Below, one piece after another: positions 1 through 64,000 of a stretch of 64,000 bases of DNA. The notes below the pieces were generated by a model. The model made no database searches. It was not told the origin of the DNA and was given only the letters and a program-made list of their open reading frames with translations. A program made the position numbers and the translations under genes. Source of the stretch: Catajapyx aquilonaris (Eukaryota). Where the stretch lies: NCBI GenBank assembly GCA_000934665.2, contig JYFJ02000441.1, positions 1 through 64,000 on the forward strand, written 5' to 3'. Numbering within the stretch: position 1 is the first letter of the stretch; the number at the start of each line of letters is the position of its first letter.

Positions 1-107
1 CCCCCTCTAGATGGCGTTTCCGGACACGGTTTCCTATGTCAAAAATGTTTGTCTTGGTCCCCTCTATCACCCCTAGAAGTTTGTCGGTTGAATTCATATA
101 CACCCTG
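1..107. mobile_element. Right end of a Tc1/mariner-type MITE (truncated by window edge)
   Basis: Ends ...CACCCTG followed by TA, a typical terminus and TSD of TA-CAGGGTG elements; other end outside the window. Confidence 0.4.
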
Positions 108-114
108 TATATAC

Positions 115-349
115 ACCTAGAGGAGGTACTCGGCCTGAAATGTGAGGCAGGCAACAATGCAGGCAACAATATGACCTCCAACAAGATGGCGGACGCCTGA
201 CATTATTTGAACTAATTGTCGCCCAGTTGTCATTATTGGTTGTTGTCCCAGTTGCTAGACAACTGTTAGAACAACAATATGACCTCCAACAAGATGGCTG
301 CTGCCTCAGCCTGTCTAATGGAAAAGGATAGGGAGTACCTCCTCTAGGT
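115..349. mobile_element. Small MITE-like element
   Basis: 17-bp perfect TIR acctagaggaggtactc (115-131 / 333-349); internal direct repeat caacaatatgacctccaacaagatggc; TSD unclear. Confidence 0.55.
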
Positions 350-543
350 ATTATATTATATAATAGCAGAACTCTTTGGTCTGGCTATTCAAGTCACATG
401 CTGCTGGAAATTATTATGTACACCAGCAAGTACAGTTTAACTACATGCACAATTATTATCATAGATGAATAGGAGTGTCTATTTTAAGGTGCGTTTGATT
501 TGTATGTGAAGAGCATTAGTTATAGTTTATTTATCTATTTCAG

Positions 544-1236
544 GAAAATTGCGCTGGTTCGGACATCTTGAAGTGCAAGATATGCAAGAAGACATATGAA
601 AATGCTGCACTTCTGGAAGCATGCGTCAACGCTCACCGTGAGGTTGCCCGCGTGAGTGGGAAGCAAAGGGGGCGGAAAGGAGTGCAGTTGCCAGCAAGGG
701 CTCCAATGGTACTGAGAGATAGAACCACAAGAATTAAGCGGTGTAGTACAGGAGCAATTGCTAGTGGCCCGGACTCCAACGATAAGAAAACAGACACAAA
801 GAAACCTGAGGGAAAGGAAAAAGTAAAATACAATAATTTGAAAGTCAATCCAGATGCAAATGATTTGAGAGGAGAAAAGGTTGTCCCAAGGGGGGAAAGG
901 CCCTGGACTTGTAGCATTTGTGAGCAACGTTTTTCTCTAAGGAGTAGTATGGTGACCCACATCAACGGCGTCCATTTGCAACTGAAACCTTATCAGTGCA
1001 ACGCCTGCGGAAAGTCATTTCCACAGGAAGACAAGCTGAAGAACCATATGAGGGTGCACACTGGTGAGAGGCCGTTTTCCTGCGATGTTTGCGGCAAAAC
1101 ATTCACACTGCTTGGAAATTTGCAATCTCACATGCGACAACATACCGGTGAGAAGCCGTATCCTTGTCCCAAGTGTAACAAAGCATTTACACGAAATGAA
1201 GCACTGAAGAATCACTTGGCACGCCATCTTGAATAA
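544..1236 (+). CDS. Terminal exon of a C2H2 zinc-finger gene (atypical C-x2-C-x12-C-x3-H finger plus 4 C2H2 fingers); upstream exons not seen
   Basis: tttcag acceptor at 542-543 in phase with ORF 568..1236; HTGE(K/R)P linkers. Confidence 0.85.
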   Translation, partial: ENCAGSDILKCKICKKTYENAALLEACVNAHREVARVSGKQRGRKGVQLPARAPMVLRDRTTRIKRCSTGAIASGPDSNDKKTDTKKPEGKEKVKYNNLKVNPDANDLRGEKVVPRGERPWTCSICEQRFSLRSSMVTHINGVHLQLKPYQCNACGKSFPQEDKLKNHMRVHTGERPFSCDVCGKTFTLLGNLQSHMRQHTGEKPYPCPKCNKAFTRNEALKNHLARHLE

Positions 1237-2094
1237 TATCTGAGTCACTAAGTTCCAAATGGATTGATCTGATCATGTGTTATAGTCTGTGCCAAAGTTA
1301 TTAACGTTGATCATGTCCATTGGAGCAGGGTAGCTTTAAAATATATTTATTCGGAAGTCATTATTTTTCTTTCATGTTGATCTGTAATGAAGCATCAAGA
1401 TGAGATGTATTGATGATAGCATTGCAATTTCCCTTCAATGTCTTAATTTTTTTCTTTCATTATACTTTCCAATTTGATAGTGGGCGATTTTTTGAATAGT
1501 ATGTTACTCTTTTTCGTTGCACTTTTCATAAATTAATCAGAGTATTGTTATGCGGATCTACAATTCACTATGTTTAAGTTTAAGTTTAAGGCTATTGATG
1601 TGCCCTCAATTCCATATGGAGGAAGAAGGGAAAGTTCAAGTTGTCTCACATCCAGGATTATATGGTCTGACGGCTAGACAGGTCACCTGTCTCGTGACTT
1701 GTAATGCCACATGTGTGATAAACTGTGTCTGACATGAAGAGTAAAGATAAAATAAAGTAATCGGAGGTACCGGTAGTTCAATTGATGTAATTGGAGTTGG
1801 GAGTTTTTTTTACTCCATGCACATCAAGCATTGGAAGCAATTTATGCAGTGTCATCATAAAATGTACCAGCAAAGGAATAAAATTGTAAGCTTGAACTGT
1901 TTTGAGGTCTGTGAGAAATTATTTCTAAACCTATAATATTATGCAGCGGAAAGTTCCACAACATATTTATTTTTAATTTATCTGAAACTTGTCATTTGGT
2001 TTTGTTATTTTCAAATTTTTCAAGGGTGATTTTGAAACTGGAGTTATTGTGAATAGCATAAAACACGTACTTCCTGTCCTGATCACTGTCCTGA

Positions 2095-2680
2095 TCACTT
2101 CGCACGTCAGTTTTCAAATAACCTGCATAACGAAATTTTACCTGGCATGCCTCACAAATATAATTATAGTTTCTCTCCTGTATGAATTCCCATGTGAGTT
2201 TTCAAATAATTTGAGTCGCAAAATTTTTTCTGGCACACGTTGCAAATATATGGTTTTTCTCCTGTACGAATTCGCATGTGAATATTCGAACTACTTAATT
2301 CACCAAATATTTTCTGGCGTAGCCTACCTGATAAATTAATCGCTTTCCTCCTGCATGAACTTGCTTGCAAGTTTTCAACTCGGTTGAGACAGTAAAGTTT
2401 ATTAATGAGCTCCTTCCCTTCTGGATCCCTTTCGCATCCACTCCTCAGTTCTCACTTGCACGACATGAAACAGGAATAAAAGTACACTAAATCAATTTTG
2501 CCGTGTGGATAAGGTAGTGTGAAGCATTCCACCTTCGGAGCCCATTCATCTTTTTCATGTTCAATGTTCATGTTGAATGAATGAATGAAGTTTGTAAATC
2601 CTGCATATGTGAGGAGGTGGCTCCCAAAAGCAAGAGTTGCCACTACTGGTGCTACTGCTACATGCTAATAGCTCTCTTCA
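2095..2680 (-). pseudogene. Degenerate cluster ZNF copy: frameshifted finger exon plus promoter remnant, acidic exon missing
   Basis: ORF 2164..2370 has [16 protein letters not shown]; decayed promoter motif caagagttgccactactggtg near 2631-2651. Confidence 0.7.
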
Positions 2681-3312
2681 TAATTCACTACTTTAAACTT
2701 GGCACAAAAACCAGTTGCGGGTCAGTTGGATTTACGTTTAGGAATTATTTGCAAGAAATGAAAACTGTTTTCCTAATCAGAAACTTTTTTTCCCCCCTTC
2801 TGCAGGCATTGAGGTGCACGTGGATATTTCTTGTTAATTTTTCTCCCACTTGTCACACTCAAAGAGATCACAGGTCATGTCACCAACCTCCTAATTTCTG
2901 GTTCGTTGTTTACGCTACTAAATTCAAGCAAGTTCAGTATGAGGTAGATTCTAATGTTGCGAGTACAATGACATATTTGGGCATATTCGTAGCATGTGTT
3001 GTTATGAAGAACAATTGCATACTTACATAAAACATACAAACTAATTACTGGATAATATTCCATAGCTCCTCCCAAAAGAGCACTGCTCTACCACGTGGTA
3101 AATAAAATAAAAATAAATAAAAAATATTCTGTAGCAGAATAGCCCTTAAAAATCCAGATGTCACACTACATATTCAAAATAATGTTTACAAATGAATGCT
3201 GTTACGGTTGCATCTTACTTTTGGCAACTTTTCAGGTGAGATGTTTTTCTGCCGTGGATCCCATGTAACGTAAATGCACTCTTGATGGAAAGTCCGGCTT
3301 TTTCTCGGCTAA

Positions 3313-3437
3313 GGGCTGAATCTTCGACCTGCGGGAGGGGCGCGCTAACGGGGAGTCGCGTAAGTGGAAGGGAATACGTCACACTTTGTGCGGCCACGCC
3401 CCCTACCAGACTGCGCGATACGTCGAAGATTCAGCCC
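3313..3437. mobile_element. PIF/Harbinger (Tourist-like) MITE
   Basis: TIR gggctgaatcttcgac / gtcgaagattcagccc; TAA on both sides. Confidence 0.8.
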
Positions 3438-5004
3438 TAAATCAACAGATGGAGTTGAGTGAACTATACCGTTCGAACCAGCCACCCATTTTTTATGTTT
3501 CTACATTGTCAACTGAAAACAGCCAAAATGTCATTTACAACGTTGTTCCATAACAGCATTCAAATATGGGCCTGCATGTTTGGCACTGAAAATGATCCAC
3601 CTGGAACAGATGTCATCGTATCAGACCTTAGACATACCATGCAATGAAATGCACTCAAACCGTTGCCATCATTCAGCCTCTGGTTTGAATATCCCACTGT
3701 AAAATTGCAGCCAACAGATGATTCACATTCAATTTTTTAAAGAGTAGTTAACATCCACAGCATTGGTTTAAATACGAGCCATTTAATTATCTTGCGTTAC
3801 TGTTATTTGCCATTCTGCTCTATGACTGGCATTTACAAACTTGGTAGGGTATTACTGGACAAACAGCTGATGCACCATTTATCATTTTTCAGAATAACCA
3901 TTCATGCTAAGTAAACCAAATATAAGAATATCTAAAAAACCAAGGAACACAATTATAGGCCTTACTCTGAAAAACTTGAAAATAATGACATTTCTTCCAA
4001 TAAGACATAATGGCCTTGCTTAACATTTGCCATTGCAATAAATATCAATACAGCGTGAATCCTGACCAAAGGATGCATCAATTACGGTGGAATTGCCCTG
4101 CAACCTAACGACGGAACAGTAGAAAATGGAAAAAGGAAAGGCAATGTTCCTATAAAACTTGCCCTACTTGTCACTGATTCTGATGTGGACTGTACAAATG
4201 GGGCCAATTTGTGTCAATTATCTGGTGAGGGTGACTGTAATGAAATGAAATAGGACAGACGATGATATTTCACAAAAAAGCGCTCAACCTGAAAATAAAA
4301 CTGTGTAATATTAATAAGCCAACTATCCCCCAGTGAAAGATTCAAATGACACATTGGGGGGGAAAAAGTGTCCCTCCTTTCAATTAAAATTAACTTCATA
4401 TGTGAGTACCAGTGGGCAACAGGATACCTACATATTTCCCCCAGTTGAAAATATGAAGGATGTCATTCATGAAGTTATTGTTGGGAAACTTCCCTTGAGC
4501 TGCTCTCACTGAGATATGAAAGAGAAATTTCAGTAACAGCATTTTTTACATAATGCCTCTTTATTTTCATATTTACACTCATTTCCTACTTTCTTGGCAT
4601 TTAATCAAATTTGGTTTATTTTTATTCTTGTTTGTTGGTATTCTGCTATATGATGAGCATCATCCAGATTAGTGATTGGCTTTACCCAATAGGGTAATAC
4701 CAATCAAACAGCTATTGTACATTTTATCATTTTTCAGTACAACCATTCATGTTATGCTAGTCATCATACAATTCGCCTAAATAACCACGAAACACATTTC
4801 ACTGAACATGTGCTTCTTATCACAAGACTTAAAGAACGTCTTCCATTCTCCACTGTGAATACATTGGCAAGAAAGTTTTCAAATGACTTTGAACAGGAGA
4901 ATTTCATTGATACGTGAAACATTAATGGTTTTCTTCCTGCATGACTTCCCATTTCAAATGACTGAAATCACAAATTTTTGCTGACACATGTCACAATGAA
5001 ATGG

Positions 5005-7032
5005 TCACACTCCTGTATGAACTTGCATGTGCCTTTTCAGTTGATTTCCATGACAAAATTTTTCTTGGCACACCTCACAAATAAATGGTTTCTCTCCTGT
5101 ATGAATACGCATATGAATTTTCAAACTATGGGATTGACGAAATTTCTTCTGGCACACCTCACAAATGTAAGGTTTCTCTCCTGTATGAATTCTCATGTGA
5201 ATATTCAAACTACCTGAATCACGAAATTTTTTCTGACACACCTCACAAATGCATGGTTTCTCCTCTGTATGAATCCGCATGTGATTTTTCAAATGACTTG
5301 CATTACGAAATTTTTTCTGACACACCTCACAACTGTAAGGCTTCTCTCCCGTATGAATTCGCATGTGAGCTTGCCAAGTACTTAAATCACGAAGTTTCTT
5401 TTGGCACACCTCACAAATGTAAGGATTCTCTCCCGTATGAATTCGCATATGTATTTTCAACTGACAAGCATGACAAAAAATTTTCTGGCACACCTCACAA
5501 GTGTATAGGTTATCTCCTGTATGAATTCTCATGTGAGTTCTCAAAACTCTTAATTCACAAAATTTCTTCTGGCACACCTCACAAATAAATGGCTTGGCTC
5601 CTTCATGAATTCGCATGTGCGATTTCAAATGACCTGAACGGTAAAAACTTTTCTGGCACACTTCACATATGTATGGTTTCTCTCCTGTGTGAATTCGCAT
5701 GTGAATTTTAAAAGTACTGGAATCATGAAATTTTTTCTGGCACACCTCACATAAGTATGGCTTTTCTCCTGTATGACTTCGCATATGAGTTTTCAAACCA
5801 CTTGGGCCACGATACTTTTTCTGGCACACCTCACAAACGTAAGGTTTTTCTCCTGTATGACTTAGCATGTGCGTTTTCAAACCTCTTGATTCACGAAATT
5901 TTTTCTGGCACACCTTACAAATGTATGGTTTCTCTTCTGTATGAATTCGCATGTGAGCTTTCAAATTACGTGAATAATGAAATTTCATCTGGCAAACCTC
6001 ACAAACAAAAGGTCTTTCTCCTGAACGAATTCGCTTGCGAGCTTTCAACTCACTGTCAGTTGAACCAGGGAATTTTTTTAATGAGTTTCTTTCCTCCTGG
6101 ATCCCTTTCTTCTCTGCTCCGTCTTCAGATATAATTTGCACCACCTGAAAAGTTGAATAGGAATAAATAAATTTATATTTTGCAATGTGAGTAGTGTGAA
6201 GCATTTCATCTGCGCCATGATCATATGGATGACCCCCTTTATTGTAGAGGCCCGAGATGTTGTTTCATGTATCCACACAATGTATACTGTATGTTAGGCT
6301 CGAACACTGAAAACGTTCATTGATTGGGGAAAAAACAACGAAATTGTTGTTTTCAAAACAATGAAAATGCCATGCGAATTTGGTGTTGTGGGTGGGCAGG
6401 TGAGGTTAGTTTAAGCCAGGGAAATGTGGTTTGTATGCATCCATATACAGAGCAAGAGTGTAGACATTCAGTTCCTGAGTAAAAGGGTAAATTAAATCGC
6501 ATTTCCCGCCAACAAACAGCTTCAGCAAATGATCAAATCCCTGTACCAGTGATCGGCACTTGGCAAAGCCACAATAACGTTCGCCAACCTACAGCTGCAC
6601 AAGACGGGCACTGTTGTCGGGCAGAAAACGCAACCCAGTGCTCAGTTCACTTAGCTTGCAAGTAATATCCCCGGGCATGTGACAGACCTTGCCTGGCAGC
6701 GCCACCAAGCCAAAGAGTATACAGGTGCACAGATGCCAACACAAAATGGCAGTCAATGGCCCTGACTTTCCCCATTCCCACATTTTCAGCAGATTACGCA
6801 CCCCACTCGTCTCTCCATATCCACCTCCTAAAGGGTCTTCTTCGTCCACCCTGGGCATGTCCACCACCATCTCCTCCTCAGGCTCCTCTTTGATCTCAAG
6901 TAAAGTGTCTTGAATAAATGTAGAGTCGTCATCATCAGAAGGTGTCTCCTCCTTCAAGTCGACCCTCCAGGTCTCCTCCATTGTCATTTCTTCCTCTTCC
7001 TCCACTGCTTCCTCCTTTATCCTCAATGACAT
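5005..7032 (-). CDS. Cluster ZNF gene Z1: acidic exon 7032-6802 + 12-finger exon 6144-5005
   Basis: GGG|gtgcgt donor and tttcag|GTG acceptor, both phase 0; open frames. Confidence 0.85.
6545..6750 (+). repeat. Fragment of dispersed repeat family with core aaagccacaataacgttc
   Basis: Homologous to ~13591-13745, ~39602-40200 and (inverted) ~52510-53170. Confidence 0.6.
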
Positions 7033-7151
7033 GGCCCTGCCAACACAAGACTACAGGTCATGTCGTCACATGTCAAGAAGCGTAACTCACCCTTCTGCGT
7101 CCACAAAGAGCCCGACAGATGAAGAGAAGGCCCTTGTCGTCCTAACAGAAG

Positions 7152-7256
7152 TTGTCGGCCATCTTTGACCTTCAATTGGGGTGCATTCATATCGCCACCA
7201 TAAATCAAACATGTGCTTAACAGCTATTGATCATCAAGAGTCGCCGCTACTGGTGC
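7152..7256 (-). promoter_or_regulatory. Cluster promoter module (representative copy): plus-strand gtcggccat / ggggtgcattcccatcgccacc / caagagtcgccgctactggt
   Basis: Recurs upstream of nearly every acidic exon; the first motif reads (A/G)ATGGCCG on the coding strand, YY1/Pho-like. Confidence 0.75.
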
Positions 7257-7656
7257 TCCACTGCGATAGCAGCTAATAAATGAGGATTCGTCAGGGGTAA
7301 TTTAATTTACATTGCAAACTTTATTTAGCCCAAAGTCTAAAAGTGTATGACAATTTCCCATTACCTAACTACATAGGGTAATACTGATCAAACAGCTGTT
7401 GTACCTTTTATTATTTTTCAGTACACATAACCCTTCATGCAATGGAAATCAAGTTATCGTATAATTTACCTAATTGACCAAGCAACACATTTCACTGAAA
7501 ATATGTTTCTTAAAGAACGTCATCCTTACATGACCATCATTCCCACGTTCTCAACTCGAAATTTGCAAGCAATGATTTTGAACACAAAAATCTGCTGTAT
7601 GGCTTCACATGTAAGTTTCAAATGATTCCAATCACAACATGTCACAAATGAAATGG

Positions 7657-9270
7657 TCACACTCCTGTATGAACTTTCTTGTGCCTTTTCAATTGATTTC
7701 CATGACAAAATTTTTCCTGGCACACCTCACAAATAAATGGTTTTTCTCCTGTATGAATACGCATGTGAATTGTCAAACTATATGATTGACGAAATTTCTT
7801 CTGGCACACTTCACAGGTGTAAGGCTTCTCTCCTGTATGAATTCGCATGTGGTTATTCAAACCACTTGATTTACGAAATTTCGTCTCGCACACCTCACAA
7901 GTGTATGGTTTCTCTTCTGTATGAATTCGCATGTGATTTTTCAGAAGACCTGAATAACGAAATTTCTTCTGGCATACCTCACAAATGTAAGGTTTCTCTC
8001 CTGTATGAATTCGCATGTGAGCCTGCAAAGAACTTAAATCACAAAGTTTCTTCTGGCACACCTCACAAATGTAAGGATACTCTCCCGTATGAATTCGCAT
8101 ATGAATTTTCAATTTATGTGCATGACAAAAACATTTCTGGCACACCTCACATGTGTGTAGGTTCTCTCCTGTATGAATTCTCATGTGAGGTCTCAAACCT
8201 TGTAAGTCACGAAATTTCTTCTGGCACACGTCACAAATAAATGACTTACTACTGTCTCCTTCATGAATTCGCATGTGGGATTTCAACTGACCTGAACTAC
8301 AAAAACGTTTCTGGCACATCTCACAAACGAATGGTTTCTCTCCAGTATGAATCCGCATGTGCATTTTCAAACTACCTGATTCAACAAATGATTTCTGGCA
8401 GACGTCACATACGAAAGGCTTTTCTCCTGTATGACTTCGCATGTGAATTTTCAAACTACTTGATTCACGATATTTTTTCTGGCACACCTCACATACATGA
8501 GGCTTTTCTCCTGTGTGACCTCGCATGTGAGTTTTCAAATTACTAGAAGAACGGAATTTTTTCTGGCACACCTCACATACATGAGGCTTTTCGCCTGTGT
8601 GACCCCGCATATGAATTTTCAAAATACTGGAAGAACGACAAATTTTCTGGCACACCTCACAAATGTATGGTGTCTTTTCTGTATGAATTTGCATGTGCGC
8701 CTTCAAATTACGTGAATAACGAAATTTCATCTGGCAGACCTCACAATCAAGAGGTCTCTTTCCTGTATGAATTCGCTTGCGAGCTTTGCCGCGAGCTTTC
8801 GACTCAGTTGCACCAGGAATGTGTCTTTCCATCAGGATCCCTTCCTTTTCTTCTCCGTCTTCAGCTTTCATGTCCACAACCTGAACAAGAAGAATATTTA
8901 TAAATATTTTTCTATGTGAATTGTAGCGTCCCGGCGTCCCACCTGCTATGGTCACATGGATGGTCCCCTTTGTTAGGATACCGGTACATACCCCACTGAT
9001 CTCTCCAGATTCACCTCCTAATAAAGGGTCTTCTTCGTCCACACTGGGCATGTCCACCACCATCTCCTCCTCCTCTGGTGGTTCTTCCTTGATGTCACCG
9101 GGAGTGTCTTGTATGAATTGAGTCGAGTTGAAGCAATAAGACGGGCTCTCCTCCTTCAAGGCCAACTTCCAGCCCTCCTCATCCACCGTGATGTCTTCCT
9201 CCCCTTCTTCCTTCTTTATCATCTGGACAGCTGATGGACATTTCTTTTCCAGGAAAAGGTGGTCGGCCAT
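7657..9270 (-). CDS. Cluster ZNF gene Z2: 13 fingers; first intron and normal ATG deleted; acidic exon ends 8992, finger exon starts 8880
   Basis: 537-aa continuous ORF; 111-nt stop-free intron 8881-8991; junction with 5'UTR-exon sequence near 9228. Confidence 0.8.
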
Positions 9271-9343
9271 TTTCGATGAATTTGGGGTGCATTCCCATCG
9301 CCATGATGGAAAATGGCGGGTCGATCAGCTGATCTTGAGCAGC

Positions 9344-10853
9344 ATGGACCTGGGCATTGTCGCTCTGCTGGTGGCTCGTGGGGCCCTCCGACGGGACCGG
9401 GTCTTCCGAGACCGGGCCAACGCCTTCGAGTTGCCCGACTCGGTGTTCAGGGACGCGTACCGCCTGCCGAAGCATGTGGTAATGCAGGTGTGCGACGCAC
9501 TTAGGGACCGGCTGACAGGACGAGGGCCCACGTCCATGCCTGTTGAGACCAAGGTGCTGGTGGCCCTGCATTTTTATGGCACTGGCAATGCCCAAGACGC
9601 CAATACCATGAGCCACTACCATCCGCAGTCGCAGGCTGGGGTGTCCGTGGCCATAGAGCAGGTCACCAACGCCTTGGTTAGTGGACCTCTTCTGAAGAAG
9701 ATCACGTTCGAGTCTGACAGTGACACTCTGCACAGACGAAAGGTAGGTACATACTGACCCAACCAGGTGGATGGTTCATATCTTCCAACATCTTTTCAGA
9801 GACTTTTTTTTGACAAGTGTCAGCTTCCTGACGTCATTGGTGCATTAGACTGCACGTACGTCAACATCAAGAAGCCATCAAATGTCATAAACCCTATGTC
9901 TTACCTGGACAGAACGGGTAATTTTTCCATCAACGTTGAACTGGTAAGGTGGTCCACATGGCATTGTTTCTGTGACTTTATGATTTATCACCCTAGGTGT
10001 GTGACAGAGAACTACGCATCCTGCACGTGTCAGCGAGATGGCCGGGAAGTAACCACGACTCGTACATATGGAGGAATTCGGGGATGAGGAGCCGTCTGCT
10101 TCGCCTCCCAGGGCTCGGCCATCTCCTGGGTAGGTCTTGATGTGCTCATGTCCACACTGTCCACATGCAGAAAGTTCGGAAGGCCAGGAGAGAACAGCCC
10201 ACTGGATAACATAACCCCATATCATGAACAGTGATTCTGTAGTGCAGTCATTACTGCTTGTAATGACAATATCATTTGTTGCAAATTCTAACACCAGTGT
10301 ATCACCATTTCAGGCGATAGTTGCTATCCACTGGAGCCCTTTCTAATGACCCCTCTCCCAGTTCCAACCAGTGAGATGGAGAAGGAGTACAATTATCGTC
10401 ATGCTGTGGGAAGGAATCCTGTCGAAAGAGCATTCGGGGTGCTGAAGGCACGCTTCAGGTGCCTTCACCATTCAGGAGGAGACCTGGTATACCATCCTGG
10501 GAAGGTGTGCCGTATATATGTGGCCTGTGCCATTTTACATAACGTGTGCCGAGAAGCAGACGGGCGCTTCAAGGAGGACTATGACACAGATGATGATGAT
10601 GATCCTGAGAGTTGTAAGCATTAATGCAGAAAAAATGGTACATGCAGACCACCACCCATCTATAATTATAGGTTCTGATGATGACAAGGAAGACAACCCA
10701 GATGAGGGGTGTCAGTATGATCCTGAGAACGGCACAGCGGCTGCAGCTGTGACAGCCACAATGGCCAGTGAGAAGCGTCAGCAACTGGTGGGCCTGTGCA
10801 CTAGCCACATCAGGAGGCAAGCACTTGCGAGACAGAGGCGAAGGTGTAACTGA
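9344..10853 (+). CDS. PIF/Harbinger DDE transposase (HARBI1-like nuclease), ~385 aa; exons 9344-9742, 9800-9943, 9997-10129, 10314-10613, 10672-10853
   Basis: Motifs VIGALDCT, SINVELVCD, WPGSNHD, LLGDSCYP, VERAFGVLKARF; all introns GT-AG with matching phases (0,0,1,1). Confidence 0.9.
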
Positions 10854-11128
10854 TTTTTTCCCCTGGTGTAACGCAAACTGTGGTGTTCATGTAAGAATTA
10901 TGAGTATTATTTACATTCATTAGTGAATGTATTTAACAAAAATAGTGTAACTTATACGAGTACATTTCACAAATACATGAAATACGTAGAACAAGTAGGT
11001 ACAAAATATATTGAAAAAGTTTTCTGATGAGCAGTACTGAGTTCTTTGTCAGATTTAAAACTGAAAGACGCCCAATGGTGGTACAAATGTTTAATAAATT
11101 ATGAATTATCATGAAGATATTGAATAAT

Positions 11129-11273
11129 GGGGCTGTGCAGACGGGCCGGCCTTGGCCGCAGCCCTGGCCAACTTCCAGGAAGTTGGCCTACGTTGTAAGC
11201 CATGGCCTGGCCGTGGCTTGCCAGGTGTGAACCGTTGCGGCCGCGGCTGGGCTTGGCCCGTCTGCACGGCCCC
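11129..11273. mobile_element. GC-rich Harbinger-type MITE between the 3' ends of the nuclease and Myb genes
   Basis: TIR ggggctgtgcagacgggcc / ggcccgtctgcacggcccc in AT-rich flanks. Confidence 0.7.
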
Positions 11274-11568
11274 TATAATTTATCTGAAGACAATTTCTTG
11301 AAACATACGTAAGTGGTGAAATGAACACAAATAAATGAAGCTTGGTACTTGTTGGTGGACAAACTCTTCAACACTGCAGGTATTTTCTGGCATTACTGGA
11401 TTACCGAACATGAAAATATGAAAGTACATGATGGTTTTGGTCACATTCCATCAGTCAAATTGTTGGCATTGTATAGGTTTTTTTTTGGTTTGTTTAGCAA
11501 TTAGAAATGAAATCACTGTTTCTTTCTCGTAATACAGTAAGAATCTGGAAATAAAAATGTATACATAT

Positions 11569-13295
11569 CTATGTATCTTGTTGAGTGGTCCTTAACTTGA
11601 TCATTTCCTGCAGGGCCAAGGCAATTGTCCCCAGGTGGGAGGACATCACAGCGTGGTGTCGGTTGGCTTCTCTTTGTTCTTGAAGCATCTTTACGCGGTG
11701 TAGGTTGGCTTGTCTTTGTTCTTGCAGCATCAGTGCGTGGTGTCGGTTGGCTCGTCTTTCTTCTCGAAGCATAGCGTTGTTGTGCTCAGCAGCCTGTGTG
11801 GGTAGTTAAGAATTAGGCATGAGCTCAGATCTAAATAATTCAGCAAGTCCCAGAGTACATAAATTGTGACACATGCTTGTTCCAGGTATTGTTCCAACTG
11901 GGTGTTGCGGGTACGCCTCTCCGTCCTCCTCCTCTCTTGCCTGGGCCTGGCACCTGCACCGGTAGAGGGCTGCTTGGGGGGATGTTGGTTTGTGCCTTGG
12001 GTAGACTCACCACGGGTAGACCTGTTGGACGCACCAGTCACACTGCAATAAGGTTCCATGACAAATTGGTAAGTAGCAAGACAATGTTGTCACATGGAAT
12101 GGACACTGGAAGAAACATAGCTGGTGTGAATTTTCCTTTACTTCCTGTTCATATGTACTATATCGCCCAAAAAGATGGAGACGATTTTGCATTTGACTCA
12201 AGTGCAACTTGCACTTGAATCAAATGCCAATCGTCTCTATCTTTTTGAGCGATATAGTACATCATGTTCACAGAAATGCGAGGCAGTTCATTATCTGACT
12301 TCGGAAAAATTTTCACTTACTTGGTCACATTACTGGTGTCCACTCCCAGGCTCTCGCCTTCAACATTTTCAATACCAATGAATGGCAGCACCTCCTCCTC
12401 CAATGGTGTGAGGGCTGCACAGGCTGGCCCTCCTCCAGTACCTTGCTTATGCTTGTAAACAGCATTGGCCTTTGATTTCACCTGTGTGATAATAATGGCA
12501 ATCATGAGTGAAAAGTTGAAAAGCAGTTTCATTTATGATCCGACAGGTTATAAAAAGTAGTGACAATACGAAGTGGAACCCTGATATATCATGCACTTCA
12601 ATTTCTGCGTGATTATTATTAGTACGGGTTATTAGTGATCACAGCTCATCAACATCATTGGCATGTATGAAATACTTCCTGTTCCGGGACGCTCATTGGT
12701 TTCATTGCTAGCTACAGTATGGGTAAGCTAACTTATGGGTTTTGGGAGGTGGCTTGTGTCCTTGGCAGCCATAATTAAGCCCCGCCCCCTACCGGTCGAC
12801 CAATCAGGATTCGATATCAAAGGAGGTGGGCATTATAAAATCTCAACAATGAGTTTGTTTACACTAACGCAGTTGGTAACTTAGCAGAGGAGAAATATTT
12901 CCCAACTAATCCTTTTAAATTCCATACCAAAGAACTCAGCAGGGGGCGGGGCTAATATGACTGCCAAGGACACAAGCCACCTCCCAAAACCCATATTAGC
13001 TTACCCCTACTGTAGCTGTAATAAAAATAATATATTTCATTGCATGCTATACCCAGCTTTTGTAATAGGACCACTTTTCCCTCGTCTCTGTGCCCGTTCT
13101 TTCATTGCCTCCTACTGCATTCACAACAGCGGCACATGCCTCCCAAGCGCCCCTGAGGGCCTCAGAATTGGGCAGGGTGGGACATAAGACACCACCCGCC
13201 AAATCCTCGTGGTCCTTCAGGTATCCAACGAGAGCAGACAGCTCTTGGCCAATCCAATTTGGGCGCCTCTGCTTTCTACCACTAGGCCGACTCAT
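11569..13295 (-). CDS. Harbinger Myb/SANT-like DNA-binding protein, ~264 aa; exons 13295-13053, 12481-12321, 12042-11877, 11793-11569
   Basis: RRPNW...EL..L...AW..C...VN...RT...REKW trihelix pattern, GTGGGP motif, C-terminal coiled-coil repeats; last intron needs a GC donor (caa|gcatgt). Confidence 0.8.
12153..12262. repeat. Near-perfect 110-bp palindrome in Myb gene intron 2
   Basis: atgtactatatcgc...caagtgcaa c ttgcacttg...gcgatatagtacat. Confidence 0.8.
12715..13012. mobile_element. Tc1/mariner-type MITE in Myb gene intron 1
   Basis: ~75-bp TIRs with CAGT/ACTG ends, TA TSD; inverted second copy at 62306-62604. Confidence 0.85.
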
Positions 13296-13812
13296 ATGGG
13301 CTGCAGAATTCGTACTTTACCACCAGTGGGCATAAATTATAGCGCGCCCTTTTCCTGAATTGGCGGTTAGAAGCCTGTTGCTGTCACGGGAAGATCTGGG
13401 GGGCGACTCCGGCCGATTATTATCATATGAGAGGCCACCACGATTGAAGATATAAGGCTCCTTTACCGGCGGCCATACTTGAGCCACCACGATTCCGCCC
13501 CGTTCCGCAAACCGATAGAGGCGCCACCAGAAATGCGTGCGCAATTGACCACTTTTAACGTTCAGAGACCTCTGGCGGTTTCAACTCGCCACGGGCAGAA
13601 AGCACGACCACAGTGCTCACTGCTCAGCTCACTTAGCTCATAATATCACCGGACAATGTGACAAACCTTGCCTGGCAGGGCCACATAGACAGACAGTACA
13701 AGTGCGGTCACTCCAAGGCTACACAGATGCCACCAACTCAAAACGATAGTAAAATCTGATGTGACTTTTCCCATCATTAAAGGTTATCCAATATATTCAG
13801 AAGATTACCTAC

Positions 13813-14070
13813 CCCACTCTTATTATCTCCATATTCACCTCCTAAAGGGTCTTCTTCGTCCACCCTGGGCATGTCCACCACCATCTCCTCCTCCTCTGGT
13901 GGTTCTTCCTTGATCTCACGTAGAGTGTCTCGTATGAATTGAGTCGAGTCTCCATTGAAGCAAGACGGGCTCTCCTCCTTCAAGGCCAACTTCCAGGTCT
14001 CCTCATCCACTGTTATGTCTTCCTCTTCCTCCACTTCCTCCTTATTCTTTATCATCTGGACCAGAGACAT
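13813..14070 (-). CDS. Acidic cluster exon (copy B) with its own promoter (~14234-14332) but no adjacent finger exon
   Basis: Intact MSLVQMIK...DPLGG frame; intron homology to Z1 stops near 13591, where Harbinger sequence begins. Confidence 0.75.
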
Positions 14071-14886
14071 GGTCCTGCCAACAAGACTTCAGGTCATAGA
14101 ACTGACTCACCCTTCCGCGTCCACACCAGTCCGAGTGCGGGTAAACATAGCCGAACAAGTGAGGTCACGACAAACTCGGAATATAATTCAAGGCACAGCT
14201 GATGGGCATTTCTTCTCCACAAAAAATGAAATGTGGTCGGCCATCTTTGATCAATTGGGGTGCATTCCCATCGCCACCGAGGGTAAAGGATTAAAGCGCT
14301 ATTCTCAATCAAAGGTCGCCGCTACTGGTGATACTCTGCGATAGCCGCTAACGAATGAGACGTCAGCTTCAGCTATAATTTCCCTTTTTGTTTCTTATTT
14401 GGAAATTGTACTCATTTATTCCTATCATGGCATTAAATCAAATCTGGTTTATTTTTGTTCTTGTTTATTGGTATTCTGCTCTCTGATCATATTAGTGACT
14501 GGCAATCAGTAGGGTAATACGGGACAAACAGCATTACATTTACAGGGTATATGGTACCTTTTACAATTTTTCAGACTAAACATTATTCATGCAATGCAAA
14601 CCAAGTTATCGTAGTATATTTTGTCTAAAGAACCAAGAAACACATTTCACTGAAATTATATTATTTTCTTCTCACAATACTCAAGGCACTTGCTTAGGTG
14701 ACCGCACCATTCTCTCATTCACCCAAATGAATATGCCAGCAAGTTTTCAATAACATTGATCACAAAAAATTTATTGCTGGCTTAAAAATTAATGGTTTCG
14801 CTCCTGCATGAAATCACATATTATGTGAGTATATTCAAATGATTTGAACCGCATAATTTTTTGCTGGCACATGTCACAATGAATGG

Positions 14887-16307
14887 TCACTCTCTTGTAT
14901 GAATACACATGTGACTTTTCAAGTGAGCTGCATTGCGATATTTCTTCTGGCACACTTCACAAGAAAGGGGCTTCTCTCCTGTATGGATTCTTCGCATGTG
15001 CCTATTGAAACTACTTGAATCACTGAATTTTTTCTGGCACACCTCACAAATGTAAGGTTTCTCTCCGGTATGAATTCGCATGTGAGTTCTCAAAGTACTT
15101 GATACACTAAATTTCTTCTGACATACTTCACAAATGTAAGGCTTTTCTCCTGTATGACTTCGCATGTGAGTTTTCAAATGACTTGATTCATGAAATTTTT
15201 TCTGGCACACCTCACAAATAAATGGTTTCTCTCCTCTATGAATTCGTAGATGAATTTTCACAGTACTTAAGTCACGAATTTTTTCATGGCAAACCTCACA
15301 AGTGTATGGTTTCTCTCCTGTATGAATACGCATATGATCTTTCAGATTACGTGAATAACGAAATTTCGTGTGGCAAACTTCACAAACAAACGGTCTCTCT
15401 CCTGTATGAACTCGCATGTGAGATTTCAAATGACTTGAATCACGAAATTTTTTCTGGCACACCTCGCAAATACATACTTTTTCTCCTGTATGAATTTTCA
15501 TGTGGGTTATCAAACCACCTGAATCACGGAATTTTTTATGGCACACCTCACAAATAAATGGTGTCTCTCCTGAATGAATACGCATATGAATTTTCAAACC
15601 ACTTGAAGCACGAAATTCCTTCTGGCACACCTCACAAATAAATGGTTTTTCTCCTGTATGAATTCGCATGTGAATTTTCAAGTAACTCGCATCACGAAAC
15701 TTTTTATGGCACACCTCACAAACAAATCGTTTTTCTCCTGAACAAATTCGCTTGCAAGTTATCATAGTTGAACCGGGAATTTTTTTTAATGAGTTTCTTT
15801 CCTTCCGGATAATCTCTTCCACTCCATCTTCAGTTCTCACTTGCATCACCTGAAACGTGAATAAGAGTACATCAATTTACCAGTGTGAATAGTGTCAAGC
15901 GGATTCCCTACAAAATGTGTTAGTACCACCTTTTTTGCTACTGCGTCCCCTAAAAGCAGCACTAGTGTGGGCATTTCCTACACATCTTCCAAGTCTGGGT
16001 GTTTGATTTGTACTAATCATTTTGTGGGACTTTAATTTCACATTTTCAGCAGATTACGTACCCCACTCGTCCTCCCTCCAGATTCACCTCCTGAAGGGTC
16101 ATCCTCGTCCACCCTGGGCATGTCCACCACCATCTCCTCCTCCTCTGGTGGTTCTTCCTTGACCTCACCTAGAGTGTCTTGTATGAATTGAGTGGAGTCC
16201 CCGTCGAAGCAAGACGGGCTCTCCTCCTTCAAAGTCATCCTCCAGGTCTCCTCATCCACTGTTATGTCCTCCACTTCCTCCTTCTTTATCATCCGAGAGA
16301 GTGACAT
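14887..16307 (-). CDS. Cluster ZNF gene Z4: acidic exon 16307-16062 + 10-finger exon 15849-14887
   Basis: Phase-0 GT/AG sites; first intron deleted at a gtcc microhomology near 16312. Confidence 0.85.
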
Positions 16308-16903
16308 GGTCCGAGTGACGGGAAAGGGAGCCCAACAGATGAAGAGAAGAGGAGACAGACAGGTCTGAATAGAGGAGTTCAAGGCACTTGCCATTTCTCC
16401 ACACAAATAGATATGTGGTCGGCCACAAATCAACGACTGGTTTAAGCGCTATTGCTCAACAAGAGTCGCCGCTACTGGTACAGCCCTGCTCAGAATAAAA
16501 TTCGATGAGAAGAGACACTGTCCATCTCAAACCCTGAAAAATGAAAATTATCTTTCTTGTCCCCGATTTTGATGAGCTGCCTCTTTATTTCTGTATATCT
16601 ACACTCATCCACTCATTTCATGACTTTAAATCAAATATGTTTTATTATTATATAGTATTCAGCTTTATGACCACAATTACACAACTTTGTTGGGTAATGG
16701 ACCTTTTATCGTTTTTTTCAAAATAACTAGTCATGCAACCCAAGTTATCATGAATATACCCCAAGAAGCAAAAAACACGTGAAAATAGGTTTCTTCTCAT
16801 AAACTTCAATCGACTATTATTCTCCATTTCTCCCAAATGAATTTGCATGCGAGTTTTTAAATCTCATTGATAACAAAAATTTCAGTGGTACCTTAATTAC
16901 TGG

Positions 16904-19814
16904 TCACTCTCCAGTGACATGGATTCGCATGTGAGTTTTCAAACAGCTTAAGAAACGAAATTTTTTCTGGCACACCTCACATGTAAATGGTTTCTCTCCT
17001 GTATGAATTCGCATGTGAGTATTCAAAGTACCTAATTCACGGAATTTCTTTTGACACACTTCACAATTAAATGGTTTTTCTCCTGTATGAATTTGCATGT
17101 GGGCTTTCAGATGACCTGAATGACGAAAGTTTTTCTGGCACACCTCACAAATATATGGTTTCTCTCCTGTATGAATTCGCATATGAGTTTTCAGACAACT
17201 TGAGAAACGAAATTTTTTCTGGCATACCTCGCAAATAAATGGTTTTTCTCCTGTATGAATTAGCATGTGAGACTTCAAAGTACATGAATCACGAAAGTTT
17301 TTCTGGCACATCTCACAAACAAATGGTTTCTCACCAGTATGAATTCGCATGTGAGTTTTCAAACTATTTGATTCACAGAATTTTTTCTGGCACACCTCAC
17401 AAATGTGTGGGGTCTCTCCTGTATGAATTCGCATGTGAGTTTTCAAATGATGTGAACAACGAAATTTCATATGGCACACCTCACAAACGAATGTTCTCTC
17501 ATCTGTATGAATTAGCATGTGAGTTTTCAAAGTACGCAAACGACAAAAACTTTTCTGGCATACCTTACAAATAAAGGTTCTCTCTCCTGTATGAGTCTGC
17601 ATGTGAGATTTTAATTGAGCCGAATCACCAAATTTTTTCTGGCATTCCTCACAAGTAAATTCTTTCTCTCCGGTATGAATTCGCATGTGAACTTTCAAAT
17701 GACCTGAGTGACGAAAATTTTTCTGGCAAACTTCACAAATGAACGGTTTCTCTCCCGTATGAATTCGCATGTGAGTTTTCAAATGACTTGAATGACCAAA
17801 TCTCTTCTGGCACACCTCACAAATATATCGTCTTTCTCCCGTGTGAATTTGCCTGGGAGTCCCTTTCTTCTCTACTTCATCTTCAGTTCTCATTTGCCCA
17901 ACCTGAAACATGAATAAGAGTACATAAATTTCTATTTTTGCAATATGAATAGTGTGAAGCATTCCTCCTGCTATGGTCATATGGATAGTAAGTCCTGTTT
18001 ATTTTATAGTCACAACATGTTGTCTCATGTATCCATCGATTGTACTACCAAAAATTTCATTGTAACTACAAAGAATGTTACGATGACAGAAAAAATTACC
18101 ACTGTTGGATCGACGTCAGATTATTGGCACATTTGCATGCAAATATTTTGAAAACCTGCCCAAATTTACTGTTACTTTAATGGATCCAATTCCACGAGGC
18201 AGCCCCCACGAGAAAAGTGAATGCAAGGTCTGTTAGCCTACGGGTAAATTACAGAGTGATTTAATTGCAATTCCATAAAAGTATTGTCTAAGACTATTGC
18301 TTTCTGCAGAATTAAAATAATAGCAACTGACAGTTCGAAATATATGCTGGGAATTGAATGCTGGAGACACACCTTCCTATCTTCCAGATAAAAATGTCAC
18401 TCTTCAGGACTGAAATTACGGGATTCCTTGGCGCCGTCAAACCAAGTGCATATGATTATGACTGCTCTGTGAGACACTGTATATGATTTCTATTCTATGT
18501 TTTATTGTTATAGAGGCATAATTGCACCAATTACCTTTTTAAAAAAACTTAAATGAGAACAAAAACATTCCTTGCCGTAAAAGGAAGAGAAGACCTCCGT
18601 GGCAGAAATGAAAGTATTGAAACAAGGCAGGCACATGTAAGACCTTCACCAATTGATTTAAGCTGTACCATAGGTCTTATTCGAGCAATTCTGTAGTATT
18701 GTGCTGAATGGCTCATAAAAAATACTACTCCAAACTACTCAACCTACTCATGGCAGTAGGCAGGGTTTTATTTTGGGAAAAATGAACCCATCCTCACAGA
18801 ATTTAAATTTTTGCAGCTGAAAATGCAGAATCCCATCCAAAAAAAGACCCTCAAAAAATTCACCAATTTTCGTCTACATGTGAAAAAAATTTAAATTCTC
18901 TGAGAATGGGTTGATTTTCCCCCAAATAAAAGCCTGCCTACTGCTATGAGTCCCTCTCTAATACAAATCAGGTACTAAAACAAGACAAGTCTACGAAAGG
19001 GGTTACGTTCCTGAAAATGGCCATAAGTCAGAATTGTACATAACTCGGATCCATGAGGAACAGCGCATAATATGTAGCGTAAAAATGATGCACCTACAAA
19101 CCGCTTACGTCGTGTGCATTTGTTCGCATGCGCGGAAGAACATGGTTTCCCAATTATTTATTAATTATACAGTATTGATGTTGAACTTCGTGTCTGCCAA
19201 CGTACGCAGAAATGATTGAAAGTGGAAGGATAATTATGAATTATCCTACTGGGGCGCCTTGGAGGCCGTAAGTAAGTATGGACGGCCGGAAGTCGGGTCG
19301 TTCGTAAACTGAGGACTTCCTGGCCTATGTTTAAAGGCACTAATCATAGAGAAATTTTATAAGCTCAATATTGCAGTTCCTTAATTTCAGAAAATGCTCG
19401 TATATGAAGTGGCTCATGAAACTGTTTTCAGAAAGGATGCTTTATGAGCAATAAATTGGGAATTGCTTGGAGCAAGACCTACGGTATACAGCTTAAATCA
19501 ATTGGTGACGGTACTTTCTTTTCTTTTTACTGAAATGAAAGGTTTTTGTTCTCATCACATTTTCAGCAGAGCACACTCATCACCTCTCCAGAAACACCTC
19601 CTAACGGGTCATCTTCGTCTACCCTAGGCATGTCCACCGCCATCTCCTCCTCCTCTGCTGGTTCTTCCTTCTTGATATCAACGAGAGTCTCTTGAATAAA
19701 TGTCGAGTCGTCATCATCAGACGGTGTCTCCTCCTTCACGTCGACCCTCCAGGTCTGCTCCACTGCCATTTCTTCCTCTTCCTCCACTGCTTCCTTCTTT
19801 ATCCACAATGACAT
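16904..19814 (-). CDS. Cluster ZNF gene Z5: acidic exon 19814-19584 + 11-finger exon 17902-16904
   Basis: Open frames; phase-0 acceptor; donor gag|gtgatg is less canonical. Confidence 0.8.
18746..18951. mobile_element. MITE-like fold-back element in Z5 intron
   Basis: ~65-bp imperfect TIRs actcatggcagtaggcagg... / ...cctgcctactgctatgagt. Confidence 0.7.
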
Positions 19815-20407
19815 GGCCCTGCCAACACAAGACTTCAGGTGTCATGTAATCATCTCTAGAACAAACTTATCCTCACCCTTCTGCGTCCCGGATCACATAT
19901 GAAGAGCAGAAGAGGAAACAAAATCTATTGAGGTCACGGAAACGGAATGAGTTCTAACTGTTGTCGGCCATTTTGATTGACCTTCACTTGGGGTGCATTC
20001 CCATCGCCACCAAGGGATCAACGTCCTTTTTAAGCGCTATTGGTTATCAAGAGTAGCCGCTACTGGTGATACTGCTATTCGCTAATAGCATCATTCTCAA
20101 ACATGATGCATTGTTTTACATGTACTGTACTTACAGTATGAACTACATGGTTTTTTGGGAGGCTTCTGGCAAGGAAACCATATTGCATAACATGTGGTGC
20201 ACAATCCGGTTATGACTACGAGCAACATCGGTAGAGTGAGTTAAAAAAAAAGCCAAGGTTAACATATTTTATTAACAATTATTGCACATCTTACATACAC
20301 ATTTCTAATAATGTACACTCTTTATGCAATTACGGTAATTACAACAAGACATGCTCAGACTATCTTACCAATAACAATTTTGCTATTCCCGCCCCCCAGA
20401 AAAGATG

Positions 20408-21578
20408 TTACATCTGAACCGGTTTTTCACGTGTGTGAATTCGCATGTGTATCTTCACACTTTTTAAGCGACTAAACTTTTTCTGGCAATATTTGCAACT
20501 AAATGGTTTTAGTCCATTGTGAATTCGCATGTGAGTTTTCAAATGGCTTGTTAAACCAAATTTTTCCTGGCACACCTCACAAGTATATACTTTCTCTTCT
20601 TTATGAGTTTGCATGTGACTTTTCAAACCATTTATCCCGTGAAATTTTCTCTGGCAAACCTTACAAGTTTGAATTTCACGAGCTAGAGTGTGAGCTTTCA
20701 AAAAATATGAACTAATAAATTTTTTATGGCATACCTTACAAGTAAAGGGGTTTTCTCCTTTATGAATTCGTAAGTGAATTTTGAAGTACCATGAATCACA
20801 AAAACCTTTCTGGCACACCTCACAAATATATGGTTTTTCTCCTGTATGAATTAGCATGTGAGCTTTCAAACTGCGAATACGAACAAATTTTTTCTGGCAC
20901 ACCTCACATACGTATGATTTTTCCCCTGTAAGAATTTGCATTTGAGCTTTCAACATGGTTAGATCAAGATATTTTGTCATTGAGTTCCTTCCTGTCTGAA
21001 TGCCTTTCTCTTCCACTCCAAATTCAGTGCTCTCTTGCACGCCCTGAAATGTGAATAAGAGTACATCAATTTATATTTTTGAAATGTGGACGGTGTGATT
21101 ATATGGGCACATGAAGTTGTCGCATACATTCACAGATTGTACAATTACACATTTCAGTGTAACTTTAAGGAATGTCGGAATGATGGGAATAATGACCTTT
21201 GTTGGGCTGCGGTCAGCAAGGGAAAATCTTTTGCATATTAATATGTGGATATTTTAAACAGTTATCATTTATTGTTACTTTAATGCCACACTTCCCAAAC
21301 TAGGGGCTCCGCAGAAGCATTTTCATCAGAACACATACCCCACTCATCCCTCCAGAACCACCTTCTAAAGGGTCATCTTCGACCACCCTGAGCATGTCCA
21401 CGACCATCTCCTCCTCCTCCTCTGCCGTGTCCTGCTTTATCTGATGCAGCGCGTCTTGACTACATGTAGAGTCAGCTTCAGACTGACTCTCCTCCTTCAA
21501 GGGCATCCTCCAGGTCTCCTCATCCACTGTGATGTCTTCCTCCACTTCCTCCTCCTTTATCTTCTGCGCCAGTGACAT
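20408..21578 (-). CDS. Cluster ZNF gene Z6: acidic exon 21578-21339 + 6-finger exon 21043-20408 (third finger lacks second His)
   Basis: Phase-0 GT/AG sites and open frames. Confidence 0.8.
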
Positions 21579-22032
21579 GGTCCTGCCAACACACAAATAC
21601 TGCAGGTGTCATGTAATCATGTCTATAGCAGTGTGACTCACCCTTCTGCGTCCACACCAGTCCGAGTGAGGGGAAAGAGAGCCCAAGAAATTCAGAGACG
21701 AGACGGGTCGAAATGAGCTCTAAATGTGGTCGGCCATTTTTTTTATTGACCTTCATTTGGGGTGCATTCCCATCGCCACCAGGGATCTGTTTAAGATCTA
21801 TTTCCTATCGAGCTTCTTTGCCATGTGGTGGTCATCTTTTTGTGGTCTAATTTCTTCATGCCCTACTTATTTCCACTGAAAGAAGCCAACAGCCAAGCAC
21901 TGCACACATAATTTTATACATTTTAAATCACTCTTCGTCCATAATACATATACAACAAATTACAATAAAGCGGATGAATATCTACATGTATATTCAAGTT
22001 CATTATTAAGTCAAGTTATTAAAGTTATCCGT

Positions 22033-22941
22033 TCAGGACCTGACAGTCTCTTCTTCCACACTAAATTTCATCTCATATTGTGTTTTGTTTAAGCTTTTGC
22101 AGTTCGAACACATTTCGTCATGATATACAACCAGGTCACAGTTCTTGTGCCGTATGTGCCCAAGGCAGTCCACGAATGCTGACGCAGGACATCCAGTGTG
22201 GATAAGATCTGCACGCAACATACTACCGTCACATACTTTGGCTCTGTCCAATTCTAATATTAAGGCTTCCAAGTGCTCCACGGATTGAAGCCCATCACGG
22301 GGTATTCCTAACTTTTCTATGTCTAGTAACATACCCACAACGCTACATGTAATTATTCCATTTTCATCAACAGATACGCTCTTATGGAAAACAGGATCAA
22401 CATGATGTCTCCCATCTGTGTCACTTACCAACTGAGAATAGCACACCATTATAGGACCTATCATTGGAACTATGCGGTTCCAGTAGGGCGGAAGTGCAAC
22501 AGCTTTTGAGTTTTTGTAGAGGTACATTAATGTCTTAAAGTCTTTCAATGCACATGCTGACGTCTCATCTGCCTTTGCCTCTTGTTTCACACCAGGATTG
22601 GCTTGCGGAGCGCAAACAGGGGTGGGATACACAGTGTCTTGGCCCAAGTTGTCACCACATTTTAGTCCACCGTCTGATGTGCGATGTGACGATGACACTG
22701 CTCCTAAAGGGTCATCCTCGTCCACCCTGGGGATGTCCACCACCATCTCCTCCTCCTCTGCTGCCTCCTCCTGCTCCTCTGATGGGTCCTGCTTGATCGC
22801 ACGAGGAGTGTCTTGTGTGAGAGTCGAGTCCCCGTCGAAGCAATAAGACGGGCTCTCCTCCTTCACGGCCACCATCCAGGTCTCCTCATCCACTGTGATA
22901 TCTTCCTCCACTTCCTCCTTTATCCTCTCCACCAGTGACAT
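22033..22941 (-). CDS. 302-aa protein: cluster acidic module fused in frame to a non-C2H2 Cys/His domain (P-element/THAP transposase-like by eye)
   Basis: Same promoter and ATG context as the ZNF genes; no donor after DPLG; LPPYW...VCDG...D.LG.IRHKNC-x9-CSNC. Confidence 0.75.
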   Translation of the reverse strand: MSLVERIKEEVEEDITVDEETWMVAVKEESPSYCFDGDSTLTQDTPRAIKQDPSEEQEEAAEEEEMVVDIPRVDEDDPLGAVSSSHRTSDGGLKCGDNLGQDTVYPTPVCAPQANPGVKQEAKADETSACALKDFKTLMYLYKNSKAVALPPYWNRIVPMIGPIMVCYSQLVSDTDGRHHVDPVFHKSVSVDENGIITCSVVGMLLDIEKLGIPRDGLQSVEHLEALILELDRAKVCDGSMLRADLIHTGCPASAFVDCLGHIRHKNCDLVVYHDEMCSNCKSLNKTQYEMKFSVEEETVRS

Positions 22942-23228
22942 GGTCCTGCCAACACAAATACTGCAGGTCATGTAATCATGTCTATAGCAGTGTAACTCAC
23001 CCTTCTCGTCACCCTTCCGCTGCGTCCAAACCAGTCCGAGTTCAGGGAAAAAGAGAGCCCAACAAGTCAAAAGGAGGAGACGAATCGAAAGTTCATCAAC
23101 AACGGAAAATGTCGTCGGCCATCTTTTTTGATTGACCTTCAATTGTGGTGCATTCCCATCGCCACCATATGATCAAACAGTTATTTTTCATCAAGAGTCG
23201 CCGCTACTGGTGCTAAACTGCTATATGC

Positions 23229-23303
<75 letters not shown>
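23229..23303. repeat. (ATT)n microsatellite
   Basis: Pure trinucleotide run; similar runs near 29770-29870, 43580-43652 and 43940-44015. Confidence 0.95.
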
Positions 23304-23304
<1 letters not shown>

Positions 23305-23434
23305 GTCTTCTTACACTCTTTGTGTGAATACAATTACAGCTTAAGCAGAAGCTTCTGATGTAGGTCTATGTAACGCACAAGATTATCTTTCCGATGAGCT
23401 GCCGTTTTGCATTTATTTAATTCCGGAAAAGAAA

Positions 23435-26026
23435 TTACAACTGAACTTGTTTTTCGCGTGTGTGAATTCTCATGTGTGACTTCACAGTGCTTGAGTGGCT
23501 AAATTTTTTCTGGCACACCTCACATTGAAATGGTTTTTCACCTGTATGAATCCGCATGTGCGTCTTCATATTACCTAACACACTAAACGTCTTCTGACAA
23601 TATTCGCAACTAAATGGTTTCTCTCCAGTGTGCTTTCGCATGTGTGATTGCACTCTACTAGAAGTAGTAAACTTTTTCTGGCAATAGCTGCAACTAAATG
23701 GTTTTTCACCGGTGTGAACTAGCATGTGTGTCTTCATACTACTTAAATGACTAAACTTCTTCTGACAATGTTTGCAACTGAACGGTTTCTCACCAGTGTG
23801 ACTTTTAAGGTGGTTTTGCAACTGACTTGTCACAATAAATTTTTTCTGGCACACCTCACACTGATATGGTTTCTCTCCCGTATGAATTCGCAAATGAACT
23901 TTCAAAATATTGTGGGTGGTAAACCCTTTCTGGCACACCTCACAAATATGTGGTCTCTCTCCTGTATGATTTCGCATATGAATTTTCAATGCATATGATT
24001 CATGAAATCTTTTCTGGCACACATCACATGTAAATGGTTTCTCTGCAGTATGAATTTTCATGTGGCTTTTCAAATGACTTGGCACAACAAAACCTTTCCG
24101 GCAGATATTGCAGGTATAGGGTTTCTCTCCTGTATGAATTCGCATGTGAATTTTCAAGTCATAGGCAGCATTAAACTTTTTCTGGCACACATCACAAATA
24201 AATGGTTCCTCTCCTGTATGAATACGCATGTGAATTTTCAACCCGTAAGAGTCATGAAATTTTTTCTTGCACACCTCACATGACAAAGGTTTCTCTGCAG
24301 TGTGATTTCTCATGTGGCTTTGCAAATTACTTGACGCAGAAAATCTTTTCCCGCAGATACTGCAGGAGTAGGGTTTCTCTCCAGTATGGTTACGCATGTG
24401 AAGTTTCAAACCATATTTCGTGCCAAGTGATTTCTGACACATTTGGCATTCAAATCGCTCGATCCTATCACAACGTCTAGTGTTCTTGTTCATCTGGACT
24501 CCTTTCTCCACACAGACTTCATCAGGTGTCTCTTGTGATGCCTGAAAAGTTAATTGTAGCATATCAATTTACATTATCCAGTGTGCATGGTATAACGATT
24601 TCCGCATGTCTTTGGTAATTTATTAGTAAAGAATCCTTTATCGAAATACCTCTTGTACCATTATTTGTATTAGTAGCACACAGGTACCATACTGCGTGAC
24701 TGCCCGAGATCTTCATATGAGAAGAAATTACATCTGTTTTAGAAATGAGCAGGTCATTCCTCCCACCCATCCACCCACACAATGAATGCTCAAAACATTT
24801 GAAAGATTTTTAACATTTTGATAACCTGGGAGACAGTTTTTTTTTGTTACCTTTAATATTTCCAACTATAGTGAACTCATTGTCAAAAACTTTGCAAAAT
24901 ACCTAGGCGCCTGACAGTCCAACATACATTACAGGCCTACCATACCCCTTGCATAGATGGCGCATCCTCCCTCTCTTCACACTCCTGCCACTCTCAAGAT
25001 CATGCAAGGGGCAGTGGTACATGCACCTGGCTGATTACTCACCGGGACCAAGCCGGGACAAATGAACAGAAATACAGGCGAAGTCAACTATTCTGTATAT
25101 GCGTATAATGATGATGCCAATCGACAGCTCATGTCATTAAAGTGGATGTATTAGTTAAACAAACAAATTTTGGAACATTTGGTGATTCATGATTACCCTG
25201 ATTGTAAACCAAATTGGATATCAGCATTCTCTGCGTCCTACAACAAGAATTAAAATTATTATATTAATTGAAATGACAGTAAAGCAAAGTGCCTAAAGCG
25301 AGGGATGCCTGTAGGACAATAAGCAGCAGCTGACTGAATGTTAAAGAGTGCGGGAGGGGTCATTCTTATGTGCAAGAATAGACATAGCTGCCCATCTAGC
25401 CTAAGACACAATGCAACACATAAATCATGGTAGACAATTTCTCCAGCTTCCTTAGAGGAAGATTTCATTCTTTGATTGCCAGTTCCACAGCCCATAACCT
25501 GCCCATGCGGTGTCCTTCTTCTTCCATCACAGTCCAGAATAAAATCACCTGAAGGGCACCTTGCCACTTGAAGGAAATTACATGTAATACCGTACACCCG
25601 ATCCATCACATCACTGCAGCGTAACCTTTTACTTTAATAAAAGCATGCAAAGAATATCAATAAAGGCAGATGTGGACCTGCATAAGTTTGAGTAGCCTAC
25701 TAGGAAGAATCTTTTGGTGAAAAAGTCCTGTCACATTATTTCATATCTTCAGCAGATGACCTACGTACCCCACAAATCCTGATGGAACCAACTGCTAAAG
25801 GGTCGTCTTCATCTTCAACCACACCAGGCATGGCCACCACCATCTCCTCCTCCTCCTCTGGCTCCTCTTTGACCTTACAGAGTGTGTCTTCTTGACTAAA
25901 TGTTGAATCCCCATCAAAGCAAGACGTCGACTCCAACGTCCAGGTCTCCTCCTCCACTACGACGTTTCCCTCTTCCTCTTCTCCTTCCTCCGCCACTTCT
26001 TTCTTGACCCTCAGATCCAACGACAT
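23435..26026 (-). CDS. Cluster ZNF gene Z7 (most divergent): acidic exon 26026-25769 + 12-finger exon 24541-23435
   Basis: Phase-0 GT/AG sites; promoter module ~26304-26410. Confidence 0.85.
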
Positions 26027-26871
26027 GGTCCTGCAACACAACAAGGCCATGCAATCATATGAAGTAGCACACCAATCATGCCAGCTCAGTTCTGAGCAAG
26101 AAAGACTGATAAGCAAATTAGCCAATAACTTCACTTTATATGAAAAAGAACAGCTGATCAATGAAAATCTTACTTGTTTCACTTAGGGTAAACACTTCTT
26201 CGTACTGTGCTGTGAAGAGACCAACGAATGAAGCGCAGGAGACGGGTCAGAATGGGTTCAAATCACAGGAAATTGACACCTTCTCCACAAGAATGGAAAA
26301 TGTGGTCGGCCATTTTTATTGACGTTCGATTGGGGTGCATTCCCATCGCCACCAGAGATAAACGATGTCGTTAGGAGCTATTTTCCATCAACAGTCGCCG
26401 CTACTGGTACTCGCCAATAACTCTCTTCATCGTTACTAATTACCTGGACGTATATTATTTCCACATAATTGCCATTATTTGCAGAGAGGCAGTAAGAACT
26501 GCCTAGTTTTTTTTTGGAAGGCTTTTGGCAAGAATGTCATTATTGCATGATCATGTTGGGAATAATTATATATCTCACTGCAAAGTGTCATTCCAATATA
26601 ATGACTATGATTTTTACATGCATGATGGGCATATGGAGTACAAAAAAAATGCCAAAGTGAGCATGACATACTATATTAACAACTGTGCATTTTACATGCG
26701 GGACACCATTTTTGATAATGTCTTCATACACTCTTTGTGTAAATACAATTAGCCTACAGCAAAAGCAGAAGCTTCTGATGTAGGCCTATGCATGCACAAG
26801 ATAATATTTCTGATGAGCTGCCATTTTACATTTTTTTTATTCTGGAAAAGAAATGATAACTGAACATGATT

Positions 26872-29792
26872 TTACCGTGTGTGAATTCTCATGTGTGACT
26901 TCACACTGCTTGAGCGACTAAATTTTTTCTGGCACACATCACATTGAAATGGTTTTTCACCTGTATGAATCCTCGTGTGACTTTTCAAATCGCTCGATTC
27001 ACGAAATTTCTTCTGGCACACTTCACAAATAAATGGTTTTTCTCCTGTATGAATTCGCATGTGACTTTTCAACCTACTTGAATTACGAAATTTCTTCTGG
27101 CACACCTCGCAAATATATGGGGTCTCTCCTGTATGAATTCGCATGTGACTTTTCAACCAACTTGAATTACGAAATTTCTTCTGGCACACCTCGCAAATAT
27201 ATGGGGTCTCTCCCGTATGAATTCGCATATGACTTTTCAAATTACTCGAGTCACAAAATTTCATCTGGCAGACCTCGCAGATAAATGGTTTCTCTCCTGT
27301 ATGAATTCGCATGTGACTTTTAAAATGATGTGAATTGCGAAATTTCTTCTGGCAGACCTCGCAAATATATGGTTTCTCTCCTATATGAATTTGCATGTGA
27401 CATTTCAGAGTCATTGAATTACGAAATTTCTTCTTGCACACAACACAAATAAATGGGTTCTCTGCTGTATGAGTTTGCTTGTGAATTTTCAAACCACCTG
27501 ATTGGCGAAATTTTTTGTGGCACACCTCACAAACAAATGGTTTTTCTCCTGTATGAATTAGCATGTGTCTTTTCAAACTCTTTGCAGCAGAGAAAAAATT
27601 CTGGCACACGTTGCAAATGAATTGTCCAGTGTGACTTCGCCTGCGAATTTTCAACTGAATTGAAGCTTTCTGGATCTCCTTCTTTTCCACTCCATCTTCA
27701 ATTCGCATTTCCACGACCTGAAACGTCAATAAGAGCATATCAATTTCTATTTTGCAGTGTAGGCTACATATACTACGTATAATAGTGTGAAGGAGTCCAC
27801 CTGCTACCGTCATTTGTGAGATCCCGTTTATTAAACATAGGGGCATGAAGTTGTTTAATGTATCCACACATTGCATGCAACCCCCTCCCCCCTTCCTTCC
27901 AGGCAATAAATCTGAGAAAAGGTTGGAAAAACTAATGTGTAGTAAGTTTGGGTGGAATATTTGTCCCACTGCTAACTTACAGTTAGTAGTACCTGGTAGT
28001 ACCAGTGTTGGCACCAGTACTGTTAAGTTAGCAGTAACTATAGCACTGGGACGGATATTTTCCACTGTTTGCATTAAAGGAGTGTCCGGAAAGGGGGGGT
28101 ATCATTTTTTTTTTCCTCTGCCCCCTCGCATGATTATTGGTCCATGTGCATATATATAGAACACACAAAGTGACATCCATAGAGCTCCATAACTCAGTAA
28201 AATTAATATATGTAACTGTTTTGCTTTTCAAATGAATTTGGTCAAAATTGGGGCCTGGGGGGAGGGGTTGTCTTTTGTTTCTCTTTCCCTCTCGTGATTT
28301 TCGCGTCATCTTGACATCTCGACACAAGTCATGTTCATCGATAGGGCTTCAAAACTAACTAAAAGTCATCTTTGCATCTGTTTCATTCGAAACCTGGAAA
28401 AGTAGTTAGTTTTCCAGGTTTCGAATAAAACAGATGCAAAGTCTCGACGGCTTTTCGCAGCCAGGGGTCAAACCCCTGTATTTTCCAATGGTCAGGGAGA
28501 TAACAGTGGAGCAGCATAACTGAATGGGTGATCAATACATTTGAGGTTACTTCACAACCACCCTGCATGACGTAATCATAAGTTAACTGAGTCACCACTT
28601 TAAAAATATATTGCCTTGCAAAATAAGTCTTGTTCAGAATTTTGGCTGTGTTTAAAAGACAATTTTAACCACTGGGCAATTTGTTAAAATTTATTTTCCT
28701 TTTGCTACCACTTATTTGTGTGAATCTTGATTTTACGCCCATGCAGCAACTAAAACCAAGCATAGGAGCCTCTTCAACACTGAAAATGACATTTTTAATT
28801 TTTTATGCAGCTATCCATAAAACCTGACATCGCCAAATTATACAAAACTGAACAAAACCATGTTTGTATCTATAATTGTATATGTATATTTTAGTTTGTT
28901 TGTTTGTACCAAAAGAAATCCAGGGAAGGCCCCTATACCACTTTAAATTAGCATATAGGGGTTACATTTTTCAAGGAATTTAACGCCACATGTTTCAGCT
29001 CCCGAAAATGAACCTAACTCCCACAACACGGATGCACACGAATCTTCTCACTACTCGGGCCTCAACAATTAAATTCACTTACATCATTCCCATGGAAATC
29101 CCCTTATGCAACAATACCGTAAACTCAATGCATCCACCTATTACGCTAATTGGCCACCTCACATGAGTACGTATGGTAGGGCCATTCCGGGATTTTGTGG
29201 GATTTGAAAGTATACTTCCAGACAAAAATAAATACAATAAAATAATATGGTATTTACATATATTACTCCTTGTTGAAAACAAGATTTCCCACCATGCAAC
29301 TGAATGTACATTTCTAAAGTTCTTCAGAGCAAACATATGGAACGAGGTGGGGGTGTGAAGTGGGGTTGGGGGGTCAGGGGGTCAAAAATGCAGGGGGAAA
29401 AACACATGGTTGTGCAGTCTTTTCCTGGGCCAACTCCATCCACATTCCTCTTTTTACACATCCAATCAGAATATCTGTGTCGACTGTACGCTATAAGAAA
29501 AGCAGGTAATCTATCACAGATAGTGACAAACTTTGGCTTATTGCAACTTATAGGGTCTATTTTAAGACATATCGAGTTTTGAGTGTATGGAAGGGAAATT
29601 TTTACAATCACACAGACTTCCTAAAATATGGACATAGATATTTTAAACTGGGTTTACTGTTGGACCAGAAAGATTGAACAATGTTGCTGGGGAAAGAAAT
29701 ACATTAAAGTCTCTCTGTAGTTAGAACACTTGGAATATCATAATTGTCCTGGGATGATGACAATGACGATTATTATTATTGTTATTATTATT

Positions 29793-29854
<62 letters not shown>

Positions 29855-30334
29855 TAATAATAATAATAATTTCCTCTTCAGACAAAAGTGTGATTATTTG
29901 ATCACATTGTGATACTAGTACAACATATCATGAGGGTTTTGCAATGGGAACCATTTACTGTATACATCACCATGTGGTTGAGGATTGTAAAAATTATTTC
30001 CAAAGCATCTTCCAAGTCTGGGTGATTAATTTCTACTGATCATTCCGAGTGACTTTAGTGCAAATGTACATCACATTTTCACCACATTACGCACCCCTCC
30101 TGATCCGCCTCCTAAAGGGTCATCCTCGTCCACCCTGGGCATGTCCACCACCATCTCCTCCTCCTCTGGTGGTTCTTCCTTGATCTCACGTAGAGTGTCT
30201 CGTATGAATTGAGTCGAGTCCCCGTCGAAGCAAGAGGGACTCTCCTCCTTCAAGGCCAACTTCCAGCCCTCCTCATCCACCGTGATGTCTTCCTCCTCCA
30301 CTTCCTCCTTCTTTATCCTCTGCACCAGTGACAT
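26872..30334 (-). CDS. Cluster ZNF gene Z8: acidic exon 30334-30095 + 9-finger exon 27717-26872
   Basis: Phase-0 GT/AG sites; promoter module ~30511-30618. Confidence 0.85.
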
Positions 30335-31049
30335 GGTCCCCCTGCCAACACACAAACACTGCAGGCGTCATGTGATCATGTACCTATAGAAGGGCAGCTC
30401 ACCCTTCTGCCGCGTCCACACCAGTCCGAGTGAGGGGAAAGAGAGCCCAACAACTGAAGAGAACGAGGAGAAGAGACGAGACGGGTCGGAAGAAGGACTG
30501 TTCTACAAGTGGTCGGCCATCTTTGATTGAACTTCAATTCGGGTGCATTCCCGTCGCCACCAGAGACCAAGGACGTGTTTAAACGCTATTCCTCGTCAAG
30601 AGTCGCCGCTACTGGTGCTACTGCTACTAGCTATTAGCTCTCTTCATCATTCACTGATTAGCTGGATGTGGCCAATTCCATTCCAAATCAGGCCAGACCC
30701 TGGATATCTGGACCCGGGACATCCCAGGAACATCTGAGCCACAAACCAGTGCAAAAATGTCTCTCCTCCCGAGGCTTATGATCCCGATTTGAATTTTATT
30801 ACTTACTCGTTAAATTCCGGCGCTCTCCATGGAGCCCACCGTTGTAAGCAACATGTGCACTCACCCAAGTAGGCCAATACATCCCATCTGTCATTGCACT
30901 GCAGTATACCCCTTTTCCTTTAAAATAAAACCTGCAGAGAATATCCAGCCAGATGTGGATCTGCCAAAGTTTATTGAGTACCGTACTTCTGGAAGAATAA
31001 TTTGGTGCAAATATACTGTAACATTACTTGACATTTTCATGAGATTGGC

Positions 31050-31160
31050 TACCCCACTCACATTTCCAGATCCACTTCTTAAAGGGTCTTATTTGTCCAC
31101 CCTGGGGATGTCCATCGCAATCTCCTCCTCCTCCTCCTCCTCTAGTCCTCTTCCTCCTAC
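31050..31160 (-). pseudogene. Truncated remnant of the acidic exon
   Basis: aaagggtctt...tccaccctggggatgtccatcgcaatctcctcc matches the EEE..IDIPRVD..DPL half only. Confidence 0.65.
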
Positions 31161-31792
31161 GCTGTTATAATACGCATGTTTTTAAAATAGATCCTATGTT
31201 TCTTTTACACCATTATCAATATGTAATCAGTTCTGCAACCTTTCTGTGTACAAAATTTAAATGAGAGATTATATGTTTTGTACTCTACAAAACCAAATGA
31301 AGTGTTCACATGTGTGTTGGGAAAAAACTGGTTTCAAGCGACAAAACTGAAATTCTACAGGAGCGGCAAAAACCAGTTTTGAGAACACCATAATTGTTGG
31401 ATTTAAATTTAAAAAGTCATGAGAAGTCCCAGTTAAAGCAGTTTATGTGGTTAACATTACAATGCAGGGTGCTTTCCTCTTTATTTAGGCACAAATTTCC
31501 TTACAAAACCTTATCCAAGCCAAACCTCGAAGACTTAACACACATGGGATATTACAATATTATTATCAAAAGAACTAATATGATCTACCTACTGACCTGC
31601 CGTTTTTCCCACACCAAGAGACGGCTTGAGATGTTTACTCGCCGACAGTCATCAATCAAATAAATAATCCCTCCCCCTATTGCACCAGCACAGAACGGGC
31701 GCAAATCAGAAGTGTCACACTATATACGATGGCCAATCAGACGCCTTACACAAACATGCTGAATACTACTTTAGTATTATAATAATATTATC

Positions 31793-32123
31793 AGGGAGAC
31801 GGAGTGGCGCCGCGGTAACGTGCGCGCCCACGGATGTTAAGGTCCCGGGTTCGATCCCCGCCCGGGGACACCCCCTTCATCTCGTGCAGAGTTCTGGGGT
31901 CGTCTCTGGCTTCGTCTCGGGTGGTATATCCACAGACTAAACCACCCGGGGGAGTTCACAAAAACGACCAAGCACCGTTACCGCACTGCACTTGCACATC
32001 CCCTCCTGTCATCCTGCCCGTGGGCCCGGGCTTTCATTAAATAGGCACCATGTACTTAACATCTCAAAATACAATAAAGGTCCATGCTATATACCCCGGT
32101 AGGGGTGAAAGCATTACCCACAA

Positions 32124-32157
<34 letters not shown>
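31793..32157 (+). mobile_element. tRNA-derived SINE (family 1)
   Basis: A box tggcgccgcggtaa, B box ggttcgatccc, (ATT)n tail, flanking duplication taataatattatc; paralogous site near 36160 is empty. Confidence 0.85.
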
Positions 32158-32159
<2 letters not shown>

Positions 32160-32238
32160 AATATTATCGCATGTTAGTTTCCAAATCACTTGAATCACGA
32201 AATTTGTTCTGGTGCATGTCACAATGACATGGTCAATC

Positions 32239-32835
32239 TCATTTGTGAATTCGCATGTGAGATTTCAAATGACCTGAACGGTAAAAACTTTTCTGGCACA
32301 CCTCGCAAATATATGGTTTCTCTCCTGTATGAATTCGCATGTGGCTTTTCAAATTACTGGCGTCACAAAATTTCTTCCGGCACACCTCGCAAATAAATGG
32401 TTTTTCTCCTGTATGAATTCGCATGTGACTTTTGAATTGATGTGAATGCCGAAATTTCTTCTGGCAGACCTCGCAAATATATGGTTTCTCTCCTGTATGA
32501 ATTTGCATGTGAATTTTCAAATTACTCGAGTCACGAAATTTCTTCTGGCACACCTCGCAAATAAATGGTTTTTCTCCTGTATGAATTCGCATGTGAATGT
32601 TCAAATTACTCGAGTCACGAAATTTTTTGTGGCACACCTCACAAACAAATGGTTTCTCTCCTGTATGAATTCGCATGTGACATTTCAAACTCCTTGCAGC
32701 AGAATAAAATTTCTGGCACACGTTGCAAATGAATTGTTTTTGTCCAGTGTGACTTCGCCTGCGAATTTTCAACTGAATTGAAGCTTTCTGGATCTCCTTC
32801 TTTTCCACTCCATCTTCAATTCGCATTTCCACGAC
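32239..32835 (-). CDS. Orphan 6-finger exon (Z9) with no dedicated acidic exon or promoter
   Basis: Intact tttcag acceptor and frame; 32836-36170 holds only intron-like and TE sequence. Confidence 0.7.
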
Positions 32836-33274
32836 CTGAAACGTCAATAAGAGCATATCAATTTCTATTTTTTAGTGTGAAGGATTCCACCTGCTACCGT
32901 CATTTGTGAGGTCCCGTTTATTAAGCGTAGGGGCATGAAGTTGTTTAATGTATCCACACATTGCATACAATCACAAATTTCAGTATAGCTACATGAAATG
33001 TTGGAATGGCAGCAATAATGAAGTCTGTGGAATCGTGGTCAGAAATGGCAATTTTATTTTTACATTCATTATCTTAGCATGTGAATATTTTTGAAAACTT
33101 GCCCAAATTTCCTGGAAAGTCATATATTGTTACTTCAATTCAGTGTTCATGGACCGAACTCACTGAGGGTGTCAGCCACTTATGAAACAATGGGTCCCAC
33201 TTATGAAAGAGCTACAAGAAGAACATGAGTCGGATGCACCAGAAGGCATGTTTTGGTGGCATTTGCAATCACCT

Positions 33275-34157
33275 AAAAGTGGTCGAAACTTTGTGTCTGT
33301 TTCATTCGAAAACTGGAAATGTTACAAAGATGACTTATAGTCAGTTTTGAAGCTCTGTCGATGTACGTGTATCTAGATGTCAAGGTGATGCAAAATCACG
33401 ACCCCCCCCCCCCCCACCCCCCTTTTTNCCCCCCAAATGTTTTTGACCAAGTGTCCCACCTTGATCTTTTGACAACCAAAACAGTTACTGATATGAACTT
33501 TACTGGGTTATGAAGCTCTATCGATGCCACTTTGTGTGTTATCGAGATGGACCAATATAATCACGCAAGGGGGCGGAGGAAAAAAAGAGAGAAGGGACAC
33601 CCCCCGTCCCCCTCCCCGGGCAATATATCTGAGAAGAGGTTGGAAAAAATAATGTGCAGTAAGTTTGGGTCGAATATTTGTCTCACTGCTAACTGAGCCG
33701 TACCAGTATTGGCACAACAATGGAAACAGTGGAAAATTTTCGTCCCAGTGCTAGTTACTGCTAACTTAGCAGTAACTAGCACTGAGACGAAAATTTTCCA
33801 TTGTTTGCATTAAAGCACTATCCTGTCTATTTTTTCCTCCGTCCCCTCGCATTATTATTGGTCCATCTGAACTGAACACACAGAGTGACATCCATAGACC
33901 TTCAAAACCCAGTAAAATTCATATCTGTAACTGTTTTTGGTTTCAAATTAATTTGGTGAAAAATGGGCCCGGGGAGGGGGGGGGAGGAGGAGGTCGTTCG
34001 CCTTTTGTTCCTCTCTCCCCCTCGTGATTTTTGCGTCATCTTGACGTCTCGACACAAGTCATGTACATCGACAGAGCTTCAAAACTAGCTAAAAGTCATC
34101 TGTGTAACCCCTTTTCCAGGTTTCGAATAAAACAGAAGCTAAGTCTCGACCACTTTT
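33275..34157. mobile_element. ~880-bp fold-back (long inverted repeat) element; partial copy ~27880-28460
   Basis: Arms aaaagtggtcga...gaagctctgtcgatgtac / gtacatcgacagagcttc...tcgaccactttt. Confidence 0.7.
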
Positions 34158-34344
34158 CGCAGCAGGGCCCCTGTTATTTTGCCAAACCCCTGTATTTTCC
34201 AGTGGTCAGGGAGATGACGTTGGAGCAGCATAACTTAATGGGTGATCAATCCATTTGAGGTTACTTCACAACCACCCTGCATGACATAATTATAAGTTAA
34301 CTGAGTCACCACTTCAAAAAATATACTGCCTTGCAAAATAAGTC

Positions 34345-34578
34345 TTGTTCAGAATTTTGGCTGCATTGAAAAAACTAATTTTAACCACAGGCCAAGTTAA
34401 AATTTATTTTCCTTTTTCAACCACTTATTTGTGTGAATCTGGATTTTCCGCCCATGCAGCAACTAAAACCAAGCATAGGAGACTCTTCCACACTGAAAAT
34501 GACATTTTTATGCAGCTATCCATAAAACCTGACATCGCCAAATTATGCAAAACTGAACAACACCATTCATCTCAGTAG
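34345..34578 (+). mobile_element. hAT (Charlie/Buster-type) transposase C-terminal relic; decayed copy ~28600-28860
   Basis: FPFSTTYLCESGFS...KTKHR dimerization-domain motif. Confidence 0.8.
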
Positions 34579-34627
34579 GTGCTATAGGCCTATTGTGTTT
34601 AAAAATAGTAATTAAATTAAATACTGT

Positions 34628-35042
34628 AATTTATTTAAATAGTCATCACACCATTCACGGACACCATCCGTGACAGCATCATCACTATTGAAACCCTGTT
34701 CTTTCAGGTGTTGTTTGAATGTTATGAACAGGTGATAGTCGGATGGTGCCAGCCACCAATTTGTCACCAATCTGACGATCACCTGTTCCCAACACTCAAA
34801 CGCCACCTGAATGAAGAGCATTTCAACTTTGGTTTCATCAGTGATGATGGCATCATGCGTGGTGTCTGTGAATTGTGAGATGACTAAAGACATCTTTTTT
34901 TTGAGAAGGGGTGCAAAGCTGAACCACTGTTTGGGAGGAGTACATCATACTCGAGGAGGGTCACAGAGGAATGTTAAAAGTCCCATTCGCCTGGGACAAC
35001 TCCTTCACAGGTAGGCTCACTACTTATCAAACACCCCTCATA
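34628..35042 (-). mobile_element. Mariner transposon relic
   Basis: LAPSDYHLF...LK...F.SD motif; TA-tgagggtgtttgataagt terminus near 35042. Confidence 0.75.
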
Positions 35043-35076
35043 GTATGCAGGAATGCCATAATTCAAGCAGATTTAA

Positions 35077-35264
35077 AGCGGCGTTTACATGTGAGCGATT
35101 TGATCGCGCGATGCCATGGCTGAGTGACAACAATGCTGAGTAGCCTGAGTATTCAGTATTGTTGGAGGCGAAAATCGATTGTTAAGTACTTCCCCTCAAA
35201 CAATATTGGTTACTTTGCTTGGTGACGACTTCGCTCGTCAAATCGCTCACATGTAAATGCACCT
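35077..35264. mobile_element. PIF/Harbinger-type MITE
   Basis: TIR agcggcgtttacatgtgagcgatttga; TAA TSD; second copy 52672-52837. Confidence 0.8.
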
Positions 35265-36243
35265 TAATATTCACTAGAAAGTGGTACAGGTAGGGGTATG
35301 CAAGAATGAAATACACTTCATATAAGTTATTTCATTTATGTTTGCATCTATATCTATATTTTAGTTCATTTGTTTGTGAATTTGTTTGTGAGGTGGTTTG
35401 TTTGTCCCTTATCGAAATCCAAGCCAAGGCCCCTACACCGCCTTATAGTAGCATATAGCGGGTTACATTTTTCAAGGAACTTAACGCCGCAAGTTTCAGC
35501 TCCCGAAAATGAACCTAACTCCCACAACACGTATATTCCCGATTCTTCTCACTACTCGGGCCTCAACAATTAACTTACATCAATAACAATATATCAATTT
35601 GCATTCCCATGGAAATGCCCTTATGCAACAATACCTAGTAAATGAAACCATTGCCGTAAATTCAACGCATCCACCAATTACGCTAACTGGCCACCTCACG
35701 TGAGTTCGTATCGTACGGTCATTCCAGGATTTTGTGGGATTTGAAAGTAGACTTCCAGACAAAATTATATAAGGTGGTTGTACTGGTTATGGCCATGATA
35801 ATGTTTGAGAATTTTTCTAGCCGCCTTTTTGAAAAAAAAAATCAAAACCTTTTTTTTTGTAATTGTTCCCAGGTTAATGTACTGCCATAAGAATAAATTT
35901 AATTCCCAATGAAAATAGTTTTACTGGTCCAAAAAAACCGAATTGCAAAAGTCGACACAGTGGCCACATCAGGAACATGTGGGCATGATATGGCCACCCT
36001 TGTTCCAGGGTCTACTAATCGTGATTTTTTCCAGTTTCATAGAGCAGTTCTGCTGAAATTAAATAATTTTGGTGTGAAATCAATATACATGATACGAAAT
36101 GATCCTTTTTGTTATGCAAAAGTGGATTCCATACAGGCCCCCGCCTCGCAAAGCGAGTTATAATAATATTATCGCATGTTAGTTTCCAAATCACTTGAAT
36201 CACGAAATTTGTTCTGGTGCATGTCAAAATGACATGGTCAATC

Positions 36244-38838
36244 TCATTTGTGAATTCGCATGTGAGATTTCAAATGACCTGAACGGTAAAAACTTTTCTG
36301 GCACACCTCGCAAATATATGGTTTCTCTCCTGTATGAATTCGCATGTGACTTTTCAAATTACCTGATTCACAAAATTTCTTCTGGCACACCTCGCAAGTA
36401 AATGGTTTTTCTCCTGTATGAATTCGCATGTGACTTTTCAAACTACCCGACTCACGGAATTTCTTCTGGCACACCTCGCAAGTAAATGGTTTTTCTCCTG
36501 TATGAATTTGCATGTGAATTTTCAAAGTTATTGAATTACGAAATTTCTTCTTGCATACCTCACAAGTACATGGTTTCTCTGCTGCATGATTTAGCTTGTG
36601 AATTTTCAAATTACTCGAGTCACTAAATTTCTTCTGGCACACCTCGCAAATATATGGTTTTTCTCCTGTATGAATTCGCATGTGAATTTTCAAATTACTC
36701 GATTCACGAAATTTCTTCTGGCACACCTCGCAAGTAAATGGTTTTTCTCCTGTATGAGTTCGCTCGTGAATTTTCAAACTATGGGATTGACGAAATTTTT
36801 TCTGGCACACCTCACAAACAAATGGTTTCTCTCCTGTATGAATTAGCATGTGACATTTCAAACTGTTTGCAGCAGAAAAAAAATTCTGGCACACGTTGCA
36901 AATGAATTGTTTTTGTCCAGTATGAATTCGCCTGCGAATTTTCAACTGAATTGAAGCTTTCTGGATCTCCTTTTCCACTCCATCTTCAATTCGCATTTGC
37001 ACAACCTGCAATGTCAATAAGAGCATATCAATTTCTATTTTGTAGCGTAGGCTACACATTATATACTAAAATAGTGTGAAGGATTCCACCTGCTACCGTC
37101 GTTTGTGAGGTCCCGTCTATTAAACATAGGGGCATGAAGTTGTCTAATGTATCCACACATACAATCACAAATTTCAGTATAGCTACATGAAATGTTAGAA
37201 TGGCATGAATAATGAACTCTGTGGAATCGAGGTCAGAAATGGTAATTTTATTTTCACATTCGTTATCTTAGCATGTGAATATTTTAGAAAACTTGCTCAA
37301 ATTTCCTGGGAAGTCATATATATTGTTGGGTCATTCCATGTCAATTCTGTAAATGATGGTGGTTCGATCCCTTCCGAAAAAAATCATGTAGTTAGGTATC
37401 GACACCTTATTGCGAAATCCTAAATTTGAGGCCGTTGGAGTCAAATCTCACGGATATATAACAATGGAAAGTTCAACAATGACGTCCATGTAAAGTATTT
37501 TTAACTGTTCAGACTGTTCTCCCGACTCCAACATGTTACATATCAAATGGAAGGCAATCAAGAGAGTTATAACATGGTTACAAAATATTCGACCTAACTC
37601 GAAAAACGACGTCGCAAAAAAATTCGCACATATATGTCCAAATCACTCTATATTCCCGATAGCAGTTTCGATGGGTTCTCTCCGTGTTCGCGTGGGTTTT
37701 TCCGGGGTTCTCCCGTTTCCTCCCGCAATCAAAATTCATCACAGCAAAGGCAATGATTAAAGACGGTTATTCAAAAGATGATCCCCTAAGAGGCCCAAGG
37801 AGGCCTATCACGGGGGTATCCATTATCATCCATTATTATTATATTCCCGATAGCCGTAACTCGTAACATTATGATTTTAACAAAGTGATATTTAGGATAC
37901 AGGGCAATCACCTAGTTTGTTAAATGCACATGCAAAACCTCAGTGTGATAGGTCAAGCAGGGTTGGAAATAAAAATTCCCGAAAATATGAATTACCGCAT
38001 TTTGCCGATTTTCGAGTTCAAATTTCTCCAGGTAGGACTGGATCGATTTTGACTTTTGGTATGTCAATAGATTCCTTAGATCACCCCCTATTCAGAAATG
38101 CATAACACATTCTTTACCCGTGATCGATAATAATTGAACGGCTGAAACACGTGGCATTAAATTCCTCATAAAAAGGAACACTCACTATGCTGGTTTAATG
38201 CCATAATCCCACTGGATTTTTATAGCGAACAAACACAGACTTCCTAAAACATGGACGCAGATATTTTAAACTGGGTTTGCTGCTGGACCAGAGAGATTGA
38301 ACAATGTTGATGGAATATCATAATTGTCCTTGGATGATGATTATTATTTTTATTATTACTATTAATTTCCTCTTCATACAAAAGTGTCATTATTTGATCA
38401 CATGGTGATACTAGTACAACATATCATGAGGATTTTGCAATGGGAATTATGTACTGTACAGTACATCACCATGTGGTTGAGGATTGTGAAAATTATTTCC
38501 AAAGCATCTTCCAATAGTCTGGGCGATTAATTTGTACTGGTCATTCTGTGTCACATCAGTGCAAAATAATTACATCACATTTTCACCACATTACGCACCC
38601 CTCCTGATCCGCCTCCTAAAGGGTCATCCTCGTCCACCCTGGGCATGTCCACCACCATCTCCTCCTCCTCTGGTGGTTCTTCCTTGATCTCACGTAGAGT
38701 GTCTCGTATGAATTGAGTGGAGTCCCCGTCGAAGCAAGACGGGCTCTCCTCCTTCAAGGCCAACTTCCAGCCCTCCTCATCCACCGTGATATCTTCCTCC
38801 TCCACTTCCTCCTTCTTTATCCTCTGCACCAGTGACAT
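36244..38838 (-). CDS. Cluster ZNF gene Z10: acidic exon 38838-38599 + 8-finger exon 37005-36244
   Basis: Phase-0 GT/AG sites; promoter module ~39012-39121. Confidence 0.85.
37662..37830 (+). mobile_element. 5'-truncated copy of SINE family 2
   Basis: Matches the reverse complement of 39863-40030. Confidence 0.7.
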
Positions 38839-39189
38839 GGTCCCCCTGCCAACACACAAATACTGCAGGCGTCATGTGATCATGTGCCTAGAAGGGCAGC
38901 TCACCCTTCTGCGTCCTCCACACCAGTCCGAGTGAGGGGAAAGAGAGCCCAACAAATGAAGAGAACGAGGAGAAGAGACGAGGCGGGTCGGAAGAAGTAC
39001 TGTTCTAAAAGTTGTCGGCCATCTTTGATATTGAACTTCAATTCGGGTGCATTCCCGTCGCCACCAGAGACAGAGGACGTGTTTAAGCGCTATTCCTCGT
39101 CAAGAGTCGCCGCTACTGGTGATACTGCTACTCGCCAATAGCTCTCTTCATCATTCACTAATTAGCTGGATGTATATTATTTCCCGTGA

Positions 39190-39570
39190 GAATCATTAAA
39201 CTCTTTCTGGCCCACCTCACACAATGCTTTCTCTGCAGTGTGATTTTACCTATGCCTTTTCAAGTCATAAACCTTGCCTTTTTCTGGCACATCTCACACA
39301 ATAATGGTTTCGCTAAAGTGTGCTTTTTCATGTGTCGTTTCAAATTACTAGACACAGTAAAACTTTTCCCGCAGATACTGCAGGAGTAGCTCTCAAGTAT
39401 ATATAGTTTCGCATGTGAAGTTTCTAACTATACTTGGTGGCAAGTTAGTGGTTTCAGACACCCTTGGCAATCAAATTGCTGGATCCTATCACAAGGTCTA
39501 GTGATCTCATCTGGAGTCCTTTTCTCCCCGTGCTTTTTCCCCACAGAATTTATCACCTTTCTCTTGCCTG
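39190..39570 (-). pseudogene. Decayed finger exon related to Z7
   Basis: Shares ttttcccgcagatactgcaggagtag and the acceptor region with 24340-24560; frameshifted. Confidence 0.7.
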
Positions 39571-39862
39571 AAAAGTGAATTGCAGCATTAATTTATAACT
39601 TAGAGTAAACGCTTGCGACTTATTTGGCGAACCTCCCGGAGCAAGCAAACAAGATATCAGCGGTGGATCAGCAGGGGATTGGAGGTTGGCAAAGCCACAA
39701 TAACGTTCGTTGGCCTCCGCCGCCACAAGACGGACAGTATGCTATAAATGTTGCGGATACGAAACCCACAATAATCGCCCAGCTCCGCTTCCGCTCTGCA
39801 TTACCTAAAAATATCCTGCAGGGCGACGAACCCTGCCTGGCGGGGCCACAACAGATGACAGT

Positions 39863-40125
39863 GGAGATAATGGATATCTCGTGATAAGCCTCCTTGAGCT
39901 TTTCAGGGGATCATCTTTTAATTGACTGACTTTAATCATTGCCTGCGCTGTGATGGATTTTGATTGTGGGAGGAAACGGGAGAACACCCGAAAAAACCCA
40001 CGGGAAGACGGAGGGAACCCATCGAAACTCGATCCACATAAGCATACTCTGTCCGATCCGGGGATCGAACTCGGGTCCTTAGAGGTGGAAGGCTGCGGCG
40101 CTAACCACTCCTCCACCGTGTCGCC
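39863..40125 (-). mobile_element. tRNA-derived SINE (family 2) with V-domain-like core
   Basis: A box tggaggagtggtta, B box gagttcgatccc, gtgggtttttt..gg...ctcccgtttcctcccac; 14-bp TSD caacagatgacagt. Confidence 0.85.
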
Positions 40126-40543
40126 CAACAGATGACAGTATTGTCGCGGTACTATAAAGCCATACAGATCACCTACACAAAGGGCAATTCAATCACTTAT
40201 GTTGCCGCGTCACTCAAATATGCACGTAGCAGCTATTATCGGCTATAATTATTATTATTAGCCTTAATCATAGCCTGCTGGATCCGGATCCAAAAGTCTT
40301 ATGTTGATTGACATAATGTCATCCCAGCCTCTGCCATGACGACCAACAACTCACATTGCCAGCTCAGCACGTTAGCATTCCCCTGGAGGAACCTGTCTTC
40401 TCGCAATCATGGCCAGCTCAATGCCACTCAATTGTTCAACCCCGTATTATGACCAGCAATAGGCGAGCCCTCCCATTCAATTTTTTCATTACCATTGTCT
40501 TCCTCATTGCAGGTTTTGCCAAATTTTGCCTACGGGTGCACTA

Positions 40544-40578
<35 letters not shown>

Positions 40579-40909
40579 CCTGAGTAAGTGCTTTCACCCC
40601 CGGTGGGGGTATATCACATGGATCCTTTATTGTAGGCTACTATTATACATTGGAACCTACTAATTGAAACGCCCGGGCCCACGGGCAGGATGATAGGAGG
40701 GGATGTGCAAGGTGCAGTGCATTTGACGCTGTGGCCATTTTTAGTGAATTCCCCCAGGTGGTTTAGTCTGTGGAAATACCACCCGAGACGAAGCCAGAGG
40801 TGACCCTGAACTCTGCAAGAGATGAAGGGGGTGTCCCCGGGTTGGGATCGAACCCGGGACCTTAACATCCGTGGGGGCATACTTACAGCAGCACCACTCC
40901 GCCTCCCCT
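40544..40909 (-). mobile_element. SINE family 1 copy
   Basis: Reverse complement of 31793-32157 with trinucleotide tail. Confidence 0.85.
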
Positions 40910-41287
40910 AAATTTCCTTATAAAACCTTCTCCAAGCCAAACCGCGAAGACTTAACACACATGGCATATTACAATATTACAATATTATTACCAAAAGAAC
41001 TAATATGTTCTACCTACTGACCTGCAGTTTTTCCCACACCAGGAGACGGCCCGAGATGTTTACTCGCCGACAGTCATCAATCTAATAAACAATCCCTCCC
41101 CCTATTGCACCAGCACAGAACGGGGGCCAATCAGAAGCATCGCGCTAAATACGACGGCGAATCAGACGCCTTACACAAACACGCCGAATACGACTTTTGA
41201 ATTATAATATCATTATCGCAGGTTAGTTTCCAAATCCCTTGAATCACGATATTTGTTCTGTTGCATGTCACAATGACATGGTCAATC

Positions 41288-43575
41288 TCATATGTGAATT
41301 TGCAGGTGAGTTTTTAAATGACTTGCATAGCGAAAAAATTTCTGGCACACCTCGCAAATGTATGGTTTCTCTCCTGTATGAATTCGCATGTGACTTTTCA
41401 AATTACTCGATTCACAGAATTTCTTCTGGCACACCTCGCAAATAAATGGTTTATCTCCTGTATGAATTCGCATATGAATTTTCAACCCACTTGAATGACG
41501 AAATTTTTTCTGGCACATCTCGCAAATAAATGGTTTTTCTCCTGTATGAATTCGCATGTGAATTTTCAACCGACTTGAATGACGAAATTTTTTCTGGCAC
41601 ACCTCACAAACGAAAGGTTTTTCTCCTGTATGAATTTGCATGTGAGTTTTCAACCTACTTGAATTCCGAAATTTCTTCTGGCACACCTCGCAAATATATG
41701 AGTTCTCTCCTGTATGAATTCGCATATGACTTTTCAAATTACTCGATTCACGAAATTTCTTCTGGCACACCTCGCAAATAAATGGTTTTTCTCCTGTATG
41801 AATTCGCATGTGAATTTTCCACCGACTTGAATGACGAAATTTTTTCTGGCACACCTCACAAACAAATGGTTCCTCTCCTGTATGAATTAGCATGTGAGTT
41901 TTAAAATGATGTGACTTCCGAAATTTCTTCTGGCAGACATCGCAAATATATGGTTTCTCTCCTGTATGAATTTGCATGTGACGTTTCAAAGTTATTGAAT
42001 TACGAAATTTCTTCTTACATATCTCACAAATAAATGGGTTCTCTGCTGAATGAATTCGCATATGACTTTTCAAATTACTCGATTCACGAAATTTCTTCTG
42101 GCACACCTCACAAATAAATGGTTTTTCTCCCGTATGAATTCGCATGTGAATTTTCAAACTACTTGATTTACGATATTTCTTCTTGCACACCTCACAAATA
42201 AATGGTTTTTCTCCCGTATGAATTCGCATGTGAATTTTCAAACTACATGATTGACGGTATTTCTTCTGGCACACCTCACAAACAAAAGGTTTCTCTCCTG
42301 TATGAATTCGCATGTGAATTTTCAAACTCTTTGCAGCAGAAAAAAATTTCTGGCACACGTTGCAGATGAATTGTTTTTGTCCAGTATGAATTCGCCTGCG
42401 AAATTTCAACTGGATTGAAGCTTTCTGGATCTCCTTCTTTTCCACTCCATCTTCAATGCGCACTTGCATGACCTGAAACGTCAATAAGAGCATATCAATT
42501 TCTATTTTGTAGTGAAGGTTACATATATTATAAGAGTGTGAGGGATTCCACCTGCTACCGTCATTTGTAAGGTCCCGTTTCTTAAACGTAGGGGCATGAA
42601 GTTGTCTAATGTATCCACACATTGCATACTGTACAATCACAAATTTCAGTAGAAGTCCAGTAGAAGAAATGTGGGAATGGCAGCATTAATGAAGTGTGTG
42701 GAATCGAGGTCAGAAATGATAATTTTATTAGCAGTCATGAATTTGTAGGTTTTACCTTATTAAGTGAACTTATCTCGGAAACACTTATCTGGGGGTTTGA
42801 GGCGTCCATAAACCCTCAGACCGTTAAGGGAAGGGGGCTAGGGGGGAAGGGTTGGCAACCAGCTGAGAGGGTCGAGTCGAGGGGTGTAGGTCGGGGTCTG
42901 GTGGAGGGGGGCGACCAGTTGTTTTCATTCCCACTCCACTTGTGACACAGACACATTGTGGCACATGAATAATCCTCCAAGCAATTAATTACACACTTAC
43001 CACTATACCAATGCGTATGTCCAACACGAAGTAATGTACCATGTAGTATTTGCTCCTGGCTATCTAACGGCACGATTTGCATAATTTTTGGTACATTTTC
43101 AACTGAGAAAAATTGAAAGACAGCTTTTACATTAGAGAATAGGCAAACAGTAACGCCATCTCTGGGCCAAGATGCAGCGCTCCAAAGGGGTAAGAATTCT
43201 CGTTAATATTCGCTGGCAAGTAGTACAGGAAGGAGTATGCAAGAATGAAATACACTTCATATTAAGTTATTTCATTTATGTTTGTATACTTGATATTCTT
43301 AAAAGGGGCTGTGCATGTTGTGGGAGTTTAGCGCATTTTTTTGGAAGCTGAAACATGTGGCATTAAATTCCTCATAAAAGGAACACCCAGTATGCTGGTT
43401 TAATGCCGTGTAGGGGCATTCCCCTGGATTATTATAGTGAACAAACACACAAACTTCCTAAAATATAGACATAGCTATTTTAAATTGGGTTTGATGCTGG
43501 ACTAGAGAGATTGAACAATGTTTATGGGAAAGAAAATACATCAAAGTTTCACTGTAGTTAGAACACATTGTCCTG

Positions 43576-43653
<78 letters not shown>

Positions 43654-43941
43654 GCCCGGGGACACCCCCTTCATCTTGTGCAAAGTTCAGGGTCACCTCT
43701 GGCTTCATCTCTGGTGGTATTTCCAACAGACTGAACCACCCGGGGGAGTTCACTAAAAATGGCCACGTTTAAGACATTGCACTGCACCTTGCACATCCCC
43801 TCCTGTCATCCTGCCCGTGAGCCTGGGCGCTTTGTCAAAGGTTCTAATTGTGTACATTGTATGAGTTAATAAATAAAGGTCCGTGCAATACCCGAAGAGG
43901 CGTCCAAGCACTCCCCGGATTGATTGATTGATTGATTATTA

Positions 43942-43997
<56 letters not shown>

Positions 43998-44492
43998 AAT
44001 AATAATAATAATAATTTCATATTCAGACAAAAGTGTGATTATTTGATCAACTGGTGATACTAGTACAAGATATCATGAGGATTTTGCAATGGGAACCATG
44101 TACTCCACATCATATGTGGCTGAGTTTAATATCAGCAGGAGTGTAAAAATTTCCCAAGCATCTTCCAATAGTCTGGGTGATTAATTTGTACTGATCATTC
44201 CGCGTGACTTTAGTGCAAAATCACACCACATTTTCACCACATTACGCACCCCTCCTGATCCGCCTCCTAAAGGGTCATCCTCGTCCACCCTGGGCATGTC
44301 CACCACCATCTCCTCCTCCTCCTCCGGTGGTTCTTCCTTGATCTCACGTAGAGTGTCTCGTATGAATTGAGTCGAGTCCCCGTCGAAGCAAGACGGGCTC
44401 TCCTCCTTCAAGGCCAACTTCCAGCCCTCCTCATCCACCGTGATATCTTCCTCCTCCACTTCCTCCTTCTTTATCCTCTGCACCAGTGACAT
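41288..44492 (-). CDS. Cluster ZNF gene Z11: acidic exon 44492-44250 + 13-finger exon 42472-41288
   Basis: Phase-0 GT/AG sites; promoter module ~44669-44769. Confidence 0.85.
43653..43920 (+). mobile_element. 5'-truncated SINE family 1 copy inside a microsatellite
   Basis: cccggggacacccccttcatc...cccctcctgtcatcctgcccgtg. Confidence 0.75.
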
Positions 44493-45529
44493 GGTCCTTC
44501 CTGCCAACACACAAATACTGCAGGCGTCATGTGATCATGTGCCTAGAAGGGCAGCTCACCCTTCTGCGTCCTCCACACCAGTCCGAGTGAGGGGAAAGAG
44601 AGCCCAACAACTGAAGAGAACGATGAGAAGAGACGAGACGGGTCGGAAGAAGGACTGTTCTAAAAGTTGTCGGCCATCTTTGATATTGAACTTCAATTGG
44701 GGTGCATTCCCGTCGCCACCAGACATCGAGGACGTGTTTAAGCGCTATTCCTCATCAAGAGTCGCCGCTTTTGACATAGCCGCTAATCCCAGATGATGTT
44801 GACTCACAACAGAAACTGATCACTGAAATGGTTATTATAACTTGTGCAATATATGGGACCAAAGAAAATGAAAAAGTAAATAAATACCCAAGTTCACAAA
44901 ATTTATTTTTACTTGTACAGCTACAAACCCACATTTTAATAAGTCTTTTTGGAGTAAATATCTGTCTGAAATACAAATTCAAAATCATCATCATTTTTTA
45001 AATCCAATGTGCATGCTGATTTTGAAATCATCTTTATTTTGCACAAACTTGAGCATATTAATATTGCATACCTAGACCAGTCCATTTTGATGCAGGCAGT
45101 GGGGAATGATTTTGTAATGCAGAACTTTGTCAACGTGAATGCTTTAAATTGTGAAATATGTTAGTCATTGCTTTTAGAAAACTTGAATTTAGTATTCTGG
45201 ATGCATCTAGCTCAGTGACGCGTGGATTCATGCAGTGCAAAAGATAATTAATTTCAGCTACATGATCATGATCTGCATTTTGGAGCACTTGCGACGTGAT
45301 CAAGATAACCCTGGACGTGATGACTGCTAATGGAAATTAATAAAACTACTGCAAGACCAAGAGGAATAAGTTCACCAATTTTTTACACTCTGATCCAAAG
45401 TTTTCAGAAATGGTTATTCGGGCTGAACTTGTAACAATTTTTTTGTGCCTTGTTTGCATTAAAATAATTATTACATGTGCACCACAAATAATAATTTGTG
45501 CAAAAAGCATTTTCTGTCCATTGTTGACA

Positions 45530-47575
45530 TTAATGTCTGCAGTTTAAACCTGATTTTGCATGATGAATACTGAAGTTCATGCTGCATCTGTGAATCCATA
45601 CATTGCATGAGCAGATTGCCTTTTTTCTATGAGTTATTTTTGAAAGCCTTGCACAGCCAAGGGTAGTTGAGCATTTTTGTTGCTTCTTGTAAAAGCATAT
45701 TTCTGCGAGCATTACTAGGCTTGCAAGAGCATTTCCGCCAAGGAGGATCCAAAACGCACCCTCCAAACACTCTAAGGAGAATGCCACATACTCTTCTTCA
45801 AAAACCCCATCCTGTGTCCGTGCCTTAGATGCACTCTGATGATAAATGTGATCGACGTAACTTTGTTGCTGGATGGAAAGTCCAATGCTGTTGTAGATTT
45901 GCATCCAGTAGTTGAACTCTTCAGAATAAATTGTGTTTTTCTTAAGCGCCACTGAATTATACACTATCACTAGGTAGTCAGAAGGTATTAGCACATTGTC
46001 CATTCCATACACATCAATTTTCTTAGCAAGTTCCTTCAGCTGCAGGTCACCACCCATGTAGCCTCGATTGTGCATCAAAATGTCATCACCGGTGCATTCA
46101 AGAGGGGTATCCACAACTTCCATATTTTTTATCCATTTTTTCCCAAAGTTACCCACTTCTGAGTCGATATTTCTCTGCAATGCCTCGTATAATATTCTGT
46201 TAATTATAATTGTATATTTTAACTCAATTAATTCGGCTATAGTTTCAGGCACTTTCTCTTTTGGTGGGAATGTGAGAATATCAAAAAGCTTGGTTTGATA
46301 ACCTGTGCCAATTACAATGCAGAAAAAACACCATATCAGACAAAACAATCGAGGAGCTGATGACTGTACATCGAAATAAATAGGATCTTGTTCGACAACA
46401 ACTCGTGCCAAATATTGCAGTGTGGACAAATACGATCGAAATGAAGATGGTATTCCTATCAGTTTGAATTGCTGCTTCGAAAGGGCATACAGAAAAACAC
46501 TTGACAAGGTAAGAGAAATACCAAACAAGCACCAAGTGAGTGGCTCATACGGTAATATTATGATAAGTGAAGTGTCTAGTACTCGCGGCTTTCGCACAAG
46601 GAAAGTGATTCGTTGAAGTTTGTCCAACGTAACAAGGTCAAATACAGTATTTAATATGCTAATTGTTGGAACGTATGGTACAAATGATAGTATTCCTCTC
46701 TGGAAATCGTTCACTACTTCAAGCGCTTTTTGCATGTCTGTCATAATTGCTGTGAAGTCGACACCAGTGACATACCATTTCATATTTAGAGCTTCACCCA
46801 CGAAACACATGTAGAGAAGGAAATCGTGTGGTCCACAATCTGTGTAGTTAAAGTCTTCCCAAAATAGTCCTCGAAGAGTAATACCATGCAAATTATATGC
46901 AGTGTTGTTGTACAGTATGGCATGTAGATTTACTGTGTTGGCGTCATTAATAAACGTTTCGTGATTTATTATAGGTTCACTTCCATTGCAGTAGAGACAG
47001 ACTGAATTTATACGGATGTTGTTGGGTTCAGCAGGGGTGACTGACACTTTGAATTTTATCTTCTTTGCCGGGTTTTCAGTAAGAAATGCAGGATTCAACT
47101 CATCCCGAATCCAAAACAAGAATGCGTCCTTGACCTTTCTGGCAAACACCATACTTTCTTCGCTATTCATGAGCTCGTCTATGATGCTCTCGTAATTTTC
47201 AGCACATGTTGTAACAAGATGGATTGCACACCTGACCATTTCCATGCGATTATCTGCTTTGAAAAATGCATAATCTTCACCTGAGTTAGTACAATCCCAA
47301 GTACTTAGCGACTCATATTTAGTGATAATCAATGGTCTTCCTGACGATGACACGTTGGATAATAAATCTTGTACGCTCTTTGGAAATGACTTGTTCACAT
47401 CATGGCTCACCACTAAAGGGCACTGCATCTCCAACTTGTGCTGATCTTTCAACATGTTCCACATCATCGCAGGCACCATAGTATCCCCTGCATTTTCACT
47501 AGGATTTTGAAACGCGATCTCACTGTTCACTTCCAACAACAGCAATGGAAAGACGGCTTTCCAAATGACATACAT
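45530..47575 (-). CDS. Intronless divergent ionotropic receptor (variant iGluR), 681 aa
   Basis: Signal peptide; TFLVRKP...LPY...W before M1; VVEQD pore loop; W.FFCIVI.TGYQ..L...LTFP; FSLECLEGAFWIL final TM. Confidence 0.85.
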   Translation of the reverse strand: MYVIWKAVFPLLLLEVNSEIAFQNPSENAGDTMVPAMMWNMLKDQHKLEMQCPLVVSHDVNKSFPKSVQDLLSNVSSSGRPLIITKYESLSTWDCTNSGEDYAFFKADNRMEMVRCAIHLVTTCAENYESIIDELMNSEESMVFARKVKDAFLFWIRDELNPAFLTENPAKKIKFKVSVTPAEPNNIRINSVCLYCNGSEPIINHETFINDANTVNLHAILYNNTAYNLHGITLRGLFWEDFNYTDCGPHDFLLYMCFVGEALNMKWYVTGVDFTAIMTDMQKALEVVNDFQRGILSFVPYVPTISILNTVFDLVTLDKLQRITFLVRKPRVLDTSLIIILPYEPLTWCLFGISLTLSSVFLYALSKQQFKLIGIPSSFRSYLSTLQYLARVVVEQDPIYFDVQSSAPRLFCLIWCFFCIVIGTGYQTKLFDILTFPPKEKVPETIAELIELKYTIIINRILYEALQRNIDSEVGNFGKKWIKNMEVVDTPLECTGDDILMHNRGYMGGDLQLKELAKKIDVYGMDNVLIPSDYLVIVYNSVALKKNTIYSEEFNYWMQIYNSIGLSIQQQSYVDHIYHQSASKARTQDGVFEEEYVAFSLECLEGAFWILLGGNALASLVMLAEICFYKKQQKCSTTLGCARLSKITHRKKAICSCNVWIHRCSMNFSIHHAKSGLNCRH

Positions 47576-48161
47576 TGCTTTCCAGTCTCCTGCACAAATC
47601 CAACTAACGAAGTGTCGTAGAGAGCTCAGTCAATGCAAGTATTTCAACATAAAGAGTTTCTACACCTTCAGAAAGGTTAATCAATATAATTGACAGAACT
47701 AATCAAGTATGGAGAGCTTCATTTCTGTATACCTTTGAAGGTCGCTGGTTTTTAGCATAGCACGTAAATGAATCAATAAAATGTTCAAATACTGTATAGG
47801 TCAAAAGGCAGTATAATAATTGGGAATTGTTTTGAATAATTTCTAGTGGTATCTGCGTTACTCTGTGGCCGCTTGTACTGTTGGGTAATTGTGGGTTGAT
47901 GATATATGTGTATCGACATGTTTATTTCAATCAATGTGAATCATAGGCCACTGTACAGTACCTTTGCTGCCAAGGAAACTGATTCGACACATGCAGTTTA
48001 CGTAACAAGGTCACTGCAGCCTCGCGAAATGCAAGTTAAAGCACTGTTTCAAAATTAGGCATATCAAATTGTGAAATTTTGACCCATCTAAACATGAACC
48101 CTGAACCTCACTCAATATTATGCCTATTAAAACATCACTATTGTTATGTAACAAACCAGGC

Positions 48162-50090
48162 TTAATTCACTTGAACAATTTTTTTACAGCAATAATTTCT
48201 GCTGGTGCAAATTTCACAAGAAAGGACAAGTACAGATATCACGATTCCTCCAATGAGGATCCAAAACGCGCCTTGCAAGCAATCGAAAGAAAACACGACG
48301 CCATCGTCATCCGAGATGTGGTCTCGTCTTCGTGCTTTTGCTGCCCTAAGCTGGTAGAGATGCTCGTCAAAACGTGTTTTCTTCATGGAGATGCCAATGC
48401 TGTTGTAAATCTGGACCCAAAAATCGAAGCTCTCGGCATAAGGCTTGTCTTTCAGATAAGCAACACCTTTGTATACATTTGCGATGATGTCAGATGAAAT
48501 GAAGGTGATATCCTTGTCATATATGTCCAGTTCTCTAGTTACAGTTTGCAGATACGATTTGCTGTCCATGCACACTTTATCTTGCATTAAAATGTCACCA
48601 TTGCAGCCTTCAGGTATGACTTGAAACTTGTCAAACAATTTCTTGTAACCGTCATGACGAGCGTCTCCATCAGCACAGTTAATCAGCGCCTCATAAAGAC
48701 CCTCATCAAGCAAAATTGAAAATTTTGAATCCATCAATTCTTGGACAGTCGTTGGCACATACTCTCTCGGTGGGAATATCAGCAATTCAAAAAGCATGCT
48801 CTGATATCCTGTGCAAATTACAATCGAGAAAAAACCCCACATGACAACAAATAATCGGATGGACAGCAAATTTGTGTCGAAATCAACCGGATCTTGTTCT
48901 ACCAACACTCGTGCTAAGTATTGAAAAGCTGAACAAACTGATCTAAAGAGAGGCTTTATCCCTAGCAGCTTGTAAGCTCGCTTTGACATATCACGCAGAA
49001 AGAAACTGGACAAAACTAGAGAAAACACAATGAGGCACCATGTGGTTACATCATACGGTAAAATAACAGCCAACGAATGATTTTGCGGTCTCGGATTGCG
49101 TGCAAGAAAAGTGTATATGTGTGGACTGTCAAGTATAGCCATACGGAATATTGCATAAGTGACATCTACTACTGCGAGAGCTGGTACGAATGACAACTTT
49201 CCAGAACGAAAGTCGTTCAGTAACTGAAGAGCTTTGGTCATATTAGAGACAAGTTCGCTTATAATCACTTGCTCAGTATACCATTCAAAATTAAGGGCCT
49301 CGCTCAAAAAGCAAATGTCCAGCAAACGTGCATATGGCCCGCAATCTGTATGATTATATTCTTCCCAGAATATACCGCGAAGAGTAATCCCATGCAGATC
49401 GCTTCCTGTGTCGTTATACAGCCTGAATTTAAAATTGATTGGATCAACTGATACTGACTCGATTGTTGGTTCACCTCTATTGCAATAAATGCATGCGGAA
49501 TGTGTCACAATTCGGTTGTTGTTGTTGTTGTAAGTAACTTGCAGTTTTAGTCTGATGTCCGAAGCTGGCTTTTCAGTCATACGTCCTGGATCTGTCGAAT
49601 CTCGAACCCAGATCACAAAAGCATCTTTGGTCTTTTTGGCAACAAACACGCCCGCTTCTTCGTCCAGCAGCTCTTCCATGACAGCTTCGTAGTTGTCCTC
49701 ACAGGTTGTTACAAAGTGAATGGCACATTTAAGCTTGCTGGGATCAACTAGAGATGCATCGCCTTCAGAAGAAACGGTGCAGTCCCAGTTGCTTCGTGAC
49801 TCAGATGTTGAGATGACCAGGGGTCTTCCTGCAGTGGACAGATTGGCCATGAGAGACAGTACACTTTTAGGAAATTGGCCCTCCAGATCGTGACTGATCA
49901 CTAGTGGACACTGCATGTCCAATGTGGAGTCATCTTGCAACATATTCCACATGAGATGCGGCAACAAGTCATTGCCTACATGTGGACCTGACATTTTAAA
50001 GGATACGGTGCCGCATGCAGCTCCAAAAAATAAAATCGCTATGAAAATGACCATCATGATTATCAAAATGTCTTGTATGTCCATCAACAT
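48162..50090 (-). CDS. Intronless divergent ionotropic receptor, tandem paralog, 642 aa
   Basis: Collinear with 45530-47575 (MQCPLV.SHD, C.YCN, LHGITLRG.FWE, LARV.VEQDP). Confidence 0.85.
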   Translation of the reverse strand: MLMDIQDILIIMMVIFIAILFFGAACGTVSFKMSGPHVGNDLLPHLMWNMLQDDSTLDMQCPLVISHDLEGQFPKSVLSLMANLSTAGRPLVISTSESRSNWDCTVSSEGDASLVDPSKLKCAIHFVTTCEDNYEAVMEELLDEEAGVFVAKKTKDAFVIWVRDSTDPGRMTEKPASDIRLKLQVTYNNNNNRIVTHSACIYCNRGEPTIESVSVDPINFKFRLYNDTGSDLHGITLRGIFWEEYNHTDCGPYARLLDICFLSEALNFEWYTEQVIISELVSNMTKALQLLNDFRSGKLSFVPALAVVDVTYAIFRMAILDSPHIYTFLARNPRPQNHSLAVILPYDVTTWCLIVFSLVLSSFFLRDMSKRAYKLLGIKPLFRSVCSAFQYLARVLVEQDPVDFDTNLLSIRLFVVMWGFFSIVICTGYQSMLFELLIFPPREYVPTTVQELMDSKFSILLDEGLYEALINCADGDARHDGYKKLFDKFQVIPEGCNGDILMQDKVCMDSKSYLQTVTRELDIYDKDITFISSDIIANVYKGVAYLKDKPYAESFDFWVQIYNSIGISMKKTRFDEHLYQLRAAKARRRDHISDDDGVVFSFDCLQGAFWILIGGIVISVLVLSCEICTSRNYCCKKIVQVN

Positions 50091-51637
50091 AACAGGTGCA
50101 CATATGAAACGCTGTAACCCACAGAGCTTTGCTCAAAATGAGCTGTGCCCTGTAACATCTTAATGGGGACTTGCAGATGTGCAATCAGTCCTTGAATTAT
50201 TGAAAGATGGTGAAAGACTGTGTCGTTAGACCATGTGTAATAGGATATGGTCGGCTGGTTAAGCAAAAGACGCAATGATTACGACATGTTGCGTGTACAC
50301 CAACAAGACAACCATCCAAGGAAATAATAACCATCTACTATGGCATTATTCAGAAAGATGTTTCAGACAATGTCAACATCGCACCTTATGAATAAACATG
50401 AAACTGCGGAATTTTACGCAACAATTTATGAAGAATTTTGGCATTTGAAACATTTTACAACATGGAATTGGACCCACGTTGGCTCAGATCACCTCAGTTT
50501 TATGCCATATATTCCAGTCAAATCTTGTCGATTACATTCGCTGACTTCTAGTGAGATAACTTGATATCGTTTAATCAAGTGTCGAGAGGTTTAGATCTGA
50601 CCGTGAGAACAAAAACAGATCAAAAGGTTGTACCAATAAAAATTTAATATAATGGCACACCATGGAGCAAGAGGTCACCTGAATCATTAATGAAGAGTAT
50701 ATCGTCATCTGTACACATGAGCCTACATTGATTTCTGTAGTATGAGGAGTGTACAAAGATAAGGGCTGTTATTAGAGCGCCTGCTCTTATTGATTTCGTG
50801 GTTGAACAGTTGAGTGGATTTGTTCCCCTCAACAAACTGTCATAATCATTTCTACGGCATGGCTTTGACCTATTTATGGAATATTGCAATAGCATTACAC
50901 TGAAACGCCGTATGTCTGGAATATACACCTGCACTATAGTGTGTCAAGTTCAAAAAATGATCATGATTGCAATACCTTGATTGATTCCACTTGCGTCATG
51001 CGTTTCCAGTTGGATTTCTGGACAGTTTGATGGGTGCTCTCAATGTCATATTTTATCATCATTAATTTTGATTTATCTATATTATTATTTTAAAAAATAA
51101 ATTATTATTCTCTATTCCTTGCCGATCTTGTGCTTTCAGCTTCACAATATTAAATTCCAAGTCATTGAAACATTATTATCCCATTAAAAGTTACCATACA
51201 AAAAGTATTGCCACATGCTACCACGTTCATTTCAGTCTACTTGTAAGAGTCACCCTGAGGCAACTAGCTAATAATCATCGCACTGGTACTTTTTTAAAAA
51301 AAAGTAATTAATAATAATAATAATATTTAACGAAAAGCGATTTGGATTCTTGCAATAATCTGTATATTCATAAACCCAGTTTTTGGATCAATATTTTTTG
51401 CTGAAGGGTCAAATTTAATGTGGTGATTGTAACCGCAGCACCAAGACGTGGTTCCTGGAGAGCCTGGAGGTTCCCACGCCCATGGCTCCAGTCGGCTCCA
51501 GCAGCAAGGTCCTTGGAATTACCAGGGACTGCCCGATACTCGTCTCGTTAGCCCACTGTAACCCAGATAATAACAAGAGACAAGAACTCAAGTAGACATC
51601 TTTATTGCTGCCTATTCATTCACGACAACAACTGGGC

Positions 51638-52315
<678 letters not shown>

Positions 52316-52509
52316 CTAAACACCTAAAAAATACAGGGAGCGTCATAAGATGCAGGCCACGCACCAGCCCTAGTGTGCCGCCACCCATTGGACTCTCTCA
52401 GCCTGAGCCTACACCAACAGATCAGTTGGTGAGAACACATGTCAACTACCAGTAACAACTACAAACCCCAACTCGTTCTAGCAATGTACAGTGGAATCTG
52501 CATCAAACC

Positions 52510-53170
52510 CACAAAGTCATCGGTGAAAGTATTCATGTTGGTGCTACCTGTATGGCTATGGCGTGACCGCACCAGTACTCTGCCGTACCAAAGTAAAACA
52601 CCCTAACTTCAAAACTAGTAAGGGTAAAAGGCGAAAGCACACGACCTTCACCCTTACGATCTTTGAAGTTAAGCGGCGTTTACATGTGAGAAATTCAATC
52701 ACGCAACGTCATCGCTGGGCGATAACGCGGAGTAACCAGAGTAACCAGTATCATGGGAGGCGAAAATCGATTGTTACTTTCACCTCAAACAATATTGGTT
52801 ACTTCGCTCGTCAAATCGCTCACATGTAAAAGCACCTTTAGGGTGTTTTACCTCGGGACAGCAGTACTCGCGTGTGACCCTGACAGGCACAGTTTGTCGC
52901 ATTCCTTGATTTTAGACGCAAGCGCATGGCTTATTGTGGGTTGTATATCCGCAACATTACTGGTCGCGTTGTGGCGCCGCAAGTCAATGAACGTTATTGT
53001 GGCTTTTCCAGTAACATACCAGTGCTTGGTAAAGCAACAACATTCATAGGCCTGCAGCACCGCAAGACGGTAATGTTGCGGACGCACAATAAGCGTCCAG
53101 CTTGCTATGCGCCATCTGCAAATCGGGCCACGCGACAAACCGTGCTTGTGAGGGCCACTGGTGGGGCCAC
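52510..53170 (-). repeat. Multi-hairpin copy of the aaagccacaataacgttc repeat family in the probable RPS27A 5'UTR intron
   Basis: Nested complementary arms; homology to 6545, 13591 and 39602 copies; interrupted by a MITE. Confidence 0.65.
52672..52837. mobile_element. PIF/Harbinger-type MITE (same family as 35077-35264)
   Basis: Shared TIRs; TTA TSD. Confidence 0.8.
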
Positions 53171-54317
53171 TTAGCCATACAGCTGCTAACACCCACCTTT
53201 TATTCTTAGGCCTACTCCCATGTAATTTTCCACGCCTATTTTCCTCCCGACTTCCATCCCCAATGCAGCTTCGACCCTTCCCGTCTTCCCCGATCCTTCC
53301 CCGACCCATTCCAAATGCACCAAGTCTCCATTACCTGGTCCGAACAAGAGACAAAAGGCCTCCTTGAAGAGAAGAGGACGCCCAACCCAACGAAGACCTA
53401 ACGTGGTCGATCCCAGGCCTACCGGATGTGACGACACTAACCGGGTCATGTGGACGCCGCCGGGGAGATGTTCGCATCCGGTCCGTTCCGTTCCTTCAAT
53501 TAGTATCAACCAGAATTGTTCCGACGCGGATGGGAACGCACCCTAAAATCCAACATGGCGACTGATTTGAACGGATTTTAAAGAATTTGGAGACAAATCG
53601 CGATGATTTTGTTCGGAATGGGTTTTTCGGTGGTTGGTTTCTCTTGGAGCAGGTACCTTGAGTACACTGGCTGCAATTAATGCAATGTATATAAAATTAG
53701 TCGTATCAAGAATCAAGCCAGACACTAATGTCTTTCAAATAAAACAACAGTGTTTGCCACTAGTTCAGTTCGGCAGCGTTAATCCAGTGTTTTTTTAAAA
53801 CCAATTAGCAAAGATAACATGACAGTTTTTATCGTGATAAATCAAATGAATATTAAAAATAGGAAGCACTGCAAATGCTTCCTAACTGTTAATTTTGTGT
53901 GGTTAACAATGGTTGAAAATAATAGTGACAGTGACCACATTAAATTATTATGTTGGCCAAAAAGTCCTTGATTTAGGCACATGAAAAAGGCATTACTGTG
54001 TTACAAGATGAAAATTATATTTTAAGCTCACTGTATAGGTGGCCATGAGATGTCGGGAATTTTGATATTAACTGCTACCATACATAACGGCAAGTGTCAC
54101 TCTCCTTAAACACTCTGAATGGGGGATTCACCCAGAAGCTTATAAAACTGTCAGCATCAATGACATATAAAAATATCATGACATTTTACGCTCACACCAG
54201 ACCCAACACCTGCAAATGAATGACGCATGTGACTTGCCATTTTCAGCTCACTTCATGTGAGCAGCATGCAGTCACACATATTGGACTAAGGGCATTTGTT
54301 GTATCTCTAAATTCAAC

Positions 54318-54831
54318 ATGATTCTGGTGCCCACTTTTGTGGTTTTGATTCTGAGTCGAAGTTTACTAGCACAAGAAAGCACCACAGAAGCTGCGGCAGA
54401 AGCAACAGCAGCAGGTACAAGGCCCGCAGCAGCTACACGGCCAAATGCGAATAATGGTGGTAAGTGTAAAATAAATAATCACTCGTAGCAGTCATGTACT
54501 GATGTCGCATTGATGATTAGGCAATGGACCCGGGATGGGAATTGGCGGAGGGTTAGGTGGATCTGGAGGTGCTAATCTGGGAGCAGGTATCGGGGGCAAC
54601 TTATGGACTCCTTTTGGTGGACTGGGACTGGGACTCGGTGCAGGAGCTGGAGTGGGCGGAAGTGCAGGTGCAGGAGGTGGAGCTGCAGCATTTGGCCCCC
54701 CAAGCATGGGAGCTGGAGGTGCCCCTGGAAATGGCGCAGGCAGTGGAGCCAGAAATGGCAATGGATACGGATATCCAGGCATCGGAGCTGGATATATCCC
54801 AGGATTGCCTTCATATATCATATATGGGTGA
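54318..54831 (+). CDS. Secreted Gly/Ala-rich protein with Tyr-rich tail, 150 aa; exons 54318-54459 and 54521-54831
   Basis: Hydrophobic N-terminus MILVPTFVVLILSRSLLA; gtaagt/ag phase-1 intron joins ORF 54535..54831; aataaa downstream. Confidence 0.75.
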
Positions 54832-55065
54832 AGGGTACGTAGTATCTGTCTATTCTAGCTGATGTATGCAACATGGACAACAAATAAACCAGTTATTGCA
54901 GAATTACTTCTATGTCGTGGATGAATCTTGAAATGATCTTCATGACCTCTGTCTCATAAGTATGAATTTTATTGGCCACCCAGTACTTTGTGCATCAAAT
55001 CAACAGTGGCTCATGTGCTTTTACTCTATCAAATTTTATAAAATAAAACAAAACAAACATTCTAA

Positions 55066-55170
55066 TGCCCGATTGCACCAACGATAGCTCCTAAGAGCAC
55101 ACGTTAAAAGGGCTCCGAACGATTCATTAGGAGCTATCGGATTGGTAATTTCGGTTGGTGCAATCGGGCA
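55066..55170. mobile_element. PIF/Harbinger-type MITE
   Basis: 17-bp TIR tgcccgattgcaccaac; TAA TSD. Confidence 0.8.
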
Positions 55171-55810
55171 TAAATCAGGCTTATTGGAACGCATGTTACA
55201 TGCTGAGTGGAAAAATAAACTAGTTGCAGTCTCTACAAAATTGGTTTATTCTTTCAATACTAGCACATCGCCTTTTTTTTCCCAGCGCTTCAAATTCAAT
55301 TTCAAAATTAATAATAACAATAATGGGCAAAAAGCATATAAGAACTTTTCTTTTCACAAGGAGGACGAGGATACAAGTCCTCTAGCTTTAACCAATGTTG
55401 AATGGACACGTGCGCATTTGTGACATTTCCGCTGATGCGAAAAATTGTGCAGTAAAGATCACAGGCACCTGACCATTTATAACATTGCAAATTACAAGTA
55501 CAACCAGCCATAAATCCTACTAGCCAGTATGTCATGGTGTAATCAGGAAATGTTCACTTTTCTAGGATTTTAAAAAAAAAATCACCGGGTTGCTGTTTGC
55601 GGGAATTTTTTGCCATCTTATGTACATAGAAAATAATGCCACTATGGCTGAAAACACTTCGGAAATATTAAGGCTCATTGCAAGTTTTTTTTTTCCCATT
55701 GACATACCAGAATATTGAAGGTTATGTAACATCATTTCTGTCCTCAAAATGTTAATCTATTGACTGGCATGTTATATGCATGTAGTATTTTGGACACTTT
55801 AGAAATTGGA

Positions 55811-58179
55811 TTATTTTGTAGCATGGGCTTCAGCGGCACCTGAGTGTAATATCTTATATTGCTTATACATGATACCATGGAACTTGTTCATGTGGTATTT
55901 CATCGCAGTTATATGATTGTATGCCATTTTACATATGGGACAAGAATATGGCTTTTCACCTGTATGAACTCGCATGTGATTTTTCAAACTGACCTTCAGT
56001 AAAAACCGCTTCTGGCAAACCGGACAACTAAACGGCTTCTCCCCCTTGTGCCTCTTCACATGATAATCAAGACCGGCTTTGTACTTGAAAACCTTTCCGC
56101 ACACCTCACAACAAAAATGCCTTTCTTCAGTATGAACAGTCTGCCTGTGAATTGTCAGAATTCCCTTCAGAGAAAATCGCTTGTTGCATATATCGCAAGT
56201 ATGTGGTTTCTCTCCAGTATGGACACTCTTGTGCCTCACCATATCCCACTTTCGTTTGGTTGTGTGTGGGCACAAGTCGCACTTGAACACTTTTTTCTTT
56301 CCCCCCAATTCACTCTGTCCTTCTGCAGGTGGCTCATCAGTACTGTCACTCTTAATAGGATGATCGTGTTCACTATTGTGCCTGGCAAGCTCTTCCCTTC
56401 TTCCAGTCGTGTACGGACGCAAATTGCATTTGTACAGCGACTGTTTGACCACATCAACACTGTCAGGATGGATCAGTCCCTTGTGTCTTGCCACATCCCC
56501 TCGTCTTTTAGAAGTGTATGAACACAGTTCGCACTGGTGCAGTCCCTTGGGGGCTCCTGATGTCCCTGATGACTCGACGGACCCTTCACTCTCAGTTAGA
56601 TTCTCATGAACAGTCATTTTGTGTCTCACAAAATCTGCCTTTCTCTTGCTACTGTATGGGCACAGTTCGCACTGGTATAGTGGGCCTACCTTTGCCACCT
56701 TTGACGTACTTGCTTCCACTGGCATCTCACTGGTGCCCTCAACCGGTTGTATGGTTGTTTGTTGCCTTCTTTTTTGCCTCAATCCTCGAAGTACAGCAGT
56801 GATACTGCTGCTACCACAGTAAGTCGCACTCCTCGTACGCTTCGCAGGGTTAATCACCTTGTGAGACTTCACACACACCTCCATCTCTGATGCAACTGCG
56901 TACTGCTTTTGACAGACTCCACATATAAATATAACTTGGATTGGCTTTACATCACTCACCAGATGTCCCTGAAAAGTAGTAATGCTTGTTTCAAACACAG
57001 TGACGATACTTTGCACCATGCGAATAGAGCGGGAGGCACAAATAATGTTTTACTTGACCATGTGCTGGCCTGGTACGGAACTAACATCGCTAGTTTTAAA
57101 TGTCAACCAGCTCTAAAAATCAATTTTAGGCTGACTGGATATAATTCATATGTTGCGTCTTATTTTAAATAATCCCAAAAATTGCTAGTAAGGTATTATT
57201 ACACACAACCAAAAATATTATTAGGCAAAAGTGTGCTATTGATACAAAAGTTAACTAATGTATGAAATTTCAGAATTTAAAATGATTGGAATAACTGTTG
57301 CAAAACCTTTCCTCTCATCATTTTGTACTCAAAGTCAGGATGCAACTTGAATAATGAAAATTCCAAGTGCATGACATTACTCACCTCTTTGCTTTCAGTG
57401 GAAGATGACTCGAGTTGAAATTTTGAATACAAATGATCGTGAAGCTCCAGCCCATGTCCTTGGCTGCTAGATTCAAATATGTCAGCATCACTCTCTTCCT
57501 CACATGGCATCGTAGCAACAATTTCCTGAAAAAAAAAGTCGCACATATTTGAAACAAAAAGCAGAGACACATACAACATGAAGATGTTATAATGCCAAGT
57601 ACGATTAATTTACCTCTTCATAGATTAGTAACATTTGTTTAAAAAATCAGCCATATTTGCTCACAATGAGTTATATTTGTCATTAAATATTCAAAGGTCA
57701 CCCACTGAGATATTATGTAGCTTTCTCTGCAAGTTCTACTAATAAAGAACATGTCAAGCCAACCTGATTTACAACCCGACGTACCCTAGTTTCACCTTGT
57801 AATTAATCTCACCTCATTAGCCACGGTATTGCTCAGCTCCAGAACTTCTGCAATATTTCCATCATCCAAAGGATCGGTTTGTAAACATGGCTCGTTCTGA
57901 ATGCATTCTTCTGGGTCGGATGGTTCTGGATCAGGTGTTCTTCTTTCTTCTAACTTAGCTGTAATGGACATATATTGTGGTTAAATATACATTTTTTTTT
58001 TCATAATAATTAGTTTCATTCTGACCTGGTCCTCCTTCCCTTCCCCTGAGTGCATCTTCAATCCCATCTATCCTAATCCCCAGATGGTCCATCTTGGCAT
58101 CTATGCTGATCAGCAGGCGGTAGATGCATTCCAGGTGGGCAGGGAGGGTCAGGGTCAGCTCCCCAGTCACCTCAGACAT
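55811..58179 (-). CDS. Four-exon ZNF gene with N-terminal coiled coil; exons 58179-58026, 57958-57813, 57525-57385, 56968-55811
   Basis: Intron phases 1,0,0 give an open frame; atypical CCCH finger, 7 intact fingers and 1 degenerate finger. Confidence 0.8.
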
Positions 58180-59275
58180 CGCTGGTTGGTATCCGATCGA
58201 CTCCTGGTCCTTTACAAGTGAAGGACAAGCTCAGGAGATGGAAAAATTCCCATCAAAACGACGCCACCTTGGATTTTTTATTTTTACTTTTTTTAATTAA
58301 AGGAAATGGGAGCGTTCCGATTCACAACTAGGAACCGTTCGTGGAGAGATCCAATCCAAGGAACGTTCCGGTTCTGCAAATTGGCATCATCAGAAGCCCA
58401 TATGAATTTTTATTTTATTTTAATGATATAAAAATTTAATCCAAATATTAATATTAATAATAGCATTCAGAAACTTTCTTAATTCGAAATTATGCCGTGC
58501 TTTGCGCGCGCCCCTGGCGACCGCTATGCAAAATATTTCCGATACGATACTTAAACTAAAACGATACTGTCACGATACGATACTGATACGATATTGCTAC
58601 TGTATTTAATCAGCAGTGGTTCCAAATATTGATTTCCCCGAGGATTTCCCTCATTATAAAAATTCAAATAATGCATTTTAAATAAATTGAATTAAATTAA
58701 ATTTTAAATAAATTGCATTAAATTATAAATAAATAAAGTTAAAGTTTAAATAAATGGAATTAAATTGTTAATAATAAATAATTATTATTCAAACAATAAA
58801 TTTTCCTAATAAATGTACAAATGCCTTTATGGATGAAAAAATTCACAAAATAATGAAAATATCCACACAAAAAAAACAGACAGTTCATTACAACTTCCGT
58901 TAATGAGAATGATGGCAAATGTACAGAGAATGATATACAGGTACGCAATTTTTCAATCAAATTGTTCACACAATGAACCAATCCTACTGTGACTTCTATA
59001 ATACCCGTAAGAAGTCAAGGCATGAACTTATGAATGTAACATGCAAGAAAATGGTCCTTCCATCGCTACACTTGAAAAATGTGGTTTTATTTGAGATAAA
59101 TGTATGAGCATTTATTTCTATTCCACTCAGGAAAAACAGTAAGTAAAATAACACCACCAAAGACACATGGTGATGCAAGAAACCATACAATATTGCATTC
59201 ATGAGATCAAATCTTTGTCCATTTTTCATTTTCACATCTAAATACATATTATGTAAATTGACATGTAAATACTAA

Positions 59276-61026
59276 GGGCCGGTTTCACCGAGCTCGGTAT
59301 GTGATAAAACCAGGTTTCTTTCAGATGTGATGCCAGGTTGGCATTACACATGGCTATGGGAGTGACCAGTTGGAATAGGTACACCCCGACCCAGTTCGGG
59401 CTTCCGCTGGCCATAGCCAGTACGGGGGAAGCACTTGGATATGGAAGTTACACTGTATTTCTCTGGTCGTTAGTCCGGGCAGCGCACAAGGTGCTGGCCC
59501 CGATAACCACCAGTAGGCCGGATTGATATAAGTCAGGCGGCGCACAAAGTGCTGGCCCAATTATGACCAATCCTTCCCCCTGACCGATGGACTAGGCGGC
59601 GCACAAAGTGCTGGCCCGGTCATCAGTTTAAGGTAGGCCTTCAGTTACAAACCCCCATTGACAAGACTGATTGATTGTTTTAATAGCGTACGGTTACCGG
59701 GGAGTCACTGTTGACAATTAGAGCGGGGAGAGCTCTTACCCCGTCTAAGGCCAAACAACAACTCGCCCGATCAGCCGAACGGCCGGCCCTTTTATAGTCG
59801 GCCGACTTTGTTTATTCATACGGTCCAACCGAACTCATATTAATACATTTGTGTTTGGATAAGGGCCAACAGGTAAACAACAAGAAGTACTACATGGTAA
59901 CCTGTATCTAAGTTACCTTAACAACAAGTAGCCAACAGAATAATAATTTAGTATTTAACAACAACAAGTGGCCAACAGAATACAAACAACATTACATTAC
60001 ATTACATCATTACATTACATCTTTCTTAAAAAAAGAGTTGGGGTCCAATCGGGCCGCTACTCCTTTTCTTCTGCACCTTCCTCGTCCGCTTCCTGGTCCG
60101 CTCCTTGGGTAGTGCCCCAGACGAGGTGTCCCACCACATTGGCCGCCACAACTTCCTCCTCCAGATCGCTGGTCGGACCCCAACGTCGGGACACGGTGTC
60201 GTAAAAATAGGGACGAACCCGGTGGAAGTCCCGTCGCTGGATGGTATGACTCCTGTATTTGAGACGCACCTCTTCGGCTCCAACCGTATTGGGGATGAGG
60301 TCCGCCAGGTCCCACGCAGGTGTCCGTCGCTCCTCCTCTGCAGGCTCTGGCGTCCATGGCAGATAGTATGGTGACGACTCAGGTGCTGGTGATGATGGTG
60401 GTGCATCAGGAGATGGTGGTGATGGTGGTGATGGTGGCGACTCAGGTGTTGGTGACGATGGTGGTGAATCAGAGGGTGATGGTGGTGATGGTGGCGACTC
60501 AGGTGTTGGTAACGATGGTGGTGAATCAGAGGATGGTGGTGCTTCCGTGCGATAGCGGAAGAGACCTCCCCTTCTCCTGATCTTTGACTTCTTACCCATT
60601 TTTGAGACTAGTCGGTTGTTCGAACTCTACTCTTCGAACTCTACTCTTTGAATGACTAGATTGTTTATACTAGTACAACAATACCCTTGGTAGTCATAGT
60701 GACTATCATAGAACACTTTTGTTGTAAGGTTACATGGAAATTAACAACTTGATTTGGTAATAATAGACTTTAATTACCATATGTGTAACACTAAAATAAC
60801 CTTCAAAAATTTTCTAATTTAGAAAAACTGGCTGTAAAACCCATTAGGATAGGGGTTTGGGCGAAGGTAGTGTGAATGGGTAGGAGGATTGTGTACTTGT
60901 TGAGTGAGTGGGGCTGGTGGTGAAGACGAAACCAAAGTAGTGTCAATTGTAGGAAATGGTGTTGATGAATAATATTTCCTAAGACGGTCTGATTTTATCA
61001 TATACCGAGCTCGGTGAAATCGGCCC
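59276..61026. mobile_element. 1.75-kb non-autonomous PIF/Harbinger-type element
   Basis: ~38-bp TIR gggccggtttcaccgagctcggtatgtgataaaaccag; TAA TSD on both sides; no transposase. Confidence 0.85.
60057..60599 (-). CDS. Possible cargo ORF, 180 aa, basic N-terminus and Pro/Ser repeats; unknown function
   Basis: aaaATGG start, TATAAA and TCATTC upstream; partly low complexity. Confidence 0.4.
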   Translation of the reverse strand: MGKKSKIRRRGGLFRYRTEAPPSSDSPPSLPTPESPPSPPSPSDSPPSSPTPESPPSPPSPPSPDAPPSSPAPESSPYYLPWTPEPAEEERRTPAWDLADLIPNTVGAEEVRLKYRSHTIQRRDFHRVRPYFYDTVSRRWGPTSDLEEEVVAANVVGHLVWGTTQGADQEADEEGAEEKE

Positions 61027-61260
61027 TAACACACAAAATTGCTTAAATGTATTTCACATGTACACTCTCTGTAGGTACGTTACACTCAATCTTGACTGAT
61101 CCACACAAAGCCCGAATATACCAATGGTTTAATGCTTTCAGTAATGACTACAACACACATGACCAGGATAAATTGGTGGAGAACATCCCCCCTTAAGAAA
61201 CTGCTTTAACATTGCATAAGTAATTAAATAATAAGTTACTGCTCTGGAGCCTTCATTACT

Positions 61261-63067
61261 TCAAACTCCTAAAAAGTGATGCGGTGCACATGAAGCAATA
61301 TGTTCCAATAAACAAGGTTCAGCAAGAAACCTCCTGTGACACTTATGGCAGGAAAATGGATTCTCCTTTGCATGTGTCTTTTTGTGATAAGCAAGTGCAT
61401 TGCTTTGCTTAAACGTCTTTCCACACTCATCGCAGCGGTAATGCCTTTGTCCTAAGTGGACAGTTATTAGATGTCTTCTCAGGCTGCCTCGGTTGAAAAA
61501 TCGTTTACCACACACAACGCACATGACTGGATCAGCTTCCTTCTGCACTGGTCCTTCAGACGGCAAATTGCCAGTTTCCAATGTCGTCACCTCCATTTCT
61601 GACGTCTGTTCCCCAACAACAAGTCTGTCAACTTCAAAAGGCAGGGAAAATTTTCTTGGTCTGCCTCGATTTCGCTTACCTCCGGGTAGAAAATAAATGT
61701 TGCTAATGTCATACGTCAAGTCATGTTCATAGTCCCTGAACATGCCGTGAGATTCCACAAGAGTCTCCAATCCTGGTACCATTACTGTCTTGTCAGATGT
61801 ACTCACTTGAGATGGATTCTGGACTCTGGTAGGCCCATTTGGCTGTAAACAGAAATTATTTTAAAGACAAATTATGTCACAATTTTGATATGTTCAGAGA
61901 CGGTTAAGATTTCATTTGGTTACGACATGCAACACAACACTAAATGGTTGGAAAATAATTATGCACACACCACCGAGTTCTGCTGAAATATTCTTAAGGA
62001 CATAATTTAATTCCTTGACTCTGCCAAAATGGCAATCATTGCTTTGGATTCACGTTAAGAAATGTGAAAAAATCTGTTCCCAACTTCTGACGGCAAGTAA
62101 AATGCTGGTTCACTGCAAGTCTTACATGCATCGCTGGAGTTGAGGCTAATCCCAGTCGTCCGGAAGCCACGTGACAATCTCCGTATACCTCAGTTGGTAC
62201 ACCTTGTTTGTCTGACACGAAAACCTCAGCATCACTTTCTTCTTTAATGATGGTCGCCTTTTCATTCCAAGTCTAAATAAAAAGGAAGTTGAAAGCATAT
62301 TGATATAGTAGGGGTAAGCTAACTTATGGATTTTGGGAGGTGGCTTATGTCCTTGGCAACCATAATTAGCCCCGCCCCCTGCTGAGTTCTTTGGTATGGA
62401 ATTTAGAACGATTGGTGGGGAAATATTTCCCCTCTGCTGGGTAACCAATTGCGTTAGTGTAAACAAACTTGAGGTTTTATTACATAACGCCCATCTCCTT
62501 TGAAATTGAATCCTGATTGGTCGACCGGTAGGGGGCGGGGCTAATTATGGTTGTCAAGGACACAAGCCACCTCCCAAAACTCATAAGTTAGCTTACCCCT
62601 ACTATAGTAATGAAGCACTGATATGACCAAAAAAGCTGCGACCAGCTTTTTAGCAGATACTGTATCTTCAAATAAGTTGGAGGCCGAAGACTGTCGCCCT
62701 ACCTCAATTTCCTCGCTTTCAGTGACTTGTTCAGCCTTCACGATGATGGTCTCATTGCCAGGAATGTTTTCATATTCTGTGGTAGGCAGTATTTCATTTT
62801 CCACACACTCTTCCGGTGTGCACTGTTCCATGTCAGCTGCAATTTCTTCCTGAACACGTTTCCCTGAAATTAACAAGTGTGTTTTTGAATACTACTATTT
62901 GTCCACCATCACAGTGTGTGCTCACCAGCTTTTCTTTTGCTGATAATCCCTTCAACTCTTCCCATCCTGTCGCACAGTTGGTTCATCTTCTCATCGAGGC
63001 TCACCAACAGCTGGTAAATGGGTTGCATGTAGGCCGGCATCCCAAGCACATCCCTCGACCCCTCCAT
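61261..63067 (-). CDS. Paralogous four-exon ZNF gene with coiled coil, AT-hook and 3 fingers; exons 63067-62926, 62863-62661, 62272-62126, 61842-61261
   Basis: Phases 1,0,0; IYQLLVSLDEKM and EESDAEVF match the neighbouring gene; RGRPRK AT-hook. Confidence 0.75.
62306..62604. mobile_element. Tc1/mariner-type MITE (same family as 12715-13012)
   Basis: Long TIRs, TA TSD. Confidence 0.85.
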
Positions 63068-63618
63068 GGCTTCCGTGCAAGCTCAAGACGCTTGACCTTT
63101 TTGACCTATGACCTCTGGCCGTAAATCTATCTACAGAGAGACAAAATTTTGCGTGGACAAGTCGGCAGCCATATTGGAAATCGCATTCGGTTGGACGACC
63201 ACCCCGAACTGTTTATATCAAGGAACGACATACCGCACATTAAATTTAATCGACAAATAATGCCGGTCATGTCCGTAATGAATTATTATTAATTGAAAAT
63301 TAATTATGGATGTAAAATTGGGGCCGTATTGTCATATTGGAAGGCACCGACTGATTGGACTGATTATAACAAGGAACGACAAACCGTGCATACAATTTAA
63401 TTTAATTAATAATGTCAGTCATGTAGATAAATAAATTATTATAAATAATTAATTATACAGGTAAAATTGGCGTTTTGGAACAACGCGATTATTGATTAGG
63501 ATCGGGCACATTCGGACCTCTGTGTTTGACATCGACTCACAAGATGGCGGCCAACTTTTCATGGAACAATTTTTAATAATTTATTTCTGTGATTTTTCTC
63601 CAATTTAAAGTGTTTAAA

Positions 63619-64000
63619 ATGTCCGAGTCTGGCGACAACCGTCGTGGTCCTCGCGGCAGGAACTTCGGTATGAGAGAGCAGATGATCCTGTGCGATCTGG
63701 TGATACTGAACAAGGGTGTGCTTGAGAACAGAAGGACTGATGCGGTCACAAACAGGAAGAAGGAAGATTGCTGGAAGAACATGGAGCTGGACTTCAATTC
63801 GAGGTCCAGCATCAAGAGGAGTTGGCAGCAGCTCAGGTCGGGTTATGAGAGCCTCAAGAAGAAGGCCAAGAAGCAGGCCGCGGCCGAGAAGCAGGCGCAG
63901 ATGATCGCCGGGGGAGAGCCCTACAGGAAGGTCATTGACGAGGTGTCGGAGAAGATTCTGGACCTCATTGGCCATGGGACGGAGCCGCTCAATAATGAGT
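63619..64000 (+). CDS. Myb/SANT-like DNA-binding protein (MSANTD3-like), runs off the window
   Basis: Hand translation MSESGDNRRGPRGRNF...LCDLV...VLENRRTDAVTNRKKEDCW...FNS...RSWQQLR..YESLKKKAKK; absent from the ORF track because it has no stop in the window. Confidence 0.85.
   Translation, partial: MSESGDNRRGPRGRNFGMREQMILCDLVILNKGVLENRRTDAVTNRKKEDCWKNMELDFNSRSSIKRSWQQLRSGYESLKKKAKKQAAAEKQAQMIAGGEPYRKVIDEVSEKILDLIGHGTEPLNNE

Follow-up and report, generated by a model that had tools for sequence, protein, structure and literature searches.

A tandem family of poly-C2H2 zinc-finger (ZNF) genes in Catajapyx aquilonaris carries an acidic N-terminal exon that, from its sequence, is apparently a new and lineage-specific ZNF-associated effector-type exon. 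The exon is held constant by purifying selection while the DNA-contact residues and the number of fingers diversify, the evolutionary regime of the transposon-repressing KRAB-ZNF and FiNZ-ZNF families. Three conserved lysine motifs suggest repression through SUMO attachment, and we put the chance that the exon represses via SUMO on these three ψKxE lysines a little below even. The window is the whole stretch of DNA analysed, 64,000 nucleotides of contig JYFJ02000441.1 (assembly GCA_000934665.2).

Acidic and finger exons form a tandem cluster

A tblastn search with one copy as query returned 11 intact acidic exons of ~77-87 codons (E 2e-22 to 3e-56), all on the minus strand and starting at 7032, 9222, 14070, 16307, 19814, 21578, 22941, 26026, 30334, 38838 and 44492 (c1 to c11); elsewhere in the window it found no copy beyond these and one degenerate fragment that contains an in-frame stop (31032..31142, minus strand). 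We found 10 finger exons in total, each encoding 5-13 C2H2 fingers, and nine of the 11 acidic exons own one. All of these lie on the minus strand. The c11 gene has an acidic exon of 81 codons (44250..44492; donor GGG/GTGCGT, the slash marking the splice site) and 13 fingers (41288..42472; phase-0 acceptor at 42472), c10 has 80 codons (38599..38838) and 8 fingers (36244..37005), and c9 has 80 codons (30095..30334) and 9-10 fingers (26872..27717). The most divergent copy, c8, has 86 codons (25769..26026), its second ψKxE site deleted, and 12 fingers (23435..24541). Further along, c6 has 80 codons (21339..21578) and 5-6 fingers (20408..21043), c5 has 77 codons (19584..19814) and 11 fingers (16904..17902), c4 has 82 codons (16062..16307) and 10 fingers (14887..15849), and c1 has 77 codons (6802..7032) and 12-13 fingers (5005..6144). 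In c2 (acidic exon 8992..9222; 13 fingers, 7657..8880) the MSL has been replaced, and 9222 is the position of the first ATG inside the exon.

Predicted splice signals link the two kinds of exon. A phase-0 GT donor ends 10 of the 11 acidic exons, in nine copies as GGG/GT[AG][CTG]GT and in c5 as GAG/GTGATG, and all 10 finger exons sit behind one common phase-0 acceptor, ..TTATT.AC.TT[TG]CAG/G; nine copies combine the donor with this acceptor before a finger exon. A look-up of RNA runs for 26800-30400 listed none. The c2 intron (111 nt) is open in frame. In most copies a conserved AGAAGG/GTGAG donor and a ~60-70-nt intron ending TTGGCAG/GACC-ATG lie just upstream of the ATG, c4 being the copy without this short 5'UTR intron. 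They belong to an upstream block common to the copies, which in c11 begins at 44769 by blastn (44493..44769, minus strand) and holds the AGAAGG/GTGAG donor followed by a ~65-nt intron ending TTGGCAG/. The 10 upstream regions that we aligned contain invariant AAAGATGGCCGAC-like and GGTGGCGATGGGAATGCACC-like motifs, and we read the block, from blastn and the alignment, as conserved promoter and 5'UTR with a probable non-coding exon. The genes thus probably consist of three exons: a short non-coding exon, the ~80-codon acidic exon and a single finger exon.

These results bear on a preliminary description of the locus. Its 11 intact copies of an ~80-amino-acid exon are borne out, as is its KRAB-like architecture without KRAB: the genes stand in tandem and pair a conserved coding exon for the N-terminus with a finger exon that varies. 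Its phase-0 intron between the two is upheld by splice signals in nine copies and fails for c3, which has no finger exon of its own, and for c7, which has no donor. The two-exon layout holds for the acidic and finger exons but not in its count, given the 5'UTR donor and intron upstream of the ATG, and the range of 6-13 fingers is right at its upper end only, arrays starting at 5.

Two copies, c3 and c7, are irregular, and one finger exon stands alone. The c3 acidic exon (13813..14070, minus strand, 86 codons) is intact with its donor, and is cut off from the next finger exon by a Harbinger-type transposon remnant plus the acidic exon of c2. The remnant lies between c3 and c2 at 9330..13700 (limits approximate) and contains DDE_Tnp_4 (10292-10621, plus strand) and Myb_DNA-bind_5 (13050-13316, minus strand); its GC content is 0.46-0.47 against about 0.39 in the flanks. 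The donorless c7 (22036..22941, minus strand) reads on into 222 further in-frame codons, Cys/His-rich and non-ZNF, and this extension had no match in Pfam, PDB or ESM Atlas. One finger exon (32239..32835, minus strand, 6 fingers) has no acidic exon upstream; a single N stands at 33428.

The acidic exon is conserved while finger contacts diversify

The c9, c10 and c11 acidic exons differ by 4, 4 and 2 synonymous and 0 non-synonymous changes, and other pairs give dN/dS of 0.13-0.83, mostly 0.13-0.5. In most pairs the exon is better kept than the opening 250 nt of its intron (98% versus 90% for c9/c10). Gene conversion could add to this conservation. Columns that are invariant or nearly so cluster most densely at residues 57-74, within which a lysine-free block of 17 residues (58-74) is nearly invariant, and position-specific conservation is seen also at W24, S40, T41, M61, V63 and P73. 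Finger contact codons, by contrast, show dN/dS of 1.39 against 0.24 at other codons in 62 best-match finger pairs, which were selected for similarity outside the contact codons and are not mutually independent. Finger entropy peaks at positions -1, +2, +3 and +6 (3.52, 2.69, 3.30 and 2.64 bits) and is at most 2.2 bits elsewhere.

The acidic exon matches no characterised domain

A Pfam-A hmmscan of eight of the 11 exon copies at E<=10 gave no family for seven; the eighth had a chance-level match to PTPlike_phytase (E 0.14). ZAD needs four zinc-binding cysteines, and each exon has at most one. The hmmscan returned no KRAB (PF01352), ZAD (PF07776), BTB or SCAN (PF02023) match at E<=10 in these eight copies, in agreement with the preliminary description, whose proposed Pfam search and profile of all 11 exons thus found no characterised domain. 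Searched against 1.84e9 (1.84 billion) representative proteins, a collection that does contain animal ZNF proteins, this profile matched no animal protein; its sole match, a 2376-aa bacterial YD/RHS-type repeat protein, was rejected as compositional. A PDB profile search with the exon gave no matches, a word-indexed homologue search against longer proteins yielded 454 candidates with none at E<=0.01, 598 pattern matches in metagenome contigs gave none that was confirmed, and the best ESM Atlas score (0.85) was below the useful range. The c2 open reading frame (555 aa) had only zinc-finger-type families among the best 25 of 27 Pfam matches, and 7364 ZNF protein matches from fish, molluscs, insects and mammals, all at or below 53% identity.

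The acidic exon is predicted to be mostly disordered, as AlphaFold2 gave a mean pLDDT of 64.7, a pTM of 0.18 and only two short helices; model confidence is highest at residues 61-70 (mean pLDDT 79). The c9 exon has 26 D/E versus 9 K/R in 80 residues and a net charge of about -17. W, F, L and M are scattered among the acidic residues, with one W and two F per exon.

Conserved lysine motifs suggest a possible role of SUMO

Strict [VIL]KxE motifs occur three times per copy in seven of the 11 copies and twice in the other four, so that the reported retention of three ψ-K-x-E/D sites in most copies stands for those seven on the strict motif; c6 and c7 carry IKQD at the third site. The motif is enriched over shuffles of each copy (means of 0.11-0.25 versus 2-3 observed), with P(>=observed) of 0.0001-0.021 per copy in 20,000 shuffles. 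These statistics are weak evidence: the motif is short and likelier in K- and E-rich sequence, and the per-copy values are not independent because the 11 copies are paralogues. Every occupied cell at the three motif positions, 32 of 32 (11/11, 10/10 and 11/11 copies), holds K and none holds R, while basic sites outside the motifs vary, K9 being 8K/3E and K25 5K/4R/1M/1T. By sequence and model, the exon carries the SUMO consensus, [VIL]-K-x-E within a predicted disordered region.

The two SIM-like stretches proposed earlier fared less well. A canonical SIM core is [VIL]x[VIL][VIL], [VIL][VIL]x[VIL] or three consecutive V/I/L, beside acidic residues. In six of the 11 copies such a core is absent throughout; the proposed ITVD site has one only in c8 (VVV), and the proposed MVVD site only in c7 (VVDI).

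We suggest that the fingers would bind DNA, leaving the N-terminus exposed as a transcriptional repression module. Ubc9 would attach SUMO to K8, K29 and K52 (numbered as in c9), and the attached SUMO would bring in heterochromatin factors that carry a SIM, of the SETDB1, Mi-2 and HP1 type; the lysine-free block at residues 58-74 probably docks a further partner. SUMO-dependent repression is plausible and precedents exist: the SUMO-acceptor motif is already known as a repression module from human transcription factors (10.1101/2022.08.26.505496; PMC2978682). As reported from a human screen, of 166 repression domains that contain SUMOylation motifs at least 149 needed these motifs to repress, and a 10-aa IKEE tile of MGA was enough to repress (10.1101/2022.08.26.505496). 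SUMOylation of the Sp3 IKEE site is described as bringing SETDB1, Mi-2, L3MBTL1/2, HP1 and H3K9me3 (PMC2978682). Against this, a Drosophila repression-domain screen reports that repression domains carried SUMO motifs no more often than other fragments did (PMC9890238). An E-to-D change in the Sp3 IKEE impedes SUMOylation according to the same Sp3 report (PMC2978682), and by analogy the IKQD at site 3 in two copies would count against the SUMO reading.

Alternative roles of the acidic exon

Conservation is strongest in the lysine-free residues 58-74, so the chief effector could be a docking motif that has nothing to do with SUMO. The exon would then repress or signal by cofactor docking through this block, W24 and the DST-F region, with the ψKxE motifs incidental or regulatory. 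The density of invariant columns and the high model confidence there both fit such a role, although we recognised no known corepressor motif in the block on inspection by eye; CtBP is bound by PL[DN]L, and Groucho by eh1 and WRPW. A parallel exists in that KRAB and FiNZ are also glutamate-rich modules and KRAB works by docking a cofactor, TRIM28 (PMC10547256). Docking leaves unexplained why three motif lysines never become R when other basic sites do, and we consider it improbable as the main role. Acidic-tail autoinhibition is known in other DNA-binding proteins, and the exon's strong negative charge beside a very basic finger array would also suit a tail with no effector role on chromatin, acting as an intramolecular DNA mimic that shields the fingers, thereby adjusting specificity or solubility, or as a stability or localisation element; acidic residues are reported to have raised tile protein levels in the human screen (10.1101/2022.08.26.505496). 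We think this very unlikely: pure charge would not need the position-specific residues listed above (W24, S40, T41, M61, V63, P73), nor lysines that are never R.

The composition of the exon could equally be that of an activation domain exposing W, F, L and M, perhaps damped by SUMO at ψKxE sites of the "synergy-control" type, which would make these proteins activators or bifunctional. The acidic excess of c9, the interspersed hydrophobic and aromatic residues and the predicted disorder agree with this, as acidic and hydrophobic composition is described as marking activation domains, bifunctional tiles exist (10.1101/2022.08.26.505496), and Sp3 joins activation domains with an inhibitory IKEE site (PMC2978682). 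Just one W and two F per exon speak against it, however, and those fast-diversifying tandem ZNF clusters that have been studied, KRAB and FiNZ, are described as repressors (PMC10547256). Deleting SUMO motifs inside activation domains, moreover, is reported to have rarely altered activation (10.1101/2022.08.26.505496). We give activation a small chance. Should the acidic exon prove to activate, or simply to dock a partner, it would still be another independent invention of a ZNF-associated effector exon, of moderate specialist interest.

Comparison with known ZNF effector systems

The cluster is reminiscent of the tetrapod KRAB-ZNF genes (PF01352), in which N-terminal effector exons are likewise spliced to a single finger exon (the splicing here being predicted) in tandem clusters, with a conserved effector, diversifying contact residues and a promoter architecture common to paralogues. 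It differs in that KRAB docks TRIM28, while the candidate mechanism here is direct SUMO conjugation. ZAD, BTB/POZ and SCAN share the N-terminal position in multi-finger proteins and lineage-specific expansions, but are folded dimerisation domains, in contrast to the predicted disorder here (pTM 0.18). Like the cluster here, the FiNZ-ZNF genes of cyprinid fish are described as a large tandem family in which a single glutamate-rich exon for the N-terminus precedes one ZNF-array exon, with adaptive finger evolution and no similarity to known domains; by that published description FiNZ is 28 aa and confined to cyprinids, versus ~80 aa here (PMC10547256). The one cypriniform protein among those retrieved had no similarity to the acidic exon, and the absence of any animal protein from the profile's matches in the 1.84e9-protein collection argues against close similarity to FiNZ.

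The motifs themselves are widespread. Identical IKEE, IKKE and LKEE stand in disordered acidic context beside a C2H2 domain in SP3, MGA and the repression domains of DelRosso et al. (10.1101/2022.08.26.505496; PMC2978682), and the SUMO-SETDB1-H3K9me3 route is documented for Sp3 itself (PMC2978682), whereas for the motifs here it is a candidate route. SP3 and MGA are unique conserved transcription factors with single sites; here three sites lie in a dedicated exon copied across an expanding ZNF family. Among 115 other poly-ZNF proteins retrieved, 26, mostly teleost and one from a sea urchin, have at least three [VIL]KxE motifs ahead of the fingers at shuffle P<=0.01, with repeated VKEE, IKEE and VKSE in acidic, Pro/Trp-containing regions upstream of long finger arrays. 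These modules are longer, repeated and, as far as protein sequences show, not a single N-terminal exon, and we rejected deep homology to them (best HMM domain E-value 0.45 among 120 proteins; hhalign probability 1.5%, against only 3 teleost segments). Because ψKEE-rich acidic pre-finger regions occur in these 26 of 115 unrelated poly-ZNF proteins, the motif class is neither unique nor lineage-specific: a caveat to that effect in the preliminary description proves broader than it stated, and its term "lineage-specific" holds for the exon sequence, which has no relative in 1.84e9 proteins, and not for the motif class.

According to Wells et al. (2023), it is not known by what means FiNZ and further ZNF families outside KRAB repress transposons without TRIM28; for FiNZ the cofactor is given as unknown and TRIM28 as not available (PMC10547256). 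In the library searched, we found no paper naming both FiNZ and SUMOylation as whole words, and nothing about ZNF family expansions among work on IKEE/SUMO zinc-finger repression. The cluster supplies a compact and well-delimited module with which to address this question, three lysines plus one invariant 17-residue block, and the motif-rich regions of many unrelated ZNF proteins suggest wider application of any answer. Direct SUMO conjugation to clustered ψKxE might be a convergent general effector for poly-ZNF families lacking KRAB and TRIM28, the candidates being the Catajapyx family, the ψKEE-rich teleost and sea-urchin modules and possibly FiNZ. We regard this generalisation as unlikely; if true, it would explain transposon silencing by ZNF expansions outside KRAB, and the 80-aa exon would be the minimal natural example.

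Sequence around the cluster

Rfam returned no matches on the whole window at gathering thresholds. Two IR-like genes adjoin the cluster and hint at an invertebrate through weak Lig_chan matches of 27.7 and 29.7 bits, which fall below the 30.8-bit cutoff; an IR-like gene had no protein match at E<=1e-5.

A tandem zinc-finger gene cluster with a repeated acidic exon

In this stretch of animal DNA, C2H2 zinc-finger genes form a tandem cluster at about 5.0-44.8 kb on the minus strand, and the preliminary description of it is confirmed, with corrections. A tblastn search of the 64-kb window, with a single copy as query of the acidic exon, the coding exon that precedes the finger exon, bore out the 11 intact copies reported (E 2e-22 to 3e-56; here c1 to c11, by rising coordinate). 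These are 68-100% identical in protein sequence to the first copy; the search also recovered a degenerate fragment with an in-frame stop (31142-31032), and no further acidic-exon-like sequence elsewhere in the window.

Gene structures were predicted from genomic sequence alone. A phase-0 GT donor ends 10 of the 11 acidic exons, reading GGG/GT[AG][CTG]GT in nine and GAG/GTGATG in c5, and is missing in c7; the same pyrimidine-rich phase-0 acceptor precedes all 10 finger exons. These carry 5-13 fingers each, which keeps the upper bound of the 6-13 first reported and lowers the other. Nine of the acidic exons each have a finger exon of their own, across introns of 111 nt to about 2.4 kb, in line with the proposed order of acidic exon, phase-0 intron and finger exon, from which c3, c7 and an orphan finger exon depart.

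In most copies TTGGCAG/GACC-ATG lies directly before the start codon, and AGAAGG/GTGAG opens an interval of ~60-70 nt before it. Farther upstream is a ~200-nt block with invariant AAAGATGGCCGAC-like and GGTGGCGATGGGAATGCACC-like motifs, the former recalling a YY1-type site. We read this upstream sequence as a probable shared promoter, short non-coding first exon and mini-intron of ~60-70 nt, as at 44493-44769, with homologous blocks upstream of the other copies, in which both motifs are near-invariant; the mini-intron is absent from c4. Given the interval and the shared block, the genes probably have three exons, and not the two of the KRAB-like layout first proposed, and the common promoter-like block suggests co-regulation of the family.

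The irregular members differ in kind. The c3 copy (14070) is intact and is followed by the remnant of a Harbinger-type DNA transposon (~9330-13700; DDE_Tnp_4 at 10292-10621, plus strand, and Myb_DNA-bind_5 at 13050-13316, minus strand), with GC exceeding that of its flanks, and then by the acidic exon of c2, which has lost its MSL start and whose 111-nt intron is open in frame. In c7 (22941) the reading frame runs on past the acidic exon for 222 Cys/His-rich codons (22036-22701, minus strand) that are not zinc finger and found no match in Pfam, PDB or Atlas; c7 may be a chimeric gene in which the acidic module is joined to another kind of domain. No acidic exon accompanies the finger exon at 32239-32835, and a single N lies at 33428.

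The acidic exon matches no characterised domain

In keeping with the earlier reading that no KRAB, ZAD, BTB or SCAN signature is present, a profile of the 11 exons together with Pfam scans matched no characterised domain (Pfam, E ≤ 10; 1.84 billion representative proteins). Seven of the eight copies scanned had no Pfam family at that threshold, and the single match of the eighth was at chance level; no PDB chain matched the profile at E ≤ 1. The profile's one match among the 1.84 billion proteins, a bacterial YD-repeat protein, was discounted as compositional, and neither the 5.8 billion proteins searched through a word index nor the metagenome contigs scanned yielded relatives. The null protein searches carry weight because the same collection yields thousands of animal zinc-finger proteins for the finger part. 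The closest of these finger matches reach at most 53% identity, and the source lineage therefore seems absent from the collection; relatives of the acidic exon in unannotated genomes would be compatible with the null results. AlphaFold2, run with the 11-sequence alignment, gave a mean pLDDT of 64.7 and a pTM of 0.18, with just two short helices (residues 3-11 and 41-51). On this model, the most fitting description of the exon is that of an acidic, intrinsically disordered region rather than a fold.

Constraint on the exon and diversity at finger contacts

The three youngest acidic-exon copies differ from one another by 4, 4 and 2 synonymous substitutions and by no non-synonymous ones. Over all 55 pairs, which are not independent and to which gene conversion may contribute, dN/dS ranges from 0 to 0.83, mostly 0.13-0.5, the top values coming from pairs with the irregular copies c2 and c7. 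In most pairs conservation is higher in the exon than over the opening 250 nt of its intron, and conservation of the 270 nt upstream is on a level with that of the exon. Among 90 canonical finger units, entropy peaks at helix positions -1, +2, +3 and +6 (3.52, 2.69, 3.30 and 2.64 bits), all other positions having at most 2.2 bits. In 62 best-match pairs from different genes, finger dN/dS is 1.39 at the four contact codons versus 0.24 at the other 24, a contrast that is indicative and not a formal test because the pairs were picked by similarity at non-contact codons and their ancestry overlaps.

KRAB-ZNF and FiNZ-ZNF families are described as showing the same pattern, in which the N-terminal exon stays constant while contacts diversify and the number of fingers changes (PMC10547256). 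The present family is a new and apparently lineage-restricted version of this design, an effector exon joined to a variable array of fingers, FiNZ being compared by its published description.

Candidate SUMO sites and competing explanations

Seven of the 11 copies have three sites that fit the strict SUMO acceptor consensus, [VIL]KxE, and the remaining four have two: site 1 of c3 is interrupted by an insertion, site 2 is deleted in c8, and site 3 is IKQD in c6 and c7. The claim of three psi-K-x-E/D sites in most copies holds for those seven in strict form. Composition-preserving shuffles, 20,000 for each copy, gave means of 0.11-0.25 sites, and 0.01-2.1% of them had as many sites as were observed. 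More telling for a SUMO reading is the conservation of the lysines (K8, K29 and K52 in c9 numbering), which are K in 11/11, 10/10 and 11/11 copies at sites 1-3 and never arginine, while the remaining basic positions vary (K9, 8K/3E; K25, 5K/4R/1M/1T; R45 and R49 variable); the pattern is consistent with a requirement for lysine as such, as at a conjugation site. The two stretches proposed as SUMO-interaction motifs fared worse, the canonical core being found at the first only in c8 and at the second only in c7, and being absent altogether from 6 of the 11 copies.

The literature precedent for SUMO-motif repression is strong. In human cells, tiling showed that of 166 repression domains with SUMOylation motifs at least 149 depended on them, and a 10-aa IKEE tile of MGA was enough for repression (10.1101/2022.08.26.505496). 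At the IKEE site of Sp3, SUMO brings SETDB1, Mi-2, L3MBTL1/2 and HP1 with H3K9me3, and changing IKEE to IKED impedes SUMOylation (PMC2978682); the D variants of c6 and c7 should therefore not be counted. This IKED effect is evidence against the SUMO reading, as are a Drosophila screen, in which SUMO motifs were no commoner inside repression domains than outside them (PMC9890238), and the densest conservation of the exon, which falls in a lysine-free block (residues 58-74). Among the rival readings, an effector acting through a docking motif is unlikely, and equally so an acidic activation domain; a role away from chromatin is more doubtful again. A SUMO-acceptor mechanism is the best-supported single hypothesis, which we hold tentatively, at a little under an even chance.

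The motif grammar is widespread

The caution that such motifs occur in other arthropod zinc-finger proteins, and that their class may not be unique, was correct and reaches beyond arthropods. Among 120 zinc-finger proteins retrieved by finger search, 115 had 40 aa or more ahead of the fingers, and 29 of these pre-finger regions contained at least three [VIL]KxE motifs, 26 of them in excess of shuffles at P ≤ 0.01. Most motif-rich proteins are teleost, with repeated VKEE, IKEE and VKSE modules, and one is from sea urchin; among them, the poly-zinc-finger proteins P0065, P0086, P0093, P0003, P0105 and P0119 carry such repeated acidic modules upstream of the fingers. Their motif grammar is alike, but no homology to the acidic exon was detectable: by sequence comparison the exon family is new and the grammar widespread. 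Literature searches found, within the library covered, no paper tying FiNZ to SUMOylation, on IKEE-type motifs in zinc-finger family expansions, or treating the teleost and sea-urchin modules as SUMO-site arrays.

Neighbouring genes

Two long single-ORF genes on the minus strand, at 45530-47629 (699 codons stop-to-stop) and 48162-50132 (656 codons), have weak Lig_chan scores of 27.7 and 29.7 bits, against a 30.8-bit cutoff, and resemble divergent ionotropic-receptor-type chemoreceptors; a protein search found no homologue of the second product at E ≤ 1e-5. Overlapping His-rich or Pro/Ser-repeat ORFs at 60026-60626 (minus) are of low complexity and match no family. At 51641-52315 (minus), neighbouring ORFs in two different frames encode ubiquitin and ribosomal protein S27a domains; they represent a ubiquitin-RPS27a fusion gene with two exons or else a copy that has suffered a frameshift. 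C2H2 ORFs outside the cluster, at 526-1236 (plus) and at 2167-2451, 55811-57049 and 61261-61860 (minus), are without an acidic exon and differ in their N-terminal regions. Beyond the Harbinger remnant, the plus strand has a further Myb_DNA-bind_5 ORF at 63580-63999.

What the first reader, a model, noticed from the sequence alone, without database searches (positions are those of the whole stretch)
9260..13590. TIR-less, intact Harbinger nuclease + Myb pair wired into a ZNF-cluster promoter
Seen: a 5-exon DDE nuclease with its catalytic-motif acidic residues present and a convergent 4-exon Myb/SANT gene, the usual Harbinger layout. The nuclease ATG (9344) is only ~40 bp from the cluster motif ggggtgcattcccatcgcc (to ~9303), leaving almost no room for a left end; I see no TIR or TWA duplication at either side. 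YY1-like motifs face outwards on both strands (ggccatttt ~9265, aaaatggcgg ~9310). MITEs and a palindrome sit only in introns or the intergenic spacer while exons stay open. Established: Harbinger pairs were domesticated as chromatin regulators (HARBI1/NAIF1, ALP1/ALP2, HDP1/HDP2). Inference: an immobilised pair co-expressed with the ZNF cluster from a bidirectional promoter.
Basis: partly seen in the sequence, partly recalled or inferred. Interest (0 to 1): 0.78.

Follow-up and report, generated by a model that had tools for sequence, protein, structure and literature searches.

The report
One-ended Harbinger transposon, still expressed
A two-gene jumping element inside a zinc-finger gene cluster has lost one of its two ends but keeps the other, and both of its genes are intact and spliced, so it is likely trapped and possibly at an early stage of being adopted by the host, a known route to new regulators.

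Summary
The two genes are real: a 385-aa five-exon Harbinger nuclease (D150, D227, E263 present) and a convergent 264-aa four-exon Myb/SANT gene. 'TIR-less' is wrong. A full 20-bp terminal repeat sits at 13481-13500. Its 17-bp core occurs 33 times in the genome, mostly followed by TWA, at the ends of non-autonomous elements and broken relatives. Only the left end (about 215 bp) is gone, fused to a cut zinc-finger promoter; one YY1-like motif there is element-derived. No near-identical nuclease copy was found. A second sample gives spliced contigs of both genes. A second haplotype keeps Myb exons 2-4 open, but pN/pS is about 0.85. No orthologue was found. Verdict: a trapped, one-ended, expressed Harbinger; young domestication is plausible (about 45%), passive survival is nearly as likely, and the bidirectional promoter is untested. 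The scan noted similar Harbinger-derived genes on other pieces of this genome (unchecked), but not this element.

The parts
7657..8880 (-). Zinc-finger exon of host gene B (13 C2H2 repeats)
8992..9303 (-). Exon 1 and truncated promoter of host gene B; ATG at 9270 lies in the YY1-like GGCCAT motif shared by all ten aligned cluster promoters; the upstream promoter half is replaced by Harbinger DNA
   Evidence: 'YY1-like' is a recalled label
9304..9343 (+). Stub of the Harbinger left end incl. AAAATGGCGG; aligns to positions about 218-255 inside the left TIR of relative C9847, so about 215 bp with the left TIR are missing
   Evidence: (score 37; 0 of 500 shuffles reached it, maximum 35); junction bridged by contigs 9173-9452 in runs X1 and X2
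9344..10853 (+). Harbinger DDE nuclease gene, 5 exons, 385 aa; D150/D227/E263 kept; departs from conserved columns at K172T, G229C, P123E
   Evidence: intron 10614-10671 skipped in run X5
11129..11273 (.). Unrelated MITE in the spacer (107 exact matches of its 17-bp end in the genome); X5 contigs of both genes run into it
11569..13295 (-). Myb/SANT-like gene, 4 exons, 264 aa, intron 3 GC-AG
   Evidence: introns 2 and 3 skipped in run X5
12155..12256 (.). High-copy palindromic insert in Myb intron 2, absent from the second haplotype
12714..13013 (.). About 300-bp MITE in Myb intron 1, 9.0% from the consensus of 27 other copies; absent from relatives C1213 and C4377
13296..13480 (.). Right subterminal region, 72-76% like family members, with internal deletions
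13481..13500 (.). Intact right terminal inverted repeat (GGGC-ending variant, as in C1213 and C1367); followed by CGT, not TWA
13501..14360 (-). Orphan 5' half of host gene A: promoter, exon 1 (ATG 14070, donor after 13813) and about 310 bp of intron, with no zinc-finger exon of its own
   Evidence: bridged to the TIR by contigs 12966-13865 in X1, X2, X4

Best explanation
This is a Harbinger transposon that keeps its right terminal repeat, lacks its left end and still yields spliced transcripts of both genes; it is likely unable to jump and likely kept by weak, recent host selection as a Myb-plus-nuclease DNA-binding pair. Inferred history: the element inserted into the first intron of zinc-finger gene A; one deletion then ran from about 215 bp inside its left end to the middle of gene B's promoter, removing the left TIR, A's zinc-finger exon and the upstream half of B's promoter. 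That left B's and the nuclease's start regions back to back within about 45 bp. From established Harbinger biology (not tested here), the Myb protein would bind the nuclease N-terminus, bring it into the nucleus and bind the TIR sequence, which here means its own right end and the dozens of family ends in the genome.
For: Shown: right TIR and family (33 exact core matches, control 0; of the 30 ends read, 24 of the 29 outside the window have TWA three bases after the core); left stub homologous to C9847; both junctions bridged by read contigs; 3 DNA matches for the nuclease region, the other two being 77-80% fragments; next-best exon-4 match 59% among 47; contig depth over the nuclease like its flanks (36.6 vs 31-42, 32.7 vs 26-36, 16.7 vs 17-21, which warns depth is no copy number). 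Run X5 (other sample and study) skips three introns exactly, with no mismatches in the listed pieces. For selection: a minor haplotype also carries the left junction (one X4 contig); C15966 differs at 22 of 252 intron sites but 10 of 511 exon sites, with no exon indel; simulated neutral survival of both frames is 0.14-0.28 at 1% divergence and at most 0.006 at 4%; 41 of 44 conserved nuclease columns are kept.
Against: Myb exons 2-4 between haplotypes: 3 synonymous and 8 non-synonymous changes, pN/pS about 0.85, Fisher p 0.73; synonymous sites are also quieter than introns (p 0.026), so the exon-intron gap is not clearly protein selection. dN/dS 0.20 against C9847 only reflects the transposon's past. 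No orthologue among 21 and 150 listed hits, best 60% and 56%. An intact TIR and related copies fail two usual criteria. With 47 nuclease matches in the genome, 46 without a stop in the matched part, one open survivor is unsurprising. Mobile Harbingers are also transcribed (PMC9179366, passages). The missing TWA at the right end is not explained by a single deletion. That C15966 is an allele and not a second copy is inferred.
Confidence: 0.45

Rival explanations
1. A trapped transposon in early decay. The frames are open because immobilisation is fairly recent and because the reader picked the survivor among many copies; transcription is passive, from the element's own and the neighbouring promoters.
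For: pN/pS about 0.85; K172T is found in 0 of 40 homologues at a column 90% K, and G229C in 2 of 40; TF-to-NA change at 82-83 against both close relatives; perfect TIR core suggests recent mobility; low contig depth of 2-7 in X5; neutral survival 0.14-0.28 if only 1% divergence has passed.
Against: Intron divergence of 8.7% between haplotypes and a 9%-diverged MITE inside suggest a longer stay, at which neutral survival is at most 0.006; subterminal DNA has several deletions while 1,947 coding bases have no frame break; 3 departures from conserved columns is ordinary (19 of 40 homologues have as many).
Confidence: 0.35
2. A trapped master copy: it cannot move but supplies nuclease and Myb in trans to the non-autonomous elements that share its TIR.
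For: It is the only copy of this TIR family with both genes whole that the searches found; nuclease-side ends of the family are 93.5-99.1% like their nearest neighbour (16 of 17 ends scored); DDE triad intact; precedent for one intact DDE locus serving a family in C. inopinata, itself hypothetical there (PMC13668399, sections 8 and 12).
Against: Its subterminal DNA is only 72-76% like the family, whereas C9847 matches the common end at 93.5%, so another lineage founded them; K172T may cripple cutting (effect untested); the fragmented assembly may hide the real source; supply in trans gives no selection to keep a fixed copy intact.
Confidence: 0.12
3. What is kept is a fusion: the orphan promoter and acidic exon 1 of gene A splice onto the same-strand Myb gene (or across the element onto gene B's zinc fingers).
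For: A's conserved phase-0 donor joins in frame to Myb exon 2 and to B's zinc-finger exon (493 aa); a second possible donor joins in frame just upstream of the Myb ATG. A has no zinc-finger exon of its own.
Against: No joint from exon A to either target was listed (2 joints not shown, contigs show presence only); the acceptor before Myb exon 1 has a weak pyrimidine tract, and with the conserved donor it hits a stop at once; it does not explain the open nuclease.
Confidence: 0.08

Closest known systems
PIF/Harbinger transposons of animals (two genes, short TIRs, 3-bp TWA duplication; PMC9179366 passages, PMC13668399 abstract and sections 8, 12)
   Same: DDE_Tnp_4 nuclease plus Myb/SANT gene, 20-bp TIR, family of TWA-flanked non-autonomous derivatives, transcription.
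   Different: This copy has one TIR only, no TWA, and is fused to a host promoter.
Co-domesticated insect pairs APLG1/APM1, APLG2/APM2 (Anopheles) and LPLG2/LPM2 (Lepidoptera) (PMC9710019, passages)
   Same: Adjacent nuclease and DNA-binding genes from one insertion, open frames, coding part at low copy.
   Different: Those lack TIRs and related copies and have syntenic orthologues under purifying selection; here a TIR and relatives remain and no orthologue was found.
HARBI1/NAIF1 and MSANTD1-4 (PMC9392472, passages); ALP1/ALP2 and HDP1/HDP2 (search listing with abstract starts only)
   Same: Same two ancestral protein types.
   Different: Those are ancient, conserved host genes; best database matches here are 'putative nuclease HARBI1' entries of sea urchin and bivalves at 54-60% over one exon, i.e. 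family-level likeness, not orthology.
Harbinger-1M_cIno family of Caenorhabditis inopinata (PMC13668399)
   Same: Many non-coding TIR-bearing derivatives and a single intact DDE gene found.
   Different: There DDE and MADF genes lie in separate two-ended elements; here both lie in one single-ended copy.

Membership tests
PIF/Harbinger superfamily (origin) | DDE transposase of the Harbinger type with catalytic triad | tested here: met
   PF13359 above cut-off in exons 3 and 4; D150, D227, E263 in conserved columns of 40 homologues
PIF/Harbinger superfamily (origin) | Second gene with Myb/SANT-like domain | tested here: met
   PF13873, 29.5 bits vs cut-off 21.7
PIF/Harbinger superfamily (origin) | Short TIRs and TWA duplication in the family | tested here: met
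   24 of 29 other ends read have TWA; two-ended copies with TWA on both sides, e.g. C253, C1213, C1367, C6164
Autonomous, mobile Harbinger element | Two TIRs and a TWA duplication around this copy | tested here: not met
   One TIR-like match (up to 5 mismatches) in the whole window, at 13481; followed by CGT
Autonomous, mobile Harbinger element | Catalytic activity | not testable with these tools
   Triad intact; K172T and G229C of unknown effect
Co-domesticated PIF pair (criteria of PMC9710019) | Intact coding regions | tested here: met
   three introns confirmed by run X5
Co-domesticated PIF pair (criteria of PMC9710019) | No TIRs or target duplication | tested here: not met
   Right TIR intact; left TIR and TWA absent
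Co-domesticated PIF pair (criteria of PMC9710019) | No related copies in the genome | tested here: not met
   Broken relatives at 69-80% and a TIR-sharing family; no near-identical nuclease copy found
Co-domesticated PIF pair (criteria of PMC9710019) | Purifying selection after immobilisation | tested here: inconclusive
   pN/pS about 0.85 on 3 vs 8 changes; exons quieter than introns and frame survival unlikely if old
Co-domesticated PIF pair (criteria of PMC9710019) | Syntenic orthologues in related species | not testable with these tools
   No relatives of G000 are held; no orthologue-level protein hit
Bidirectional promoter | Divergent transcription starts between 9270 and 9344 | not testable with these tools
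   Only contigs were available, which cannot show starts

The most novel reading that the evidence does not exclude
A deletion welded a Harbinger's start region to a zinc-finger gene's start region, making a 45-bp back-to-back promoter, and the host now keeps the catalytically intact pair, whose Myb protein still reads the family TIR at dozens of genomic sites: domestication caught midway, with the ancestral binding sites, broken relatives and two haplotypes all still available for comparison.
Probability: 0.2. Interest if true: 0.6.

Novelty: new member of a known kind. Interest (0 to 1): 0.3.

Why it matters
Known Harbinger domestications are old and have lost their transposon context. If selection is confirmed, this copy shows an intermediate stage: one end gone, triad intact, both genes spliced, and the family's TIR sites still in the genome, so one can ask whether the pair still cuts, only binds, or does neither. 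If not confirmed, it is an ordinary truncated transposon and a caution that self-comparison alone misses a lone TIR.

Tried and rejected
'TIR-less': rejected; self-comparison finds nothing, but comparison with a relative revealed the right TIR. Many near-identical coding copies: not found (these searches score only the best candidates and the assembly is fragmented). Assembly artefact at either junction: rejected, both bridged by read contigs (these runs may be the assembly's source). Local MITEs as substrates: rejected, none has TWA flanks or the family TIR. Insert placement as a sign of selection: weak, chance about 0.10. CpG ratios of exons (0.10-0.86) overlapped those of other Harbinger copies and gave nothing usable. 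Polarising the 24 amino-acid differences between exon 1 and C9847 gave 8 window-derived, 8 relative-derived, 8 unclear: no excess on this branch. No RNA holder was listed; X5's kind is not on record and is read as RNA from its intron skips. X5 has no cover at 9355-9539 and 13055-13794, which says nothing about starts or expression. The longer-protein search with exon 1 found nothing (weak). The left-stub match was found only in C9847, not in the five other loci whose ends were tried. No fold or complex was run: only single exons could be given, and a pass would not separate transposon from host gene. Literature searches for a Harbinger pair at a zinc-finger bidirectional promoter (1 paper, on Tc1/mariner, listing only) and for a one-ended transposase source (15 of 149 listed, none on this) found no direct precedent; the library lacks most subscription papers. 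No supplementary files were read.
Full report
Gene models. The nuclease exons 9344-9742, 9800-9943, 9997-10129, 10314-10613 and 10672-10853 join to an open frame of 385 aa. Of 8 exon pieces scanned, exons 3 and 4 pass the Pfam cut-off for DDE_Tnp_4 and Myb exon 1 passes that for Myb_DNA-bind_5. The Myb gene (13295-13053, 12481-12321, 12042-11877, 11793-11569) gives 264 aa and needs a GC-AG third intron. Against the 40 of 171 fetched proteins that span the core, the nuclease keeps 41 of 44 columns conserved at 80% or more, including D150, D202, D227 and E263; it departs at P123E, K172T (0 of 40 have T) and G229C. Nineteen of the 40 have three or more departures, so the core is near normal.

The ends. 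A search with the nuclease region gave 3 matches: itself, C9847 (80%, exon 1 only) and C3968 (77%, fragment). In C9847, 307 bp upstream of the ATG, lies a sequence ending in GGCC followed by TAA whose 17-bp core also stands in the window at 13481-13497, upstream of the Myb gene. That core has 33 exact matches in the genome and the reversed control none. Thirty ends were read (3 matches came without a locus): 24 of the 29 outside the window have TWA three bases after the core. Four inverted pairs enclose 0.7-1.0 kb non-coding elements. Copies on C1213, C4120 and C4377 carry broken Myb exon 1 sequence next to the same end, and C1213 and C1367 end in GCCC plus TWA on both sides, as the window's end does in GCCC (5 matches of that variant). 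So 13481-13500 is a complete right TIR. It is followed by CGT, not TWA, and no other TIR-like site exists in the window at up to 5 mismatches. The subterminal DNA is 72-76% like the family and has internal deletions.

The left junction. The nine other aligned cluster promoters continue the motif with ACC and most then carry a conserved upstream block; at 9303 the motif stops and other DNA begins. Bases 9305-9339 align to C9847 about 218-255 bp inside its left TIR (score 37, 0 of 500 shuffles as high, maximum 35; score 35 for the stub alone). About 215 bp of the left end are therefore missing, and AAAATGGCGG came with the element, while GGCCAT is the cluster's own motif, holding gene B's first ATG. 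'YY1-like' is a recalled label; no tool tested it. On the right, the TIR abuts the intron of gene A, which has a promoter and exon 1 but no zinc-finger exon; A and B are each other's closest exon-1 match in the window by a small margin (93.1% vs 92.3%). One insertion into A's intron and one later deletion explain this layout (inference); the missing TWA needs a further small change.

Reads. Five runs hold the stretch, none on record as RNA; 4 were laid. DNA contigs of sample S1 bridge both junctions, and depth over the nuclease is like the flanks; these runs may be the source of the assembly. Run X5 (sample S2, other study) has contigs that skip 10614-10671 (GT-AG), Myb intron 2 and Myb intron 3 exactly, with no mismatches in the listed pieces, and two more that stop at the ends of nuclease exons 1 and 2. 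I read X5 as RNA for that reason. Depth is 2-7, and contigs show neither starts nor levels.

Selection. A minor haplotype, about a quarter of depth in X2 and X4, differs across 11440-12309 and lacks the palindrome; it matches contig C15966. One X4 contig with variants at 9252 and 9307 spans the left junction, so the junction is likely older than the haplotype split (one contig; linkage to C15966 inferred). C15966 differs at 22 of 252 intron sites, with three small indels, and 10 of 511 exon sites, with none. In the right frame there are 3 synonymous and 8 non-synonymous codon changes, pN/pS about 0.85, p 0.73; both classes are lower than introns (p 0.026 and 0.0002) (the Myb figure used a wrong frame and is discarded). 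Simulated neutral survival of both frames is 0.14-0.28 at 1% divergence, 0.02-0.07 at 2% and at most 0.006 at 4%, assuming 0.05-0.1 indels per substitution. The intron-1 MITE is 9.0% from its consensus (27 other copies: 3.9-9.4%) but may predate immobilisation. Against this, the genome holds 47 nuclease and 18 Myb matches, so a survivor is expected. The evidence for host selection is suggestive, not decisive.

Other species. No relatives of this genome are held. Exon 4 found 21 proteins, best 60%, the named ones mostly 'putative nuclease HARBI1' of sea urchin, bivalves and insects; exon 1 found 406 representatives, the 150 listed at 56% or less. No orthologue was seen, which may only reflect sampling.

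Comparison. Insect domestications were called on synteny, purifying selection and absence of TIRs and related copies (PMC9710019, passages); this copy fails two and the rest is open. The Myb protein binds the transposase N-terminus and the TIRs (PMC9392472 and PMC9179366, passages), and ordinary Harbingers are transcribed, so expression does not separate the readings. A family served by one intact DDE gene is described in C. inopinata (PMC13668399, abstract and sections 8 and 12), whose authors note that transcription alone does not establish function. ALP1/ALP2 and HDP1/HDP2 were seen as listings only. Searches found no direct precedent for the promoter fusion. Earlier scan notes describe several single-copy Harbinger-derived genes elsewhere in this genome (8 of 20 shown; unchecked), none near or like this one.

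Verdict. A real, one-ended, expressed Harbinger pair. Young domestication 0.45, passive survival 0.35, trans source 0.12, leader fusion 0.08. New member of a known kind; interest 0.3.

Noticed in passing
window 7657-9324 (-): Gene B is compacted: a deletion of about 130 bp removed the usual MSL start and joined the short upstream frame to exon 1, and its intron is cut to 111 bp and open in frame, so a 555-codon frame runs unspliced through the gene.
   Followed up: partly
window 13501-14360 (-): Orphan zinc-finger promoter and exon 1 can splice in frame to Myb exon 2 or across the element to gene B's zinc fingers; no read support seen.
   Followed up: partly
window 13280-13310: The start codon used by relatives (C1213, C1234, C4120, C4377) is missing with part of the Myb 5' leader; an in-frame ATG a few codons downstream stands in its place.
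   Followed up: partly
window 22033-23172 (-): A cluster-type exon 1 runs on into a non-zinc-finger coding stretch with Cys/His motifs instead of a C2H2 array; possibly another captured transposon domain.
   Followed up: no
window 10745-11791: X5 contigs of the two convergent genes both reach into the spacer MITE (to 11190 and from 11244), so their 3' ends may meet or overlap in a hairpin.
   Followed up: no
L110 (G000:C6396) 202-4041: Another Harbinger pair with apparently open exons and a 28-bp inverted repeat of its own at both ends: a likely complete element of a different family.
   Followed up: partly
window 30085-30330, 38590-38835, 44240-44490: Three near-identical zinc-finger first exons, a recent expansion within the cluster.
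   Followed up: no
window 12155-12256: The palindrome is a very high-copy insert (summed contig depth over 40,000) and is present in one haplotype only.
   Followed up: partly

Follow-up and report, generated by a model that had tools for sequence, protein, structure and literature searches.

A zinc-finger cluster gene whose acidic exon is joined in frame to a THAP-adjacent domain of P-like transposases in an apparent arthropod

Introduction

Among described genes, the one reported here comes closest to host-transposase fusions, above all to the KRAB-transposase genes found in tetrapods (10.1101/2020.05.07.082677). As set out in the available part of that work, these genes (e.g. KRABINER) take an effector exon from a zinc-finger gene that belongs to a cluster, combine it with a transposase-derived domain, use a host promoter and have their fingers replaced. 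Host-transposase fusions have been documented mainly in tetrapods, usually as KRAB spliced to the DNA-binding domain of a transposase. The locus described here shares this arrangement in outline and differs from it in several respects. According to the available text, the tetrapod genes arise mainly by splicing to an acceptor that the transposon supplies, and what they capture is mostly a DNA-binding domain; here the breakpoint lies in the DNA inside an exon, no splice is involved, and the captured part is neither a THAP nor an HTH domain. The effector is a lineage-specific acidic exon with no Pfam match instead of KRAB, and the named relatives of the captured domain are all from insects.

A second comparison is with the 66 kDa and KP proteins of Drosophila. 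The P transposase has the domain order THAP, dimerisation region, HTH, and its truncated 66 kDa and KP forms repress transposition (PMC7776569, from the portion of that article at hand). These proteins retain only N-terminal regions of a P-type transposase, without its catalytic part, and hinder transposition; the fusion protein resembles them in its make-up. In contrast to the fusion ORF, which has no THAP, the same portion describes the 66 kDa and KP proteins as retaining THAP and binding element DNA. In Drosophila, dimerisation is through a leucine zipper, whereas the profile of the captured domain matched no transposase among PDB sequences, and the fusion gene is driven by a host promoter and not by that of an element. 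Among the P-superfamily (THAP9-like) transposases more generally, the fusion has a single domain in common with relatives that bear THAP, the Tnp_P_element HTH and the start of a TNP-like RNase H. The common domain has no Pfam model, and the catalytic and DNA-binding parts are all missing from the fusion.

The parent cluster, in turn, resembles the FiNZ-ZNF genes of cyprinid fish and the KRAB-ZNF genes, which are described in the accessible sections of one report as having a short Glu-rich N-terminal exon, a single exon of tandem C2H2 fingers and many tandem copies (PMC10547256). This likeness is one of layout alone; the fusion copy has no fingers, and a word search with its acidic part found nothing.

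Results

The window, meaning the whole 64-kb stretch of DNA that was analysed, contains a cluster of C2H2 zinc-finger genes arranged as tandem copies on the minus strand. A tblastn search with the first 82 residues of the fusion ORF located 11 acidic exons in the window, counting that of the fusion copy, together with one broken fragment at 31080-31142 that carries a stop. Ionotropic-receptor-like genes adjoin the cluster. The fusion ORF begins with an ATG at 22941 on the minus strand, ends with a TGA stop at 22033-22035 and encodes 302 aa. Read along this strand, the gene consists of a cluster-type promoter, a UTR exon, a 55-nt intron, the acidic coding exon and a foreign coding stretch (Table 1). 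The promoter includes the conserved block GGTGGCGATGGGAATGCACC...AAAGATGGCCGAC, and blastn matches to paralogous units reach 23167-23232 on this side. The donor of the UTR exon (AAGG|GTGAGT) is also present in the paralogs, with which the acidic exon of the fusion copy shares 48-69% protein identity. No zinc-finger exon was found between 22700 and the promoter of the next unit near 21800. The locus belongs to the zinc-finger cluster by its promoter, UTR exon and acidic exon, yet is without a finger exon.

Table 1. Coordinates of the features of the fusion locus, in window positions
Feature	Positions	Strand	Evidence
Cluster-type promoter	23119..23223	-	Aligns with five paralogous units; long invariant runs
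5' UTR exon	23001..23118	-	X1 contig record 6: 23118..23000 joined to 22944
55-nt intron, GT..AG on the minus strand	22946..23000	-	Joint 22944->23000 in contig
Acidic coding exon, ORF residues 1-80	22701..22945	-	Truncated just ahead of the paralogs' splice donor; tblastn, alignment
Breakpoint within exon, TTAGGAG|CAGTGTC, in-frame fusion	22700..22701	-	Paralog similarity stops; bridged by contig record 5
57-residue linker	22522..22700	-	Without relatives of its own
THAP-adjacent domain, ~150 aa	22075..22521	-	phmmer relatives, kept invariant columns, AlphaFold2, X1 contigs
C-terminal helical tail and TGA stop	22033..22074	-	Helix 155-177 in model
AT-rich 3' flank	21801..22032	-	Unique in window; extends to promoter of next unit

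Pfam returned no family for the 302-aa ORF at E<=10. At this threshold there was no match to the KRAB profile, and the likeness of the predicted acidic sequence to KRAB is limited to its Glu-rich make-up. Likewise, Pfam detected no THAP, HTH, nuclease or C2H2 finger in the predicted protein. The Tnp_P_element HTH and the split RNase H core with its GTP-binding insertion had no match in either the ORF or the 64-kb window. When 32 queries (the window's own protein, P0002, and 31 relatives, some of them THAP-bearing) were searched against the window by tblastn, only 22036-22710 was matched. By these domain searches, the predicted product lacks THAP, HTH and nuclease and so does not qualify as a transposase, and it is no longer a zinc-finger protein.

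The position of the join was defined by comparison with the paralogous units. A blastn search of 22033-23400 against the window gave ten paralogous matches, of which eight begin at exactly 22701 and the others at 22702 and 22705; in none of the ten does similarity extend below 22701. On the minus strand, all copies share the sequence ...GACCCTTTAGGAG up to the junction. The paralogs then continue for at least 14 nt before a GT donor (GCGGATCAGGAGGG^GTGCGT in three of them), and the fusion copy continues with CAGTGTCATCG..., which is unrelated to the paralogs. The fusion is a DNA-level breakpoint inside the acidic exon. The splice donor was thus lost when the exon broke and was linked to other DNA, and not through mutation of the donor itself. 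The foreign stretch extends over ~900 bp, as far as the start of the next unit's proximal promoter at ~21800, and the alignment showed that this next unit is without the distal promoter block common to the other units. This layout would fit a deletion from the exon into the upstream region of the next gene, with ~900 bp left behind or filled in. Neither blastn nor tblastn found a second copy of 22033-22700 in the window, and between 21800 and 22700 there were no terminal inverted repeats or duplications beyond the repeats of the paralogous units.

Past the junction, the reading frame is open for 221 codons, compared with 6-17 stops in each of the five alternative frames over these 665 nt, and it was open in none of 20,000 shuffles. 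Because such a frame survives in no shuffle and the other frames are rich in stops, the foreign stretch is coding sequence from elsewhere. The prior chance that a coding fragment joins on the right strand and in the right frame is about 1 in 6, which is unremarkable by itself. The first-pass annotation had described a standard cluster promoter, UTR exon and acidic module running without a splice donor into ~200 aa of unrelated, stop-free sequence. The blastn comparison and the alignment with paralogs bear out the first part of this description and the 221 open codons the second, and the motifs that it listed (LPPYW, HKSV, LEALILELD, VCDG and AFVDCLGHIRHKNC-x9-CSNC) are all present in the 302-aa ORF.

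Evidence for a transcript came from one public run (X1), in which 73% of sampled words were present and whose kind is not on record. Across 19500-25500, the contigs from this run covered exons, and intergenic and intronic bins were at depth 0. In one contig, 23118..23000 was joined to 22944..22729 with 55 nt skipped. The skipped segment is bounded by GT..AG on the minus strand, which reads CT..AC on the plus strand (cut +1), and the shorter side of this single contig measures 119 nt. Because cover was limited to exons and the joint is spliced, we infer that the run is of RNA origin. The contigs tile 23118-22082 with the 5' intron removed. One of them (record 5, 22587-22731, 0 mismatches) crosses the junction unspliced with 114 + 31 nt on its two sides, and no joint leaving the acidic exon was found among the joints listed over 22082-23118. 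Another (record 4) covers 22082-22608 with a single difference at 22540, a synonymous GAC>GAT. Transcript reads across ~22700 had been proposed as a check on the fusion; a contig does run unspliced through 22700|22701 into the domain. Host and transposase parts are joined in one RNA, given that the run is taken to be RNA. Toward the 3' end, contig cover breaks off at 22082, with 47 nt still to go before the stop codon, and there was no cover over 21912-22081. Poly(A) hexamers between 22033 and 21871, and in the 3' flank as a whole, are variants only, and the first canonical AATAAA lies at 21747. A donor-like CAG|GT occurs 5 nt ahead of the stop codon of the fusion ORF.

The source of the foreign part was examined by homology searching. 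A phmmer search (HMMER) with the last 178 aa against 1.84 billion representatives recovered 31 relatives at E<=1e-3, four of them at E<=1e-10, and the best had an E of 1.5e-21 and 36% identity. Seven relatives carry names and all are from insects: Bacillus rossius, two loci of Ischnura elegans, Dryococelus australis, Trachymyrmex cornetzi, Cephus cinctus and Leptopilina boulardi. Ten further relative clusters that were looked up are without names. THAP scored above the Pfam cut-off in six of the 31 relatives, N-terminal to the match. C-terminal to the match, the P-element HTH scored above its cut-off of 23 bits in P0019 (28.1 bits). A relaxed re-scan of eight relatives placed the Tnp_P_element HTH after the domain in five, one above the cut-off and four below it (P0015, P0032, P0034 and P0046, at 15.1-19.4 bits and in the same relative position). 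P0032 additionally showed the start of a TNP-like RNase H, also below the cut-off. In the alignment, the order in the relatives is THAP, a variable linker, the domain, a long charged stretch and the RYSEEW...MRSP..Y.FLR block of the HTH. The 57-residue linker of the fusion protein corresponds in position to the variable, poorly conserved linker that follows THAP, and most of the tblastn matches begin close to 22521, where the linker gives way to the domain. None of the 31 relatives had a Pfam model over the captured domain.

Structure look-up in the Atlas with residues 195-350 of P0032 retrieved an arthropod THAP cluster (TM 0.80), an 854-aa protein cluster composed mostly of echinoderms (TM 0.76) and further arthropod THAP or P-HTH clusters. 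In the 854-aa cluster, the N-terminal part of the TNP-like RNase H is found in 98% of proteins and the GTP-binding insertion (GBD) in 83%. These structure neighbours are leads, as their alignments are not inspectable. By sequence comparison, the captured domain appears to be transposase-derived, being homologous to the region between THAP and the P-element HTH/RNase H in its relatives. A likeness to the region between THAP and the catalytic core of P-like transposases had been put forward in the first-pass annotation, which suggested a search with the C-terminal residues; the relatives found with the 178-aa query, with THAP before the domain and the HTH or RNase H start after it, substantiate that likeness. 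Word-based protein searches with residues 125-302 and 1-95 scored nothing, and a word-based search with the family profile returned three proteins only. Glypican clusters, the best hits of an Atlas feature search (0.81, recognition 1364), were treated as chance.

The four closest relatives (P0003-P0006, from stick insects and a damselfly) are short THAP-plus-domain proteins of 210-429 aa. They stop 8-18 residues past the CxxC-type motif, and the fusion ORF stops after 21. Two of them are RefSeq loci with several isoforms, one of which is named THAP domain-containing protein 5-like. Because these four end just past the CxxC, the direct donor may have been a short THAP-plus-domain gene and not a full transposase.

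The domain is composed of an alpha/beta part followed by a conserved C-x-G ... D-x2-G-x2-RH-x2-C-x9-C-x2-C part, whose conserved positions in the 302-aa ORF are C237, G239, D258, R264, H265, C268, C278 and C281. In the numbering of the 178-aa segment, all four invariant columns of the 31-sequence alignment (C113, D134, R140 and C144) are kept in the fusion protein. Five of the family's six near-invariant columns (K63, G115, H141, C154 and C157), all five lying inside the window protein, are kept as well. P0027, a 50-residue tail match in a low-complexity protein, was left out of alignments A1 and A4. The H-x2-C-x9-C-x2-C spacing, together with the invariant upstream Cys, suggests a putative metal site. 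The domain of the fusion copy has a net charge of -5 and a pI of 5.8 and is the most acidic of the family, in which most members lie between 0 and +8 and the range is -3 to +10.

An AlphaFold2 model built from the family alignment had a pLDDT of 90.5 and a pTM of 0.84. The predicted fold opens with a helix, continues with a four-stranded sheet and further helices, has short strands at the Cys/His cluster and closes with a long C-terminal helix. Comparison of the whole domain with solved structures gave no convincing match by Foldseek (best E 0.11), and an exhaustive VIA search gave a best Z of 5.8 (5n9j_A, 90 aligned, rmsd 3.6). RWD/UEV/kinetochore-type alpha/beta domains followed at VIA Z 4-5.3; all of these scores are below the noise range stated for the tool, and no fold was assigned. 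The C-terminal 74 residues alone (model pLDDT 83.1) gave a best VIA Z of 2.9 and a best Foldseek E of 2.9. Searches of PDB sequences yielded chance rows only with the ORF (E 0.44 and 5.6), and with the family profile three chance rows at E 0.42-7.5, none of them a transposase.

Selection on the acidic exon was estimated from paralogs in the cluster. Between the fusion copy and its three nearest paralogs, dN/dS was 0.58, 0.84 and 0.83, compared with 0-0.10 among the finger-bearing paralogs u30334, u38838, u44492 and u14070. Three-point arithmetic assigns nearly all of the amino-acid change to the fusion branch, where the ratio comes out close to 1, the neutral value. These values point to relaxed constraint in the fusion copy, as estimated from this exon. 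The annotation had also taken the case as evidence that the acidic exon is a portable module; the contrast between this copy and the finger-bearing paralogs does not support a module that is portable and still works. Synonymous divergence from the nearest paralog is only ~0.13, so that after a recent capture the ORF could have stayed open even without selection.

Other measures of divergence run in the opposite direction. Compared with u38838, the exon differs by 9.7% (21/217 aligned positions) and the adjoining promoter, UTR and intron by 18.9% (48/254). Indels relative to u38838 are multiples of three in four of four cases in the acidic exon and in two of 11 in the adjoining non-coding 330 nt. 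The hypergeometric p for this contrast is ~0.011 by hand calculation, although three of the four exonic indels either fall within triplet-like GAG repeats or could have arisen on the paralog's side, and only a 21-nt insertion is clearly specific to the fusion copy. No ortholog or close relative was found, the word searches being empty and the best HMMER match reaching 36% identity. An intact 302-codon ORF, retention of the family-invariant residues, lower exon divergence and in-frame indels speak for selection and the dN/dS values against it, which makes the evidence mixed. Taken together, the gene is probably young and lineage-specific, and whether it has been kept by selection or has merely not yet decayed is about evenly balanced.

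Discussion

We consider the locus to be best explained as a chimeric, transcribed gene, and it is somewhat probable that its product acts chiefly as an acidic-tagged decoy or adaptor. A DNA rearrangement broke a zinc-finger gene of the cluster within the acidic exon, a short way ahead of the splice donor, and what remained of the exon was fused in frame with ~900 bp of foreign DNA encoding a linker and a domain of ~150 residues. The resulting gene retains the promoter, UTR exon and 5' intron of the cluster, and its transcript continues unspliced across the junction. Because it has no recognisable DNA-binding part, the protein could be expected to act through protein contacts only. By analogy with the Drosophila P transposase, as far as its domain order is given in the source cited above, the captured domain appears to sit in the slot of the dimerisation region, between THAP and HTH. 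It would be followed by a long helix, which in full-length relatives corresponds to a long charged, helix-like stretch. Based on the dimerisation slot and the long C-terminal helix, the protein would most likely pair with others in which this domain is present, be they P-like transposases or proteins of the short THAP-plus-domain type. In that role the fusion would be a decoy or adaptor with an acidic tag, and its effect would be like that of the truncated P-element proteins that repress transposition, though without their binding to DNA. Acidic stretches are also typical of activators. The Glu-rich heads of KRAB and FiNZ genes have been linked to repression, to the extent that this is covered in the accessible sections of PMC10547256.

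An assembly chimera, in which the junction is absent from the animal, is very improbable. Tandem clusters misassemble easily and the window holds one N at 33428, but in a separate public run one contig spans the junction without mismatch, and the contigs on either side of it complete the cover of 22082-23118. The nature of the donor is less clear-cut. It is possible, if on balance doubtful, that the donor was a short THAP-plus-domain host gene and not a transposon, in which case the event would be ordinary exon shuffling between two host genes. The short lengths and early stops of P0003-P0006, so like that of the fusion ORF, and the RefSeq status and multiple isoforms of two of them agree with such a donor, as does the fact that the captured piece brings its own stop and an AT-rich tail resembling a 3' UTR. 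Against this, other relatives have the domain in one protein with the P-element HTH and the start of the RNase H, structure neighbours include full-length TNP-like proteins, and the relatives in ants are multi-copy (one 90% cluster consists of four sequences on separate loci). The short gene models may, moreover, be first exons of intron-bearing elements, and an ultimate origin in the P superfamily is true either way. We regard as rather unlikely a transcription factor of the KRABINER type, in which the captured domain would bind DNA, e.g. the ends of the parent element via the Cys/His cluster, and bring the acidic effector there. The metal-site-like motif with its invariant upstream Cys and the mildly basic charge of the domain in many relatives (net 0 to +10) are in its favour, and tetrapod host-transposase fusions mostly capture DNA-binding domains (10.1101/2020.05.07.082677, available part). 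However, THAP and HTH, the known binders of this transposase type, are both missing from the ORF, the domain of the fusion copy is acidic, and neither the whole domain (Z 5.8, E 0.11) nor its C-terminal part (Z 2.9, E 2.9) has a fold match to a DNA-binding domain.

The most serious contender, which we would place somewhat short of probable, is that the gene is a young, unselected by-product of repair or deletion, in which a piece of a P-like or THAP gene ended up downstream of a cluster promoter that had stayed intact. The gene would then be transcribed only since that promoter still fires, and its ORF would be open only since little time has passed. The dN/dS of the acidic exon (0.58-0.84, and ~1 on the fusion branch) and the failure of HMMER and word searches to find orthologs or close relatives are what such an origin predicts. 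So are the missing canonical poly(A) signal before 21747 and the loss of the finger exon and of part of the next unit's distal promoter, as after a deletion with filler DNA; chance alone would give the right strand and frame in about 1 case in 6. It is opposed by the 302 open codons, with no shuffle in 20,000 open over the foreign part, by the retention of all family-invariant residues and by the synonymous nature of the sole variant seen. The in-frame exon indels, set against 2/11 in flanking non-coding DNA, and the divergence of 9.7% in the exon compared with 18.9% in non-coding sequence also weigh on this side. In sum, the fusion itself is confirmed and the identification of the domain is supported, and the choice between a working decoy or adaptor and a young neutral chimera stands at roughly even.

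A more specific form of the decoy reading can be imagined in which the cluster has made a protein-level weapon. A stolen THAP-adjacent assembly domain with an acidic effector would co-assemble with an incoming P-like transposase, or with short THAP-plus-domain products, and poison or redirect the complex without binding DNA. This version is quite unlikely and is offered as speculation. If true, it would extend the arms race between zinc-finger genes and transposons from DNA recognition to transposase mimicry, and it would provide the first function for a widespread, undescribed domain of P-superfamily transposases.

In the literature searched, titles and the opening parts of abstracts contained no account of this domain or of a comparable invertebrate fusion of an effector with a transposase. 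The locus displays the logic of the tetrapod genes in an apparent arthropod, a placement suggested by the insect relatives of the domain and by the ionotropic-receptor-like genes nearby, and it differs from them in the effector exon, the exon-internal join and a captured part that is not a known DNA binder. If the gene is under selection, it provides a natural experiment on the role of the domain and on the ability of the acidic exon to function when no fingers follow it. It also brings to light a conserved domain, ~150 residues long and shared by P-like transposases and THAP proteins, with a confident predicted fold, no Pfam model and no solved relative.

Shared promoter and other units of the cluster

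Our analysis has also shown that the promoter block of the fusion gene, in which the acidic coding exon is joined to a transposase-like domain, is present in each unit of the zinc-finger cluster. This block, GGTGGCGATGGGAATGCACC ... AAAGATGGCCGAC, is strongly conserved among the cluster units of the window. The RNA-like contig of X1, a public sequencing run whose kind is not on record, starts at position 23118, within the GATGGCCGAC part of the block. Immediately upstream of the fusion gene promoter, at 23226-23300, is a (TTA)n microsatellite with some 25 repeats.

One paralog carries the acidic module, the Glu-rich N-terminal coding exon common to the units, and about 12 C2H2 fingers in one frame; where the other units have an intron, this one reads on in the same frame without a stop. 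A degenerate acidic-exon fragment is the remnant of a further cluster unit. Over finger exons (20706-20906 and 24123-24323), the depth of X1 contigs climbs to 150-400, and numerous odd joints link finger exons of different genes. We read these joints as cross-matching between the finger repeats of paralogs and not as true splicing.

Features of the cluster and of its surroundings
Feature	Position	Strand	Remark
Promoter block, fusion gene	23107-23170		
Promoter block, cluster unit (example)	21722-21781		
Paralog with acidic module and fingers	7657-9324	-	555 codons, unbroken
Degenerate acidic-exon fragment	31080-31142	-	in-frame stop
Two opposite-strand ORFs	9140-9775	both	205 and 198 codons
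Tandem ORF	45530-47629	-	699 codons
Tandem ORF	48162-50132	-	656 codons
Two overlapping open frames	60026-60626	-	HHHH..LSRHH units

Other open reading frames

The two opposite-strand ORFs adjoin a paralog's acidic exon, inside a G+C-richer block (8000-14000). The plus-strand ORF gave no Pfam match; its sequence may be similar to the N-terminal part of nucleases of the Harbinger type. The two tandem ORFs, both apparently intronless, matched the Pfam ligand-gated ion channel family at 27.7 bits (45530-47629) and 29.7 bits (48162-50132), slightly under its cut-off of 30.8 bits, and they look like divergent ionotropic-receptor-type genes. Finally, the overlapping open frames cover a His-rich and Pro-Ser-rich repeat, which is low-complexity DNA, either coding or repeat.
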